Both the position numbers and the translations under genes were made by a program. The notes below the pieces were generated by a model. The model was given only the letters and a program-made list of their open reading frames with translations, had not been told where the DNA came from and searched no databases. DNA of 64,000 nucleotides from positions 5,504,001-5,568,000 of the forward strand of contig OY760937.1 in the NCBI GenBank assembly GCA_963664225.1. Direction: 5' to 3'. Origin of the DNA: Verrucomicrobiia bacterium. GTDB lineage: Bacteria; Verrucomicrobiota; Verrucomicrobiia; Limisphaerales; UBA1319. Shown here one piece after another: positions 1 to 64,000 of this stretch (its first letter is position 1; every line of letters starts with the position of its first letter).

Positions 1-524
1 TGTCGCCCATTCAGGTGCCCAACGCCACTTGGTGGGAATTGGAACGGCGGCTTTCGCTGATCTATTTAGGCAAATCGCACAATTCCTCCGATGTGCATCG
101 AAAGGTTATTCGCGATCTTGAGAATAGCGGACCGGATTGTCCCAAGATCAATGCCTTGCGCGAGACAGCGGAAAAATCGCGGGACGCATTGTATGCCGGA
201 GATTTTCAGGCAATGGGAAGGGCGATGGTTGAGAATAACGAGGCACAGGGCAATCTACACTCTGAACTCGTAAGCCCTCAAGCCCATCGGGTCATTGAGA
301 TCGCCCGTGCCCATGGGGCCATTGGCTGGAAGGTCAATGGTGCCGGTGGTGATGGAGGATCGCTGACGCTGCTCAATGGGCCTCGATCCGATACCAAAAG
401 GCGGCTGATCAAAGAGGTCGAAGGTGAAAATTCGCTTTTTCAGAATATTCCAGTTTATCTGAGTCGTCATGGATTGAGAACATGGGAAACCTCTTTGGAG
501 GCCAACGGATCCCGTCCATTCTAA
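1..524 (+). CDS. GHMP-family sugar kinase, C-terminal part (heptose-7-phosphate kinase-like); truncated at window start
   Basis: C-terminal GHMP motif GAIGWKVNGAGGDGGSL and the LIYLGKSHNSS segment; the frame runs in from the window edge. Confidence 0.75.
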   Translation, partial: SPIQVPNATWWELERRLSLIYLGKSHNSSDVHRKVIRDLENSGPDCPKINALRETAEKSRDALYAGDFQAMGRAMVENNEAQGNLHSELVSPQAHRVIEIARAHGAIGWKVNGAGGDGGSLTLLNGPRSDTKRRLIKEVEGENSLFQNIPVYLSRHGLRTWETSLEANGSRPF

Positions 525-563
525 ATTCGCCAAAGCCGACGAGGGCAGATGGTCAGGCGCTTA

Positions 564-1805
564 TCAGGTGGCCAATGGGCGACAAAGACGGAATTTCCCG
601 GAGGGTTCGCATGAAATGACATCAGATGCCCGCAATTCTACCCCTCGTGGAGCGTCCAATAAGGACTCGAGTCGGTCCTTAAATTGAGCAAGCGCTTCCT
701 CGGCAGGCGGAATATCCAACGCGGAATAGGTCCAAACGTAGGATCGGGCGCCTGTTTGGTGCAATTGATAGTGGAGAATGCCATCGACAGCGGTCAGACA
801 TTCATCGGCTTGGCGGACGGTGATGCGGTGTCTATGAGTGTCTTGAAGCGCATCCCTGAGGCGTCCGTGCAGTTCGTACCGGCTTTCATTTGCCACAATT
901 GTTCTTCGGGCCAGATCCCCAATATCATAGCGGATCAACGGCATGAAATCGTTGGTCAGAGTGGTAACAACGAGCCGTCCGACTCCCTGATTTCCCGGGG
1001 TGAGTATTTCAAGGTAGGCCGTCGCATGACTGGGGGCCATAAGTCCCGGCTCCAATTCCATGAGAAGGTGACCTGTCTCGGTGGAACCGTAGAGATCGAA
1101 GACAGGAACCTTAAAGATGTTCTCAAGCATGCGACGGTGAACGACGCTTAAATACTCATAGCTGCTCAGGACAAATTTCACGCTCGGCAGTTGGATTCCA
1201 TGTCGCTGGCAATAGCGGGCAAACAGCACACCGTAGACCGGATCGACGTCCAGAAAACCCGGTTGCCATTCCACCACTTCGCGGACCATTCGTTCCAGGG
1301 CCGCTTCGCTCCACAAAAACGGATGACGGGACAGATTGACAAAGAGAGCACCGCCCAGAGTTCTATCCTCGCGAGTGGGAGTACCCGTGTAACATATTTC
1401 GCTGCTGCACATGGGGGAAACGATGGTTACACGGCGGGCACCAGGGGTCAGCGCACGATCCACCCACGGGTTTAGGCGAAGGGCCTTTTGCTCCTGTTCG
1501 TTCCACCAGCCGCGGCCCAAAAGCAGGGGTGTGGCATCTTCGGAAGTTCCTGAGGTGCGCTCCAATTCGACGAGTTCGCGGTCGATTAGATCCTGGAGAT
1601 CCATGTCGCCGCGCAAGAAATTTCGTGGGAATTCCCGACGAATATCCTGTTTGGTGATGAGGGGCAGAGATTGAAAGCACTCCGCAAAACTTACTTCCTC
1701 ACCACGACAGCGCCGACCCTTGGTCAGCTTTTGATAAAGCGGAACTTCTTCAAGCCAGCGGGGGACCTGCTCGGCAACGCGGTTTAATGGGATCGAATCA
1801 ATCAT
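564..1805 (-). CDS. Phenylacetate-CoA ligase (PaaK/CapK)-like adenylate-forming enzyme
   Basis: Motifs LPLITKQDIR, RTSGTS, YGSTETG, MPLIRYDIGD and SGKFR. Start set at ATG 1805 to avoid overlap with the upstream gene. Confidence 0.75.
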   Translation of the reverse strand: MIDSIPLNRVAEQVPRWLEEVPLYQKLTKGRRCRGEEVSFAECFQSLPLITKQDIRREFPRNFLRGDMDLQDLIDRELVELERTSGTSEDATPLLLGRGWWNEQEQKALRLNPWVDRALTPGARRVTIVSPMCSSEICYTGTPTREDRTLGGALFVNLSRHPFLWSEAALERMVREVVEWQPGFLDVDPVYGVLFARYCQRHGIQLPSVKFVLSSYEYLSVVHRRMLENIFKVPVFDLYGSTETGHLLMELEPGLMAPSHATAYLEILTPGNQGVGRLVVTTLTNDFMPLIRYDIGDLARRTIVANESRYELHGRLRDALQDTHRHRITVRQADECLTAVDGILHYQLHQTGARSYVWTYSALDIPPAEEALAQFKDRLESLLDAPRGVELRASDVISCEPSGKFRLCRPLAT

Positions 1806-1867
1806 GCGACAAATGGTGCCCCGATAATGTCCCGGTTTTCTGCGAGAACCTGCACTCGGGCAAAATT

Positions 1868-2317
1868 TCAGGCGATTCCGCCAAATGAGACGTAGTCGTC
1901 CAAGTCCAACATTTCGAACCAAGTGGAGACATCTTCGCGTTTGGAACCAATCTTGAGGAGCACTTCCTGGAAAAACTCCCGAGATTCACAATCTGCGGGC
2001 GCCCGGTGTTCCTGAAACGAAGACCAGGTAGCAACTTGCCACGGAGCAGGTTTGTTTTTCGAATTGGCGGTAATCCATTCCAGAATTTCCCCATCGCCTT
2101 TTCCTGCGGCCAGTTGTTCCTTCAGGGCCGCGGGATCGATCCCGGCAAAGGCCAGGAATTGCTGATCCATGGGGCACGCGTAATTGTATTCGCCATTCTT
2201 TCCAGCGATAACCGCCCTGCCTTTATCCAAGACCCGGGGCAGAATTACAAATCCCCCCAAACGCACCCTTGGGCTGCGAGGAGGCTGCTTGGTCAAATCA
2301 AGAGCCACAAATGCCAT
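1868..2317 (-). CDS. DUF5069-like conserved small protein
   Basis: PPRSPRVRLGGFVILPRVLDKGRA...GEYNYACPMD...WFEMLDLDD pattern, typical of this Verrucomicrobia-enriched family (recognised from memory). Confidence 0.7.
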   Translation of the reverse strand: MAFVALDLTKQPPRSPRVRLGGFVILPRVLDKGRAVIAGKNGEYNYACPMDQQFLAFAGIDPAALKEQLAAGKGDGEILEWITANSKNKPAPWQVATWSSFQEHRAPADCESREFFQEVLLKIGSKREDVSTWFEMLDLDDYVSFGGIA

Positions 2318-2833
2318 ATCCAGACCTTTTATTTCCAATTGTTATTAACCGATGACAATATTGGGTCGGCCAAGCCGACGTTGCCACCCGTAAAATGCAT
2401 CGTTTATCAAGGAAATCAAGCGCACCGTGATTTACGGTTAACGCTGGGATTCAAGTTTTGAGTGCCCAACATGCCTGGCGACGGTTGAAAATCTGGCGGA
2501 AAATTTCTCAAGAAACTGCGGGTTCCAAGGGTTTAATCGGCCCATATGACGGATCCGGCGTTCTCAAATGGTTATTATTGTTGGCTTTTACTCTCCGGTT
2601 TAGATGCCACGTCCGGCAATAATTTGAATCTGGGGACGCGGTCATGAGTCAAAAGGAAGTGAACGACCTCAAGATTCTCAACCGCTTAGGCGGAGCGGAG
2701 CGCCCAAGGCAGGGGCTGACGTTGAATTGAAAAGCCGACCGGTCGGAAACCGATGCGGCGGGGTGGTTTGAATTTCGATGAATTTATAATGCGTGAGCTT
2801 GCCGTGAGACGGGCTTTCGCATAATTATTACGC

Positions 2834-4999
2834 ATGGCAATCAGGTTCGATGTGCTGCGCCATATCTATTTGGTGATATTGTTGCTGGGGTTAAGCGCCT
2901 GCCAGCATGATACAGTCCCATCGAAAACGACCACGACCACAGGCCGCACAGATAATCCTTCCAGCGCGAGCAAGGCGGCTCTTAAAAAGGCTCACGCAGC
3001 GCAGATGGCCAAAGATGCGAAATCCGCCAAGGCGGCCAGAGAAGCGAAGGCGGCCAAAGAAACCGAACTGGCCAGGCAAGCCAAACTTAAGTCCACAACG
3101 GAAGCGAATGCCAAGAAGGCGGCGGATAATGCTGCTGTGAAGAAGGATAACGGCAAATCGTCCATTGCGGGCAGCAAGGTGCCTGTGAGCCCGGATTATG
3201 ACGAGGAATTACGCGCGATCATCGATCTGGCGCGACGCAATAAATGGGAGGAAGCGGAGTCCCGTGCTTCGGCGTTGTATGCGTTGGATCCCAAGGACGT
3301 CTCTGTGCAACGTGTTTATAGCTGGGTGAAGACGGAGGGTCCCAAACGCCGCGAGAAAGCGCTTGAGGATAAAATCCGGAACGTGTCGTCAAAAGAAACC
3401 CGGTTCAATCCAACGCTGGAAAGCATTCTATTGGATAAAAAGAGCAAGGGTTTGCCGCCACGGGGTGATTTGCGGGCGGCGATCGAGCAGATCAAGGCCA
3501 CGCCCTATATTCCTGAAACGTTTGGGAAGACGGTACCCTGGAAAGGGGACATGGAGGATTTCAGCAATAACAAGGGGAAGATGTCCAATCTGCTGAACAA
3601 GGAAATCGAAGTGCATCTGGAGAATGTGACCCTGGAGAACATCATTTTCAACGTAGGCCAGACTGAGGGGATTAACTTTATCGCGGACAAGTCGATTCCC
3701 GCGTTTCAGCAAAAACTCAGCGTGAACATGAAGAACGTGAAACTCTCGGAGTTTCTAAAGTATGTGTCGCGAAATCTTGGTGTGCAGTTTCAGGTGGGCG
3801 GGGATATGATCTGGATCGTGGATGGCAAGGATACGAACAAGGTGCAGCAGGAAACGCGTTTCTATCATTTGCGCAAGGGATTCGTGCTGCCCGCGCAGTT
3901 TGGGTTGTCGGATGCCACAAAAACGACGACTGTGGTGAATAATGTCACCACGGTTTCTGAAGTGCAAAATTTCGAGAATTTCGTGCGTGACGGTGCGTCA
4001 CAAGAACCGTCGATCACGGTGGCCATCCGCAACTTTTGCGAGGGGCTGACTTATTATGTCGATTACGAAAGAAACCTCATTGTGGCCAGCGGCACAGAAG
4101 AGCAGCTAGACGGACTGGAGAAGGTTATCGAGGAGTTCGACAGGCCGGTGCAGCAGGTGCTGATCGAAGCCAGGTTCATCACGGTGACGGAGGGCACGTT
4201 TTTGGAGTTGGGCGCGGCGTGGGAGTCCGGCCGCAGCGCGGTTAGCGCGGCTCGAACGCCAACGGATTACACCGGGTTGGGCACGGGAGCGGGGCTGGGA
4301 TTGGAGGAAACATGGACTGGAGAAGAAATGGTGGGCACCAATAACTGGTTAAGCGTCATGAACGGGAAGAGCCTGACGGCCACACTGACCGCGATCGACC
4401 AAAGCGGTGAAAGCGAGGTGTTAAGCGCGCCCCGCGTGACTGTGATCAACAATTTGCCAGCAACCATCAGCGATGGGAAAATCCAGTATTATTACGAGGA
4501 ATACAAGGTGAGCCAGACTTTTACAGAACAGCGCTCAGCTTCAACTCTTGTTCCTTCAGGCCCACCCACCCAGGTCAATTCCGGGGTTTCGCTTAATGTT
4601 CTGGCCAGTATCGGCGGCGATGGAAAGAGCATCATGCTCGCCCTCAATCCTGAGGTAAATCAGGACGTTCAGATGGTCACGTTTGCGACCGTGAGCGACA
4701 AAAACAGCCAGGGACAAATCTCAAGCACCTTTGACATCAAATTGCCGCAGATGGGCAAGCAAAGTCTGGCCACCCGCGTTATGATCAAATCAGGGCAGAC
4801 GGTGGCCATGGGTGGCGTTCTTCAACGGGAGCAAAAAACTTTTGTGGAGGCAATGCCCATCCTTGGAAATATTCCAATTTTAGGCGCTGCTTTTCGCCGA
4901 CGAACGGAGGTTGATCGTCCCCGGTATTTGCTGGTGTTTGTCACGGCCACCCTTTTGTCAGAGAATGGTGAATTCATTATCAGTTCTGATGCCGAATAA
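2834..4999 (+). CDS. Secretin (GspD/PilQ family), lipoprotein, copy 1
   Basis: Lipobox LLGLSA-C, Ala/Lys-rich linker, STN/N domains, QVLIEARFI, VLSAPRVTVINN, and secretin signature PILGNIPILGAAFRR. Confidence 0.9.
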   Translation: MAIRFDVLRHIYLVILLLGLSACQHDTVPSKTTTTTGRTDNPSSASKAALKKAHAAQMAKDAKSAKAAREAKAAKETELARQAKLKSTTEANAKKAADNAAVKKDNGKSSIAGSKVPVSPDYDEELRAIIDLARRNKWEEAESRASALYALDPKDVSVQRVYSWVKTEGPKRREKALEDKIRNVSSKETRFNPTLESILLDKKSKGLPPRGDLRAAIEQIKATPYIPETFGKTVPWKGDMEDFSNNKGKMSNLLNKEIEVHLENVTLENIIFNVGQTEGINFIADKSIPAFQQKLSVNMKNVKLSEFLKYVSRNLGVQFQVGGDMIWIVDGKDTNKVQQETRFYHLRKGFVLPAQFGLSDATKTTTVVNNVTTVSEVQNFENFVRDGASQEPSITVAIRNFCEGLTYYVDYERNLIVASGTEEQLDGLEKVIEEFDRPVQQVLIEARFITVTEGTFLELGAAWESGRSAVSAARTPTDYTGLGTGAGLGLEETWTGEEMVGTNNWLSVMNGKSLTATLTAIDQSGESEVLSAPRVTVINNLPATISDGKIQYYYEEYKVSQTFTEQRSASTLVPSGPPTQVNSGVSLNVLASIGGDGKSIMLALNPEVNQDVQMVTFATVSDKNSQGQISSTFDIKLPQMGKQSLATRVMIKSGQTVAMGGVLQREQKTFVEAMPILGNIPILGAAFRRRTEVDRPRYLLVFVTATLLSENGEFIISSDAE

Positions 5000-5012
5000 A
5001 ACTTTAAATACC

Positions 5013-7094
5013 ATGGCAGGTTTGCCGAGGTTGTTGTGTCGGCTGGCATTCCTTCTTTTTTTGGCGGGAGTGGTGTCCTGCCAGCACGAGTCGGCGCCCT
5101 CCGGCCGGCCTGGGGTCGCAACGAGCGCGGGAAATCCCCGTCAGTCTCCGCAGGCCAGTCCGTATCAGGCGAAAAAGGCCACCGCCGCGAAAGCCCCCCC
5201 GCGTGGTGATTCGGGAGTTGAGGATGCCGCTGTTGATTCTGCCGGTGCGCCGATGGCAAAACAATCCAGCACAAATAAGGTGGTCCGAAGCAAATCGTCC
5301 GGAAGCTCTGCGGTGAGTTCTGAATACGATGCTGAATTGCGCAGCATCATCGATCTGGCCCGGCGAAACAAATGGGAGGAAGCAGAGTCTCGGATTTCTG
5401 CGTTGTATGCCGCCGATCCAAGGGACAGTTCCGTGGAGCGTGTCTATAATTGGGTCAAGACGGAAGGCCCCAAACGCCGCGAGAAAACGCTTGAGGACAA
5501 GATTAGGAATGTCAATGCCAAGGATTCGCGGTTTAATCCGACCTTGTGGAGCGTGTTGAGCGAGAGCAAGAACAAGGGATTGCCGCCACGCAGCGATCTC
5601 AGGGAGGCCATCGAAAACATCAAAGCCACGCCCTACATACCCGAGGCCTTCGGCAAAACAATTCAAGCCAAAGGACCCGCGGAGGATTCGACTGTGGAGA
5701 AGGGGAAGATGATGGCGATATTAGACAAGGAGATCGAGGTTCATCTGGATAATGTGACTTTGGAAAACATTGTGTTCAACGTAGGCCAGTCTGAAGGCAT
5801 CAACTTTATTGCGGACAAGTCGATTCCCGCATTTCAGCAGAAGCTCAGTGTGAACATGAAGAATGTGAAGCTTTCAGAGTTTCTGAATTATGTGTCCCGC
5901 AACATGGGAGTGCAATTTCAAGTAGGCGGGGATTTGATCTGGATTGTGGATGGCAAGGACACGAACAAAGTGCAATTGGAAACGCGGTTTTATCGGTTGC
6001 GCAAGGGATTGGTCCTGCCGGCTCAATTTGGCATATCCGACGCGACAAAAACCACGGTGACGGCGAACAATGTCAAGACCACGACTGAGGTGCAGAAATA
6101 TGAGAACTTCGTAAGGGATGGCGCTGCGAAAGAGCCTTCGATCGAGAACGCCATCCGCATGTTTTGCGGAGGTTTGAAGTATCAGATCGATTTTGAGCGC
6201 AACGTCATCGCGGCCCGAGGGACTCAACAGCAGTTGGAAGTTTTGGAGAAGATCATCAAGGAATTTGACAAGCCGATCCAACAGGTGCTGATCGAGGCTC
6301 GTTTCATCACGGTTGAAGAGCCGATGTTTTTGCAATTGGGTGTGGCTTGGGAGACGGGGCGAAACAGCGCGAATACTTCGCGCACGGCAAAGGATTACAC
6401 GGGTTTGGCTGAAAATGTTGGTCTTGGCTATCAGGAATCGTGGTATGGCGTGCTGGGCCGGGCATCGTTGAGCGCGACGCTGTCCGCCATCGATCAGAGC
6501 GGTGAAAGCGAGGTGTTGAGCGCACCAAGGGTGACTTTGATAAACAATTTGCCGGCGACCATCAGTGATGGAAAGATCCAGTATTTCTACGAGCAATACA
6601 CTGTCACGCAGCAAATTCTGGCAAATCGTTCGGTTTCCTCCCTGGTGCCCCAAGGCAAGCCCGCGAAGCTGACCTCCGGGGTGACGCTGGATGTGCTGGC
6701 GAGTGTGGGGGGGGACGGACGGAGCGTGATGCTGGCTCTGCGGCCCAAGGTGGCGCAGGATGTCAAATTGATCACCTTTGCGACAATAACGGACCGGGAT
6801 GACAGTGGAAATATTTCGAGCAGTTTCGACATCAAACTTCCGGAGAAGAGTGAGCAATCCCTCGCAACCCGCGTGGTGGTCAAGTCCGGTCAAACGGTTG
6901 TCATGGGAGGCGTGTCACAGCGGGAGCAGAGGACTTTCGTGGAATCGGTTCCTGTATTGGGCAATATTCCAATTCTGGGGGCGGCCTTTCGACGGAGGAC
7001 TGAAATTGATAATCCGCGGTATCTTCTGATATTTGTGACCGCCACTCTTCTGTCGGAAAATGGGGAATACATGGTGAGCGCCGATGCTGAGTAA
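5013..7094 (+). CDS. Secretin (GspD/PilQ family), lipoprotein, copy 2
   Basis: Lipobox-like AGVVS-C after ATG 5013. Same domain order as copy 1 with long identical stretches (EGINFIADKSIPAFQQKLSVNMKNVKLSEFL), and PVLGNIPILGAAFRR. Confidence 0.9.
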   Translation: MAGLPRLLCRLAFLLFLAGVVSCQHESAPSGRPGVATSAGNPRQSPQASPYQAKKATAAKAPPRGDSGVEDAAVDSAGAPMAKQSSTNKVVRSKSSGSSAVSSEYDAELRSIIDLARRNKWEEAESRISALYAADPRDSSVERVYNWVKTEGPKRREKTLEDKIRNVNAKDSRFNPTLWSVLSESKNKGLPPRSDLREAIENIKATPYIPEAFGKTIQAKGPAEDSTVEKGKMMAILDKEIEVHLDNVTLENIVFNVGQSEGINFIADKSIPAFQQKLSVNMKNVKLSEFLNYVSRNMGVQFQVGGDLIWIVDGKDTNKVQLETRFYRLRKGLVLPAQFGISDATKTTVTANNVKTTTEVQKYENFVRDGAAKEPSIENAIRMFCGGLKYQIDFERNVIAARGTQQQLEVLEKIIKEFDKPIQQVLIEARFITVEEPMFLQLGVAWETGRNSANTSRTAKDYTGLAENVGLGYQESWYGVLGRASLSATLSAIDQSGESEVLSAPRVTLINNLPATISDGKIQYFYEQYTVTQQILANRSVSSLVPQGKPAKLTSGVTLDVLASVGGDGRSVMLALRPKVAQDVKLITFATITDRDDSGNISSSFDIKLPEKSEQSLATRVVVKSGQTVVMGGVSQREQRTFVESVPVLGNIPILGAAFRRRTEIDNPRYLLIFVTATLLSENGEYMVSADAE

Positions 7095-8868
7095 ATTCCA
7101 GATGCCAATCAAAACGATTATCCGGCAGCAAGTTTCCGACCTGTTGAACCGGCGTGTTATCGCGGTGGATTTGGGCAGCAGTCGGATCAAGGTGGTGCTG
7201 GCAGAGAAATCGAAGCTGGGGATTTGCTTTCTGGAATATCGCTTGATCGATTTGCAGGCCGAGGGGTTGCTGTCGCTGGAAGAAATCAACAAGCACATCC
7301 AGGAGGTGGTCGATGATCTGGGCAACATGCCTGTGGCGCTGGCCCTTCCTCAGCACCTCACCCAGTCGCATTTGATCGAGCTGCCCAACGCAAGTTCCGA
7401 CGAGATAAAGGAAATGGTTGCACGCGAAACCATCAGCTTAAGCGGCCTCTCCGACAGCGCGATTGTCTATGATTATCACGCGCTGGAACCCTGGGGCCGC
7501 CATCGTAACTCCTTCTGGGTCACCATAGCGAGGGAGCAGGAAATTAATGGGCAATTGAACCGGCTTTTGACGGCGAACGTCGAACGCAGCTATGTGGAGG
7601 TGACCTCAGCGGCCAACTCATTGATTGTGGCCTATCTGTCGGAGCATCATCCCGAGGGCCGGGTGGTGCTCGCGGACATTGGAGCGACGAGCACCGTGGT
7701 GGCCGTGATTGAGGCGGGGCAGGGGGTTTTCGCAACCAGTTTTCCGGTGGGAGGCGAGTCCTTTACCAACGCCATTTCCGCTTTGAGCAAGGGATCATTT
7801 GAGGAAGCGGAGATGATTAAGCGGACGCGAGATATATTCGCGGGGAAAGACCGCTTGAGCGGATTTCATCCCGTGGTGGATTTCTGGCAGCAGGAGTTGG
7901 AAAAGATCATCGGTGAGTGGCTTGAAGATAATGTGGATATCCGTTTGGACAGGCGAAGTCTGGCTGTAGTGCTGGCAGGAGGTGCGGTGTATCAACCTGG
8001 CCTGGTCCCCTACCTGCGGAGCCGGTCGTCCTATGAATATGAATTGTGGCCCAGCGGGGCTGAGACCCCGGGAACGGATTTACCCGGGGGTTGTTTTGCC
8101 ATTGCCACCGGCCTGGCTTATCAAGCCCTGAGTGAGGATGTCTATGAATGTTCATTATTGCCTGGCTACTTAAGAAAAATAAGAAAGCGCCAGGGATATT
8201 TGATGAAGGCGAATTGGATTGCCTTGTGGCTGATCGCCTTTTTATTCGTTCTGCTTCTGGGTGGCAGCGCGTACAAGGGCTATTTGAAGCATCACAAAAC
8301 CGACATGGTCGGGAATACAGAGATCACCTACAAAAAAGCGCTCTCTGTCGAGGGACTCATCATCCAGAAGGAATTGGACTACGCGAAAATTCTTCCCCTG
8401 GTGGAAAAACAGAAGAGGACCCGGAACGCGTTGGAGACACTGCTTGTGTTGCAGCAGGTAAGGGAGCGCAGAGATCTTTGGTTTGTGCTGGTTGCCGATG
8501 CGGGCAGTTACGAAGACGGCGCAACGTGGCGCGTGGTGGATACCAATGCAATTGCCGATGTGGTCGTGCCGACCAATGTCGCGGTGCTCCCCGAAGGATT
8601 CGTCGCGGAGCTGTCGATATCGGATAAAGCGGCGGACAAATTGAAGGAGTTGGGAGGGCTGGTTGGGGAATTGAAAAAGGTGCCGCTCTTCAGTAATGTG
8701 GATGTGCTGGCGTCCAATCAGCGGAATACGAATATTCTGGACGCGAAAGTGGTTGCGCCTGACCGGTATTATTCGCTGGCGCTGGTTCTGGCAGAGCCTG
8801 AAGCCCCTGCGCCGATGCTACGATCAACTGTGAAAACAAACGCCGTTGGCGGCCAAAAAACCAAGTAG
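7084..8868 (+). CDS. PilM-like actin-fold protein fused to a PilN-like TM/periplasmic domain (GspL-like architecture)
   Basis: IAVDLGSSRIKVV, LADIGATST, VVLAGGAV and FAIATGLAYQAL (PilM/FtsA motifs), then a PilN-like SLLP motif, one TM helix and a periplasmic domain. Confidence 0.8.
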   Translation: MLSKFQMPIKTIIRQQVSDLLNRRVIAVDLGSSRIKVVLAEKSKLGICFLEYRLIDLQAEGLLSLEEINKHIQEVVDDLGNMPVALALPQHLTQSHLIELPNASSDEIKEMVARETISLSGLSDSAIVYDYHALEPWGRHRNSFWVTIAREQEINGQLNRLLTANVERSYVEVTSAANSLIVAYLSEHHPEGRVVLADIGATSTVVAVIEAGQGVFATSFPVGGESFTNAISALSKGSFEEAEMIKRTRDIFAGKDRLSGFHPVVDFWQQELEKIIGEWLEDNVDIRLDRRSLAVVLAGGAVYQPGLVPYLRSRSSYEYELWPSGAETPGTDLPGGCFAIATGLAYQALSEDVYECSLLPGYLRKIRKRQGYLMKANWIALWLIAFLFVLLLGGSAYKGYLKHHKTDMVGNTEITYKKALSVEGLIIQKELDYAKILPLVEKQKRTRNALETLLVLQQVRERRDLWFVLVADAGSYEDGATWRVVDTNAIADVVVPTNVAVLPEGFVAELSISDKAADKLKELGGLVGELKKVPLFSNVDVLASNQRNTNILDAKVVAPDRYYSLALVLAEPEAPAPMLRSTVKTNAVGGQKTK

Positions 8869-8876
8869 GCTGACAC

Positions 8877-9704
8877 ATGTATCCATCCAGAATAGTTTTT
8901 CGATTTCAGTTGGCGCTGGCCTTGGCCAGCGCGGTTCTGGGGGCTTTGTTTTTTCTGTTTTTTTATCCCCTGGCGCGGCAGGTGGCCGGGTTGGACCCGA
9001 TATTGACGACGACCTGGGATCGGATTTTTGAAATCAACCTGCGCAACAAAGCCAAGCTGGGGATGGATTTGCGCACGATGACGAAGAGCCTGGATCTGGC
9101 GGAAAAGTCGGTGCAGGCGGTTCATGGCGCCTCCCAAAACATCAAGGATCGGATTGAATTGGAGCCGGACATCCGGGATTGGATGGCGCAGCCGTTTCAA
9201 TTAATCGATTACGATCAACGCCGTCTGCAATTGATCGCGGATTTGCAGCGGACAGCCGCGGCCGCTGGCACGAAAGTGAATCCGTCCGTGATAAAAGGTT
9301 TTCCCGAGTATTTAAAGGGAAAGGAAAATCCGGGGTTTTTGTGGGCGCAATTGTCATTGTATCATCAAGCGGTCTCAGCGGCTGTGGCGCAGCGACCCAG
9401 TGTGATTCGTTCGGCCATGGTGCTGCCAGTGGTGTTTCATGCGGGAGTCGGGGAAAGCAAAGCCGGCTGGGCGGAAATCCCGATTCGTCTTGAGCTAAAC
9501 GGAAGCATGGAGGCGGCTTACAAGGTGCTTTTGAGTGTACCGTTGCGGGGCGGAGAAATGCAGACCAATGGCCTTGGGGAATGCAACGCAGCCAAACCGG
9601 CGATGTTCATCAATAAATTTGTCATCAATGCCACGACCAATGGGAGCGAAGTGGAATTGGACGCCATCGTGAGTGGGTTTGTGGGGCAAGAGCAGTTGCC
9701 TTGA
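8877..9704 (+). CDS. PilO/GspM-like bitopic membrane protein
   Basis: N-terminal TM helix, coiled coil, EIPIRLELNGS-type ferredoxin-like segment; lies directly after the PilMN-like gene. Confidence 0.6.
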   Translation: MYPSRIVFRFQLALALASAVLGALFFLFFYPLARQVAGLDPILTTTWDRIFEINLRNKAKLGMDLRTMTKSLDLAEKSVQAVHGASQNIKDRIELEPDIRDWMAQPFQLIDYDQRRLQLIADLQRTAAAAGTKVNPSVIKGFPEYLKGKENPGFLWAQLSLYHQAVSAAVAQRPSVIRSAMVLPVVFHAGVGESKAGWAEIPIRLELNGSMEAAYKVLLSVPLRGGEMQTNGLGECNAAKPAMFINKFVINATTNGSEVELDAIVSGFVGQEQLP

Positions 9705-9737
9705 ATCTGTCAACAATCATAGATACGGTTACAATTC

Positions 9738-10250
9738 ATGTTAGGAACATATGATAAGCGGTCGATGCTTTCCGCGCTTCTTCTGGCGTGGCTGGCCTTT
9801 CTCGCCTACCAGATTGTTCGCAATCTGGATGGCGGGATGCCACAGCAGCCGACATTATCGTCTTTCCAGCCCATTGGGACGACGGTGGATCGCGGGCAAC
9901 AGATTGAGGAAACCTTTTCAACGGGTTTTTACAGAGAATTCAAACCGGCTCGCAACATGAGTAATCCGTTTTATTCGATCCCTTTTGTTCCGCCGCCACC
10001 GCCGGATCCGCCCACCACGAAGCTTGTGGAGTTACTTTACCAGGGATATTTCGCGAGCAGCCAGGGTGAAAAGAAGGCGTATGTGCTGGTCGGAGACCAA
10101 TTAATCATTGGCACGACAGGTTCGAAGGTTGTCGGTCAATATTCGATGGGAGGAATTTCTCCCGGGGCCTTGATGTTAAGAGATGGCGCAGGCAATGAAT
10201 TCATGGTGAACTTCAACGCCAAGACGCAGGTGGTTGTTCCTATACGCTGA
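9738..10250 (+). CDS. PilP/GspC-like membrane-anchored protein
   Basis: N-terminal TM helix, NPF motif followed by poly-Pro, C-terminal beta domain; operon position. Confidence 0.5.
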   Translation: MLGTYDKRSMLSALLLAWLAFLAYQIVRNLDGGMPQQPTLSSFQPIGTTVDRGQQIEETFSTGFYREFKPARNMSNPFYSIPFVPPPPPDPPTTKLVELLYQGYFASSQGEKKAYVLVGDQLIIGTTGSKVVGQYSMGGISPGALMLRDGAGNEFMVNFNAKTQVVVPIR

Positions 10251-10252
10251 GT

Positions 10253-11998
10253 ATGAAATTGGATGGCGCAAGGCAGGACGTCGGGGATTTGTTGCTTGAT
10301 AGAGGCAAACTCAGTGAGAAGCATTTGGAACTGGCGCGGCGGCGTCAGGTGCGGCTTAAGATTCCCCAGCACAGGGCCATTGTCGATTTGAATTACGCCT
10401 CAGAGGAGGATACCTACCAGGCGCTGGCCGTAATCAATCACCTGGATTTTGTTGACCTAACTAAAGTCGATATCAGTGCTGAGATTTTGGGACTGGTCCC
10501 GGTCAAACTTGCGCTTCATTACCGGGTGATCCCCATGGCATTGGAGGCGGGTTTGCTAACCCTGGCCGTCGCGGAGCCGCCCCCTTTGAATGACCAGGGC
10601 AATTTGAGGCTGTTGCTTGGGAAGCGGTTGAAATTCGTCATTGTCACCCCCAGCAGCATTCATGCGGTCATCAAAAAGCATTTTGGGTTGGGGGCGGACA
10701 CCATCCAGCAGTTAAGGGATGGCCAGGGCATTCAAGACAACTACCAGGAGGTGGTGTTCGACATTAAATCGATCGATGAGAACAGCAATGTCGATGCCTC
10801 CATTTCAGCCTTTGTCGATCAAATCCTCCTTGAGGCGTTGCGGTTGGACGCCACCGATATTCATCTTGAACCTTATCCTGATACCATTCGATTGCGCTAT
10901 CGTGTTGACGGTTTGCTGCAGGATATTCCGGTACCTGCGGGTCTCCGACAGGTTCATGATTCGATTGTTTCACGACTGAAGGTCATGGCGGGGTTGAATA
11001 TTGCCGAACGACGGATTCCCCATGACGGGCGAATCGCCATGAAAACCGGCGGCGAAGATTACGCGTTGCGCGTTTCGATCATTCCCACCAAACATGGCGA
11101 GGCGGTGTGTCTGCGCATTCTGGGACGTCAAAGCCTCTTTCTGGACATGGCTCAATTGGGCATGGAAGCGGACCAGCAGGCCACCATGGAGGCGCTGACG
11201 AAACTACCGCAGGGGATGGTCCTAATCACCGGGCCGACTGGCAGCGGTAAAACGACAACTTTGTATGCGGCTCTGGCCCATGCCAACGACACGGGGCGAA
11301 AAATCATCACGATCGAAAACCCTGTGGAATACCAGCTTGAGGGAATTTCCCAGATACAAACGCACGAGGAAATCGGAATGACCTTTGCGAGCGCCCTGCG
11401 CTCAGTGCTGCGTCATGACCCCGACGTCATACTGATTGGTGAGATTCGCGACAGCGAAACAGCGGAAATTGCAATCCGGGCGGCGCAAACGGGACATTTG
11501 GTGTTTTCGACTCTGCACACAAACGACAGCGTGAGCGCCATCACGCGATTGTTGGAAATGCGCATTGAACCCTTTCTTGTGGGAGCCTCCCTGGTTTGCA
11601 GCATCGCGCAGCGGCTCGCCCGGCGTATTTGCCGCAATTGCATGGAGGAGGACAGGAATATTCCTGAATTGATCCGAAATGAGATGGCCAAGGTGCTTGC
11701 AATATCACCGTCTGAAGTGCGCGCATGGAATGGCAAGGGATGCGTGGAATGCAACCAGAATGGTTTTCGCGGGCGCGTGGCCCTGTATGAATTTTTTATC
11801 CTTACCGATCCAGTCATCGACATGCTCGAACCTGGAGTTCGTACAGGCCAGCTTCGCGGTGTGGCCATGCAAGCAGGTTGGAAGCCGATGCGCCACCAGG
11901 GTTTTTTGAAGGTACAATCCGGATTGATCTCAATTTCCGAATTGCAGCGGTTGACCATGCGCGTGAACGAGTATGCGCTGGCGGCCGGAACCGGATAG
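10253..11998 (+). CDS. GspE/PilB family secretion/pilus assembly ATPase
   Basis: ATDIHLEP, RYRVDG, Walker A GPTGSGKTT, LRHDPDVILIGEIRD, TGHLVFSTLHTN, and tetra-Cys motif CRNC...CVEC. Confidence 0.95.
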   Translation: MKLDGARQDVGDLLLDRGKLSEKHLELARRRQVRLKIPQHRAIVDLNYASEEDTYQALAVINHLDFVDLTKVDISAEILGLVPVKLALHYRVIPMALEAGLLTLAVAEPPPLNDQGNLRLLLGKRLKFVIVTPSSIHAVIKKHFGLGADTIQQLRDGQGIQDNYQEVVFDIKSIDENSNVDASISAFVDQILLEALRLDATDIHLEPYPDTIRLRYRVDGLLQDIPVPAGLRQVHDSIVSRLKVMAGLNIAERRIPHDGRIAMKTGGEDYALRVSIIPTKHGEAVCLRILGRQSLFLDMAQLGMEADQQATMEALTKLPQGMVLITGPTGSGKTTTLYAALAHANDTGRKIITIENPVEYQLEGISQIQTHEEIGMTFASALRSVLRHDPDVILIGEIRDSETAEIAIRAAQTGHLVFSTLHTNDSVSAITRLLEMRIEPFLVGASLVCSIAQRLARRICRNCMEEDRNIPELIRNEMAKVLAISPSEVRAWNGKGCVECNQNGFRGRVALYEFFILTDPVIDMLEPGVRTGQLRGVAMQAGWKPMRHQGFLKVQSGLISISELQRLTMRVNEYALAAGTG

Positions 11999-12087
11999 CA
12001 GATTCCCCACTCGTTGCGGATTGCTTCTTTTCGCTTAACAAACGGCCCCTGTTTTCATTATGACTTGCGTGGAATTGTTATTTGCAC

Positions 12088-13230
12088 ATGAATAATTTGT
12101 ATCGTTGCTGGGCGGAAATCGATCTGAGCGCGCTGCGGGAAAACCTTGCGTGGATTCGCGCGCGTGTGGGACCACAGGTCAAGATAATGACTGTTGTGAA
12201 GGCCGATGCCTATGGGCACGGTTTGAAGGAAATTGCGGCGCTTCTGATGCAGAGCGGCACGGATGTTTTTGGCGTGGCCAACCTCTCCGAAGCCCGAAAT
12301 GTGCGCAGCGTGGGCCGCGGCTGGCCAATTCTGATGTTGGGCGCCTGCCTGCCCGATGAGGTGGATAGCGCGGTGCGAGACGAAATCATGCCCACGATTT
12401 CCACATTGGAAGAGGCGCAGTGGTTTTCTGCCGCCGCAGTTAAATTCAGAAAGAAAGTTCACGCGCATTTAAAGGTCGATACCGGCATGGGCCGATTGGG
12501 GGTGGAACCGGGAGGCGCCCTGGAATTGGTGTTGGAGATAAAACGCCTGCCAGGACTGGAGATCGAAGGTGTGTACACGCACTATGCAGCCGTGGAAGAT
12601 GACGCTCCATTTTCCAAAAAACAGGCTCAGGCCATTCACAAGGTGGCTGACGAATTGCAGGCAGCGGGTGTGAATGTTCCCTTTATGCATGCCAACAGCA
12701 GTGGGGGAATCATATGGGAAAAGGAGACGCTATTTAACCTGGTTCGTCCCGGACTGCTGGTTTATGGCGTGGTGCCCAGTGGCTCGCGTGTCATGGAAGA
12801 AGCATTGAGTCAACATTTCCGACCAGCGCTGTCATTAAAATGCCGCGTGAGTCTGGTTAAGGATATTCCCAAGGGCAAAACATTAAGTTATGGTCATACC
12901 TTTTGCGCCCCGTCGCCAATGCGTGTTGCCACTTTGACGGCTGGCTACGGTGACGGTTATCTGCGAGTTGGAAGCAACCGGTCCCAGGTTCTGATTCAAG
13001 GCCGTCGATGCAGGATTTTAGGGCGTATCACAATGGACCAGATGATGGTCGATGTGACGGGGATCGATGGTGTCCGAATGGGTGATGAAGCGGTGTTGAT
13101 CGGATGTCAGGGTGAAGGCAAAATCAGTGTCAACGAAGTCGCAGAGTGGTTTGGCACTATTCCCTGGGAGGTTCTAACGAACATCACCTATCGCGTTCCA
13201 AGACTTTATAACGGTATTCATGCCTCCTGA
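12088..13230 (+). CDS. alr: Alanine racemase
   Basis: VVKADAYGHG (PLP lysine), HLKVDTGMGRLG, VRPGLLVYG, GYGDGY, GRITMDQ. Confidence 0.97.
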   Translation: MNNLYRCWAEIDLSALRENLAWIRARVGPQVKIMTVVKADAYGHGLKEIAALLMQSGTDVFGVANLSEARNVRSVGRGWPILMLGACLPDEVDSAVRDEIMPTISTLEEAQWFSAAAVKFRKKVHAHLKVDTGMGRLGVEPGGALELVLEIKRLPGLEIEGVYTHYAAVEDDAPFSKKQAQAIHKVADELQAAGVNVPFMHANSSGGIIWEKETLFNLVRPGLLVYGVVPSGSRVMEEALSQHFRPALSLKCRVSLVKDIPKGKTLSYGHTFCAPSPMRVATLTAGYGDGYLRVGSNRSQVLIQGRRCRILGRITMDQMMVDVTGIDGVRMGDEAVLIGCQGEGKISVNEVAEWFGTIPWEVLTNITYRVPRLYNGIHAS

Positions 13231-13412
13231 TGGCAATTGCTGTGGCGAATGGACCATCGTGAGAGATTGCAGGATGGATTCAATTGTGTTATTCTCCGCA
13301 TGTTAGGTGTTGCGGGGCTGTGTCCCCCAGGTGGCAGACAGATAAAGTTTTGAACATTAACCGAAGGCGGGTGTAACATTAATCCATGCCTTCACATGGA
13401 GGATATAAGACG

Positions 13413-13967
13413 ATGAACAAGTTTATTAAATCAAGTTTTGCGTTTGGTGCCGGGCTGATCCTTTTGGCAGGATGCGAAAAGAAAGAGGCTACGCCTCCTG
13501 TGCAGGAGCCAGCCAAAGCGACAGCAAGTCAACCAGCCGATCTGGGGACAATGATAGAGAAAACAACGAATGCGGCCATGCAAATGGGCAACGAAGTTAC
13601 GAATGCAGTGACCAGCATTCAGCAGGAAGCGGATAAGGCCGCCGCAAAGGCACTGGAGCAGGCAACACAAGCGGTTGACACCCTCAAAAAGGAAACCAAT
13701 TCGCTGCTCAATCCGCTGACTGAAAAAACGAACGCCGTTTCGTCGATTGCGGACAGTGCTACGAAAGTCATTGACGCTGCCAAAAAGCTGACTGGTGAAA
13801 ACAAGTACGATGAAGCCCTCAAGATGCTGGGAACGCTCGCTTCCGGTAAATTAACTCCTGACCAACAAAAGATGGTTGATTCGCTAAAGGATCAGATCCA
13901 GAAGGCGATGGCTGCCAAAGCGACGGATTCCGCAACTAAGGCTCTTGGTGGTGTTCTAAGTAAGTAA
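13413..13967 (+). CDS. Ala/Lys/Thr-rich helical lipoprotein of unknown function
   Basis: GGAGG RBS at 13398-13402; signal peptide with lipobox LLAG-C. Confidence 0.75.
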   Translation: MNKFIKSSFAFGAGLILLAGCEKKEATPPVQEPAKATASQPADLGTMIEKTTNAAMQMGNEVTNAVTSIQQEADKAAAKALEQATQAVDTLKKETNSLLNPLTEKTNAVSSIADSATKVIDAAKKLTGENKYDEALKMLGTLASGKLTPDQQKMVDSLKDQIQKAMAAKATDSATKALGGVLSK

Positions 13968-13998
13968 TGCGTAACTGTCAACATATATGACATTTTAG

Positions 13999-14023
13999 AA
14001 GGGCCGCCTCTTGCGGCCCTTTT
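13999..14023 (+). terminator. Rho-independent terminator
   Basis: Hairpin aagggccgc-ctctt-gcggccctt followed by a short T run, ~30 bp after the lipoprotein stop. Confidence 0.65.
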
Positions 14024-14246
14024 GCATGGTTCGTCACGCGCGACTCGGATACGGCAGCCGAAACAGAGACGAAGCCATGAGTTGAGGGGTGGCCGGGGGC
14101 ATGGCGTGTTAGCTTGCAAGGCGGACCCAACAATCTGGCCGACCTTCTCGAAATGAGATTGTTTTTAGAACGCTGAGTCATTGTTTTTTGATTCTCTTTT
14201 GGTGGAATCCGTCCTGACCACTCCGTTTAAAGTCTGGAATGCGGTA

Positions 14247-14274
14247 TTGACGCGAAGTGCGGCCTTCATATTCT
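14247..14274 (+). promoter_or_regulatory. Possible sigma70 promoter (near-leaderless transcript) for the GH43 gene
   Basis: TTGACG-16 bp-TATTCT ending 6 nt before ATG 14281. Confidence 0.3.
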
Positions 14275-14280
14275 TGTTTC

Positions 14281-15411
14281 ATGAACTCAGCAACAGACAA
14301 ACCTGATCCAATGCAGGCACATGGGTCATGCTTTTTTCATGCGCGGTTCTTTCCCGCATTTTTCAAGCACCGATTTGTTTCGTGGAGCTTGCTGGTAGGT
14401 TTGGCATTTAGTCTCAACTCTGTTTTTGCAGAGGGCCCTGGCTCGGGAAGAAATATTGGAGGATTGAACAATTACACCAATCCAATTGTGCGTTCAGGCG
14501 CGGATCCTTGGGTGATACAACATGGCGGGGCCTATTATTTTTGTCAGTCTTCGGGACGAAATGTTCGGATTGCAAAGGCCAACCGGATTCAGGACATTGG
14601 TAAAGGGCCGTGGGTCACCGTTTGGACGCCCACGCCGGGCACCGCCACTTCCTCAGAAATATGGGCTCCTGAGCTGCATTATCTGCGTGGAAATTGGTAT
14701 GTCTATGTCGCGGCAGACGATGGGGAAAACGCGCATCATCGCATGTATGTGCTCAAGGGGACGTCTCGAGATCCTCAGGGGCAATTTGAGATGGTCGGGA
14801 AGATCGCCGCGCCAACGGATCGGTGGGCCATTGACGGCACCGTGCTGGAGATGCCCGGTGATCGGTTGTATTTCATCTGGTCCGGCTGGGAAGGCATGGA
14901 AAATGTCGTGCAAAACATCTACATTGCACCTATGAGCGATCCAGTGACCATCAGCGGCGAGCGCATGCTGATTTCAAAACCCGAATATGACTGGGAATTG
15001 CACGGACGGCCTCTCATCAACGAAGGTCCGGAAGTGCTTCGGCGGGGGACGAACGTCTTTATTATTTACTCGGCCAGTGGAAGCTGGAGCGATGATTATT
15101 GTTTGGGACAGCTTTCATGGACCGGCAGTGATGTACTGAATCCGAACTCCTGGGTGAAGAAGAAGACTGCGGTTTTCTCCCGGACGGCGAACGTGTTCGG
15201 GCCGGGGCATTGCTCATTTGTGAAATCACCGGATGGCACCGAGGATTGGATTGTATTCCATTCCGCGAAGAAAAGCGGTTCCGGCTGGAATCGACAAGTC
15301 AGCATGCAGAAGTTTGGATGGGATTCCACCGGGGCGCCTGATTTTGGGATCCCAGTTGGCTCTGGAATCCCCCTGGGCTTTCCTTCGGAAGGGCATGGCA
15401 GAATCAAATAA
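14281..15411 (+). CDS. Glycoside hydrolase family 43 (arabinofuranosidase/xylosidase-like), probably exported
   Basis: ADPWV, IWAPELH, WAIDGT, INEGP and GPGH motifs; hydrophobic N-terminal segment. Exact start uncertain. Confidence 0.9.
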   Translation: MNSATDKPDPMQAHGSCFFHARFFPAFFKHRFVSWSLLVGLAFSLNSVFAEGPGSGRNIGGLNNYTNPIVRSGADPWVIQHGGAYYFCQSSGRNVRIAKANRIQDIGKGPWVTVWTPTPGTATSSEIWAPELHYLRGNWYVYVAADDGENAHHRMYVLKGTSRDPQGQFEMVGKIAAPTDRWAIDGTVLEMPGDRLYFIWSGWEGMENVVQNIYIAPMSDPVTISGERMLISKPEYDWELHGRPLINEGPEVLRRGTNVFIIYSASGSWSDDYCLGQLSWTGSDVLNPNSWVKKKTAVFSRTANVFGPGHCSFVKSPDGTEDWIVFHSAKKSGSGWNRQVSMQKFGWDSTGAPDFGIPVGSGIPLGFPSEGHGRIK

Positions 15412-15453
15412 TTTGGAACGGATGGACGACAAGAACCCCTAAAACATCATAAA

Positions 15454-16599
15454 ATGGCGAAAAAACTGAATATCGGATTGGTTGGTTATGGCTTCATGGG
15501 ACGAACCCATTCCAATGGATACCGGCGCGTGCCCAATTTTTTCAATCTGGATTATGAACCGGTTCTCAAAGCAGTGTGTGCCCGGAGTGTCGATAAGCTC
15601 AAGCCGTTTGCGGACCAATGGGGCTACGAGTCGATCGAGTCCGATTGGCGCAAGTTGGTCGAGCGAAAAGATATTGATGTTATTGATATTTGCACACCCA
15701 ACAACTCCCATGCGGAAATTGCGATTGCTGCTGCGAAAGCCGGGAAGATGGTCTTGTGCGAAAAGCCGTTGTCCATGAACGGACCGGAGGGACGCAAAAT
15801 GGTGGCCGTTGTCGAGAAAGCCGGGGTTCCCAACATGGTTTGGTATAATTACCGAAGGGTTCCAGCGGTGACATTGGCCAAGCAATTCATCGATGAAGGA
15901 CGACTTGGACGGATCTTTCATTATCGTGCCAAGTTTTTGCAGGATTGGACGATCAGTCCCGAACTTCCGCAAGGCGGTGCTGGGCTGTGGCGGCTGGATG
16001 TCAAATCCGCCGGGAGCGGCGTAACCGGGGATCTGTTGGCCCACTGTATTGACACGGCCGTGTGGCTCAACGGAGGAATGACCAAGGTTAGTGCCATGAC
16101 GGAGACCTTTGTCAAGGAGCGCAAACATACCTTGTCTGGAAAGGTGGAAAAAGTCGGAATCGACGATGCTTGCGCGTTCCTGGCGCGTTTCGAAAACGGA
16201 TCGTTGGCCACTTTCGAATCAACACGTTACGCCCGAGGGCATAAGGCTCTGTATACCTTTGAAATCAACGGCGAACACGCCTCCATCGCGTGGGATCTTC
16301 ACGACCTGCATCGGCTGCAATTTTTCGATCATAAAGACGAAAGCAAAACACGCGGCTGGCGTTCGATTCACGTCACAGACGGTGATCATCCATACATGGA
16401 CAAGTGGTGGGTGCCCGGACTACAGATCGGCTACGAGCACAGTTTCGTACATCAAGTGGCTGATTTTATTGTGGGATTGTCCACTGGCAAACCGGCGAGC
16501 CCGACATTCCGGGATGCACTGGAAACGCAGTTCATCTGCGATGCGGTGCTCAAATCAGGCAAATCAGGCAAATGGGTGAACGTGCCGAAGGTGAATTAG
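15454..16599 (+). CDS. Gfo/Idh/MocA family oxidoreductase
   Basis: Rossmann [13 protein letters not shown] motif, [14 protein letters not shown]. Confidence 0.92.
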
Positions 16600-16674
16600 T
16601 CCACCGCTCTTGACTGGTGTTGTTAAAGACATTGGGATGCGTGGGATCGTCATGATCGCGCGCGTCCTTTGATA

Positions 16675-17970
16675 TCAAGCGTGTCGGCGGTGCATGATCG
16701 ATTCAATTTCATCGAGTTCCAAGGGAATATCATCCATCAAATCGACCGGACCCTGCTCAGTTACAAGGATGGTATTTTCAAGGCGGATGCCCAGTCTTTC
16801 CTCCGGAATATAGATGCCCGGTTCGCAGGTCATCACCCAACCGGCCTGCATGGGCCGTGTCGTGTAACCCACATCATGGACATCCAGACCGATGGGATGG
16901 CCGACGCCGTGCATGAAATACTTTTTGAATGCAGGCTGTTCCTTCGATTGTTTTTTGATGTCTTGCAGAGAGATCAAACCCAAATCGACCAATTCCTTTT
17001 CCGTGAGTTGCTCGGCTTCTTTTTGCCAGTCCTTGGGCAGTTTGCCGGGAGTCAGGAGTTTTGACGCGCCCCGGAAAACACGCAGCACAGCGTTATAAAC
17101 CTGTTTTTGTCGGCGGGAAAAACGGCCACTTACTGGAATGGTTCGGGTGAGGTCGGAATTGTAGTTGGAATACGCGGCTGCCGTATCCATTAACACCAGC
17201 TCACCTTTGCGACATTCGGTGTTGTTGGAATTGTAATGCAGAGCGCAGGCATTGGCCCCGGCAGCGATAATCGGCAGGTACGCGAAACGGCAACGATTGC
17301 GAATAAATTCGTGGGCCAGCTCGGCTTCGATATCTGCCTCGTTGAAACCCGGCTTCAAACATCGCACGACGCGGACAAAACCCTGACCGGTGATTTTGCA
17401 GGCCTGGCGAATGGCGTCGATCTCGAGTTGGGATTTTACAATCCGCAGTGTGTGGAGCAGACGCGCAAGGCGATGGTATTGATGAAGAGGATATTTGCGC
17501 TGGCATTGCGCAACAAACCGGGCATCGCGGGTTTCGACCTCAACTTCGGCGCGCTTATGCTCATTGGAATTTAGATAGACATGATCGCAATCGCACATCA
17601 GGCGATGGAAGAAAGACGGAAACTCGCTCAGCCATTGAATATTCTGGATGCCCGAAATCTTTCGGGCTTCCTCCTTGGTCAACTTATGGCCTTCCCAGAT
17701 TTGGGCGTGCACGGAGGGCTCGCGCAAAAAAAGGATTTCACGAAGATTTTCCTCCGGCGCATCGGGGAAGAGAAGAACGAGGCTTTGCTCCTGGGAGACG
17801 CCAGTGAGATAAAACAGGTCGGAATTGGGGATCGTTGCCATGGAACCATCGGCGTTGGTGGGAGGAATGTCATTGGCGTTGGCCACGGCAATGGAATTGG
17901 GAAGCATGAGATTCATGAGACGCTCCCGGTTTCCGCTAAACAACTTGGAATCAAAATTGATGGCTCGCAT
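16675..17970 (-). CDS. pepP: Xaa-Pro aminopeptidase (aminopeptidase P, M24 family)
   Basis: SDLFYLTG, LHY, SDLTRTIP, HGVGHPIGLDVHD, EPGIY, GIRLEN. Confidence 0.9.
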   Translation of the reverse strand: MRAINFDSKLFSGNRERLMNLMLPNSIAVANANDIPPTNADGSMATIPNSDLFYLTGVSQEQSLVLLFPDAPEENLREILFLREPSVHAQIWEGHKLTKEEARKISGIQNIQWLSEFPSFFHRLMCDCDHVYLNSNEHKRAEVEVETRDARFVAQCQRKYPLHQYHRLARLLHTLRIVKSQLEIDAIRQACKITGQGFVRVVRCLKPGFNEADIEAELAHEFIRNRCRFAYLPIIAAGANACALHYNSNNTECRKGELVLMDTAAAYSNYNSDLTRTIPVSGRFSRRQKQVYNAVLRVFRGASKLLTPGKLPKDWQKEAEQLTEKELVDLGLISLQDIKKQSKEQPAFKKYFMHGVGHPIGLDVHDVGYTTRPMQAGWVMTCEPGIYIPEERLGIRLENTILVTEQGPVDLMDDIPLELDEIESIMHRRHA

Positions 17971-18078
17971 GTATATCCGAAGCTCCTACCAAACAGGCTT
18001 GGTGCAGTCGAGTTGTTTTATGATGGTGCCGAGGGATTGGGAGATGACAAATCGCGAACCCACATTAAAGTAATGGTC

Positions 18079-18795
18079 ATGAACGCCGGAGACGAGTTTA
18101 AACAAACTGCCGTAATCAATACGTTGCGGGGGTGCCAGTTGTTTGCCGGATTGCCGGCTGCTGATCTGCGGAATATTGCGGATATTACCGTGCTTAAGAA
18201 ACTGGCCAAGGGGGATTACCTTTTCCGAGAAGGCGATCCAGCCGTGGGATTTTTTGTGGTTCAATCGGGATCTCTGAACGTGCATCGGCTGAATCCCTCC
18301 GGAAAAGAGCAGGTAATCCATGTGTTTCGGGCGAGCGAATCCTTTGCTGAAGCCACACTGGCGTCGGACGGAGGATATCCAGCCGATTCGCGCGCGTTGG
18401 AGGCGTGCCAGGTTTTGCTTGTTCAAAAGGCTGAATTCACATCGCTCATCAAGCGCCAACCTGAATTGGGATTGAGAATGCTCGGTTCGATGGCGCTCCA
18501 TTTGCGTGTTCTCGTGGGCCGGTTGGACGATCTGACCGCCAAAGATGTTGAAACTCGACTGGCTCACTGGCTGGTAAAACGCTGCCCGCAACCTCCAAGC
18601 GATATTCCCCATGTGATTGATCTGCCTATGACCAAACGTGTACTTGCTTCTGAATTGGGCACGGTGAGTGAGACTTTTTCAAGGACATTGGCCAAATTCC
18701 GGGATCAAAACCTGATCGAGGTTCATGGAAAGGCCGTGACGATTCATTCACCCGCAAAATTGGACAGGATGGTTCGTGAACGTTTTGGGGAATAA
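18079..18795 (+). CDS. Crp/Fnr family transcriptional regulator (Dnr/NnrR-like, no Fnr cysteine cluster)
   Basis: cNMP domain LFREGDP...ESFAE and HTH LASELGTVSETFSRTL. Start at ATG 18079 or 18073. Confidence 0.9.
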   Translation: MNAGDEFKQTAVINTLRGCQLFAGLPAADLRNIADITVLKKLAKGDYLFREGDPAVGFFVVQSGSLNVHRLNPSGKEQVIHVFRASESFAEATLASDGGYPADSRALEACQVLLVQKAEFTSLIKRQPELGLRMLGSMALHLRVLVGRLDDLTAKDVETRLAHWLVKRCPQPPSDIPHVIDLPMTKRVLASELGTVSETFSRTLAKFRDQNLIEVHGKAVTIHSPAKLDRMVRERFGE

Positions 18796-18924
18796 ACGAC
18801 GGTATTATCAGTCTTGAAAATGGCATTATAGTTGCTATCTTCAAACCCGTGGCAGGTCGTAATAACTTTGAGGCAGCTTAGTTGTGATGACTTGCTAGTT
18901 TGGGTTGGACATCAGCCGTTCGTG

Positions 18925-19878
18925 TCATGAAAATGATGCGAACGGCGCATTCTTTTCATGGATACTGCGCCATTTTTCCAAAAGTCGGGTATAAACGTAA
19001 TCCACGCTCAAGCCGCCAAGCCCAGTTTCGGAGAATAATTTATCAAAACGCTTATTTCGGGGTTTCCAAATGTTTGGATTGGTAGGGCCCCAAAGAACCA
19101 TTCCATGAATGCCTAATGCCGCCGCCAAATGGGAAATGCCAGAATCATGGCCAATGAACAGGCTGCACTGGGATAACATCTGCGCCAATAAGGCGAGTGG
19201 AAGATTTATGGCAGGGGTGATGCGTTCGCTTGAAAAACGTCGGCACAAAGTTGCCAGACGGCTGGCCTCAGCTTCGCCTCCTATCATCAAAATGCGCCAT
19301 TGGGTCGTCTCCAACAGACGCTCCACGAGGTGAAACCAACGCTCGGGATGCCAGTTCTTTTGCTCGCTTCCACTGCCTGGATGCAAGGCGATCCAATCCG
19401 CATGCGGCAACCGGCATTCTATTGAAATGGGAACCTGCAATTTTGGCACGGGATCCGCATCATGAATGCCGATGGTTTCGAGGGGTTTAAGTAAGACATC
19501 GGTGGCGTGGAGGCCAAGGCGTTCATCAGGGTGATGAGGACCGCAAAGATACTGGCCATCGCTGGCGCGCTTGATGTTAATCTCCAAAAGTCTTTGAGGA
19601 TCATGCAGATAAGAGATGAATAGATCGATTTGAGAGAAATACTCGCACCAAACAGGATCCAGGTTGGCATCCGCCACAAAAAATCCGGCCAATGTTGGGG
19701 ATTCGACCGATCTGACCTGCTCGGCCAAGCCTCCGGCGACCGCAAGTGAGGCGATTTGGGGGTAACCGAGAATCTCAATGCGCGAATTGGGGTGGCGACG
19801 CTTTAATGCGGCCAATACGGGCAGTGTCAGAAGGAAATCCCCTATGGCACCGCCGCGCATGACAAGAATCTTATCCAT
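18925..19878 (-). CDS. Glycosyltransferase family 9 (heptosyltransferase-like)
   Basis: ILVMRGGAIGD, LHPGSGS..KNW, GHDSGISHLAAALG, WGPT. Confidence 0.9.
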   Translation of the reverse strand: MDKILVMRGGAIGDFLLTLPVLAALKRRHPNSRIEILGYPQIASLAVAGGLAEQVRSVESPTLAGFFVADANLDPVWCEYFSQIDLFISYLHDPQRLLEINIKRASDGQYLCGPHHPDERLGLHATDVLLKPLETIGIHDADPVPKLQVPISIECRLPHADWIALHPGSGSEQKNWHPERWFHLVERLLETTQWRILMIGGEAEASRLATLCRRFSSERITPAINLPLALLAQMLSQCSLFIGHDSGISHLAAALGIHGMVLWGPTNPNIWKPRNKRFDKLFSETGLGGLSVDYVYTRLLEKWRSIHEKNAPFASFS

Positions 19879-19926
19879 TATTCCGACTCGATCAGTACCG
19901 CACGGAAGTCATTTGCGGGATAGTAC

Positions 19927-20817
19927 TTACGATTTGAAGTAATGGCGCATTTTCTCCGAGATCGGACGCTCCAGTTTCTCCAACACTTGGAGCATGTCCT
20001 CCCAAACCTCACGTTTGATCGACATTGATTGGTTTCTGAGCAGGTAGGCAGGATGGTAAGTGGGCATTAACGGAGTTCCATGAAACTCCTGGAAATGGCC
20101 GCGCAATTTGGTGATGCCCAATGTCTTGCCGATGAGTCCTTCCACCGCAGTGGTGCCAAGGGCCACGATGACCTTGGGTTTGATGATTTCGATCTGGGCC
20201 AGCAAATATGGAAGGCAAGTGTTCATCTCTTCCGGGGTCGGCTTGCGATTTCCTGCGGATTGGCCGGGGGTGTCGGGACGGCATTTTAGGATATTGGCAA
20301 TGAATACGGTGTCCCGGCTAAACTCCATGGCTTGAATGATTTTCGTCAGCAGTAGGCCGGCTTTACCGACAAACGGTTCGCCTTGTTCGTCCTCGTCTGC
20401 TCCGGGAGCTTCACCGACAAACATCAAGGTAGCCTTGGGATCACCGACGCCAAAAACGACCGATTTTCGTGAACGCGCCAAATGGGGACAATTCTGGCAT
20501 ACAATCACACGGGAGCGGAGTTCCGCGAGAGGATCTGCCTGTCCAGATTTACGTGTGGGAGCGGGTGCAAGCGTCTGTGGCATGGATGCTGCTCCCCTTG
20601 GTTTTTTTGAGGTTATCCCCGCAGTGGGAGCCTCCGGCTGAGTTGGAAGCTTTGCAGACTTCGCGGGCGCGGTCGTTCTTGGACTGGCGGCTGGAACCAC
20701 CTTTTTTAAGGAGGCCAGGGTTTCGGGCTTTACAGCCACAAATTTCGCTCCGCGCGCTTTCATGCCCCGAACGTGTCGGATTGTTGCTTCCAGGAGTTGA
20801 TCGGATAAATCTGCCAT
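19927..20817 (-). CDS. Uracil-DNA glycosylase, family 4 (Fe-S)
   Basis: CQNC, VGEAPG, GEPFVGKAG, NILKCRP, TYHPAYLLR. Confidence 0.92.
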   Translation of the reverse strand: MADLSDQLLEATIRHVRGMKARGAKFVAVKPETLASLKKVVPAASPRTTAPAKSAKLPTQPEAPTAGITSKKPRGAASMPQTLAPAPTRKSGQADPLAELRSRVIVCQNCPHLARSRKSVVFGVGDPKATLMFVGEAPGADEDEQGEPFVGKAGLLLTKIIQAMEFSRDTVFIANILKCRPDTPGQSAGNRKPTPEEMNTCLPYLLAQIEIIKPKVIVALGTTAVEGLIGKTLGITKLRGHFQEFHGTPLMPTYHPAYLLRNQSMSIKREVWEDMLQVLEKLERPISEKMRHYFKS

Positions 20818-20937
20818 CGCACAAATTGTAGTCAGCCCCGCCGTCCATGCACGGAAAATTTGAGGCGCTGGTCAAAAACGAGCGCGCACCAAATTTCAGA
20901 AGCCTGAGAGCGGGATAGGCCAGCGATCTCGTTCAGT

Positions 20938-20977
20938 CGGCATTGCGTTGAATTTGGTCGCATTCAACACAATGCCG
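20938..20977. terminator. Imperfect inverted repeat downstream of the SGNH gene (terminator or REP-like)
   Basis: cggcattgcgttgaat / attcaacacaatgccg: 16-bp stem with one mismatch. Confidence 0.45.
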
Positions 20978-21008
20978 CCAAGTCGGAGTTGCTGCCGCTG
21001 GAAGCGCC

Positions 21009-22331
21009 TTATTGCGCCGCCTTCAACTCAAAATGATGGGTCTTGATTTTTCGAGAGGCATCAATTTGGGCTTCAAGGCCGACGATTTCCTGATCGAGCC
21101 TGGCCAGTTCGGCGGTGCGTCCAACTTCCGCGTTTTTGGCCCAATCCGGCAGCGAGTAAAGCTGCACATTGCGCCAGCGATTGAAGAAGACATCATTTTT
21201 CTTGAACACCAGTTTGAGGACTTCCTGGGACTGTGCCTTTATTGGTCCAGCCTGGTTGGAGAGATTCCATCCTTTGGCCAGATCGTCTGCTGTGGCCTTG
21301 CCGACGGCCTCGCCGTCAATGGACAATTCGTAGCTGCCAGATGCAAGCCCGCTGACGACGAGTTCATAACGGCTGAGTTCATCAAGGATTGGGGCCAATT
21401 TCAGGGCCGCTTCGGCGCGGGTATCAATCGGCATCGGCAGAGCCTCGTCGATGCGATCAAAACTGATCGAGCCGTTTTCTGATTTCAGGTTTTCAATGCG
21501 GCATTTTTCACTGGTAACGACCTTCTTTGCTGCGGCATCAATCGCGGCGCGTGAGACCAGCGCATCGGCCCCCAGGTCTTTCAGCACGGCCCAAGCCATG
21601 ATCGTGTGGCCTGCCGGTCCGGGATGGACGGCGTCGCCACCGCCAATGGTGGTAGTGGGATTCGCCGCGCGTTCGTGCATCATGATGGCCATGTAGGGAT
21701 CAAATTGATCGGCAAAAACGCCGCCCTGTTTTGAGGCGACTTCCTTGAGGCCATCGGAGAATTTGCGCAGCGACTGGTTGCGAACGTCCTTGTCCGGATC
21801 GGCGCGTTTCTCTTCGATGGGCTGAGTTGTGAGCAGTGCGACGCGCGCGCCGCTGTCTTTCAACACAGTGGTCAGTTGATTTTCGCTGCGGACATAGGCG
21901 CGGAAAATATCCTCCCGGAAGGGTTGATAGGCATGGTCGTTCATTGCGAAGTCAATCGTCACCACGGTCGGTTTGAGAGGCAACACGTCGCGTTCGAGTC
22001 CTTGCTTGACGGCGTTTTCCACCATTTTTTGCTGTTCCGCAGGTTCCGCCTTGAAGAGGGCGTTTTCATCCGTACGCGTCCGCTGGCGCAGCCAGGAGGT
22101 GTCTCCACCCCAACCAGTATTCCGGAATGTCAGTTTCCAATCCGGATGACGCGTCAGAGTGTAAGCCTCGATGTATGTGGAGTAGAGCTTCTGCTCCGTA
22201 ATGCTATCGCCCAGAAAGACGACGCGATCGTTATTGCGAATAATGAAGTCGCCTGCGAGTGCGCTGGACGCGAGCCCAACGACGGCGAGAAGTGCGGCTG
22301 CCAACCGATTAGGAGTCAATTTCATGGCCAA
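21009..22331 (-). CDS. Exported SGNH/GDSL hydrolase (carbohydrate esterase-like)
   Basis: Signal peptide; FLGDSITE (block I), GWGGDT, FAMND, DAVHP (block V). Confidence 0.88.
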   Translation of the reverse strand: MAMKLTPNRLAAALLAVVGLASSALAGDFIIRNNDRVVFLGDSITEQKLYSTYIEAYTLTRHPDWKLTFRNTGWGGDTSWLRQRTRTDENALFKAEPAEQQKMVENAVKQGLERDVLPLKPTVVTIDFAMNDHAYQPFREDIFRAYVRSENQLTTVLKDSGARVALLTTQPIEEKRADPDKDVRNQSLRKFSDGLKEVASKQGGVFADQFDPYMAIMMHERAANPTTTIGGGDAVHPGPAGHTIMAWAVLKDLGADALVSRAAIDAAAKKVVTSEKCRIENLKSENGSISFDRIDEALPMPIDTRAEAALKLAPILDELSRYELVVSGLASGSYELSIDGEAVGKATADDLAKGWNLSNQAGPIKAQSQEVLKLVFKKNDVFFNRWRNVQLYSLPDWAKNAEVGRTAELARLDQEIVGLEAQIDASRKIKTHHFELKAAQ

Positions 22332-22539
22332 TGAATAAGGAATCGTGCTGAAAAAAGCAAAGAGGAGTTTTCGGGCATCGAATTAAACGTTTCTTTTGTC
22401 CAGTCCGCTTATTCTGGTAGTCTGTCCAAATCGTAGGGGTTCAAATCGCAGCCACGGATTGGCGTTTCGCTGGCGCGCGTGGCAAGGGAATGGCACCGGC
22501 AGGATGCCCATGCCACATGAACATTGCCCTGACTTTAAA

Positions 22540-23394
22540 ATGAATTTTGCCGACAAGATATTCAAGGGATGGGCCAAGCCTGGTCCTGTGCCGCCGGGGG
22601 CCTTGGGCCAAGGTCCTGCATTGGGATCGGGTGAAACACTCGATGCCATCAGCGGGTATTACCGGTTGTTCCAATTAAGAAATGGGCATCGTTTTTCCAC
22701 CGATGACGTTCTCACGAGTTGGTATGGCACGACCTGGTGCCCCTGTGCCAGGCGCGTGCTGGATTTGGGGAGCGGCGTTGGAACCGTGGGCATGATGGCG
22801 GCGTGGCGATTGCAAGGGGCGCAGTTTGTCACGGTCGAAGCCCAGGAGGAAAGCGTCCGATTGGCGCGCAAATCGGCGCAATGGAATGGAATTGAGGACC
22901 GATATGAAATCCGGCAGGGCGATTTCCGGGATCCGCAGATCCTTCAGGCGGAGGAACGATTTGACCTGGTGCTGGGCAGTCCACCTTATTTTCCGTTGGG
23001 CAGCGGTGTGGTAGGGGACCATCCCCAAAAGGTGGCATGTCGTTTTGAGATGCGCGGAACGATTGCCGATTATTGCTCCGTCGCAGGCCAACATCTCGCA
23101 ACGGGAGGCTTTTTTGCCTGCGTATTCCCAATTGCGCCGGCATTCCAAGAACAACGTGTTCTGGAAGGGGCTCGTGCAGCAGGTCTGAGTGTTGTTCGTT
23201 GCCGACCCGTCGTGTTGCGGGAACCTGAGCGTCCATTGCTTGGATTATTTGGCATGATGCGCGCTGCGGACTTGCCGGAATCGATGCGCGCCAGAACCTG
23301 GACTGAACCGCCCTTGATCATTAGAGACCAGACCGGTTCCATTCATCCCGAGTATTCGGCGGTCAAACTTTCATTCGGTTTTCCGCCGGGTTAG
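22540..23394 (+). CDS. SAM-dependent methyltransferase, TrmN6/YfiC-like
   Basis: GHRFSTDD, VLDLGSGVG, SPPYF. Start set at ATG 22540. Confidence 0.8.
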   Translation: MNFADKIFKGWAKPGPVPPGALGQGPALGSGETLDAISGYYRLFQLRNGHRFSTDDVLTSWYGTTWCPCARRVLDLGSGVGTVGMMAAWRLQGAQFVTVEAQEESVRLARKSAQWNGIEDRYEIRQGDFRDPQILQAEERFDLVLGSPPYFPLGSGVVGDHPQKVACRFEMRGTIADYCSVAGQHLATGGFFACVFPIAPAFQEQRVLEGARAAGLSVVRCRPVVLREPERPLLGLFGMMRAADLPESMRARTWTEPPLIIRDQTGSIHPEYSAVKLSFGFPPG

Positions 23395-23445
23395 TCAATA
23401 AATGTTCCCTTGATTTGGTTAACAAATTGGATCCCCTGGCCCTGG

Positions 23446-24000
23446 CTACATGGTCAGCTTGGAGGGATCGGTCTTGATCAACTCCCATTTCTGCTCGTCA
23501 ATCTGGCCCTGGGGTGCAAGCACTACTTTCGCGCCGCCACCACTGGCCGCCACTGCAGTCAGCGCCATTCCTGATTCGACCTCGATAATCTGATAGAGTC
23601 CGTCAGGCAGTTTGGTGAATCTCCACGAGGGGCGTTCCCTGGTATTCCGAGAAAACGGCACTTGAACCACCGCTTGTTGCCCGCCATCGGTTTTGGATGC
23701 ATGTGAAAAAGTTTTGGAAGTAAAATGATTCTGAACCTGGAAAATCTGCTCGCCCACGGGATGGAGTTTCCAGGTGAGACATTTCCAGGTCTGTGCCGGG
23801 TAAAGAACAATGCGCGTGCCATCGGCACTGTTGGCGTCTTCCGGACGGAGCAAATCTCCGAACTTTTTGTTGCGGATCTGGAAGGATTCGGGCGTCGCAG
23901 GCTTCGACAGCGTGACACCAGTTCCTGAATCCTCTGCGGCCGCTCCAAGAGTGCCAGCCAGAAGTCCAAAAGAGATAATAAAGCAGATGAATCGATTCAT
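23446..24000 (-). CDS. Exported ricin-B (beta-trefoil) lectin-domain protein
   Basis: Signal peptide; QxW-like repeats (CLTW, PSW, EQKW) and YQIIEVESGMALT. Confidence 0.7.
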   Translation of the reverse strand: MNRFICFIISFGLLAGTLGAAAEDSGTGVTLSKPATPESFQIRNKKFGDLLRPEDANSADGTRIVLYPAQTWKCLTWKLHPVGEQIFQVQNHFTSKTFSHASKTDGGQQAVVQVPFSRNTRERPSWRFTKLPDGLYQIIEVESGMALTAVAASGGGAKVVLAPQGQIDEQKWELIKTDPSKLTM

Positions 24001-24231
24001 AAAACATCAGAATGGAACTTGTTTTGGCGGGATTGCCTCCAGCCTTCATTTCAACCCGATTGCTCGTGTCGTCATGGTTCTTTTCAACGGACGATCAAAA
24101 TCTTTGCGATCCCATTGAGTGCATTGTAGCACATTTCTTGTTCTTAGCCGAAACAAGTTAAGCAAAATCCGGGTCAGAGGGGGGCTTGAATCCTGATTGC
24201 ATCTGGCGGCTTGGATGGGCATTTTCAAGAC

Positions 24232-25209
24232 ATGAGTCATTTGGACAGGGCACGGGAAGTTTTTGATGTGGAGCTCGGCGCGCTCAAGTGCGTGCGGGAC
24301 CAGTTGGATGGCGCCTTCGATAAAGCAGTGGAGGCTATTCTGGCGTCGCTTCAACAGCGGGGCAAGGTGGTGGTTGCCGGGATTGGCAAGTCGGGTCATA
24401 TCGGCCGAAAAATCGCCGCAACCATGACGAGCACAGGCACCACCAGTGTGTTGCTGGATAGTGTGGACGCGCTGCATGGCGACCTGGGAATTCTCAACGA
24501 TGGGGATGTAATCCTGGCGCTGAGTTATTCCGGGGAGTCCGCAGAACTGGTGGATTTGCTGCCTGCTTTCAAAAAGTTCTCCGTGAAGATTGTCGCGCTG
24601 ACCGGGGCGCTAAAATCGACGCTCGCGAAGTCAAGTGATGTCGTAATCAACGTAAAAGTGCCCAAGGAGGCTTGCCCCTTCAATCTGGCACCCACCGCAA
24701 GCACCACCGCGATGCTCGCCATGGGAGATGCCCTTGCCATGACGATTTTGGAAGCGCGAGGTTTCAAAAGAAGTGATTTTGCTAAATTTCATCCCTCTGG
24801 CGCGATCGGTCATGCGCTGCTTTACAAGGTCAAGGACATCATGCGCACCGGCGCGCGGTATGCGATAGCGATGGAGTCGAAAACGGTGAAAGAGGCGCTA
24901 CTGTCGATGACCCAGGCTAAATGCGGCAGCGTGGTCGTTACTGACGCCAAAGGCAAACTGGCTGGTGTGTTCACGGATGGCGACTTCCGTCGGCACATCA
25001 CGGAAAACGAGGGGGTGCTTTCCGTAATCCTATCCAAAGTGATGACCCCCAATCCAATCAGCATTCGCGAAGACGCGCTGGCGATCGAGGTCCTAAAGAT
25101 CTTTCATGAGCGCAACATTGACGATCTCGTGGTGATCAACTCACGAAATGAACCTGTGGGGCTTGTGGATTCGCAGGATTTACCTAAATTCAAGATCGCA
25201 AACGCCTGA
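24232..25209 (+). CDS. kdsD: Arabinose-5-phosphate isomerase (KpsF/GutQ; SIS + 2 CBS)
   Basis: GIGKSGHIGRKIAAT, HGDLG, EACPFNLAPTAST, FHPSGAIG; two C-terminal CBS domains. Confidence 0.92.
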   Translation: MSHLDRAREVFDVELGALKCVRDQLDGAFDKAVEAILASLQQRGKVVVAGIGKSGHIGRKIAATMTSTGTTSVLLDSVDALHGDLGILNDGDVILALSYSGESAELVDLLPAFKKFSVKIVALTGALKSTLAKSSDVVINVKVPKEACPFNLAPTASTTAMLAMGDALAMTILEARGFKRSDFAKFHPSGAIGHALLYKVKDIMRTGARYAIAMESKTVKEALLSMTQAKCGSVVVTDAKGKLAGVFTDGDFRRHITENEGVLSVILSKVMTPNPISIREDALAIEVLKIFHERNIDDLVVINSRNEPVGLVDSQDLPKFKIANA

Positions 25210-25270
25210 GCGTTAACAACTAAAGAGACTTCAGGGCGCTTCTTTTCAAAAGTCGCGCCCGGCCTTTCGG

Positions 25271-26068
25271 TTATTTGAAAACCATCAGCAGAATGGCAAC
25301 TCCCAAGGCGATCCGGTACCAGCCAAAAGATTCGAAGGTGTGATGCTGGATGAACCGAAGGAGCCACTTTACCACGATGAAAGAGGTAATAAGGGACGCA
25401 ATGCTGGCAATAAGGATAAGTGTCCACGATTGCGACGCGCCATCCGGCGCCTTGAGGGCGCCATAAGCCTGAAGGGCACCTGCAGCCATCAGGGTTGGCA
25501 CCCCAAGCAAAAAAGAAAACTCGGCAGCCACCGGACGGGCCAATCCCATTGCCAGGGCGATTAAAATTGTAATACCTGACCGGGAGGTTCCGGGAAAGAC
25601 GGCGGCAATTAGTTGGGCCATGCCCATAAAGATCGCGATGGCCCAGGTGACTTGCAGGTCCATTTTGCGATTCTTGAGCCAGCGTTCGACTGCAATAAAC
25701 AGAATGCCGCCAATTAACGTGGCCCATGCGACAGGAACGGCTGATTCAGGCAGGCGAAAATGCATTTTTTTCAGGATGATGCCGCCAACCCCCGTGATGA
25801 AGAAGGCCGCAAACAGTTTCAGGAAAAACGATTGCACTTCGGGATCGCGCCATTGGAAGATGAGTTGTTTAACCCGGTCCTTGAAAATGAAGAGCACGGC
25901 CAGGACGGCGGCGCTCTGAATCACCACGTTGAAGACGTCGTTGAATATCTCGGGATGGCGGGGGAGGATTTGCTCGGCAATGAGTAGATGTCCGGTTGAC
26001 GAAACGGGCAGGAATTCCGTCACGCCTTCGATCACACCCAAGATAACTGCAATAATCCAATTTTGCAT
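25271..26068 (-). CDS. uppP: Undecaprenyl-diphosphate phosphatase (BacA)
   Basis: GVIEGVTEFLPVSSTGHL, PGTSRSGIT, AAEFSFLLG; polytopic membrane protein. Confidence 0.96.
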   Translation of the reverse strand: MQNWIIAVILGVIEGVTEFLPVSSTGHLLIAEQILPRHPEIFNDVFNVVIQSAAVLAVLFIFKDRVKQLIFQWRDPEVQSFFLKLFAAFFITGVGGIILKKMHFRLPESAVPVAWATLIGGILFIAVERWLKNRKMDLQVTWAIAIFMGMAQLIAAVFPGTSRSGITILIALAMGLARPVAAEFSFLLGVPTLMAAGALQAYGALKAPDGASQSWTLILIASIASLITSFIVVKWLLRFIQHHTFESFGWYRIALGVAILLMVFK

Positions 26069-26116
26069 ACCGGACGTTTAAATTGGAATATGACTGCCAA
26101 GGCAAGCGGCAAATCG

Positions 26117-26875
26117 TTATTTATTGCTTAGTGCCGCCGTATTCAGGGCGTCCACCTGGCAATGGAGGGCTTCGGCCATTTCTTTCCGGTCCAAACCGGG
26201 GGGCAGGGTGTTGCCGTAATTGATTGAAGCATGGATTTCACGTTTGGAGACGAGATTCAAGAAATGGGGGAAAAACGTCATATCACCCCAATAACAGATC
26301 TCGTTTTCCACTGATCCATCATCTATTTTGTAACCAACCCGGACTGCAGTCACAGGCCACCGATGCGCTTCAGCCGATTCCAGGAGTGAGGAGCGAAAGG
26401 GCAGCACTTGATGTCCATCAGTGCTTGTTCCCTCAAGGAAAAGGCCTAGAAGGACGCCGGTGGTCATAACAGGCTCGAATTCCACGGCCATGCGTTTGAC
26501 GTCGGATTTTTTCTGGCGATTAATGAACAATGTTCCGGCGCAACGGGTACACCAGCCGATCAAGGGCCAGGAGCGGACTTCTTTTTTTGCGAGGAAAATG
26601 ATGGGGGAATGGGCCGCAAGGATGGGTATGTCCAAGTAGCTGAGGTGGTTGGAAGCGATCAACCCGTTGACCGGCGGTTGACCGGAGCATTCATGGCGGA
26701 TGTTCAGGGCGGACAGGAGGCGTCGGGACCATTTTTGGAGCCAGAGGGCCCGCGCACGGTAGTCTTTCGATTTTCCCCGCAGTTCGATGAAGAAGAGGTC
26801 GTCAAGTAGGCACACGACGACAATGGAGAGGAAAAGACATAGGCGAAATGTAACGCGCAGCGGGTGCTTCATCAT
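26117..26875 (-). CDS. PlsC-family acyltransferase (lyso-ornithine lipid acyltransferase OlsA-like)
   Basis: NHLSYLD, AKKEVRSWPLIGW, GTLFINR, EGTSTDG, CYWGDMTF; directly downstream of an olsB-like gene. Confidence 0.8.
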   Translation of the reverse strand: MMKHPLRVTFRLCLFLSIVVVCLLDDLFFIELRGKSKDYRARALWLQKWSRRLLSALNIRHECSGQPPVNGLIASNHLSYLDIPILAAHSPIIFLAKKEVRSWPLIGWCTRCAGTLFINRQKKSDVKRMAVEFEPVMTTGVLLGLFLEGTSTDGHQVLPFRSSLLESAEAHRWPVTAVRVGYKIDDGSVENEICYWGDMTFFPHFLNLVSKREIHASINYGNTLPPGLDRKEMAEALHCQVDALNTAALSNK

Positions 26876-26889
26876 ATCTGCGCGCCTGA

Positions 26890-27696
26890 TTAGCTAAAGA
26901 AACGTTTAATGGTCAGCGGTGGAAGGGTATCCAAATCGTGGAGTGTCAGAAAATCGATGGTCTTGAATTCCCGATCGATGGCTGGAAAGCCGCAAATTTT
27001 TGCGCCCATGGAGAGGTACGCGGTCAATAGTCTGGGAATCTTGGGGGCTTTTACAGGGGGATGGTCCATCGGGCAGGCCACGGCCGGCAATGGATTGACG
27101 CGGTAGGGTTCCGCAGCGAGGTGATGTTTGCTCAGAACTGCGTAGGCCGCAGCACCTTCCGCAGGAATTTGAGATGTCAGGGAGCTGCATCCGACCAAAT
27201 AGTGTGCATCGCGGCTTTTGGCGTAGTCGGCGATGCCCCGCCACAGGTAGCCCAGAACGGCGAGGTTGCGATGCTGGATATCGACGCAAGCCCGGCCGAG
27301 TTCCACGGTTTCGTTTCGATAGGGTTCCAAAGGGGTCAGGTCGAATTCCTGGGAGCTGTAATATCCGAGTTTTTCCTTGGCCCTGGCCCCTGTTTGGAGG
27401 CGATAGGTGCCCACAATGATTCCTGAGGGGATTTCCTCAACGATGAGGTGGTCGCATACGGCGTCGAATGGGTCGGCATCCAAACCGGTGGCGAAAGACT
27501 GGGGGAGCCCTTCATTTAACTCGATGTTAAAGACATTGAAGCGAAGGCGTTGCGCGGCCTCGATATCCTCCCTGGAGCTGGCGAGGCGGACGGCGTATTT
27601 CGGTCGGGCTTCACCCCGCGAGAGGATTCGATCCCCAACGGGGTTTGGGGATGATTTGTCCCCGGACTCGTTTTTTGACTGTTCTGTCGGTTTCAA
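26890..27696 (-). CDS. GNAT-like N-acyl amino acid synthase (ornithine-acyl-ACP N-acyltransferase OlsB-like)
   Basis: AQRLRFNVF, DADPFDAVCDHLIV, VGTYRL, YYSSQEFD, ELGRACV, YLVGCSS, PAIDREFKTID. Confidence 0.82.
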   Translation of the reverse strand: MKPTEQSKNESGDKSSPNPVGDRILSRGEARPKYAVRLASSREDIEAAQRLRFNVFNIELNEGLPQSFATGLDADPFDAVCDHLIVEEIPSGIIVGTYRLQTGARAKEKLGYYSSQEFDLTPLEPYRNETVELGRACVDIQHRNLAVLGYLWRGIADYAKSRDAHYLVGCSSLTSQIPAEGAAAYAVLSKHHLAAEPYRVNPLPAVACPMDHPPVKAPKIPRLLTAYLSMGAKICGFPAIDREFKTIDFLTLHDLDTLPPLTIKRFFS

Positions 27697-27870
27697 TCGG
27701 TTCTGTTCGGTTTAGTGAAGGTAAATATGACAACGATACCCCGATCCCAAGCAAGTCTTTTCGCACAAGAATGCATTGAGGGGGGGAAATGGGGCAGGGG
27801 GCGGAGGAATGGACAAGGGATAATTGACAATGGACAATGGAGGGTCCCGTCCTAAAATAGGTTGTCACTA

Positions 27871-28248
27871 ATGAGACAACAAAACAGTGTTCGAAGGGTG
27901 GGGATACGGTACAGTGAGTCGTTTAAAATGGCTGTGGTTCGGGAGCTGGAAGAGGGCGAAATGTCCTTTGAGGCGATGCGGCGAAAGTACGGCATAAAGG
28001 GCACGGGCACCGTCCAAAAGTGGGCTCGCAAGTACGGCAGGGGCGATTTAGGAAAGGTCATACGCGTGGAAACACCTAAAGAATTCAATGAACGGGATCA
28101 AATGAAGAAGCGAATCAAGGCTTTGGAGAAAGCGTTGGCCGATGCGCACATCGATCTGGCGATCGAGCGTGCCACCATCCAAGTGGCCTGCGAACGGGCG
28201 GGGATTAAGGATGTGGCGGAGTTCAAAAAAAAAGTGGCTGGGAAATAG
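27871..28248 (+). CDS. IS3 transposase OrfA (HTH + coiled coil)
   Basis: RYSESFKMAVVRE...RKYGI...TVQKWARKYG helix-turn-helix followed by a leucine-zipper-like segment. Confidence 0.88.
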   Translation: MRQQNSVRRVGIRYSESFKMAVVRELEEGEMSFEAMRRKYGIKGTGTVQKWARKYGRGDLGKVIRVETPKEFNERDQMKKRIKALEKALADAHIDLAIERATIQVACERAGIKDVAEFKKKVAGK

Positions 28249-28250
28249 CC
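28225..28250 (+). promoter_or_regulatory. Programmed -1 ribosomal frameshift signal (A9G slippery run plus small hairpin)
   Basis: A9G at 28225-28234 near the orfA end. The -1 frame is open from here into orfB. Stem-loop ggctg-ggaaa-tagcc follows immediately. Confidence 0.75.
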
Positions 28251-28286
28251 CATTGTGCGGTCAGGGGAGGTTCGGCGGATCAGGAG

Positions 28287-29123
28287 GTGCCGGTCAAAGG
28301 GGTGTGTCGCCGACTGGGGATGAGCCGCCAGAACTTCTATGCGGGGCGCACGCGGCGGATGCGCAAGAAAGTGGAGGGCGACCTTGTGGCCGATTTAGTG
28401 CGTCAGGAGCGCAGGAAGCATCCACGGATCGGGGCGCGAAAGCTCCACAGGACGATCAAGCCAGCCCTGGAAAAGGCCGGAGTAAAAATGGGGCGGGACC
28501 GCCTGTTTGAAGAGTTGCGAGAGCGGGATTTGCTGGTGCCGCCGCTGCCCCGGCAATGGCCCCAGACAACCCATTACAATCCCAGTTTGCCGGTGTTTCA
28601 CAATGAGATCAAGGAACGGGAGGTGAAGCGGGCCAATGAGGTTTGGGTGGCGGATATGACCTATGTGCGGACCGACGAGGGTTTTTTATATGTGTCGCTG
28701 ATCACGGATAAGTATTCGCGCAAGATCGTGGGTTTCCATGCCGATGAGACGCTGGAAACCAGGGGGACGCTTGAGGCGTTGGAGATGGCGCTGGCGGCAC
28801 TGCCCAGGGGATTCAATCCGATCCATCATTCGGATCGTGGCTGTCAGTATGCCAGTCATGAGTATGTGGATCGGTTGAAGTTGGGCGGCCTGTCCATCAG
28901 CATGACGGAGGAGGATCATTGCGCGGAGAATGCGATGGCCGAACGGGTCAACGGCATCCTAAAGCAGGAGTATGGCATAGGGTATGGATTTAAGACCAAG
29001 GCGCTGGCGCGCAAAGTAATCAGTCAGGCTGTCAATCTCTACAATACGCGCCGATTGCATACGGCATTGAATTACCAGGTGCCCGAGGCCGTTCACATCC
29101 GGGGAACCGTCGAGTATAACTAA
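28287..29123 (+). CDS. IS3 transposase OrfB (rve/DDE integrase core)
   Basis: WVADMTY, DKYSRKIVG, IHHSDRGCQY, ENAMAERVNGILKQE, YNTRRLH. Confidence 0.95.
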   Translation: MPVKGVCRRLGMSRQNFYAGRTRRMRKKVEGDLVADLVRQERRKHPRIGARKLHRTIKPALEKAGVKMGRDRLFEELRERDLLVPPLPRQWPQTTHYNPSLPVFHNEIKEREVKRANEVWVADMTYVRTDEGFLYVSLITDKYSRKIVGFHADETLETRGTLEALEMALAALPRGFNPIHHSDRGCQYASHEYVDRLKLGGLSISMTEEDHCAENAMAERVNGILKQEYGIGYGFKTKALARKVISQAVNLYNTRRLHTALNYQVPEAVHIRGTVEYN

Positions 29124-29408
29124 GAAGCCATACCGGCCTGAGAGGGGAGGGTCCGCGCCACAGTGCCCCTTCGGGTCCACTACGGCATTGGCACTTCGTG
29201 CCAAAGCCTCCGTTCCCCCGAAGGGGCACTGCTCTCCTCCTGAAGGTGTGGGACAGTAGGAAGATTCCCTCCGACCGGAAACCGAAAGAAATAAGACTCA
29301 GGAAAAAGTGACAAATTTAAACCAGGACTTGACCCAATGAAATGGAAAAAGGAATTGACGCACGCCAACAAAAAGACCGTGCATGTAGAAGTATTCGAGA
29401 AGGAAAAG

Positions 29409-30570
29409 GAGAGCCTCATCCCGGCCTTCTCCATCTGGCGACGGAGAAGGAGGACTTTTTCGCGTTTTCTGGACGAATTGGGTGATTTGGAAAGTGCCGC
29501 CGCGTGGGGTTTGAGTGCGGGGGGATGGAACAAAAGCAAGTCAGGCCATGAGATGTGAGAAATGAATTGGATGTGATGCGGGCGGCGGGGTTGGGAGGAT
29601 CGGGCGGGGACGCCCGATGAACCCGCAGACGAGGAGGGGCCGCGATAATTGTTGCCGATCCAGTGCGCAGCCGCATGGGACGCCCCTACAGGGCTTTTGG
29701 TGATGGTGGGGACGGTTTACCTGGGCCTCCGCTCGCGGACTCGCTCCAGCCCAGGCTGATATATTTCGGCCCTACGGGCCTGGGAGGCATCGTTTGAATT
29801 TGAAGCAACGCTTACAGCGTAGGCGAATTCTGGGGGCGGGAACCCCGGGTGGCTCGTGCCTCGCGACCCGGGGCTGAGTGATGCAACCCGTTCCGGGTTG
29901 AGGACTGCGTGTGGACTTGAGTGTGCGGGGGGATGGAACAAAAGCAAGTTAGGCCACAAGATGTGAGAAATGAAATGGATGTGATGCGGGCGGCGGGGTT
30001 GTCACGGTCGACTTCGGGTGAATGAAAGAAAAAGAGAGCCTCATCCCGGCCTTCTCCATCTGGCGACGGAGAAGGAGGACTTTTTCGCGTTTTCTGGACG
30101 ATTGGGTGATTTGGAAAGTGCCGCCGCGCGGGGTTTGAGTGTGCGGGGGGATGGAACAAAAGCAAGTTAGGCCACGAGATGTGCGAAATGCATTGGATGT
30201 GATGCGGGTGGCGGGGTTGTCACGGTCGACTTGGGGTGAATGAAAGAAAAAGAGAGCCTCATCCCGGCCTTCTCCATCTGGCGACGGAGAAGGAGGACTT
30301 TTTCGCGTTTTCTGGACGATTGGGTGATATGGAAAGTGCCGCCGCGTGGGGTTTGAGTGCGGGGGGATGGAACAAAAGCAAGTTAGGCCACGAGATGTGC
30401 GAAATGCATTGGATGTGATGCGGGCGGCGGGGTTGTCACGGTCGACTTGGGGTGAATGAAAGAAAAAGAGAGCCTCATCCCGGCCTTCTCCATCTGGCGA
30501 CGGAGAAGGAGGACTTTTTCGCGTTTTCTGGACGATTGGGTGATATGGAAAGTGCCGCCGCGCGGGGTTG
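29409..30570. repeat. Array of ~217-bp direct repeats, each containing a REP-like hairpin
   Basis: Unit beginning gagagcctcatcccggccttctccatctggcgacggagaaggagg starts at 29409, 30034, 30252 and 30468 (periods 218 and 216 in the tandem part). A 3' half copy lies at ~29917-30033. Confidence 0.9.
29681..29900. repeat. Cluster of REP-like palindromes
   Basis: Hairpins gccc-ctaca-gggc (~29682), cctgggc...gcccagg (29720-29755), ggccc-tac-gggcc (29768-29780), ccccgggt...acccgggg (29843-29873), caacccg-ttc-cgggttg (29884-29900). Confidence 0.7.
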
Positions 30571-31250
30571 ACGGACGAAGGAATGGGCGCGAGTACGCGG
30601 AAGGCAAATCAGGGACCAGAGGGCGGCAATATACCTGTTGCCAAGACGGTTGATGGAGAGCAGGCTACGATTGTTGTGAACGACGTGATTGCCATGGGAA
30701 CGGTCAAGCCATAGACCCAATCGGCTGACTTTGATCGGTTCGGGCGGGCACAGCCCTGGAGGCGTGATGGTGAACAAATCAGAACATGAGAAAGGGACAA
30801 TGCCATGGTTTCGACCCATTGGGTGCATGACAGAATTCTTCGGCAAGCGAAAAAGACCTTTAAAAGGGCATGTGAGTGTATACGAAACAAATATAGCTAA
30901 AGCTTCGGGAATGGCCGGGGGGCCGATTGAGGGTCCGGCAAAAGTCAGATCTGAAAGGACGACCGCCCTCATCCCTTCCTTCTCCCCCAGGAAATACAAG
31001 AAGGAGGAGTATTGCGAGCCCTTGGGTTTATTGGACGGTTTGGAGGATACCACCGCGCCGGATTATATGCCCCACACCGCCGACTGGCGTTCTGGCTGGG
31101 TTCGTATGGTTTAGGCTTTTACCAGCTTCCTGAATTTTGTCCTGCACCCCGACCCATTGTGAACCGTTGTATGTGATTTATATGCAATCATGTGCAAATA
31201 AATAGTGTAAAGGCATGGTCTGACCCCTGCCATATGTGGAGTATTATGCC

Positions 31251-33542
31251 ATGAGAAGTTTTTGCTCACTACTTTGGATCGCGGCGCTGTCGAGTTCGAT
31301 TTCGGCGGCCATTGGCGCGGATGGCCTCAGTTCGGTGGCCAGCAACGATGTGGTTTGGAGAACGTTGGGCCGTAATGAGAACGATTCCATGCCCATCGGG
31401 AATGGCGATCTGGCCGCGAATGTCTGGATCGAGCAGAATGGCGACGTGCTGTTGCTGCTATCCAAGGCGGACTCGTGGACGGAGATGGGCAAACTGGTGA
31501 AGGTTGGGCGGGTGCGGATTAAAATGGCGCCGAATCCGTTTGTCGGAAGCTCAAATTTTACCCAGACGCTGGCGATGGAGAAAGGGGCCATCGAGTTGAA
31601 GAGCGACACGGGTTCAGTGCGGGTCTGGGCTGATGCCAATCATCCTGTCGTGCGCATCGAGGCTCATTCAGAGCAACTGGCAAGCTTGGAGGCTGCTCTG
31701 GAACTGTGGCGAACGAACTCTGTCCCATTTTCCAAATCACCGCAACGCGGGGGCCTGTTTGAGTTTGGCGGACATGCCGTGCCGATTGACTTTGGCGCGG
31801 ATACCGTTTTCAACGAAGTCAACCGGGTCGCCTGGTGTCACTTCAACTCGAACAGCATTTATCCACTGGTCCTCAAGCAGGAGCGCTTGGAATCGCTTCT
31901 GGCCAAATATCCTGATCCGCTGCTGCATCGTTGTTTCGGGGCTTTGATGTCTGGGCCGGGGTTGGTGAAGGACAATGACCATCGGTTGCGATCCTCACAG
32001 CCAGGCAGGGACTTTCGGGTCGATATTGTCGAACTGACCCAGAACTCGACGGAGTCCACTGAGAATTGGCGGAGGGCGATGGAGACAAGAATCCAGCAGG
32101 TGGCGGCCCTGGAATTCGAAACCGCCCGGAAACTGCATGAGGAATGGTGGGCGACGTTCTGGAACCGAAGTTGGATCCAGGTTTCCGGCAGCCCGGAGGC
32201 ATCGAAGGTTTCCCAGGGTTACTGCATCCAGCGCTGGATGATGGCGTGTTCCTCCCGTGGCGAGCAGCCGGCGAAGTTTAACGGCGGACTGTTTACAGTG
32301 GGGCATGACATCACCGGCGATAAGGAATCCAATCCGGCGGATCATGACCCGGACTATCGTTTATGGGGCAATAGTTTTTGGAACCAGAACAATCGGCTTC
32401 TATACTGGCCACTGATTGTCACAGGGGATTCCGATCTCATGAAGCCATGGTTTCAGATGTACGCGGGCGCTCTGCCGCTTGTGAAGGAGCGAACCCGGCT
32501 TTATTACCAACATGACGGGGCGGCCTTCCCGGAAACCATGTATTTCTGGGGTCTTCCGAACCTTGGCGATTTTGGCTGGGACAATCCCACCAACCAGATT
32601 CAGAGTCCCTGGATCCGGCACCATGTCCAGGGTGGTTTGGAGGTGATCGCCCAGGCCCTCGATGTTTACGAGTTCACGCAGGATGACGCGTTTGCGCGTC
32701 AGGTGTTGTTGCCGATCTCCGAGGCGGTTGTGACGTATTACGATCAGCACTGGACACGCGATGCGAATGGGAAGATTCGGATGGCACCGATGCAGTCGTT
32801 GGAGACGTATCAGGAAAACGCGGTGAATCCAACGCCGGACCTTGCGGGGTTGAAGTCGGTGTTGCCGAGGCTGCTGGCGCTTCCGGAGCCGTTGACGGCC
32901 AGGGAACAGCGGGAGGTTTGGACCCGGGTGCTGCGGGATTTACCGCCCATTCCAACGGGCAAAACCGCCAAAGGGAAGGTGCCGCCGCAAGGCAAAGGCG
33001 ATGAGAACGGGGACACAATAATTTTGCCGGCAGAGCGGTATGGGAAAACCTGTAACGTGGAGAACCCTGAGCTTTACGTGGCGTTTCCGTATCATTTGTA
33101 TGGCGTTGGCAAGCCTGATTTGGAGCTGGCGAGGCGCACCTATGCCGCCCGCCTGTTCCCGCAGGATGCCTGCTGGGGACAGGATGGGACGCAGGCCGCC
33201 GTCCTGGGCATGGCTCTCGAGTCGCAAAAAATTGTGACGACTGAGTTTACGAAGTATGGGGATCAGCGGTTCCAGTGGTTTTGGAAATCCAGCAATGACT
33301 GGATTCCAGATCTGGACAATGGCGGCTCGGGCATGATTACGCTGCAGCAGATGTTGATGCAGTATGATGGGAAGCGCATTTTGCTTCTGCCCGCGTGGCC
33401 AACCAACTGGACCGCCGAGTTCAAGTTGCATGCCCCCTTTCAAACGACGGTGCGGGGGCATGTTGAAGGGGGAAGGATCAGCAACCTGATTGTGACGCCA
33501 AAAACGCGGGAGAAGGATGTGGAGATCATCAAGGGGAATTAA
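31251..33542 (+). CDS. Exported GH95-like / DUF5703 glycoside hydrolase
   Basis: Signal peptide; DSMPIGNGDLAANVW N-terminus, FWNRSWI, KFNGGLF, WNQNNRLLYW, NVENPELY, LLPAWP. Confidence 0.75.
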   Translation: MRSFCSLLWIAALSSSISAAIGADGLSSVASNDVVWRTLGRNENDSMPIGNGDLAANVWIEQNGDVLLLLSKADSWTEMGKLVKVGRVRIKMAPNPFVGSSNFTQTLAMEKGAIELKSDTGSVRVWADANHPVVRIEAHSEQLASLEAALELWRTNSVPFSKSPQRGGLFEFGGHAVPIDFGADTVFNEVNRVAWCHFNSNSIYPLVLKQERLESLLAKYPDPLLHRCFGALMSGPGLVKDNDHRLRSSQPGRDFRVDIVELTQNSTESTENWRRAMETRIQQVAALEFETARKLHEEWWATFWNRSWIQVSGSPEASKVSQGYCIQRWMMACSSRGEQPAKFNGGLFTVGHDITGDKESNPADHDPDYRLWGNSFWNQNNRLLYWPLIVTGDSDLMKPWFQMYAGALPLVKERTRLYYQHDGAAFPETMYFWGLPNLGDFGWDNPTNQIQSPWIRHHVQGGLEVIAQALDVYEFTQDDAFARQVLLPISEAVVTYYDQHWTRDANGKIRMAPMQSLETYQENAVNPTPDLAGLKSVLPRLLALPEPLTAREQREVWTRVLRDLPPIPTGKTAKGKVPPQGKGDENGDTIILPAERYGKTCNVENPELYVAFPYHLYGVGKPDLELARRTYAARLFPQDACWGQDGTQAAVLGMALESQKIVTTEFTKYGDQRFQWFWKSSNDWIPDLDNGGSGMITLQQMLMQYDGKRILLLPAWPTNWTAEFKLHAPFQTTVRGHVEGGRISNLIVTPKTREKDVEIIKGN

Positions 33543-33731
33543 ATGGCCGCCACGAACCGTTAAGTGGCGCAGGAGTGTCCTTGGACAAAAAAGCGAAGGG
33601 CCAAGGGCACAGGGCGGATGTGGGCCATAATGACTCAACCGCTGAATCTGATTGGGTGCAAGGAGATTAAGGCGGTAAGTGGAAATAATATGTGAAATTA
33701 GAAATAAACTTTGAACGACCGTTGAAGTAAC

Positions 33732-33760
33732 TTGCAAGGCAATCGATTGAGGGGTAGAAT
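33732..33760 (+). promoter_or_regulatory. Putative sigma70 promoter of the giant-protein operon
   Basis: TTGCAA-17 bp-TAGAAT, preceded by an AT-rich tract and 53 nt upstream of ATG 33814. Confidence 0.5.
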
Positions 33761-33813
33761 CCCGCACAGTTTGTGAGGTCGTGGTGGATTATAAAGAAGC
33801 TGGGGATTTTTGC

Positions 33814-36800
33814 ATGAGTCATCAAACCTTATTCCTTTGTACCGCGCTTTTCGCAATGGCGACGCATGCCGCGCAACCGCCTTATGCCACGGACTTTGAG
33901 TCAGGCGTCGGAGCGGAATGGTCCCTGCCCAATGTCGATGCGAGCGAGATTGGATCTTTCAGCCGGTTTTCAGGGAGGTTCACCAATGACAAGCAGACGC
34001 TGACGTTGTCGAACATGACGGTGGGGGTTTCGTATTCGCTTTTCTTTGATTTTTACGCGATCGACACCTGGGATGGTTCTTATTCGGGCACGGGGGATTA
34101 TTTCAATGTGGGCGTGGATACGAACCAGGTTTTTCATTACACCTTCAGCAACTACAATGGGGATCCGCCGAGCAATCCTCAGAGTTATCCCGGGGTGCCG
34201 GATGTGGGACGGTACAATATGGGGTTTGCCGGGTATGTGGATGCGATTTACAGGAATATCGAGATCCCGTTTATCGCTTCGAACACGGTGGTACAAATCA
34301 GTTTTCAGGGGCAAAACCTGGAGGATATCAGCAACGAATCCTGGGGGATCGATAATGTCAGTGTGCGTCCCTCCTCGCAAACTCAAACGACCACGATTTC
34401 GTACACGACGCTGCCTCCGGATCATTCGACCAATGGGTTTGTGTTGGACGGTTTTGGCATTGGGGCGCTTCGCAATTTGCTTGGAACGACGGCGACCAAT
34501 GGGGCCAATTATTCTTTTCGCGAGGCCGGGGCGAATGGCGTGTTCGGGGATTCGGATGATGCCATCATTCCCCTGAACCTCAATTTTAATGGTTACAATA
34601 GCGTTAATTTCACGTTGACCAACGCGCCCTTGCAGCCGGGGAAATACCGGTTCGAGACGAAGGCGGGTCTGCTCGATACGAACAGTAATGCGGTGGCGGT
34701 GTTTGCGCGGGAGTTTGTGATCGCCAATCCGGTGGGAGGACAGATCGAAACTCCCAATAATGACTCGATTGCGACGGCGACCGCGCTGCCGATGGCTGAA
34801 AATCCAGCGGGATCGGGATTTTTCGCGGCGTTTGGCCTGGGATTGTTTTCGGCAAAGGGGGAGGCGGATTACTGGCGATTTGAAGGAGAGGCGCGGGACA
34901 AGTTGACCATTCGGCTGGAAGCCAACGCCAACGGAATTTATCCGCAACTTTATTTGCAGGACTCGACAGGGCAGACACTCAGTTCGGTGGGAGGGGATTA
35001 TTACGGGACAGCCCAGATTCAGAACTACGTCATCAGCAAGCCGGGGACGTATTTTGTGAAGGTGTGGAGCGACAATCAGACGGGGAAATACAAGTTGCGC
35101 GTGGATCAGTCGCGCGGTCCGCAATTGGAGCAGGAGGATAATAATGCGCAGAGCACGGCCAATGTGCTGGGGTTGACGTTCTCGACGGGGACTTACCAGG
35201 CGCGCATTGCGGGGGCGCTGACTGGAAACGATTCGGGCGCAGGGGATGTGTTTTCGCTGGGCACACTGAATGCGGGCAATTCCATCAGCGTAGCACTTGC
35301 CATGCCTGTGGGAGGTTCGCTGGTCACGAGTGCGGCCATTCTCTCGATTGAGGGAGCTGGCGCGGGGAATGGCGTTTCTCTGGCGACAAACACGGCTGGT
35401 TTTTTGAATTTCATCGTGGCTTCGAATGATTTGTATTATGTGCGGATTGCCACGGCCAATTCGAACTTGAATCTGAATGCGCAGTATTTGCTGAGTATCA
35501 CGGTGGTGGATGGGGTGCCGCCGGTGGTGGTTTCCACGAGCCTGCCGGATGGGGGACAGGCGACGACCAACCTGATCGACAAGATATCGGTTCTCTTTAG
35601 TGAAGACCTGGCGCAGTCCGTAAACAACATGGGTCAACGGTATTTGACTTACGGTGGACGGCGGTATGCGGTCACACCCCCGGCGTTGTCGTGGGAGGAT
35701 GCCGAGACTTACGCGCAGTCCATTGGAGGCCATTTGGTCACGATCAACAGTCCTCTGGAAAACGAGTGGATTCGAAGACAGTTCAGCTCGTATGGATCGG
35801 TGTGGATCGGATATACGGACAAGGCTGCGGAAGGCACCTGGGTGTGGGCTGATGGGAGTCCGACGAAGTACACGCATTGGAATTCCGGAGAGCCGAATAA
35901 TTCAGGAGGCAACGAGAATTATGGTGTCATGCTGACATCGGGGTTCTGGAACGATGTGAACGCAGCCACAACGGCCTATGGCGTGGTTGAGATTGGCACG
36001 GGGGGACTGGACACCGATGGGGACGGACTGGCCAACGCGATCGATCCGTTTCCCAACGATGCCCTCAATGGATTCGAATTGCGCGGGGCCGGGGCGGACG
36101 GTTTGTTTAAAACGGCTGACGATCGGGTTTATGCCCTTGTTGCTGATTCCTATTCCGGCGGATTGGCGGTCACCTTGCGGGTGACCGATGGTCCCTTGCT
36201 GCCGGGCAAATACCAATTCGTGCTGACGACTTCCATCAAGGACCGCGCTGGAAACAGCATGGCGGGAAATTATACCAACTCGTTTGTTGTCACGGCCCTT
36301 TCGGGTTATGTCACCTATAATGGGGCGGGGGATGTGACGCCGATCAGTGGCAGCGTAGCCGCGGCTCCGGATGGGTCGTTGGTCAATTATTCCGATGCTC
36401 CAACGGGCCGATATCCCCGGGGAATTGCCGCCGGACTGCTGGATGGGGGCACGAACCTGGATCTGGCGGTGGCCAATTACGGAAGCGGCGATGTGAGTAT
36501 TTTGCTCGGGGCGGGGGACGGGACGTTTTATCGGTCCACCAATTACGCCACGGGCAACGGAGCTGCCACAGTGACGATGGGAGATTTGAACAAGGACAAC
36601 CGGATGGATCTGGTTGTCGTGAATAACAGCGCGAATAATGTCACCGTTTTAATGGGCAATGGGGACGGGACATTTCAAAGTGGGACCAATTACGCGGTTG
36701 GATCGAGTCCGATCGGACTGGTTCTGCGCGATTTCAATGGGGACGGCAAATTGGATCTGGCGGTGGCCAATCAGTCCGCAAAGACGATCAGTGTTTTAAT

Positions 36801-39800
36801 GGGCAACGGGGATGGGACGTTCAAGACGGCGGTCAATTATGGCACGGGAAATCAGCCTTACTCGCTGGTGGCGGCGGATTTCAATGGGGACGGGAAAGTG
36901 GACCTGGCCGTGGCAAACTATGGGGAAAGCACGGTGAGCGTGCTCAACGGCAACGGGGATGGAACATTCAATGCGAAGGTGGATTATCCAACGGGCACAG
37001 GTCCGCGCGGCCTGGATGTTGGGGATCTAAATGGGGATGGGAAATTGGACCTTGTAACGGGCAACACGGATGCAGGCACCGTGAGCATTCTGGCCGGAAA
37101 TGGAGATGGAACGTTTGCGGCGAAGGCCGACTACGCATCCGGTGGGTCCGACGTTTATCAGATCCTTTTGGCGGACTTCAATGGCGACAATCGCCTGGAT
37201 GTGGTCGTGCCCGGTTTTGGCAACAGCAGGCTATGCATACTGCTGAATCGTGGGAATGGAACGTTGGAGTCGCCGATGACATATCCGGCAGGCAACAATG
37301 CGATATGGGCGGCGGCAGGCGATTTTAACGGAGACCAGCGCCTGGACCTGGCTGTGGTCAATTATTACGCGAGCACGGTGACCGTCCTCAATGGAGTTGG
37401 AGCCAAATTGCTGACGGAAGATCCGATTGGCAGCGGCATCCGCATCGGGGCCGGACGCGGGCAGTTGAAAAATCAGAGCGACGTGGATGTCTGGAATTTC
37501 ACGGCAAAAGCGGGCGATCTCGTGAGCGTGGCGGTGGAAGTTCCGGGCAATCCGGCTGCCAGCCAGCTTTATTACCGAATCTACAATGCGGCAGGGGATA
37601 CACTGACTGATTTTTATACCAGTTATAATGGCTGGGGCCAGTCCGCGCCTTACCGGTTTGCCGCCAGCGGAACGTATTGGATCGGAGTGCAGCGCTATTA
37701 TGATTACTTCAGTGAGTATCGGCTGCGTGTGACGCTGGCATCGCCACCGACCCAGATGGAGACCGAGGACAACAGCGACATCAGCCATGCCAACAAGCCT
37801 GCATTGGAGCTGGCCAGCGGGCATCTGACGGCGAGCGTCCTTGGATATTTCGGAGTTGGAGATGCGAATGGCGATTATTTCAATTTTGGCAATCTGGCCG
37901 CTGGCGCGACAATACAATTGACCATGAAACAGCCCTCCAGCAGCGGTCTGGCGGGTGTGTTGGGGATTTACGACGCGGGAGGCAACCTTGTGGCCAACGG
38001 CGCACCGGGGGCGACTCCGGTTTCCTACACCATTCCACCGGGGGGAGGTAGCAACTACTACGCGCGCGTAATGGGGGCGGGCATCTATGGGCTGCATGCC
38101 GCAAGCGGCAATTCGGCGCTGGTTTTCGATGGGAACGCCGACTTCGTAATGGTCACGAACGCGCCATCGCTGGACTTGAGCAATCAGTTTTCACTTGAGG
38201 CATGGGTTTACCCGCGAAACTTTGCGGGGCGTGACCGGGCTGTTATTTCCAAGGTGGGCGGCACCGGCGGCAACAATGGTTATCAATTGGTGTTCGGTCA
38301 GGACGGAAAGCTGTCCTTGCTTTTCAATGCATCGGGCGAAAGCTGGCCCGCCAACAGCGTGTCCACACCCCCGTTGGATATTTTGAATCGATGGACCCAT
38401 ATCGCGGCGACCTATGACAACGATACGATGCGCCTGTATGTCAATGGACAGCTAGCGGCGTCGAATACGATCGGCGCGAAGAGCGTGGTCAAGTCCCTGT
38501 CCAATCTGCGTATTGGTAATGACGACAACGCCTATGTCTTCTTCGACGGATTGATCGATGAAGTTCGGGTCTGGAACACGGCCCGGAGCGCGTCCGCGAT
38601 CCTTACGGGGATGAGTCAGAGTCTCACGGGAGCGGAGTCGGGGCTGGCGGGATACTGGCCTTTCAACGAGGGTTCCGGAGGTGTCGCCTCCGACTTGAGC
38701 CCCAATAAAAACTCGGGAATTCTGGGAAATGGGGTGGCCAGTCAACAACCGGCGTGGGTTGCCCTGCGCACAACCGATCAGCCCGCAGCGGGAATTTTTG
38801 CGCAGTACCTGATGGGGGTGGATATTGCGGACGCTGTGGCTCCGCTGATCACGTCGATTACCCTGCCTGCGGCCAATTCCACGAATCAGATCATGATCGA
38901 TCGATTCACGATCACCTTCAACAAGGACATGATGGCCAGCACAGTGACCAACAGCCTGAGTTACGATCTGCGTTCCGCCGGACCGGACGGCCTCTTCAAC
39001 ACGGGTGACGATGTGCTGTATCCGGTGATCAACCAAAACTATTCGAGCGGGCTTTCGTCGTCCTACCTGATCGGAGATGGTCCTCTACAGTCTGGAAGTT
39101 ACCGACTGACGGCAAAGACCGCGTTAAAAGACCGCTCGGGCAACGCGCTGGCAGCCGACTATAAACGGGATTTTGTCGTGGCCGGGGTGGCGGGTTTTAT
39201 TACGGAAAACCGTTCCAATGACACGCAAAATACCGCGACCTCTTTGAGCATTGCGCCCGGAAACTTGAACGACGGCTCTTTTTACCAAGGAGACAGCGTT
39301 GGGGTTGGCAGTCGTCCCTATTCCATTGTTTCGGGACGCTTCAACGGGGATAACCATTTGGATCTGGCCACAGCAAACAGCAGTGACGGCACCATCAGCA
39401 TACTGTTGGGAAGTGGATCGGGCACCTTTACCAATGCCACAAACATCAGTGTGGGAGGCAATCCTTACAATGTGGCGACGGGCGACTTCAACGGGGATGG
39501 AAAAGCGGACTTGAGTGTGACGAAGGACAGTCCCTATCAGGTGGTGATTCTCCTGGGCGCAGGCGACGGGACATTCCAGGCGTTCACGAATTATACGGTG
39601 GCCAACAGCCCGCGAGTGCAGGCGGTGGGAGATTTCAACAAAGATGGGAAGCTCGATATCGCGGTGGCCTGCCAGAGCGTCGATAAAGTGAGCGTTTTGT
39701 TGGGTAATGGAGATGGCACCTTTAAAACGAATGTGGACTATCCGGTGGGCAGCCAGCCGTATGGGATTGCGATGGGTGATTTCAACAAGGATGGAAAACT

Positions 39801-42800
39801 GGATCTGGTGGTGGGGGATTATAATGGCGACCAGGTCAGCGTGCTCATGGGGAAGGGGGATGGGACGTTTGATTCGGCAGTGAATTACCCCACTGGAGGG
39901 GGGCCGCGCGCGGTCGCCGTCGGCGACATGAACGGGGACGGAACTCTTGATATCGTCACCGCCAACAGTCAGGGAAATTCGCTCAGCATGCTTGAAGGAA
40001 AAGGGGACGGAACGTTTCTGGCCAAGCGGGATTTTGGGATGACCATTTATGACACCTATCAGGTGCTATTGACGGATCTCAATGGAGACGGGCGATCGGA
40101 TGTGGTGATTGCGGCTTATGGGGCCGGACGACTTGGAGTTTTGTTGAATCGCGGCAATTGGGCCTTTGAAAATTATGAGGATTATTCGATGCCCAGTGGC
40201 ATTGGAGTGGTGGCGGGCGATTTCAACGAAGACCTGCGGACCGACCTGGCGGTTGCGAGTTACAGCAACAACAAGGTCACCGTATTTTCCGGAAACAACA
40301 ATGAATTGCTGGCGGAGGATCCCGCAGGAAGCGGGATTCGGTCGAGTGCCGCGCGGGGCAATGTATCCGGCGTCAACGATGTGGATTATTGGAGTTTCAG
40401 CGCGAAATCGGGGGATATCCTGGCCCTGTCTGTCGAAACCCCCGGAAATCCAGCGGCGAGTCAGTTGTATTACACGGTCTATTATCCAAATGGCGCGGTC
40501 GTGTCTGAATTTGCAGCGGACAGCTACTATGGATGGGGCAATCTGTCCCCCGTGCGCCTGAATGTCAGCGGGACCTATACGGTGGGGGTCAGGCGGTATT
40601 ATGACTATGTGGGCGAGTATCGGATTCGAGTGACGCTGGCTCCGGACAAATACCAGATGGAGGTTGAGCCAAACAATGACATCGCGCATGCCAATGCGCC
40701 GACGCTGGTGCTGGCGAATGGACACCAGACGGCTAATGTCGTTGGTTCGATAGGCGAAGGAGACGGTTCGGGCGATTATTTCAGGCTGGGCAATCTTTCA
40801 GGGGGAACACTCATTCATTTGGGGTTGACGCAGCCAACGGTCAGCCCATTGCAGGACATCCTCACGATTTACGATACCAATGGGACGATCATCACCAACT
40901 CGGCCATTCGCGGGACGAGTCTGGACTTCACAATCCCCACAGGGGGTGACGGGGCCTATTACGCGAGAGTGCAGAGCGCAAACCCCGGGGCGGTGCAGTT
41001 TTCGGGCGGGAATGATTATGTCAACGTTGGCAACTGGAGTCCGGGAACGCAATGGACAGTCGAGGCCTGGGTGAAGCCAAACGCCGCACCCAGCGGGCGT
41101 CATGGGATTGCAGGCGGTTTCAACTCCTGCGCGGACTGGGGGATCGTGCTTCAGGACGGCCAGTTCGGAATTGCAACCAAGCCGCCGAGTGGTTGCAGCA
41201 TTACGATCCCATCGGGCGAAGCTGTGACCTTGAACCAATGGTATCATGTGGCCGCCACCTGCGATGGAACCAATGCGCAACTGTATGTGAACGGAGTCTT
41301 AAAGGCCACCGGGCCCGTTTCTGTGAACTATTCCGCCAATGGGAATGGGACATGGATTGGAAGCGAAGCGTGCTGCGGGAACGAAACGTTTTCGGGACTG
41401 ATCCAGGAAGTCAGCATTTGGGAGCGGCCGCTGTCAGGCGCGGAAATCACCAGTGGAATGAGCCATGCGCTGGCTGGAACTGAAACTGGATTGGCCGGGT
41501 ATTGGAAATTGAATGAGGGAGTGGGCACCGTGGCGCTGGATTCGAGCACGCGGAACAGAAACGGCACGCTGGTGAATGGGCCGGTGTGGGCGCGGTCGGA
41601 TCTGGCCGGATTCGCGAGCGCCGCCCTGCCCGGCACGGTGATTTTCGATCGCCTGTATGCGATCTACGCATTGAACATCGATTTGAGCGATTCACAGCCG
41701 CCATCGATTGTCGCGGTGAGCCTGCCGGATGAAGGCAGCACGAACACCACCATCGTGGACCGATTTACCATCAACTTTAACAAGGACATGATGGCAACGA
41801 CGGTCACGAACGCTGCGACTTACGAATTGCGTTCGTCGGGCGCCAACGGGATTTTCGACACGGCAGACGATGAGATTTACACGATCAGTTGCGATGGATA
41901 CACCTCGGGATTGACGGCGAGCTATCGAATCAGCGACGGACCGCTGCAGCCTGGATTTTATCGGTTCACCATCAAGACCGCGTTGCAGGATCGGACGGGC
42001 AATCCGCTTCCGCAGAACTACACGAGAAAATTCAAAGTAGAAGGGGTCGATGGCTTCATCCTGGAAACAAGGAACAACAATACCCTGGGACAGGCGACAT
42101 CGTTGAGTCGGGCGCGCACGGCCACTCCAGATGGCTCCTTTAGGCAGGCTGAAAACGTGAATGTGGAGAATAATCCACGATTTGCGGGCGTCGCCGATTT
42201 GAACGGAGATGGCAAGCTGGACATGGTGGTGGCGAATTCAGGAGCGGGGAATGTGAGCGTTCTTTTGGGTGTTGGGGATGGGACCTTCCAGCCCAGGACC
42301 AATTATGCCACGGGCAGCGGACCGACCGGCGTTGCGCTGGCGGATTACGACAAGGATGGGAAGATCGACGCGGTGGTCGCCAATTACAATGCCAACACGA
42401 TCACCCTGCTTCAGGGCAACGGGGACGGAAGTTTTCAAGCTATAACAAATATCACCACAGGAAATCATCCGCTGTATTTGATTTCCGGCGATTTCAACCG
42501 GGACGGCAAACCTGACTTTGGGGTGACGTGCAACGGTGAAAATAAAATCTACGTTTACATCGGCCACGGGGATGGAACCTTCGATGCGCCGTCGATTTAC
42601 AGCACGGGGACCAATCCTGAAATACTCGCTGCAGGGGATTTCAATGGCGACGGCAAGCCGGATTTGGCGGTTGGAAACTATCGCAGCGCCAATGTCAGCG
42701 TATTACTCGGGAATGGAGATGGCAGTTTTCAGGCGCCGGTGCAATTTGCAACGGGAGCAGGCCCTGCGGCGGTTGCGGTGGGGGATTTGCAGAACAAGGG

Positions 42801-45800
42801 AAAACTGGACCTGGTGGTGGCGAACTATGACGCAGGCACACTGAGCGTCCTGCGTGGCGATGGCGCGGGCAATTTCGGAACCAACACAGATTATTCAACA
42901 GGTGGCACCCAGCCGTATATCCTGACGCTGGCGGATATCAATGGAGACGGGTTTCTGGATGTCGTTGTGCCCAATTCGGGCAGCGGAAATGTGGCCGTGA
43001 TGCTGAATCTTGGTGACGGCACATTTGCGGCGCCAGTGACTTATACGACGGGTTACCGGCCATTCCAGGTTGTCGCAAAAGACTTCAATCAGGATGGTCG
43101 TCTGGATTTTGCGGCGGTTTGTTACGGAAACGCGTACGTCAGCCTGTATCTGGGCAACGATACGGAATATCTGGCGGAGGATCCGACAGGCAGCGGCATT
43201 CGCACCTCGGCAAGCCGGGGCCGGATGACGACATCAACGGATGCGGATTACTGGAGTTTTACGGGGAAGGCTGGAGACTGGCTGATAGTGGCGGTGGACA
43301 CCCCGGGAACTCCCGCAGGAAGCGCGTTGGATTTTCGCGTGGACGGCCCCAATGGAGCCAATGTCACGGATTTTCAAGGCGGGTATTATGGTTATGGCCA
43401 GTGCGCCCCGGTTCAATTGCCGTTCACCGGCACTTATACCATTCTGGTAAAGAAGTATTACGATTACCAGGGTGAGTACCGAATGCGGGTCACAACGGCG
43501 CCGTCCAGTTATCAACTCGAGCAGGAAGATAATAGCGCCATCAACCGCGCGAATACATTAAATCTTGCCGCCGCCAATCAGCATCGCGCTGCAAATGTGC
43601 TGGGATATATTGGAACGGGGGATGACAGCGGAGACTATTATTCGCTGGGCAATTTAGGCGCCGGAACCACGATTACGCTGAAGACACAACGACCGCTGAC
43701 CAGCGGATTGTGGCCCGCCATGGCCATTTATAAAACAGGTGGAACGCCTGTCACCAACAGCGTTGGTGGCATCACGAATCTCAGTTACACCATTCCCAGC
43801 GGAGGGGATGGGGCTTATTACATTGGTGTGGCCAAGTCCGATTTCGGTCCCCGTGCGGGTCTCAGGCTGGATGGTTCGCAGGCGGTTGGATATGGTTCCT
43901 GGCTTACGAATCAAGCGTTCTCGGTTTCCATGTGGATCAAGCCGGACGCCTCGCAGACCAGTTACGCCGACATCATGGACAACAACCATCGTGGTGGTGT
44001 GAACTGGGTTATTCAGCAGGATGGTGGAAACGTAAACTCGTATAGTTTTGGTGTGGCCGATGGAGGTTTGCCCCCCACGTTTTATATCACGCCCGGGAAC
44101 TGGCATCACCTGATGGTGAGCAGGGATGCCGCGCGGTTGGATCGCGTGTATCTGGATGGGCAGGTTGTAAGTTCGACGACCGGTACAGGCGATATCAATT
44201 ACGATGGCAATCAATTCCTGCGATCCGGGCGGTGGGGAGGCGGCGGAAGAAATTGGAATGGCGTCATCGACGAGGTGCATATCTGGGATCATGCCCTGAC
44301 GGCACTTGAACTGCAGAGGGACATCGGATACGCAACCGCCCCTGGCGATGCGGGGATCATTGGTTTTTGGAAATTCAACGAGGGCAGCGGAAGCGTGGTC
44401 AAGGATTACAGTGCGTTTGCCCGCGACGGCGCCATTGAAGGGACTCCTCAATGGGGTTCGTTTGCCGAGCAACCATACGATCCTCTGTTTGCGCAATACA
44501 TTCTCAAGGTGGATTTGTCAGACACATTGCCGCCCGTAATCACCTCCGTCAGTTTGCCGGATGAAGGCAGCACAAATTCCGCGATCCTTGACACCTTCAC
44601 AGTGGCCTTTTCCAAGGACATGCTCGCCTCGACCGTCACGGACCCAGGTTCCTATGAATTCCGCGGGGCCGGGGACGATGGGATTCTGGGGACTGGCGAC
44701 GATATACTCTACACCATCCAGTGCGACGGTTATGGCAGCGGGTTGTCCGCGGCGTATCACATAATGGATGGTCCATTGCAGCCGGGATTGAATCAGCTGA
44801 CGATTTCAACCGCCATGAAGGACCGTTCCGGGAATCCAATCGCGGCACCGTTTATCAGGACATTTGCGATCGGTTCCATCGGCGGATTCGCCTTTGAGAC
44901 CCGCAACAATAACACTGCTGCAACCGCAACCCCGATCACATTGATCGAGGATCCGACCGGATTCAAGTCGGGCGGCGGCCGGGGAAATCTCTCCAGCGCC
45001 TCGGATGTCGATTTTTGGAAATTCGATGGGCACACGAATGAATCCGTGGTTTTGAGCGTGGAGATTCCCGATCATCCCGGAGGCAGTCAATTACATTACC
45101 AGATCTTTGCCCCGAACGGCAACAATCTCGCTGATTTCACCAGCGACTATTATGGGTCTGGGTTGAGCAGTGTGCTGTTGCTGCCAACCAATGGTGTTTA
45201 TACCATCAGGGTGGAACATTATTATAATTATTTTTACGAGTATAGAATTCGACTGGGCGTGGCGGTTCCGCCGATGCAAATGGAAGCCGAAGGGAACGAC
45301 GATATCGCGCATGCCAATGCCATCGCCCTGGCGCCCGGAGGTCAGGGCCGATATGGGAGCATGGCTGGCTGCATCAGAACCAGCGGGGATTTGGATTATT
45401 ACAGCATTGCAGGAATCACGAATGGCTCGACGGTTTTCGTCAGCGTGCGCCTGCCATCCACCAGCCGGTTGTCGCCGGTGGTGAGTCTTTACGACAAGAA
45501 TAATCAATACCTTGCGGAAGCGCCAGGCGGGCGTCCCAACGATGGGGTGGCGCAGGTTCGCATCACACAGGACGGCGCCTATTATGCGGTTGTACGCGGA
45601 TCCGAAGGCGTGGGAGGAATCACCGAGCAATACGTGGTCGATTTCCAGGTGATCCCTTCGGGAAATGTGAATTTCCCCAATCTACAGGTCACGAGCCTCA
45701 TACCTCCAACGGGGCTCATCACGAGCGGGGGGTCGATCAGTTTCGGTTTCTCCGTGACCAATATTGGCAGCGTGGCCACACCCGCAGCCGCGTGGTCGGA

Positions 45801-48800
45801 TCGGGCGGTGCTTTCACAGAACATCATACTTGGTGACGAGGACGATATTTCGCTGGGCGTGTTTCCTCATGCCGGGGCATTGGCTCCCGGAGCGGGTTAT
45901 ACGGTGACGCGCACCGCACAAATCCCGGATGGAGTCAGCGGGCCGTATTATTTGATTGTGCAGACGGACGTTGGGAACGCGGTCAATGAATTCCTGTTTG
46001 AGGCGGATAACACAACGGTATCAGACCACACTTTCAACATCACACTGGCTGATTATGTCGATTTGAAAGTGGAGGATCTCAATGTGGCGGGGCCTGACAA
46101 TGCGGGCAGCTACACCATCACATGGAAGACCGCGAATCGCGGAAAGGCTGACTCGACGCAGAATTTCTATGAGCGGATACTGGTCAAGAACCTGACCTCA
46201 GGCGAGGTGCTGCTGGATCAGGAAGCCTTGACGACCAATGCGCTGCCCGTGAACAGCACGCTGGCACGCACGAATTCAGTGAAGACCTCGACGGCTGGAA
46301 ACTACCTTGTCAGAGTGACCACGGACTCGCGGAATAATATTTACGAATATGACGCCACCAGCCACGCGAACGCCGAGCGGAACAGCGTGGATGGTGCCTT
46401 CCAGATCACGCAAATCTACAATATCGCAGCGGGGGCGAATCCCGCAGGGGCGGGAACCATCACCGGCGCCGGGCAGTATGTCATCGGTTCCGTGGCCGAA
46501 TTGACCGCAATACCGGTCACGACGGATAAACCGTATTCCTTCCTGAACTGGACGGAGAACGGAACATTCCAAACCGCCAGCAATACATATCGGTTCAGCG
46601 TAACAAGGGACCGGCAGTTGACGGCGAATTTCGCGTTGCCGGTATTCCAGATCGCAGCCGTCAGCGTGCCTGCGGTCGGCGGGACGGTGACCGGAGCCGG
46701 GACGTACGCCTATGGAGTCACGAACACACTCAAGGCCATCGCCAACGATGGCTATCGGTTTACGAATTGGGTGGAAAACGGGTCTGCGATCAGCACCCAA
46801 ACCAGCCTGACATTTGGAGTGTACACCAACCGTGCGTTAATCGCGCGGTTTGTGGAGGCGAACGTGTTCCATGTGGTCACCACGGCCACGCTGCCGGCGG
46901 GAGTCGCGGCGGTGAGCGGCGCGGGCACCTACAACAACGGCCAGACGGTTTCGATTGTGGCGCCGGCCGCCGTAACGAATGGGCCGATGGCCTATACCTT
47001 CAAACGATTTACACAGAACGGGAATCCGTTCGGAAATGCGCCGTCGATTTCCAAGACGTTTTCAACGCTGGATTCGACGAACATCGCCATTGTCGCGGAA
47101 TACGATGGACGCAGCATTTTGCCGGTGGTGGTCAATGTTTCGGTGAATTACACCAATCCGGTTCCATTGACGACCAACTACGTGCTGACCTTCCAGTTCG
47201 ACCGGTCCATGCGAGGGACACCGGAACCCCAGATTGTGCTGACCAATGCGCAATCGGCGGTTCAACCCGTGGTCGCCAGCGGCGGCCAATGGAGCACGAC
47301 GGCTTCCAACAATGACACCTATTCCACGCCGCCCATTGTCTTGACGACCGGGATGGATGGCACGAACCAGGTTTGGATTTCCAAGGCGCAGGATTTATCA
47401 GGCCTGACGCTGGATCGAACGAACGTCTATGCCGCAATGGTGGATGCGACTCCTCCGGTCCAGCCGGTTTTCAGTCTCGTTTCCTCGAATGCCAGTTCCG
47501 TGGTGCTGGGCTGGTCCGGATATGCGGCTCCACAGGACCTGGCGGGATTCAGAGTTTATTTGGTGCAAACCAATTTCACGACATTGGCGGGTCTTTCCCC
47601 GATTACGGGACTGGCCCCAAGCGCGCGGAACTTCCAGGTTTCAAACCTCAGTCTCGACACCGATTATTATATTGCGGTCATCGCATCGGACATCGCCGGC
47701 AATAGCGCTGGCACTGTGACGCCGCTCAAGATCAAGCTGCCGACCACACTGCCTCCGAAAGTGACGATTGATGTGGCTGCCGTGGGTCCGAACTCGGCCC
47801 GCATTTCCTGGACTGGATATGACACCAGCGCCTTGTTTGGCTTCTCCGGATTCAGGCTCTACATGAAGGATTCACCGTTCGCGATTGTGAACGGAATGAC
47901 GCCCAGCGCGTCGTTCGATGCGCAAACGCGGCAAGCCCAAGTCGATGCCCTGGATCGATCGAAGAAATACTATTTTGCCGTGGTGGGTGTGAATGCAACG
48001 AACGGGTTTATTCCCGTGGTGACCACGCGGCAATGGTCGGATCCGTATGCGGGGAATATCGCCGCCAATCTGACCATCGGTGGAATCGATCAAACGGTGG
48101 ATATTTATCAAACCATGGTGGTGACCAACGGGGTGACATTGACGATCAACGCCGGAACAACACTTCGATTTGCGCCTGGATCGGGCATTGTCGTCGATCA
48201 GGGTTTGATCATGGCCCAGGGGACAGCCCTTGATCCCATTGTGTTGACCTCGTCTTCAGACACCAATGGCGGAAGCCCGGCCGCAGGGGATTGGGCCGGA
48301 TTGGTTGTCAGGGGCAACGCAGCCAATGCCTCCAAATTAACGCAGGTATGGGTCAAATACGGGCAGGGTTTGGTTTTGGACAATGCGACTCCGGTGGTCG
48401 ATGCCTTCTCGGCGGTTTACAATGCTCCGTCGGGACTTCGACTCACGAATGGGGCTGCGTTAACGACCAAAGATGCGTTGATCAGCTTGAACCAGGTTGG
48501 TGCGATGCAATCCGACACGTCGCGATTGATGGTTTGGAATTCGGTCATCAAGAACAACGCCACCAATGCCTGGGCTCGGGGAAGTCTTGGCCTTGTGGCC
48601 ACACAAAACTGGTGGGGCACGCCGCTGCAAGCGGACGTGGTGTCACGATTGACGGGAAATGTCGATGCGAGAGGGTTCCTGGAATCTGAACCGTTGCTGA
48701 CTCCCGCGGCGGGTATTGTGGGAGGATTGACGAGAGTGAGCAGCCAATCGTTGGAGCTGAAATTCGCATGTCGCACAGCGGAATCGATGCGGGCGAGTGA

Positions 48801-51800
48801 AGATTCGGCATTCAAAGGCACGTTTTTTGCGCCCTTTGCGTCACGACAGATCTTCCAGCTTTCTGACGGAGGAGGGCACAAGAGCATTTTTGTCCAATTT
48901 CGCAGCACAACAGGCGACACCAACACACCGCTATTATTGCAGGTGGAATATGTCACCTCCGGCCCGCAAATCATTAACTTCAACCTTGCCGAAGGCCAGG
49001 TCATCAGCCGACCGCTACTGGTTACCGGCATTGCGACAGCGGTGTTGGGAATCCAGAGCGTGGAATTCTACGCCGACAACGTTCTTGCCGACAGCGTCAC
49101 CACTGGAATTTATTCCCGGAGATGGGACATGCGAACGCTGAGTCCGGGAATTCATCGCGTCAAATTGCTGGCACGTGACAAAGGCGGAAGCATTGCGACG
49201 GAAGAGCGCAATGTGACGATCAATCCCACACCCGCACCCGCACCGTTCATCGTCACGCCCGCTAGCGACGGCATTCAGGCTCAAACCACTGTGTCCGTTG
49301 CGGGAACAGCGGAACCGAATATTGGATTGCGGCTGACAGACAATGGAACACTTTTGGCCACGTCCGTGGCGGATGCCACTGGTGGATTCAAGTTCGATAA
49401 TATGGTTTTGGTGGAAGGGGCCAATGAACTTGTCGTGATCGCATACGATGACATTGGAAGCAGTCGCTCCATCACCAGAAGAATCGTGCTGGATACGGGT
49501 GCGCCATCGGCCGTCGTTCTGGATGCGCCCATCTACGTTCCCAACTTCGGAGTCAACCTGAGCTGGAATTATGCAAAGGTGGGAGAAAGGCCTTCGAAAT
49601 TCCAGGTGTTCTGGGCGAAGACGCCGTTTATCTCCACAAATCAGGCCATAGGAAAGAGCCTGGTCCTCAGCCTAACAACCTATGCGGTGCAGGGATTGGC
49701 GGATGGGACTTATTACTTTGGGGTTTTGGGCTACGATGACGCTGGGAATCACAGCCCGATGTCGAGCCTGGTATCGCTTAAATACGATGCCACGGCACCG
49801 TCATTCAATATCAGTTACGACAAGTCGCCACCTGTTGGCGTTGGTCCGGTCCAGGTCACATTGACTGCAAGCGAGCCGCTCACTGGAACACCCGGCCTGA
49901 CACTGAAACCGGCGAATTCCACGCCCATATCGCTGAACCTGACCAATGTTTCGGCATCCAGCTATGTGACGGCGATCGTTATTTCCAATACGACGCTTTC
50001 AGGTCTTGCAATTTGGAATGTGAGCGGACAGGACGTTTCAGGAAATGTCTTTAACGGCGCACCGGCCGGACAACCGTTTAACATCGATGTGATCCAGCCA
50101 GTGGGATCCATCGCCACATTGCCGGCCAGTCCGGTTCAGACCCTTGTTCCGACCAACGTGAGTGTCAATCTGACCTTGAGCAAGCCGGCCAAGACCGGAA
50201 CGCCGCCGATCATCAAGTTCACTCCGCCAATCGGGGCCGAGGTGGGTGTCACCATGAGCGGAACGGGGACCAACTGGGTTGGATTGCTGCCATTGCAAAC
50301 CTCCATGGGTTCGGGTTTCGGACAATTCGCGATGACCGCCGTGGATGCGCTGGATAACACCGGCACCAATATCACCTCTGGCGCGGTGCTTGAAATCTAC
50401 AATACCGCGCTGCCATCGGCTCCTGAGACACCCACCAACTTTGTCGCCCGGACAATCGTCGGGGGACTGGTTCGATTGACATGGAATGCGGTGACGAACG
50501 CCGATATTTACCGGCTGTATCGAGAGCCGGGTTCCAACACGACCGCGCCCACGGCGCTGGTTGCGGACAATCTTTCGACCAACGGTCTGGATGATTTGCC
50601 GTCAGCCGACGGGCGTTACACCTACGCGGTGACGGCGTCGCGGCGTGGTTCCGAGAGCAACCCATCCAAGATCGTCGTTGGAGTGTCGGACAGGACTCCT
50701 CCCGGGGCTCCCACGAATGTGGCGGCGGAATTGGCCAGTTCAGGCGTGCAGATCAGTTGGCGGCCGCCTGCGGGTGAAAAGCCATTCAAATATCTGGTCT
50801 ATCGCAATGGGGTTCTGATTGGAAGCACCAGCACGGGGACCAACCTGGTCGATGCGCCGCCTCGAGGCGTGGCGAGCTATACCGTAAGTTCGGCGGATGT
50901 TACGGGCAACGAGAATTTGAGCACGCCGGCCACGATTGACATGCTGGTGGGGGCAGTGGAGCACCTGGCGGTTCTGGTCAATTCAGGCCAGGCGCCTGTG
51001 CTTTCCTGGACATCCAGCGACACGACGGCGATCGGTTTCAATGTCTATCGGAATGGGATCAAGCAAAATGCAAGCGCGCTGACGGTGGCCAGCTACACGG
51101 ACAATCTGCCGGTTGGCAACGATGCCATCGAATACGTGGTGCGGGCCGTTAATGCAAAGAGTGAAGAAAGCGCGCCGCGCGTGGTGAAGATCTATTCAGT
51201 GACGCTGGACTTGCTGGCGAATGCCGGTGGCGACACTGTCAGCAAGCCATTGGTGACCCGATATTTTGATAATTATCGGGTATCCGTGACGAATCTGACC
51301 GTCAACAACGTGTTTCCGCTGGAGACGGTGGAGTTGCGCCGTGTGGCTGGTGGTGGGGTCACAACGACACAAACCATTCCGGTCGGCCAGTCAGTGGCTT
51401 CCGGCAATTGGTATAATCGGGATGTGGTGTTTGCCAGTGCCACGACGGTCGATGCGCAATCCATGAGAATGCGCGTCATCCAATCGAGCGACCTGGGTGG
51501 CAGCTCGGTGATTTACCAGCGCACCTTCGATTTTGCCAGCGTGCTCGAACCGAGTCTCATGATGAGCCTTTCCGCGAGTCAACCGCCGCTGGCGGGCGGA
51601 CTGACGGATTTCGACGTGCGGCTGTATAACCGCGGCTATGCGGACATCAATGTGATTGTGGTGCGCGAAAACGGGGCGGCTCCCGGGGATGTTTATGTGG
51701 CGGTCAAGAATGCCCTGGGCCAGGAAGTGAGCCGAACGGCCTATCGTGGAACGCCCAAGGGGACCTTCTTCATGAACGATGGACGGGGTTATGTCCGGGT

Positions 51801-54408
51801 GACACCGGACGGATCCATCAACTTCACTGTGGCGGCAGTGCTGGTGCCCGAAGCACTCGGATCCAGCGCGAGCACCACATTCGAAGTGGCGGCCAGCCGC
51901 ATCTATTACCGGCTGGGCAATCCGGAAGTGCTGGAATCAGGTCCGATATCGGGCTCAATGTCATCGAGCCTGCGGCAGACAGATTATTTTGGAACGGCAT
52001 CGACGGATAAAACGGGTTATTCCAATGAGGATCCGATCGTCATTTCCGGGAAGGCCATTGTGCGATCCACGGGCCTGCCATTGGCGAATGCGCCTTTGAA
52101 GATTGGATTTGCAACCCGCGGGTTCAACTGGTTCAAGGAAACGACGACCGACAGTCAGGGCAACTACCAGTATTCCTATTCCACCATGCCTGGTTTTGGC
52201 GGCACCTTGATGTTGTGGGCCGCGCATCCGGATGTGTTCGACCAACTCAACCAGGCGCAAGTGTCCGTTTACAAGATGTATGCCACGCCATCCCGCGGGG
52301 AAATTCGGATGTCGAAGAACGACACGATGGATTTCAGCGTGAGCCTGGTCAATCCCGGGGACATTCCGTTAACTGGTTTTACGACCGAGTTTCATGCCTA
52401 TGTCGTGGATGGAACCAATTATAATGAAATAACGACGATCACCGGAACGAACCTTCTGGGAGCGGGATTCCAAGTGGAGCAGGGGAAGAACCAGACGGCG
52501 GGATTTCGATTGAAGGCGTCTCCAAACGCGCCTGACAAGGCAGTGATCGAGTTTGACGTTCGTTCCGAGCAAGGAGCGCTGGCGACGTTTGTGGGGAATG
52601 TGACCCTGTTGCCGGCCCTTCCGGTGCTTAACGTGGTCAATCCAGCCGTGGGCTATCTGGAGGTCAGTCTGGATCGCGGCAAGATATTGAGCCGACAGGT
52701 GACCGTTGTGAACGGCGGTCTCAAGGATCTCAAGGGGGTTACATTAGTGGCTCCGACCAATGTGACGTGGATGAACGTCAACCTGCCCGTGTCCGATGAC
52801 GGCACGATCCATCTGCCTGATATTGGGATTGGCCAATCGAACACCTTCAGTGTGGTGTTCACACCGCCGAGTGACACACCGCTCAATTATTACAACGACT
52901 TTATCGCGATTCGCGGGACCAATGCGCAGACGGAGTTTAAAGTGCGTTTGTATGCGCTGGTTACCTCCGATCAAAAGGGGTCGGTGCAATTCTTCGTGGA
53001 CAATAACCTTGGGCAGTCGGTATCGAATGCCACGGTGCGGTTGCGCAGCAGTTTGCTGCAATTGGAGCTGACACCATCGATTACAGACGGCAACGGCCTT
53101 GTGACGGTGGATGGGTTGCAGGAAGGCGATTGGTCGTGGCAGGTGAACGCGCCGGGGCACAGCAGCACGGTGGGGACCATCACGGTGGTGCCTTCGCAGA
53201 CCGTGCAGGTGCATACGCGGCTGGCCAAGAGCCTGGTGACGGTGACATTCAATGTGGTTCCAGTGCCCTACACGGACAAATACGAAATCAAGATCGAGCA
53301 AACGTTTGAAACCCATGTTCCGGTGGGTGTGCTCGTGGTCGATCCGCCTTTCAAGGATTTCAAGAAGATCGATTCCGGATTCGAGGCAAACTGGATTGTC
53401 ACCGTGCAAAACTACGGTTTGCTGGAGATGACCGATGTGACCATCGAGGGCGCGGAAACCGGGGGCGGCAAATTGACACCGCTCATCGAATTCATTCCGG
53501 TTCTTTTGCCGATGCAAAAAGTCGAAGTGCCTTTCACATTTGCCTATAACGCTTCGGCAGGAACCACGACCAACACGACCCAGTCATTGAAAAGACAGCG
53601 AATACCCGACTCGGACGATCTTGCCCAGTGCGTTGCGGGGATGATGCCTTTTGGCAGCCTTGCGGATCCCAATATCTTCAGGGGACTGGCTGCCATATTC
53701 CAGGCGAGAGAGAGGTGCATATCCGATCTGGATCCGCAGACCGCATTGGCGTCCGTGGGTATCATATTCGCCATAGGCCAGATCGCAGGCGCGATCGGCA
53801 GCGCCCAGGAATTCATCGTCGGGGCCATTGGGGGATTGATCAGTTGCATCATCGGCAATTTTCTTCCCTTACCCGACAGCGGCCCGTTCTCGTCATACCC
53901 GGGACCGCGATCAGACAACGCATTCCAGATTGGCAATTTGCAGTGCTTCGATGCGGACACACCGGTATTGATGTCGGATGGAACCTCAAGGCCGATTGCA
54001 TCCATCAAGGTGGGCGACCGGGTGAAGACCGGTTCCTACGCTGGAAATGTGGCCGAAGTGCGCGAAGTATTTACGCGCGACCAAACACCCGTGCGAAAGC
54101 TGACGATCAGCGATGGGCTGGAGCATGGAGTGGATCGGGAGATCATTACAACGGACGAACACCTGTTCTGGGTGGACGGGCGCGGATGGATGGCCGCATG
54201 CAATCTGAAAGGCGGGGATTACCTTGTGGATTCAAATAACGAGCGGATCAAGGTGCTGACCAATCACAAGCTGGACAAGGCGATACGCGTCCATTCGTTC
54301 CAGTTAAAAGGCGACAGCGCCTTTTATGCAAACGGGGTGCTTGTGCGCGATATGTGCGGTTTGGGTGGAGTGAAACAGGTCGCCGCAGGGAAGGGGGTGG
54401 CGCAATGA
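33814..54408 (+). CDS. Giant (~6860 aa) exported multidomain surface protein with a C-terminal Hint domain
   Basis: Uninterrupted 20.6-kb ORF with Sec signal MSHQTLFLCTALFAMATHA. Contains a C-type lectin (EPN/WND), three FG-GAP blocks (GDFNGDGKLDLAVAN), PPC-like and LamG domains, CARDB, InlB-B-like and FN3/Ig repeats, and a Hint domain starting CFDADTPVLMSDG. Confidence 0.92.
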   Translation: MSHQTLFLCTALFAMATHAAQPPYATDFESGVGAEWSLPNVDASEIGSFSRFSGRFTNDKQTLTLSNMTVGVSYSLFFDFYAIDTWDGSYSGTGDYFNVGVDTNQVFHYTFSNYNGDPPSNPQSYPGVPDVGRYNMGFAGYVDAIYRNIEIPFIASNTVVQISFQGQNLEDISNESWGIDNVSVRPSSQTQTTTISYTTLPPDHSTNGFVLDGFGIGALRNLLGTTATNGANYSFREAGANGVFGDSDDAIIPLNLNFNGYNSVNFTLTNAPLQPGKYRFETKAGLLDTNSNAVAVFAREFVIANPVGGQIETPNNDSIATATALPMAENPAGSGFFAAFGLGLFSAKGEADYWRFEGEARDKLTIRLEANANGIYPQLYLQDSTGQTLSSVGGDYYGTAQIQNYVISKPGTYFVKVWSDNQTGKYKLRVDQSRGPQLEQEDNNAQSTANVLGLTFSTGTYQARIAGALTGNDSGAGDVFSLGTLNAGNSISVALAMPVGGSLVTSAAILSIEGAGAGNGVSLATNTAGFLNFIVASNDLYYVRIATANSNLNLNAQYLLSITVVDGVPPVVVSTSLPDGGQATTNLIDKISVLFSEDLAQSVNNMGQRYLTYGGRRYAVTPPALSWEDAETYAQSIGGHLVTINSPLENEWIRRQFSSYGSVWIGYTDKAAEGTWVWADGSPTKYTHWNSGEPNNSGGNENYGVMLTSGFWNDVNAATTAYGVVEIGTGGLDTDGDGLANAIDPFPNDALNGFELRGAGADGLFKTADDRVYALVADSYSGGLAVTLRVTDGPLLPGKYQFVLTTSIKDRAGNSMAGNYTNSFVVTALSGYVTYNGAGDVTPISGSVAAAPDGSLVNYSDAPTGRYPRGIAAGLLDGGTNLDLAVANYGSGDVSILLGAGDGTFYRSTNYATGNGAATVTMGDLNKDNRMDLVVVNNSANNVTVLMGNGDGTFQSGTNYAVGSSPIGLVLRDFNGDGKLDLAVANQSAKTISVLMGNGDGTFKTAVNYGTGNQPYSLVAADFNGDGKVDLAVANYGESTVSVLNGNGDGTFNAKVDYPTGTGPRGLDVGDLNGDGKLDLVTGNTDAGTVSILAGNGDGTFAAKADYASGGSDVYQILLADFNGDNRLDVVVPGFGNSRLCILLNRGNGTLESPMTYPAGNNAIWAAAGDFNGDQRLDLAVVNYYASTVTVLNGVGAKLLTEDPIGSGIRIGAGRGQLKNQSDVDVWNFTAKAGDLVSVAVEVPGNPAASQLYYRIYNAAGDTLTDFYTSYNGWGQSAPYRFAASGTYWIGVQRYYDYFSEYRLRVTLASPPTQMETEDNSDISHANKPALELASGHLTASVLGYFGVGDANGDYFNFGNLAAGATIQLTMKQPSSSGLAGVLGIYDAGGNLVANGAPGATPVSYTIPPGGGSNYYARVMGAGIYGLHAASGNSALVFDGNADFVMVTNAPSLDLSNQFSLEAWVYPRNFAGRDRAVISKVGGTGGNNGYQLVFGQDGKLSLLFNASGESWPANSVSTPPLDILNRWTHIAATYDNDTMRLYVNGQLAASNTIGAKSVVKSLSNLRIGNDDNAYVFFDGLIDEVRVWNTARSASAILTGMSQSLTGAESGLAGYWPFNEGSGGVASDLSPNKNSGILGNGVASQQPAWVALRTTDQPAAGIFAQYLMGVDIADAVAPLITSITLPAANSTNQIMIDRFTITFNKDMMASTVTNSLSYDLRSAGPDGLFNTGDDVLYPVINQNYSSGLSSSYLIGDGPLQSGSYRLTAKTALKDRSGNALAADYKRDFVVAGVAGFITENRSNDTQNTATSLSIAPGNLNDGSFYQGDSVGVGSRPYSIVSGRFNGDNHLDLATANSSDGTISILLGSGSGTFTNATNISVGGNPYNVATGDFNGDGKADLSVTKDSPYQVVILLGAGDGTFQAFTNYTVANSPRVQAVGDFNKDGKLDIAVACQSVDKVSVLLGNGDGTFKTNVDYPVGSQPYGIAMGDFNKDGKLDLVVGDYNGDQVSVLMGKGDGTFDSAVNYPTGGGPRAVAVGDMNGDGTLDIVTANSQGNSLSMLEGKGDGTFLAKRDFGMTIYDTYQVLLTDLNGDGRSDVVIAAYGAGRLGVLLNRGNWAFENYEDYSMPSGIGVVAGDFNEDLRTDLAVASYSNNKVTVFSGNNNELLAEDPAGSGIRSSAARGNVSGVNDVDYWSFSAKSGDILALSVETPGNPAASQLYYTVYYPNGAVVSEFAADSYYGWGNLSPVRLNVSGTYTVGVRRYYDYVGEYRIRVTLAPDKYQMEVEPNNDIAHANAPTLVLANGHQTANVVGSIGEGDGSGDYFRLGNLSGGTLIHLGLTQPTVSPLQDILTIYDTNGTIITNSAIRGTSLDFTIPTGGDGAYYARVQSANPGAVQFSGGNDYVNVGNWSPGTQWTVEAWVKPNAAPSGRHGIAGGFNSCADWGIVLQDGQFGIATKPPSGCSITIPSGEAVTLNQWYHVAATCDGTNAQLYVNGVLKATGPVSVNYSANGNGTWIGSEACCGNETFSGLIQEVSIWERPLSGAEITSGMSHALAGTETGLAGYWKLNEGVGTVALDSSTRNRNGTLVNGPVWARSDLAGFASAALPGTVIFDRLYAIYALNIDLSDSQPPSIVAVSLPDEGSTNTTIVDRFTINFNKDMMATTVTNAATYELRSSGANGIFDTADDEIYTISCDGYTSGLTASYRISDGPLQPGFYRFTIKTALQDRTGNPLPQNYTRKFKVEGVDGFILETRNNNTLGQATSLSRARTATPDGSFRQAENVNVENNPRFAGVADLNGDGKLDMVVANSGAGNVSVLLGVGDGTFQPRTNYATGSGPTGVALADYDKDGKIDAVVANYNANTITLLQGNGDGSFQAITNITTGNHPLYLISGDFNRDGKPDFGVTCNGENKIYVYIGHGDGTFDAPSIYSTGTNPEILAAGDFNGDGKPDLAVGNYRSANVSVLLGNGDGSFQAPVQFATGAGPAAVAVGDLQNKGKLDLVVANYDAGTLSVLRGDGAGNFGTNTDYSTGGTQPYILTLADINGDGFLDVVVPNSGSGNVAVMLNLGDGTFAAPVTYTTGYRPFQVVAKDFNQDGRLDFAAVCYGNAYVSLYLGNDTEYLAEDPTGSGIRTSASRGRMTTSTDADYWSFTGKAGDWLIVAVDTPGTPAGSALDFRVDGPNGANVTDFQGGYYGYGQCAPVQLPFTGTYTILVKKYYDYQGEYRMRVTTAPSSYQLEQEDNSAINRANTLNLAAANQHRAANVLGYIGTGDDSGDYYSLGNLGAGTTITLKTQRPLTSGLWPAMAIYKTGGTPVTNSVGGITNLSYTIPSGGDGAYYIGVAKSDFGPRAGLRLDGSQAVGYGSWLTNQAFSVSMWIKPDASQTSYADIMDNNHRGGVNWVIQQDGGNVNSYSFGVADGGLPPTFYITPGNWHHLMVSRDAARLDRVYLDGQVVSSTTGTGDINYDGNQFLRSGRWGGGGRNWNGVIDEVHIWDHALTALELQRDIGYATAPGDAGIIGFWKFNEGSGSVVKDYSAFARDGAIEGTPQWGSFAEQPYDPLFAQYILKVDLSDTLPPVITSVSLPDEGSTNSAILDTFTVAFSKDMLASTVTDPGSYEFRGAGDDGILGTGDDILYTIQCDGYGSGLSAAYHIMDGPLQPGLNQLTISTAMKDRSGNPIAAPFIRTFAIGSIGGFAFETRNNNTAATATPITLIEDPTGFKSGGGRGNLSSASDVDFWKFDGHTNESVVLSVEIPDHPGGSQLHYQIFAPNGNNLADFTSDYYGSGLSSVLLLPTNGVYTIRVEHYYNYFYEYRIRLGVAVPPMQMEAEGNDDIAHANAIALAPGGQGRYGSMAGCIRTSGDLDYYSIAGITNGSTVFVSVRLPSTSRLSPVVSLYDKNNQYLAEAPGGRPNDGVAQVRITQDGAYYAVVRGSEGVGGITEQYVVDFQVIPSGNVNFPNLQVTSLIPPTGLITSGGSISFGFSVTNIGSVATPAAAWSDRAVLSQNIILGDEDDISLGVFPHAGALAPGAGYTVTRTAQIPDGVSGPYYLIVQTDVGNAVNEFLFEADNTTVSDHTFNITLADYVDLKVEDLNVAGPDNAGSYTITWKTANRGKADSTQNFYERILVKNLTSGEVLLDQEALTTNALPVNSTLARTNSVKTSTAGNYLVRVTTDSRNNIYEYDATSHANAERNSVDGAFQITQIYNIAAGANPAGAGTITGAGQYVIGSVAELTAIPVTTDKPYSFLNWTENGTFQTASNTYRFSVTRDRQLTANFALPVFQIAAVSVPAVGGTVTGAGTYAYGVTNTLKAIANDGYRFTNWVENGSAISTQTSLTFGVYTNRALIARFVEANVFHVVTTATLPAGVAAVSGAGTYNNGQTVSIVAPAAVTNGPMAYTFKRFTQNGNPFGNAPSISKTFSTLDSTNIAIVAEYDGRSILPVVVNVSVNYTNPVPLTTNYVLTFQFDRSMRGTPEPQIVLTNAQSAVQPVVASGGQWSTTASNNDTYSTPPIVLTTGMDGTNQVWISKAQDLSGLTLDRTNVYAAMVDATPPVQPVFSLVSSNASSVVLGWSGYAAPQDLAGFRVYLVQTNFTTLAGLSPITGLAPSARNFQVSNLSLDTDYYIAVIASDIAGNSAGTVTPLKIKLPTTLPPKVTIDVAAVGPNSARISWTGYDTSALFGFSGFRLYMKDSPFAIVNGMTPSASFDAQTRQAQVDALDRSKKYYFAVVGVNATNGFIPVVTTRQWSDPYAGNIAANLTIGGIDQTVDIYQTMVVTNGVTLTINAGTTLRFAPGSGIVVDQGLIMAQGTALDPIVLTSSSDTNGGSPAAGDWAGLVVRGNAANASKLTQVWVKYGQGLVLDNATPVVDAFSAVYNAPSGLRLTNGAALTTKDALISLNQVGAMQSDTSRLMVWNSVIKNNATNAWARGSLGLVATQNWWGTPLQADVVSRLTGNVDARGFLESEPLLTPAAGIVGGLTRVSSQSLELKFACRTAESMRASEDSAFKGTFFAPFASRQIFQLSDGGGHKSIFVQFRSTTGDTNTPLLLQVEYVTSGPQIINFNLAEGQVISRPLLVTGIATAVLGIQSVEFYADNVLADSVTTGIYSRRWDMRTLSPGIHRVKLLARDKGGSIATEERNVTINPTPAPAPFIVTPASDGIQAQTTVSVAGTAEPNIGLRLTDNGTLLATSVADATGGFKFDNMVLVEGANELVVIAYDDIGSSRSITRRIVLDTGAPSAVVLDAPIYVPNFGVNLSWNYAKVGERPSKFQVFWAKTPFISTNQAIGKSLVLSLTTYAVQGLADGTYYFGVLGYDDAGNHSPMSSLVSLKYDATAPSFNISYDKSPPVGVGPVQVTLTASEPLTGTPGLTLKPANSTPISLNLTNVSASSYVTAIVISNTTLSGLAIWNVSGQDVSGNVFNGAPAGQPFNIDVIQPVGSIATLPASPVQTLVPTNVSVNLTLSKPAKTGTPPIIKFTPPIGAEVGVTMSGTGTNWVGLLPLQTSMGSGFGQFAMTAVDALDNTGTNITSGAVLEIYNTALPSAPETPTNFVARTIVGGLVRLTWNAVTNADIYRLYREPGSNTTAPTALVADNLSTNGLDDLPSADGRYTYAVTASRRGSESNPSKIVVGVSDRTPPGAPTNVAAELASSGVQISWRPPAGEKPFKYLVYRNGVLIGSTSTGTNLVDAPPRGVASYTVSSADVTGNENLSTPATIDMLVGAVEHLAVLVNSGQAPVLSWTSSDTTAIGFNVYRNGIKQNASALTVASYTDNLPVGNDAIEYVVRAVNAKSEESAPRVVKIYSVTLDLLANAGGDTVSKPLVTRYFDNYRVSVTNLTVNNVFPLETVELRRVAGGGVTTTQTIPVGQSVASGNWYNRDVVFASATTVDAQSMRMRVIQSSDLGGSSVIYQRTFDFASVLEPSLMMSLSASQPPLAGGLTDFDVRLYNRGYADINVIVVRENGAAPGDVYVAVKNALGQEVSRTAYRGTPKGTFFMNDGRGYVRVTPDGSINFTVAAVLVPEALGSSASTTFEVAASRIYYRLGNPEVLESGPISGSMSSSLRQTDYFGTASTDKTGYSNEDPIVISGKAIVRSTGLPLANAPLKIGFATRGFNWFKETTTDSQGNYQYSYSTMPGFGGTLMLWAAHPDVFDQLNQAQVSVYKMYATPSRGEIRMSKNDTMDFSVSLVNPGDIPLTGFTTEFHAYVVDGTNYNEITTITGTNLLGAGFQVEQGKNQTAGFRLKASPNAPDKAVIEFDVRSEQGALATFVGNVTLLPALPVLNVVNPAVGYLEVSLDRGKILSRQVTVVNGGLKDLKGVTLVAPTNVTWMNVNLPVSDDGTIHLPDIGIGQSNTFSVVFTPPSDTPLNYYNDFIAIRGTNAQTEFKVRLYALVTSDQKGSVQFFVDNNLGQSVSNATVRLRSSLLQLELTPSITDGNGLVTVDGLQEGDWSWQVNAPGHSSTVGTITVVPSQTVQVHTRLAKSLVTVTFNVVPVPYTDKYEIKIEQTFETHVPVGVLVVDPPFKDFKKIDSGFEANWIVTVQNYGLLEMTDVTIEGAETGGGKLTPLIEFIPVLLPMQKVEVPFTFAYNASAGTTTNTTQSLKRQRIPDSDDLAQCVAGMMPFGSLADPNIFRGLAAIFQARERCISDLDPQTALASVGIIFAIGQIAGAIGSAQEFIVGAIGGLISCIIGNFLPLPDSGPFSSYPGPRSDNAFQIGNLQCFDADTPVLMSDGTSRPIASIKVGDRVKTGSYAGNVAEVREVFTRDQTPVRKLTISDGLEHGVDREIITTDEHLFWVDGRGWMAACNLKGGDYLVDSNNERIKVLTNHKLDKAIRVHSFQLKGDSAFYANGVLVRDMCGLGGVKQVAAGKGVAQ
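53944..54351 (+). other. Hint (intein-like) domain within the giant protein, 136 aa
   Basis: Block A C-FDADTPVLMSDG..RPIASIKVGDRV; block B ITTDEHLFWV (TxxH); C-terminal FYANGVLV-RD instead of ..VLV-HN. Confidence 0.88.
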
Positions 54409-57400
54409 AAACGACTCCATCGATTTTAATTCGAAATCTCATGAAGCCCATTGAACGCATACTGAATGTTGCCCCTAAATGGATTGGCTCATGCGTTTGC
54501 GGTTTGTTTCTATACTGCGCCATGACTGCTTCGGCACAGCAGGAACAGCGCGGACTCTGCGCTCAGGTCAAGATCGTGATCCTTCAAGAATTGACGTTGG
54601 AGCGCATCGGTTTTGAGGCCACTCTTGAAGTGACCGATAATGACGGGAATGATCCGATCACAGACTTTTTCGCCGATCTCACGTTCGAGAATCCGGCGTT
54701 GTCCACGAATGGCGTGGCCAACGATGCCTCATCCCTGTTTTTCGTGCGCGCGCCGGAACTGCAGAATATTTCCGACGTGAATGGCGGGGGAGTGATCGGG
54801 CCCACAAAGAAGGCGGTGATACGCTGGTTCATCATTCCCAAGATCAAGGCTGGTGGAATCACCCCTGATGGAGTCCGTTATAAAGTGGGCGCCAAGCTCA
54901 GCGGGAAGTTTCAGGGAATACAATTGCCCAGCGATGTGTTGCAGGCCCTGCCGGACACGATTGTGGTCAGGCCCGAGCCGCAATTGGAAATCACCTATTT
55001 CCAACCGAGAGATGTGCAAGGTGACAATCCTTTCACGCCCGAGGTGGAAAGCCCGATTCCATTTTCCATCGGCGTGCTGGTAAAGAACTCAGGCTATGGC
55101 ATTGCGCACAAACTTAAAATCGCGTCGCAGCAGCCGCAAATTGTGGAAAACAAGCGGCATCTATTGTTGGTGGCGCAATTGCTTGGGTCGCGGGTTAATG
55201 ACGCGCCGCTCGATAATGCGAACCTGACCGTGGTGCTGGGCGATTTAAACCCGGGGGAGGCGCAGAAAGCCTCCTGGGACATGATCACATCGCTCTCGGG
55301 AGAGTTTACCGATTTCAAGGCTTCGTTCACCCATGCTTCGGACCTGGGTGGTGAGGAAACCTCGGTGATCAAATCGATCAACGCGTATTTCATCGCCCAT
55401 GAGGTTCTTAACGACATGCCGGGCCGCGATAAATTGCTCGATTTTCTCGCGGACACGGATCGTGACGAAAACATGATACCGGACGCGCTTTACGAAAGTG
55501 AGGGGAATGTCGAGCCCGTCAACTATCTGGCGAATACCACCATCGATGCGATATCGGGCACACCCGGTGCCTACAGGATCAGCCTGGATGCGGATCGTTC
55601 CGGCTGGTGCTATATGAGGTTGAACGATCCCGGGCAAAACCGGTTGAAAATCGAGAGCATCGTTCGTTCGGACGGCAAGGTGATCAACCCCCATAATATG
55701 TGGACCAATACCCGGTATGCCAAAGTGACCAATGCCCGGTCCGATTATCTCAACTTGTTCGATCTCGTTGATCTCAAAAAATACACTTATACCGTGCAGT
55801 ATGCTCCATCGAGCATCGATACGACACCGCCTGCGACCACTTTGCGGTTTGTCGGCACTTCCGCTTATTCCAACGGGAGATACTACATCACGCCCGATGC
55901 TCAAATGTACTTCACAGCGGAAGATCAAAGTCCGGTCAGTATTTATTACAGCCTGACAAACAGCGCGTTTATACCGGCGTATCCATTTGTGCTGCGCACG
56001 CCGGGAGAATACGCGCTCAAGTATTACGGGCAGGATGCCAGTGGGAATCGGGAGGCAACCAATTCCACCGTGCTTGTGGTTGGGAACGCGGGTCCGACTT
56101 TATTAAGCTTCCTTGGCGCGACGCAGGCGGTGATTACCTCCGGAGACGCGTTGTCCGTTCGCCCGAATTCCGCCGACATTCGTTACCGCGCGGGATTCAG
56201 CCCCGTGCCGGTGGATGCCTATCTGGATATTTTCCAGGGAGTCATGGGCTGGCCTGTGGTTTCAGGGGTGCCATCGTCGCCCACTGCCGCCACTCTTGCG
56301 CATTTGGTCATCCGCGGCGACTGGGTGGATTTTTACAAATACAGTCTGGATGGCGGCGCGTGGAGCGCTGAAAAGCCGGTGGCGCAAATATTGCATTTGC
56401 TCAATCTGTCCGCAGCCCAGCATAGCGTGAAGGTGCTGGGACGCTCCGCATACGGAGACTATGGCGCGGAAACCAATGCGGTGGCGGTTCAATGGACCGT
56501 TGATCCAGCGGCTCCGCCGACCCAGATCACGGGCACGCCGGCCACCCCAACGAGCGATCTTTTTGCGACGCTCAAAGTTGCAGGCACGGGAGTTAATTTG
56601 TACCGGTGGACATTGAGCAACGGCTATTATCGCGCGCCCGCCGGTGTGGCTGTTCCTCTTTCGATCACGAATCTGGGAGCGGGACCACAAAACATTTCTG
56701 TCATCGGCCTGTACTCAGGCGCGTGGCAGCCAACGAATAATCCAACAACGGCTGCCTGGACGGTGGATCCGGCTTACGGCTCCGATTATTCATCCAAGAC
56801 GCTTGTGCGCAGTGTGACCAATCGGAATGTTGGATTCCTGCCGCAGAGTTTTGCCTGGGATGGCCGGAACGAGCAGGGGACGATCATGCCTCCCGGGTGG
56901 TACACCGTGCGGCTGACACTCAAGGATCAGGTGGGGCGGTCCACCTACGCGACCAAGCTGGTGCAACTGGGCGAATTCGCCGGGTCTTTCAATGCGCTCG
57001 CCGCCGCCAGTCGAGGACCTGAGAATCCGAATGCGCGCGGACGTTGGGCCGTCTGGCAGGATCAAAGCTCGGGCAATTCGCAAATCTATGCGCAGGATTT
57101 GCTGATACCCGGCAATGCCCCGTTCGGTTTGACGACCAGCACTCGCAGCCAGGAGAAGCCAAGAACAGATGGCCGCTTTGTGGTCTGGCAGTCCCGGCAA
57201 ATCAATGGCGGGTGGGACATATGGATTCGCGATCTATTGTCGGGCGGCCAGGCCTCAGCACTGACCTCGACAACCGATGTCGATGAAACCAATCCAACGG
57301 TCGATTGGCCCTGGGTCGTTTATCAGTCCAAGTCGTCCCTGGACGCCAAGGCGCCGCAACAGTTGAAGGCGGTGAACCTGGTAACAGGGGTCACTCAATC

Positions 57401-58436
57401 GGTTTCAGACAGCACGCAGGATGAACTGGATCCGGACGTGCAGGCGGGCCGGGTGGTCTGGCAGGATTCCCGGGATGTGGGAGCCGGGGAGATCTACTTT
57501 AAGAACCTTGAGAGCGGCGAACTGAGGCGTTTGACGACTAATGCCTTTGGCCAGTATCATCCCGCCATCCACGGCAACGAGGTCGTGTGGCAGGATAATC
57601 GCAACGGCCAGGTGGACATTTACGCGTTCGACTTGCTTCGGGACACGGAGGTGCGGATCACGCAAACCGCCGAAAACGAGACCCGGCCGTTCATCGATGG
57701 GCCGTGGTGCGTTTGCGAGGAGGATTCCCTGGGCGTCTCGGTGGCCAATATACGGCTCATCCATCTGCCTACGCGACAAATCGTGCCGATCACGCGCACG
57801 ATGACCACCAAGTCGCGTCCGGCATTGGCCGCCAGTCACGTGGTGTGGCAGGATAGCGCCGGTGGGCAGAATACGATCATGTCCGCGGAGTTGCCGTCGT
57901 TGCAGCCCGTGTTCCAGAATCAGAATATCGTGGCGGTGACCGAGGCGCTGGCTGCCAATCAGCATGATGCCAGAACTTTGCTGTCGCGATGGAATGCGCA
58001 GGCCGGTGTGACGGAAGTGACGCGAGTCGCTTCGTTGACGCCCACGGTTACTTTTGAGACGGCTCGATGGAACAAAGGACAATTCAGCGGAACCAATTTC
58101 GTGCTGGCCGGCGGTTCGTTTTTGTGGGTGAAGTTCGATACGAATCAAGTCATCGACCTGGGGGTCAATGGCCGGGGCTTTGCCGATCTGAGCGCGGGTG
58201 TCAATGCCATCAGCTACACCGCGTTTCCCAATGATTATTCCGCGTATCAAATGGTGCGGCAGTTGGGTGTGGACAAGGTCAATGCGATCCGAATTCTCGA
58301 ATCGGAATCGGGTCGCTGGCTGGTGGCCGAAGTGCGAAACAGCCGGTTGATTGGTGATGATTTTCCGATCCCGCGCGCGGCGGTGGTCTTTGTGGATATG
58401 GATTCGGCAGTGACGCAGTGGCGGCCGGAACCCTGA
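54405..58436 (+). CDS. Large exported partner protein (1343 aa): N-terminal beta-rich domain, Ig-like repeats, FlgD-Ig-like domain, beta-propeller repeats
   Basis: ATGA overlap with the giant gene stop; signal ending ASA-QQ. FAWDGRNEQGTIMPPGWYTVRL (FlgD-Ig) and repeated VVWQDxR..GxxDIY units (Methanosarcina-surface/TolB-like propeller). Confidence 0.85.
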   Translation: MKTTPSILIRNLMKPIERILNVAPKWIGSCVCGLFLYCAMTASAQQEQRGLCAQVKIVILQELTLERIGFEATLEVTDNDGNDPITDFFADLTFENPALSTNGVANDASSLFFVRAPELQNISDVNGGGVIGPTKKAVIRWFIIPKIKAGGITPDGVRYKVGAKLSGKFQGIQLPSDVLQALPDTIVVRPEPQLEITYFQPRDVQGDNPFTPEVESPIPFSIGVLVKNSGYGIAHKLKIASQQPQIVENKRHLLLVAQLLGSRVNDAPLDNANLTVVLGDLNPGEAQKASWDMITSLSGEFTDFKASFTHASDLGGEETSVIKSINAYFIAHEVLNDMPGRDKLLDFLADTDRDENMIPDALYESEGNVEPVNYLANTTIDAISGTPGAYRISLDADRSGWCYMRLNDPGQNRLKIESIVRSDGKVINPHNMWTNTRYAKVTNARSDYLNLFDLVDLKKYTYTVQYAPSSIDTTPPATTLRFVGTSAYSNGRYYITPDAQMYFTAEDQSPVSIYYSLTNSAFIPAYPFVLRTPGEYALKYYGQDASGNREATNSTVLVVGNAGPTLLSFLGATQAVITSGDALSVRPNSADIRYRAGFSPVPVDAYLDIFQGVMGWPVVSGVPSSPTAATLAHLVIRGDWVDFYKYSLDGGAWSAEKPVAQILHLLNLSAAQHSVKVLGRSAYGDYGAETNAVAVQWTVDPAAPPTQITGTPATPTSDLFATLKVAGTGVNLYRWTLSNGYYRAPAGVAVPLSITNLGAGPQNISVIGLYSGAWQPTNNPTTAAWTVDPAYGSDYSSKTLVRSVTNRNVGFLPQSFAWDGRNEQGTIMPPGWYTVRLTLKDQVGRSTYATKLVQLGEFAGSFNALAAASRGPENPNARGRWAVWQDQSSGNSQIYAQDLLIPGNAPFGLTTSTRSQEKPRTDGRFVVWQSRQINGGWDIWIRDLLSGGQASALTSTTDVDETNPTVDWPWVVYQSKSSLDAKAPQQLKAVNLVTGVTQSVSDSTQDELDPDVQAGRVVWQDSRDVGAGEIYFKNLESGELRRLTTNAFGQYHPAIHGNEVVWQDNRNGQVDIYAFDLLRDTEVRITQTAENETRPFIDGPWCVCEEDSLGVSVANIRLIHLPTRQIVPITRTMTTKSRPALAASHVVWQDSAGGQNTIMSAELPSLQPVFQNQNIVAVTEALAANQHDARTLLSRWNAQAGVTEVTRVASLTPTVTFETARWNKGQFSGTNFVLAGGSFLWVKFDTNQVIDLGVNGRGFADLSAGVNAISYTAFPNDYSAYQMVRQLGVDKVNAIRILESESGRWLVAEVRNSRLIGDDFPIPRAAVVFVDMDSAVTQWRPEP

Positions 58437-58473
58437 ACGCGATCGAAAAATATTTGAGAGGAAACAATTTGAA

Positions 58474-59295
58474 ATGAAAAAGATCATCAATTACGCAGGC
58501 CTGCCAGCCGTCGCTGCCGTCTGGCTGCTGGCGGGCGTCTGCCAGGGCCATGGCGCAACGGTCGCGGATTTGCAGAAGCGCCTGGCGGAGGGCAAGCCCG
58601 TGACGATCATCGATGTGCGGCCCAACGAACTGTATCGCAATGGGCATATCGAGGGCGCGATCAACATTCCGGCGAATCTGTTGTCTGCGAAAAAGCTTCC
58701 CGCGCTGGGACAGGTCATCGTTTGCGCGGAAGGACTGGGTCGGGACAAAGTGGAGGAGTCGGTGAACTGTCTCAATGGAAAAACCGGGATTCAGGCGGAG
58801 GCGCTGGATGGCGGTTTTGCCGCATGGGAAACAGCGCAGGGCGGCAATACCCGGCCCATGGGATTGCAGCCGGAAAGCCTGGTCCACATCACGTACGATC
58901 AACTCAAGACAACGAAATTGACTGATGTTGTTCTGGTGGATCTGCGGCGGAACAGTCCCGCCACGCGTCAAAGCGTGAACAGCGCGACCAATGTTTCTGA
59001 AGCCGCGTTGACGGATCTCAGCAAAGAGTTTCCGGGGGCGGTGATTTCGCCATCCCCATTCAGTCTGGCAGGCGCAAAACAATCCAGTGCCAACCGGCGC
59101 GAATCCGCACCCTTATTGGTGCTCATAGACACCGGCAACGGAATCGCTGAAGAGACGGCGCGCAGCTTGCAGGCCAATGGCTACCGGAGGGTTGTGATTC
59201 TGGCAGGCGGTGAGCAGGCGCTGGCACGCCAGGGACAACCCGGATTGCAACGCATGGGATTGGGATCGGTGATGACGAGTGGCGCGGATCATTAA
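58474..59295 (+). CDS. Exported tandem rhodanese-like protein
   Basis: Signal peptide. Domain 1: IIDVRPNELYRNGHIEGAINIP...LDGGFAAW. Domain 2: VLVDLR...LAGG. Confidence 0.8.
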   Translation: MKKIINYAGLPAVAAVWLLAGVCQGHGATVADLQKRLAEGKPVTIIDVRPNELYRNGHIEGAINIPANLLSAKKLPALGQVIVCAEGLGRDKVEESVNCLNGKTGIQAEALDGGFAAWETAQGGNTRPMGLQPESLVHITYDQLKTTKLTDVVLVDLRRNSPATRQSVNSATNVSEAALTDLSKEFPGAVISPSPFSLAGAKQSSANRRESAPLLVLIDTGNGIAEETARSLQANGYRRVVILAGGEQALARQGQPGLQRMGLGSVMTSGADH

Positions 59296-59309
59296 AAAGG
59301 ACCATAGCG

Positions 59310-60728
59310 ATGATAAAACGAAAATGGGGTTTTTCATACGGGAATGGGGCATTAAGAGTTCTTGCCTTATCCCTACTCCTGAATCTTGCCGGCATGATTG
59401 GCGCGGCGGGGGCGGTGTCGATATCCGGCGTTCAGGCTGTGAATGTCAGATCCGCCGGATTTGCCCTGGTGTGGTCCGTGGCGGGCGCTTCTGATCCAGT
59501 GGTGTCTATTTTTGCCGATCCGCAGGGCAAGACCAACCTGGCTGGGATTGTTGGGATCGAATGGTTCCCCTTGAATGGTGGGAATACCATCGGGGATAGC
59601 GTGTATGAAAAGCGACAGACTCAAACCGCCACACGCGTGGAAACCAAAAAGGTGGGACTGGTCATGGCGCAAATATCAGGCTGCAAGCCGGCGACGCAGT
59701 ACTATTATCGCGTGGGCGCGAAGGTTAACGGCGTGATCGCGGCACAATGGCCGGATTCTGGAGATTTGCCTGCGATTACGACCGCAGAATCCAACGGTTT
59801 TATCATCGACTCCAAACAACTTCTGCTGACCATTCCCGGTGTGCGCACATATGGGCGCATCATGACGTTGTCCACCACGAACGCAGCATATCCGCTGGCG
59901 GCGGTGGTAGGGGATGGAGCGGACACCAACCAGGTTTACTTCAATCTGTCCGAGCTGCTGTCAAAAGACGGGAAGACGAATTATGCAGGATCGCTGGACG
60001 AGCGGTTGCTGGTTGAAATGCTGGGACCCTCGCTTGGACAGGCCACGCAAAGTTTCTACCTGGGATATTCCTCCAATTTTGTGGTGGGAACAGCGGAGGA
60101 GCGCCTCTTTGTTTTGGACTCCCTGTCCCTGACTTTAAGTGAAAATATTTTGTATGCAGGCAGCAATGGGTTTCTGGGCATCTATTTGAAGTGCAATGCC
60201 GCGATCACCAATGTCACGGTGGATCTGGATCTGCCGTTGAGCCGGTTCACCAATATCAATGTTGTGCCGCTTGCGGTTCAGGGCGGACAGGCCACACTGG
60301 AGGGGAATCGAACGCTGCATCTGAATTTGCGGGTGGATTCGCATCAAACTTACTCCCAGCCGACCCTGGTGGCCCGACTGGCCTATCAGACCGTGCTGGA
60401 TCAGATTTCGGCCATTGTGCCTGTCACCATTACCGGCATGACCTCGACAAGGCCCGATGGATTGCCGCTGGCCGCAGTTACCGGGTTTGGGAGTCGGATC
60501 ATCATTGTCGCAAAACAGCCCATACTTGAGGCGATGCGAGGGGCAGAGACTCCGAGGTCACTTATCGTTTACGGACGCGAAGGGGCGCAGTATCGCATTC
60601 AGAGTTCAACAGCGCCGGAATTAAAGAATTGGCCCGATTACATGAGCGTGACCCTGACCAATATCGCGCATCGTCTTGACGGTTTGACTCCCACCAACTT
60701 GAATCGTTTCTATCGTGCTCAACAGTAA
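59310..60728 (+). CDS. Exported protein with FN3-like and cohesin-like beta domains and a C-terminal Y.I.SS...W...RFYR module
   Basis: Signal peptide; ISGCKPATQYYYRV (FN3/purple acid phosphatase N-like); C-terminus YRIQSSTAPELKNW...NRFYRAQQ. Confidence 0.7.
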   Translation: MIKRKWGFSYGNGALRVLALSLLLNLAGMIGAAGAVSISGVQAVNVRSAGFALVWSVAGASDPVVSIFADPQGKTNLAGIVGIEWFPLNGGNTIGDSVYEKRQTQTATRVETKKVGLVMAQISGCKPATQYYYRVGAKVNGVIAAQWPDSGDLPAITTAESNGFIIDSKQLLLTIPGVRTYGRIMTLSTTNAAYPLAAVVGDGADTNQVYFNLSELLSKDGKTNYAGSLDERLLVEMLGPSLGQATQSFYLGYSSNFVVGTAEERLFVLDSLSLTLSENILYAGSNGFLGIYLKCNAAITNVTVDLDLPLSRFTNINVVPLAVQGGQATLEGNRTLHLNLRVDSHQTYSQPTLVARLAYQTVLDQISAIVPVTITGMTSTRPDGLPLAAVTGFGSRIIIVAKQPILEAMRGAETPRSLIVYGREGAQYRIQSSTAPELKNWPDYMSVTLTNIAHRLDGLTPTNLNRFYRAQQ

Positions 60729-60796
60729 TCGGGCTTGATTTTGGGCGCAGCCCGTGCGAAAGCTGCCGGTCAGCAGAAATGCGGTGGAACCGGCTG

Positions 60797-61861
60797 ATGA
60801 TAAGAAACATAATATTCGATTGGTCAGGCACACTGGTGGATGACCTGCCAGCCGTCTGGGAGGCGACTAACGAGGTGTTTCGTCGCGCGGGGGTTGCGGA
60901 ATTGACGCTCGATCAATTTCGGGCGGAATTCAGCCTTCCATTCACTCATTTTTATCAGCGGTTTGTTCCCAACACCTCGCCGGAACAGATCGAACTTTGG
61001 TTTCATGAGCGATTTCAGAATGTCACTCATCGCGTGCAGCCATTGGCCCATGCCCGCGAATTCCTTGAACACTGCCGGGAACAAAAACTGCGGTGCTTCA
61101 TCCTGACGAGTGTTAATAAGAAGTATTTTCCTGGACAGGCTGAAGCCACGGGGCTGGCAGGATATTTTGAGGGGGTTTACTCCGGGGTATTGGACAAGCG
61201 CGAACAAATCCGCATCCTTATGGATTCGCGCAAACTGGCAGAATCAGAGACGCTCTTTGTGGGGGACATGCAGCACGATATCGAAGCCGCCCGGAGCGGG
61301 GGGGTGCATTCCTGCGCGGTATTGACGGGTTACAACCGTTTGGAACAGCTTCGGCAGAGCGAACCTGACGTGATTGTCGAGCACCTGCGAGAATTATGGG
61401 AGATGCTTGAACGAAATAAAATGGAATGGCATCCATCCACCAATGGGAGCAACGGTGGTCATCCGATTGTGACGGTAGGCGCGCTCATCATGAATCATTC
61501 CAAGGAGGCCTTGCTGGTTCGAACCCAAAAATGGTCGGGGTTGTGGGGGATTCCAGGCGGAAAAGTGAAGACGGGCGAGACACTGGAAGCAGCGCTGCGG
61601 CGGGAAATCAAGGAAGAGACAAACCTGGATATTGACGATATCCGTTGGACGCTGGTGCAGGATTGCATCCATTCCCCGGAGTTTTATCGGGACGCCCATT
61701 TCGTGTTGATGAATTACACATGCCGCTGCCGTGAAGTTGCTGATGTGGTTCTTAATGACGAGGCGCAGGAATATCGCTGGCTGCCATTGAGTGAAGCCAG
61801 GAAGCTTCCGTTAAACCGGCCGACGCAGATTCTCCTGGACCATGTCCAATCTAAACAGTGA
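60797..61861 (+). CDS. HAD phosphatase - Nudix hydrolase fusion
   Basis: HAD motif I IIFDWSGTLVD and motif IV FVGDMQHDIEAA; intact Nudix box GGKVKTGETLEAALRREIKEETNL. Confidence 0.9.
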   Translation: MIRNIIFDWSGTLVDDLPAVWEATNEVFRRAGVAELTLDQFRAEFSLPFTHFYQRFVPNTSPEQIELWFHERFQNVTHRVQPLAHAREFLEHCREQKLRCFILTSVNKKYFPGQAEATGLAGYFEGVYSGVLDKREQIRILMDSRKLAESETLFVGDMQHDIEAARSGGVHSCAVLTGYNRLEQLRQSEPDVIVEHLRELWEMLERNKMEWHPSTNGSNGGHPIVTVGALIMNHSKEALLVRTQKWSGLWGIPGGKVKTGETLEAALRREIKEETNLDIDDIRWTLVQDCIHSPEFYRDAHFVLMNYTCRCREVADVVLNDEAQEYRWLPLSEARKLPLNRPTQILLDHVQSKQ

Positions 61862-62220
61862 AGAAGAACATGGACAAAATCACCATTCGCAATCTGGAAT
61901 TGTATTACCACGTCGGTGTTCCTGATGCGGAGCGATCGCAGGCCCAACGATTGCTGATCACCCTGGAAATGGAAGGCGATTTTTCCGAGGCGGCAAAAAC
62001 GGATGACCTTTCCAAAACGGTCGATTACTACAAAGTGGCGCAACGCTTGATTCACTTCGGCGATGGCCGGAGCTGGAAACTTATTGAAAAACTGGCCGCA
62101 GACATCATCGAAATGCTGTTTGCGGAGTTTGCGGCCGATGCCTTCGCAATCGAAATCAAGAAAATGGTTATTCCTGAGACGGAATACGTTTCCTTCTCCA
62201 TGAGTCGAAGCCGCGAATGA
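61858..62220 (+). CDS. folB: Dihydroneopterin aldolase
   Basis: MDKITIRNL, YHVGV...ER..AQRL, DDLSKTVDY, KLIEKLA. GTGA overlap with the upstream gene; alternative ATG at 61870. Confidence 0.92.
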   Translation: MKKNMDKITIRNLELYYHVGVPDAERSQAQRLLITLEMEGDFSEAAKTDDLSKTVDYYKVAQRLIHFGDGRSWKLIEKLAADIIEMLFAEFAADAFAIEIKKMVIPETEYVSFSMSRSRE

Positions 62221-63764
62221 CCGCATTTGATCCAGCCTGGATTGAAGGGGTCGGCGATAACCTTGAAAAACGGTGTCTTGTTCAAAAGGGCGCCCGCATG
62301 GTTGTTGCGGTATCGGGCGGTCTGGACTCGATGGTTTTGTTGCGTGTTCTCCATTCCATGGCGGCTCGCAACCAGTGGGAGCTCATGGTGGCCCATTTCA
62401 ACCACCAACTGCGGGGTCGGGCCAGCGATGCCGATGAAAGACTGGTGGCCAAAGTTGCTTCGGAACTGAAACTGCCGATGGTTTGCGGGCGAGGGGACGT
62501 GGCTGAATTGCAAAAGAAACTCGGAATTTCCCTTGAGATGGCCGCCAGGAAATTGCGGCATGAATTTCTGGCGAAAGCAGCGATTGAGTTTTCGAGCGGA
62601 TTCGAGAGTGCGCTGCCGGGAAAAGGAAGGGGTGGTCGTCAGAAGATGAAGTCCTGCACGAAACCTTCGGTGGAGGCGCTGCGTCCCACGGTTGCGCTTG
62701 CGCATCATGCCGATGACCAATCGGAATTGTTTTTTTTGCGTCTTTTTCGCGGAGCGGGTGGAGAGGGGATTGCGGGCATGCGGTGGTGCAATGACTCGCC
62801 CGCCAATCCGGAGGTGCGACTGATCCGGCCCCTGCTCAACCAACCCAAATCGGCATTGCTGGATTATGCTCGGCACGAGGGAATTGCTTATCGCGAGGAT
62901 GCTTCGAATAAGAAGACGGATATTTTGCGAAATCGTATCCGACATCGCCTATTGCCGATGCTGCGGAGCGAATTCCAGACTGATCTGGACGGCAAGATAT
63001 CGCGACTGATGGAAACGGTGGGAGCAGAGGCTGAATTTGCAAAATGCGAAGCCCGGAAGTGGTTGGCAATGAAGAAACCGGTGCGATTTGAAAAATTGCC
63101 GGCCGCGTTGCAGCGTCAGATCATCCGTCTTCAATTGCGGTCTTCAGGCTTTGAACCTGACTTTGAAGCGGTGGAGTATTTGCGGATCCATCCAGATCAA
63201 TCGATGAGTCTTGCGCGGGATTTGAATGCTCTTCGTAACGAGGAGGGACGAATCGCAGTAAGCTCTCCTAAGTTTTTGGATTTTCGTCCCGAGCAAACGC
63301 GATTGGATTTTAGTGATGGTGCCGGTCAAACGCAAATCGAAGGATTAAAGATTGAATGGGAGATTTTAAGTGGGACGGCTCTGGGGCGATTAAAAAGAGA
63401 ACTTCAAATTGGAACTGGAACGAATCGAGGGAACGTTTCCGAGAAATCTCGCAAGACCAACAAAGCGTTGGCTGGTTGCGAATATTTTGACGCGGACGCC
63501 ATTGGAAATTCGGCCGCACTCCGGCATTGGCAGGCGGGGGATCGGTTTCAACCGATTGGAATGGCACATTCTGCAAAGATTCAGGATCTTTTGACCAATC
63601 TGAAGGTACCCGCTGCAAAACGACGGTCGATATTTGTGGCAGAAGCTGAAAACCAAAGATTGTTTTGGGTGCAGGGATTGCGGATCTCTGAAGAATTCAA
63701 GATCCGGCAGCAGACGGGACGGTGTTTGCGTTGGGCCTGGAAAGCCATGGATGGTTTTATTTGA
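62217..63764 (+). CDS. tilS: tRNA(Ile)-lysidine synthetase
   Basis: VAVSGGLDS, AHFNHQLR, AHHADDQ, IRPLL, EDASN, RNRIR; C-terminal GDRFQPIG...KIQDLL domain. Confidence 0.95.
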   Translation: MTAFDPAWIEGVGDNLEKRCLVQKGARMVVAVSGGLDSMVLLRVLHSMAARNQWELMVAHFNHQLRGRASDADERLVAKVASELKLPMVCGRGDVAELQKKLGISLEMAARKLRHEFLAKAAIEFSSGFESALPGKGRGGRQKMKSCTKPSVEALRPTVALAHHADDQSELFFLRLFRGAGGEGIAGMRWCNDSPANPEVRLIRPLLNQPKSALLDYARHEGIAYREDASNKKTDILRNRIRHRLLPMLRSEFQTDLDGKISRLMETVGAEAEFAKCEARKWLAMKKPVRFEKLPAALQRQIIRLQLRSSGFEPDFEAVEYLRIHPDQSMSLARDLNALRNEEGRIAVSSPKFLDFRPEQTRLDFSDGAGQTQIEGLKIEWEILSGTALGRLKRELQIGTGTNRGNVSEKSRKTNKALAGCEYFDADAIGNSAALRHWQAGDRFQPIGMAHSAKIQDLLTNLKVPAAKRRSIFVAEAENQRLFWVQGLRISEEFKIRQQTGRCLRWAWKAMDGFI

Positions 63765-63795
63765 CATATTTTTGTCATGAATAACACTCGGACGC

Positions 63796-64000
63796 ATGAA
63801 CCACCGTTTGAATCGTCGTGAATTTCTTTCCGGCACTGCGCTGGCCTCTGCGGGTGTCGCCATTTCCTGTCAAACCAGCCCTGTTCTCGCAGCCGAGGCT
63901 CAATCCACTCCAACAACCAAGGTTGTGTTTGGATCGAAGGGGACCATGCCGACGGGAAAGATTGGCAGCCTGACCGTAAGCAGGTTGATTTCCGGAGGCA
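63796..64000 (+). CDS. Tat-exported protein (possibly aldo/keto reductase-like), truncated at window end; not in the supplied ORF track
   Basis: Hand translation MNHRLNRREFLSGTALASAG...MPTGKIGSLTVSRLISGG shows twin-arginine motif NRREFL and a frame open to the window edge. Confidence 0.7.
   Translation, partial: MNHRLNRREFLSGTALASAGVAISCQTSPVLAAEAQSTPTTKVVFGSKGTMPTGKIGSLTVSRLISGG

Follow-up and report, generated by a model that had tools for sequence, protein, structure and literature searches.

A conserved four-gene unit encoding a giant Hint protein and its predicted partner in a Verrucomicrobiia bacterium

Gene arrangement and conservation of the unit

The window, i.e., the whole 64,000-nucleotide stretch of DNA that was analysed, carries four co-oriented genes spanning 26.9 kb of the plus strand. 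Gene A (33814..54408) encodes 6,864 amino acids (aa) from an ATG codon; the ORF tool placed its start at a GTG, 33781. It is followed by gene B (54405..58436, 1,343 aa), gene C (58474..59295, 273 aa), which encodes a putatively secreted tandem rhodanese-fold protein, and gene D (59310..60728, 472 aa), all on the plus strand. As in the original prediction of a four-gene exported operon of 27 kb, the TGA of A overlaps the ATG of B (ATGA), and gaps of 37 and 14 bp separate B from C and C from D. Signal peptides, i.e., a basic start, a hydrophobic core and an Ala-type site, were judged by eye to be present on all four genes and recur in the homologs.

The sigma70-like site upstream of A (TTGCAA-17-TAGAAT, 33732..33760, plus strand, 9/12 match) had been taken as a plausible promoter. 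Such a site is no better than chance, i.e., one was found and 0.6±0.7 were expected, and it was dropped as evidence for an operon. Co-oriented HAD-NUDIX, folB and tilS genes begin 50 bp after D, and a terminator scan of the plus strand predicted no site after D. Therefore, the four-gene boundary rests on conservation and not on DNA signals. The window also contains a T2SS/T4P-like cluster with two secretins, at a distance of 22 kb on the upstream side.

Conservation was examined in 80 metagenome loci for which B was the only selection criterion and in 26 genome loci chosen by the end of A. All four genes were found together in 44 of 49 informative B-selected loci and in 23 of 24 A-selected loci, in agreement with the expected co-occurrence. 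Counted singly in the B-selected loci, the upstream Hint was present in 62/71, C in 63/70, and D in 53/58; C was kept in 24/24 A-selected loci. Among the loci scored as lacking D, two had D directly upstream of A, and two more had a divergent D that was found by profile. B occurred without A, C and D in eight loci of one metagenome assembly, and the five that were inspected lay among housekeeping genes. Two apparent fusions, i.e., B-C in P0073 and A-B in L140, keep an internal signal peptide within a single ORF, look frameshifted, and were not counted.

Domains of the four proteins and the predicted A-B interface

The Pfam families recognized in A were C-type lectin, FG-GAP, LamG, Big_5, CARDB, InlB-B, fn3, and PT-HINT. 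The protein begins with the C-type lectin, FG-GAP propellers and LamG, continues with an Ig/CARDB/InlB-B/fn3 array, and ends with a module named X, an apolar segment and the Hint domain. Among homologs, the C-terminal part is kept and the N-terminal part varies. An assembly artefact was rejected as the source of its length, as independent relatives of 6,795-6,868 aa have the same ending and 85-91% identity over the searched region. The X module, a predicted β-hairpin (A 6472-6505; 53227..53328, plus strand), is the best-conserved part of the A end, with a mean pairwise identity of 0.72. Folded alone, X reached pLDDT 61-84, and the preceding domain 92-97. The apolar helical segment (53629..53847, plus strand) extends from Cys6606 to Cys6678, with Cys6635 in the middle, and a Gly/Ser/Pro linker follows. 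A polybasic processing site after X was seen in some copies and discarded, being not conserved.

B is composed of a signal peptide, a domain named Y, an OmpL47-type/FlgD-like Ig domain, a TolB-like propeller, and an uncatalogued C-terminal domain. The Y domain (B 49-473, approximately 430 residues; 54549..55823, plus strand) is predicted as three β-sandwiches with a near-invariant Cys52, the Cys being present in 149/150 representatives. It was found in 3,639 clusters at 50% identity. No match to Y was detected in Pfam, PDB sequences, PHROGs, or PADLOC. Fold searches returned nothing beyond single Ig-like domains (best match with Z 8.3 and an rmsd of 2.6 over 100 aligned residues), Foldseek TMq was at most 0.23, and the viral library gave similar results. 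Fold matches to HAP2, integrin, and flavivirus proteins were set aside as generic, i.e., as evidence of neither kinship nor novelty. The ESM Atlas gave only unnamed clusters at 0.9 or above.

B had been proposed to be the coupled partner of A, and complex prediction points to the same relation. The X-Y pair scored 0.87, and the best of three controls scored 0.00; the mark used was reached by 116/157 solved pairs and 2/215 mismatched pairs. Pairs that are the two parts of one split gene are prone to pass this test. The runs agreed in at least 81% of contacts, with a partner pLDDT of at least 68. The predicted interface joins B 49-80 and 295-311 to A 6472-6505, with A 6633-6636 touching, and in the model the X hairpin inserts between strands of the Y domain. 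A similar solved complex was not found by fold and PDB sequence searches. Because Cys6635 of A and Cys52 of B both lie in interface segments, they may form a disulfide; this specific bond is weakened by the replacement of Cys6635 in 10/83 A proteins against an essentially invariant Cys in B. The Hint domain is absent from the listed interface residues, unlisted residues being uncertain, and a role of Hint as a tether whose cleavage frees A from B was therefore rejected.

The rhodanese fold of C was recovered by Pfam (PF00581, E 7.6e-17, two rhodanese stretches). The sulfurtransferase role suggested with it was not supported for the family: a candidate active-site Cys occurs at position 84 in 19/88 homologs and at 85 in 1/88, the register being ambiguous, and 68/88 have neither. 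The second rhodanese domain has Asp in 85/88. The C family thus appears from its sequences to be mostly catalytically dead; the present copy has Cys84 (codon 58723-58725) at or next to the active site, and activity of this copy is possible. As no catalytic Cys is conserved, C may be a chaperone or docking factor.

D comprises a signal peptide, an fn3-like N-terminal part, a middle domain (60120-60494, plus strand), and a C-terminal FYR domain (60507-60725, plus strand). The RFYR tail had been treated as a mark of the operon, but more than 100 proteins encoded in this genome share it. Where the genes are split, the FYR motif is terminal in 46/71 D proteins and in 0/88 A, 0/106 B, and 0/93 C proteins; at least 6/71 D proteins have another domain at their C-terminus. 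Since A, B and C are all without the tail, D may bring them to the surface or keep them there, and they would putatively bind to it. The FYR domain would be a candidate sorting tag. None of 20 FYR tails matched Por_Secre_tail, the T9SS substrate mark, in Pfam or NCBIfam, and the search of the genome for the SprA translocon gave no match, nor did it give one in any control genome. The middle domain was considered as a cohesin from by-eye likeness; no Pfam match was found in 18 D proteins, and the candidate was rejected. The ESM Atlas gave only fn3-like leads for D, at 0.80 or below.

The Hint domain and its possible chemistry

The Hint domain extends from Cys6711 to Asp6846 and is followed by the invariant Cys6848 (53944..54357, plus strand) and a 16-aa tail without cargo. 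The PT-HINT profile scored 36.3 bits against a cut-off of 27.7. In the alignment of homologs, the N-terminal Cys (C1) is present in 86/86, the block-B TxxH has T in 84/86 and H in 86/86, and the second Cys is present in 86/86. These conserved residues support, at the level of sequence, the autoprocessing proposed in the original prediction. No cargo lies behind Hint in 83/83 aligned homologs, and in the tails of 7-64 aa the only conserved columns are Cys-Gly.

The predicted fold is closest to BIL 2lwy (Z 20.6), followed by 6tmm (19.7) and Hedgehog (17.8). BIL-A/PT-HINT domains of polymorphic toxins and the BIL2 of ciliate BUBL are the best sequence and fold matches. A differs from A-type BIL/PT-HINT toxins by having H/R/Q-D-x-C in place of the His-Asn end, with nothing after Hint and no adjacent immunity gene, the next gene being the conserved B. 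It shares the N-terminal Cys and TxxH with class 1 inteins and lacks their terminal Asn and block-F Asp. With the Hog domain of Hedgehog, it shares a secreted precursor, a Gly/Ala-Cys-Phe cleavage site, TxxH, and the lack of a terminal Asn; its essential-looking second Cys near the Hint end is a candidate counterpart of Hedgehog C143. Model residues 326-463 align to 258-402 of Hedgehog 1at0, and the second Cys falls about two residues later than the C143 register. Unlike Hog, the Hint domain of A is not followed by a sterol-recognition region, has by eye no conserved D46 equivalent, and is preceded by a 6,700-aa adhesin array. Considering this analogy, Hedgehog-like thioester chemistry is likely in A. 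One report describes a branched thioester at Hedgehog C143 (PMC12054796), and another describes BIL2 conjugation to lysine (PMC8616854), which is a precedent for isopeptide ligation driven by Hint.

Splicing out of Hint like an atypical intein would leave a linker-x-Cys-tail whose free terminal Cys could serve in disulfide tethering. Inteins ending in Asp or Gln exist, and the position aligned to intein ends is Asp in 65, Gln in 8, Glu in 7, and His in 3 of 83 homologs. A is Hint-less at two loci (L141 and L168), and both alleles end in linker-Cys-11 residues-stop, as a spliced product would; P0318, also Hint-less, ends after a Gly run, is possibly frameshifted, and was excluded. However, such alleles number only two, and the Cys that they retain may be what is left of Cys1. 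Moreover, Asn is found in 0/83, the block-F position as placed by alignment is T54/S17/N13 of 86 with no Asp, the penultimate His is present in only 55/86, and the conserved Cys is at +2, not at +1 where the Cys/Ser/Thr of inteins sits. Splicing is therefore improbable.

The Hint-less loci, the solo-B loci, and a C without a conserved catalytic Cys would also fit an A-B adhesin pair in which Hint and C were inherited as relics from an ancestral RHS toxin and now have structural roles only, and related rhodaneses and Hints do occur in RHS loci. Conservation speaks against relics. Conservation reaches 98-100% at the four catalytic-type positions of Hint, whereas identity averages 0.40 over the domain, and C is kept in the two samples at the frequencies given above (63/70 and 24/24). 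This explanation is the least probable of those considered.

Related loci and the proposed function

X, Y, the D middle domain, and the FYR tail were found by homology in that order on single fused giant proteins. X precedes Y in 32 bacterial ORFs, among which the D middle domain is present in 11 and a terminal FYR tail in 21. By this sequence comparison, A, B and D correspond to one fused giant in three pieces. Neither this relation nor the RHS toxins behind the same module in sister loci were part of the original prediction. The fused giants occur in PVC and other bacteria and in invertebrates, e.g., Saccoglossus (XP_006822956.1) and Halocaridina (KAK7084501.1). Like A and B, they have X, a variable Cys-rich insert, and Y; they differ in being one chain and in having no Hint in those examined.

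In the sister loci, X leads into an RHS protein, which in some cases also has Hint and a tip at its C-terminus. A gene for a signal-peptide-Y protein lies next to it, in many cases together with a related rhodanese gene. The Y domains of the present operon type fall in a clade separate from those of the sister loci. A transglutaminase-like gene was found in 3/7 inspected RHS loci and in 1/111 loci of the present type, there as part of a neighbouring cluster.

These toxin loci raise the possibility of a contact-dependent weapon, in which the X-Y collar presents a payload. This would be an RHS-caged toxin in the sister loci and here the apolar segment, which would damage target membranes when unmasked by Hint cleavage. 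The segment is fast-evolving and the most variable part of the A end (identity 0.22); the insert between X and Y of the fused giants is likewise variable and rich in Cys. The segment is apolar: a 19-residue KD of at least 1.6 was reached in 33/83 post-X segments and 3/83 X modules. However, many copies are acidic and not cationic, and the segment mostly tracks relatedness, unlike swapped toxin tips. Among 12 pairs with a Y identity of at least 0.90, its identity was 0.75-0.98 in nine and 0.28-0.44 in three. Among the loci listed, neither an immunity-like gene nor an array of orphan tips was seen. A weapon is thus rather unlikely.

The best reading, which we hold to be somewhat probable, is that the conserved unit forms one secreted adhesin-like surface complex, with an X-Y lock, D as the surface tag, a non-catalytic C, and self-cleavage of Hint via a thioester. 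After Sec export, the terminal hairpin of A would lock into the first domain of B, X completing a β-sheet in Y. The interchangeable lectin/propeller half of A may bind glycans or surfaces. D would supply the surface tag, and it is kept even where it has moved in front of A. In Hint, by analogy with Hedgehog, an N-S shift would occur at Cys6711. The thioester would then move to Cys6848, or the two Cys would form a redox lock, before an external nucleophile attacks. The thioester may attach or expose the apolar tip of A. Transfer to the envelope, a partner or a bound target through an amine or hydroxyl group is somewhat preferred to plain hydrolysis, and splicing out comes last. Among the observations against parts of this reading, Hint is dispensable at the two Hint-less loci, and the nearest sister loci of the unit are toxin systems, so that its purpose may be other than adhesion.

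A broader and more doubtful proposal is that X-Y is an unrecognised payload-presentation collar of bacteria and invertebrates. In one lineage its payload would be an RHS toxin, and in the fused proteins a Cys-rich insert that is protease-flanked. In the present operon it would be an apolar hairpin, and the Hint that arms this hairpin would represent a new class (H-D-x-C), i.e., a secreted, single-use protein ligase that joins the lectin array of 700 kDa covalently to the cell envelope or a bound target.

For common, unannotated giant surface proteins, which also occur in a hemichordate and a shrimp, the present results provide an anatomy, a predicted interface, and tests at the level of residues. 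Three questions become testable, i.e., the export route of FYR-tailed proteins in Verrucomicrobiota, the possible extracellular use of Hedgehog-like thioester chemistry by bacteria, and the way in which one scaffold serves both RHS toxins and adhesins. Pedosphaera parvula and Fontisphaera persica are cultured and harmless hosts for such work. A Hint domain that has no cargo and ligates in the absence of Asn, if true, may become a protein-engineering tool.

Consistent with the original prediction, no named system was matched, and the open-access main texts searched did not describe the operon or X-Y. Profile searches of A-D gave zero matches to RHS, autotransporter, TpsB, sortase, and RTX families, as the prediction had stated for the first four, and the Pfam search of the four genes gave none to SLH. 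The library without a match to the RHS/YD repeat core in A-D finds RHS in the sister loci. A T1SS/ABC exporter, whose absence had also been noted, was not found among the scanned window genes. Therefore, the unit differs from LapA-type T1SS RTX adhesins in the absence of RTX and of this exporter and in the signal peptide seen by eye. Donor-strand-complemented pili are built by inter-subunit β-strand complementation, which is also predicted for A-B, whereas an usher or polymerising pilin was found neither among the four genes nor in the scanned neighbours. The umbrella toxin particles of Streptomyces are secreted multi-protein assemblies with lectin domains and Hint; the four proteins are without their ALF repeats and toxin domain. 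The RHS polymorphic toxin loci with X-Y, an undescribed sister type, share X, the signal-peptide-Y protein, the related rhodanese-fold protein, and an Ig/fn3 stalk, whereas the present operon has neither an RHS shell nor a toxin tip.

Gene layout and conservation of the four-gene unit

Four ORFs were found on the forward strand, i.e., A (33814-54408), B (54405-58436), C (58474-59295), and D (59310-60728), and the ORF and sequence check recovered the ATGA overlap and the 37- and 14-bp gaps of the original prediction. The σ70 promoter considered plausible there matched only at chance level, and no terminator was predicted after D, where housekeeping genes lie close downstream. A HAD-NUDIX fusion gene, folB, and tilS (60779-63764, +), co-oriented and overlapping, start 50 bp past D. 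Directly 5' of A, a secreted DUF5703/GH95-like glycoside hydrolase is encoded (31236-33542, +). Further upstream are an integrase-core (rve) ORF with overlapping short ORFs before it (27862-29123, +), probably an IS element, and a small gene with a ricin-type beta-trefoil lectin domain (23446-24000, -).

A carries lectin, FG-GAP, LamG, Ig-like, CARDB, InlB-B, and fn3 domains, with a Hint domain at the C-terminal end. In profile search, the matches of B, to Ig and propeller families, were all weak; C matched rhodanese in two stretches, and D had almost no domain matches. The C-terminal beta-hairpin module of A (X, A 6472-6505), the first domain of B (Y, B 49-473), and the Hint type of A occur once each in the 5.78-Mb single-contig host genome, for which the closest named homologs were of Verrucomicrobiota.

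The four-gene unit is real and conserved. Eighty metagenome loci were selected by B alone and counted only where flanking DNA sufficed. Upstream of B, Hint was found in 62/71 loci and X in 56/62; C was present in 63/70 and D in 53/58. The co-occurrence on which the original prediction depended was borne out, i.e., all four genes were found in 44 of 49 of these loci and in 23 of 24 informative genome loci of the same order, although the loci are kin to one another and are not independent draws. The misses were solo B copies of one assembly, a Hint-less A in L141 and L168, and one divergent D. The five solo B copies inspected (L175, L180, L186, L188, and L196) lie amid housekeeping genes without A, C, or D in a single metagenome assembly, four of them, by eye, between hem and pgk-like genes. 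The C-terminal end of A was found in at least 25 of 300 genomes of the host's order. Two genome loci lacking a downstream D have D directly before A instead. Pedosphaera parvula, Fontisphaera persica, and members of Gammaproteobacteria and Bradymonadia are among the named carriers.

Predicted A-B interface and the Y family

Y, the first 430 residues of B, has no family model and no solved relative. It was modelled as three beta-sandwiches (pLDDT 88), and fold search gave generic matches only. The model of the last 479 residues of A runs from a carboxypeptidase-regulatory-like domain through a hairpin of lower certainty and an Ig-like domain to helices of low confidence and Hint. The pairwise complex prediction suggested originally favored contact, i.e., the A end with Y scored 0.87 against 0.00 for the best control, with the mark reached by 116/157 solved and 2/215 mismatched pairs in a calibration only roughly valid for the alignments used here; split-gene halves tend to pass, and the predictor may have learned the fused X-Y family. 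Contacts agreed by at least 81% between runs, and partner pLDDT was at least 68. No similar solved complex was found. In the predicted complex, the contact is strand complementation: by the best residue pairs, the X hairpin lies antiparallel, with the N-terminal strands of Y on one side and Y 301-308 on the other. The hairpin is the most conserved portion of the A end (0.72 vs 0.22-0.50). A 6633-6636 also contacts B in the model, and Cys6635 in this stretch may form a disulfide with B Cys52, which is kept in 149 of 150 Y family representatives. The mature start of B (54537-54560) is Gln-rich before Cys52, with at least two Gln in 110/113 homologs, and is a possible candidate site of pyroglutamate formation or cross-linking.

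The Y family comprises 3,639 representatives at E <= 0.001, with matches in 22 of 401 genomes of the phylum. Among the best 150 representatives, Y is near the N-terminus in 122 and internal in 28, of which 24 also carry X. Three arrangements were recognized. Type I is the split A/B/C/D arrangement of the window. In type II, a gene for a signal-peptide-Y protein adjoins a giant in which an RHS core follows X; a DUF1573-rhodanese akin to C is often present, and a transglutaminase-like gene was found in three of seven loci inspected. Rhodanese-fold proteins of RHS-type loci (L049, L050, L053, L055, and L169:13047-14937) have CxC/CxxC at the end; such proteins are DUF1573-fused where scanned and mostly adjoin a transglutaminase-like gene. 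Type III is a single chain in the order X, variable Cys-rich insert, Y. In 32 bacterial type III ORFs, the middle domain of D follows in 11, and the FYR tail, i.e., the C-terminal domain of D, stands at the end in 21.

Tandem X-Y units also occur in one Saccoglossus and one Halocaridina protein. Inserts of animal X-Y proteins are often flanked by RxKR-type sites, which we take to be furin sites. The invertebrate giants P0121 and P0122 have two or three tandem units with such sites at several inserts, and P0121 ends in a membrane-anchor-like stretch. In a quick, unrooted tree of 71 Y domains, type I formed a separate group (22 rows, support 100), type II grouped with other N-terminal Y (support 95), and fused copies grouped with animal ones (support 99); one long-branch row was unplaced, and one N-terminal row fell among the fused copies. 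Another overlapping giant pair of the host (G000:C1:5230848-5254291; 3,591 and 4,304 aa), in which the second protein has an FYR tail, carries neither X nor Y.

Hint domain, rhodanese, and FYR tail

The Hint domain of A (Cys6711 to Asp6846, and Cys6848) was compared in 86 non-redundant copies. Cys1, the block-B His, and Cys6848 never vary, and Thr is kept in 84/86. By structural alignment, Asp6846 is the intein terminal position, which holds Asp, Gln, Glu, or His and never Asn (0/83); past the second Cys, the tail is just 7-64 residues long and unconserved. Because of the missing terminal Asn and this short tail, Hint is neither a canonical intein, nor an A-type BIL, which ends in His-Asn (PMC7765530), nor a full Hog domain. 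By analogy, it most resembles Hedgehog in its logic. In Hedgehog, a branched thioester arises at C143, which can also pair with C1 in a disulfide (PMC12054796). Ligation to lysine is possible for such a domain in BIL2 (PMC8616854), and another secreted bacterial Hint subgroup is mentioned in PMC2362128. The pre-Hint segment is apolar, bounded by Cys, and fast-evolving; it mostly tracks relatedness, which counts against a swapped toxin tip. The Hint-less alleles (L141 and L168) end in linker-Cys-11 residues, an end compatible with splicing or deletion alike.

The C family retains rhodanese structural motifs. At the candidate active site, where the register is ambiguous, 19/88 homologs have Cys, and 1/88 has it one position further on; in the second domain, the residue is Asp. 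The copy of the window has Cys at the candidate site. Judged from these alignments, catalysis cannot be the conserved role of C.

The tail of D was present as predicted, but it is a genome-wide domain, found in type I loci on D only. The FYR motif ends 145 of 9,716 host ORFs, against 24-46 at control offsets, and the domain profile hit 108 host ORFs, 100 of them within 20 residues of the end. No model exists in Pfam or NCBIfam. At L146, L154, L159, and L169, a domain resembling the C-terminal domain of B replaces the tail, which suggests a lineage-specific tag swap. Seven secretin matches were found in the host genome, two of them within the window. A T2SS/type IV pilus-like cluster (2834-11998, +) comprises two secretin genes in tandem, together with PilM-like and GspE/PilB ATPase genes. 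At L240, a GspE-like ORF was seen by eye about 7 kb upstream of D.

Comparison with known systems

That A and B assemble is well supported by co-occurrence, fusion, and structure prediction, all computational. The roles of C and D, the Hint product, and the biological purpose we infer, and the unit may work like a giant adhesin built from parts, on a scaffold common to RHS toxins. As originally proposed, no named system fits: the unit has no name or description in the literature searched, including the available text of PMC13274458 and bioRxiv 2023.11.21.568195. The unit differs from inteins, Hog proteins, RHS toxins, and active rhodaneses, and from T1SS and T9SS substrates, in defining features of each.
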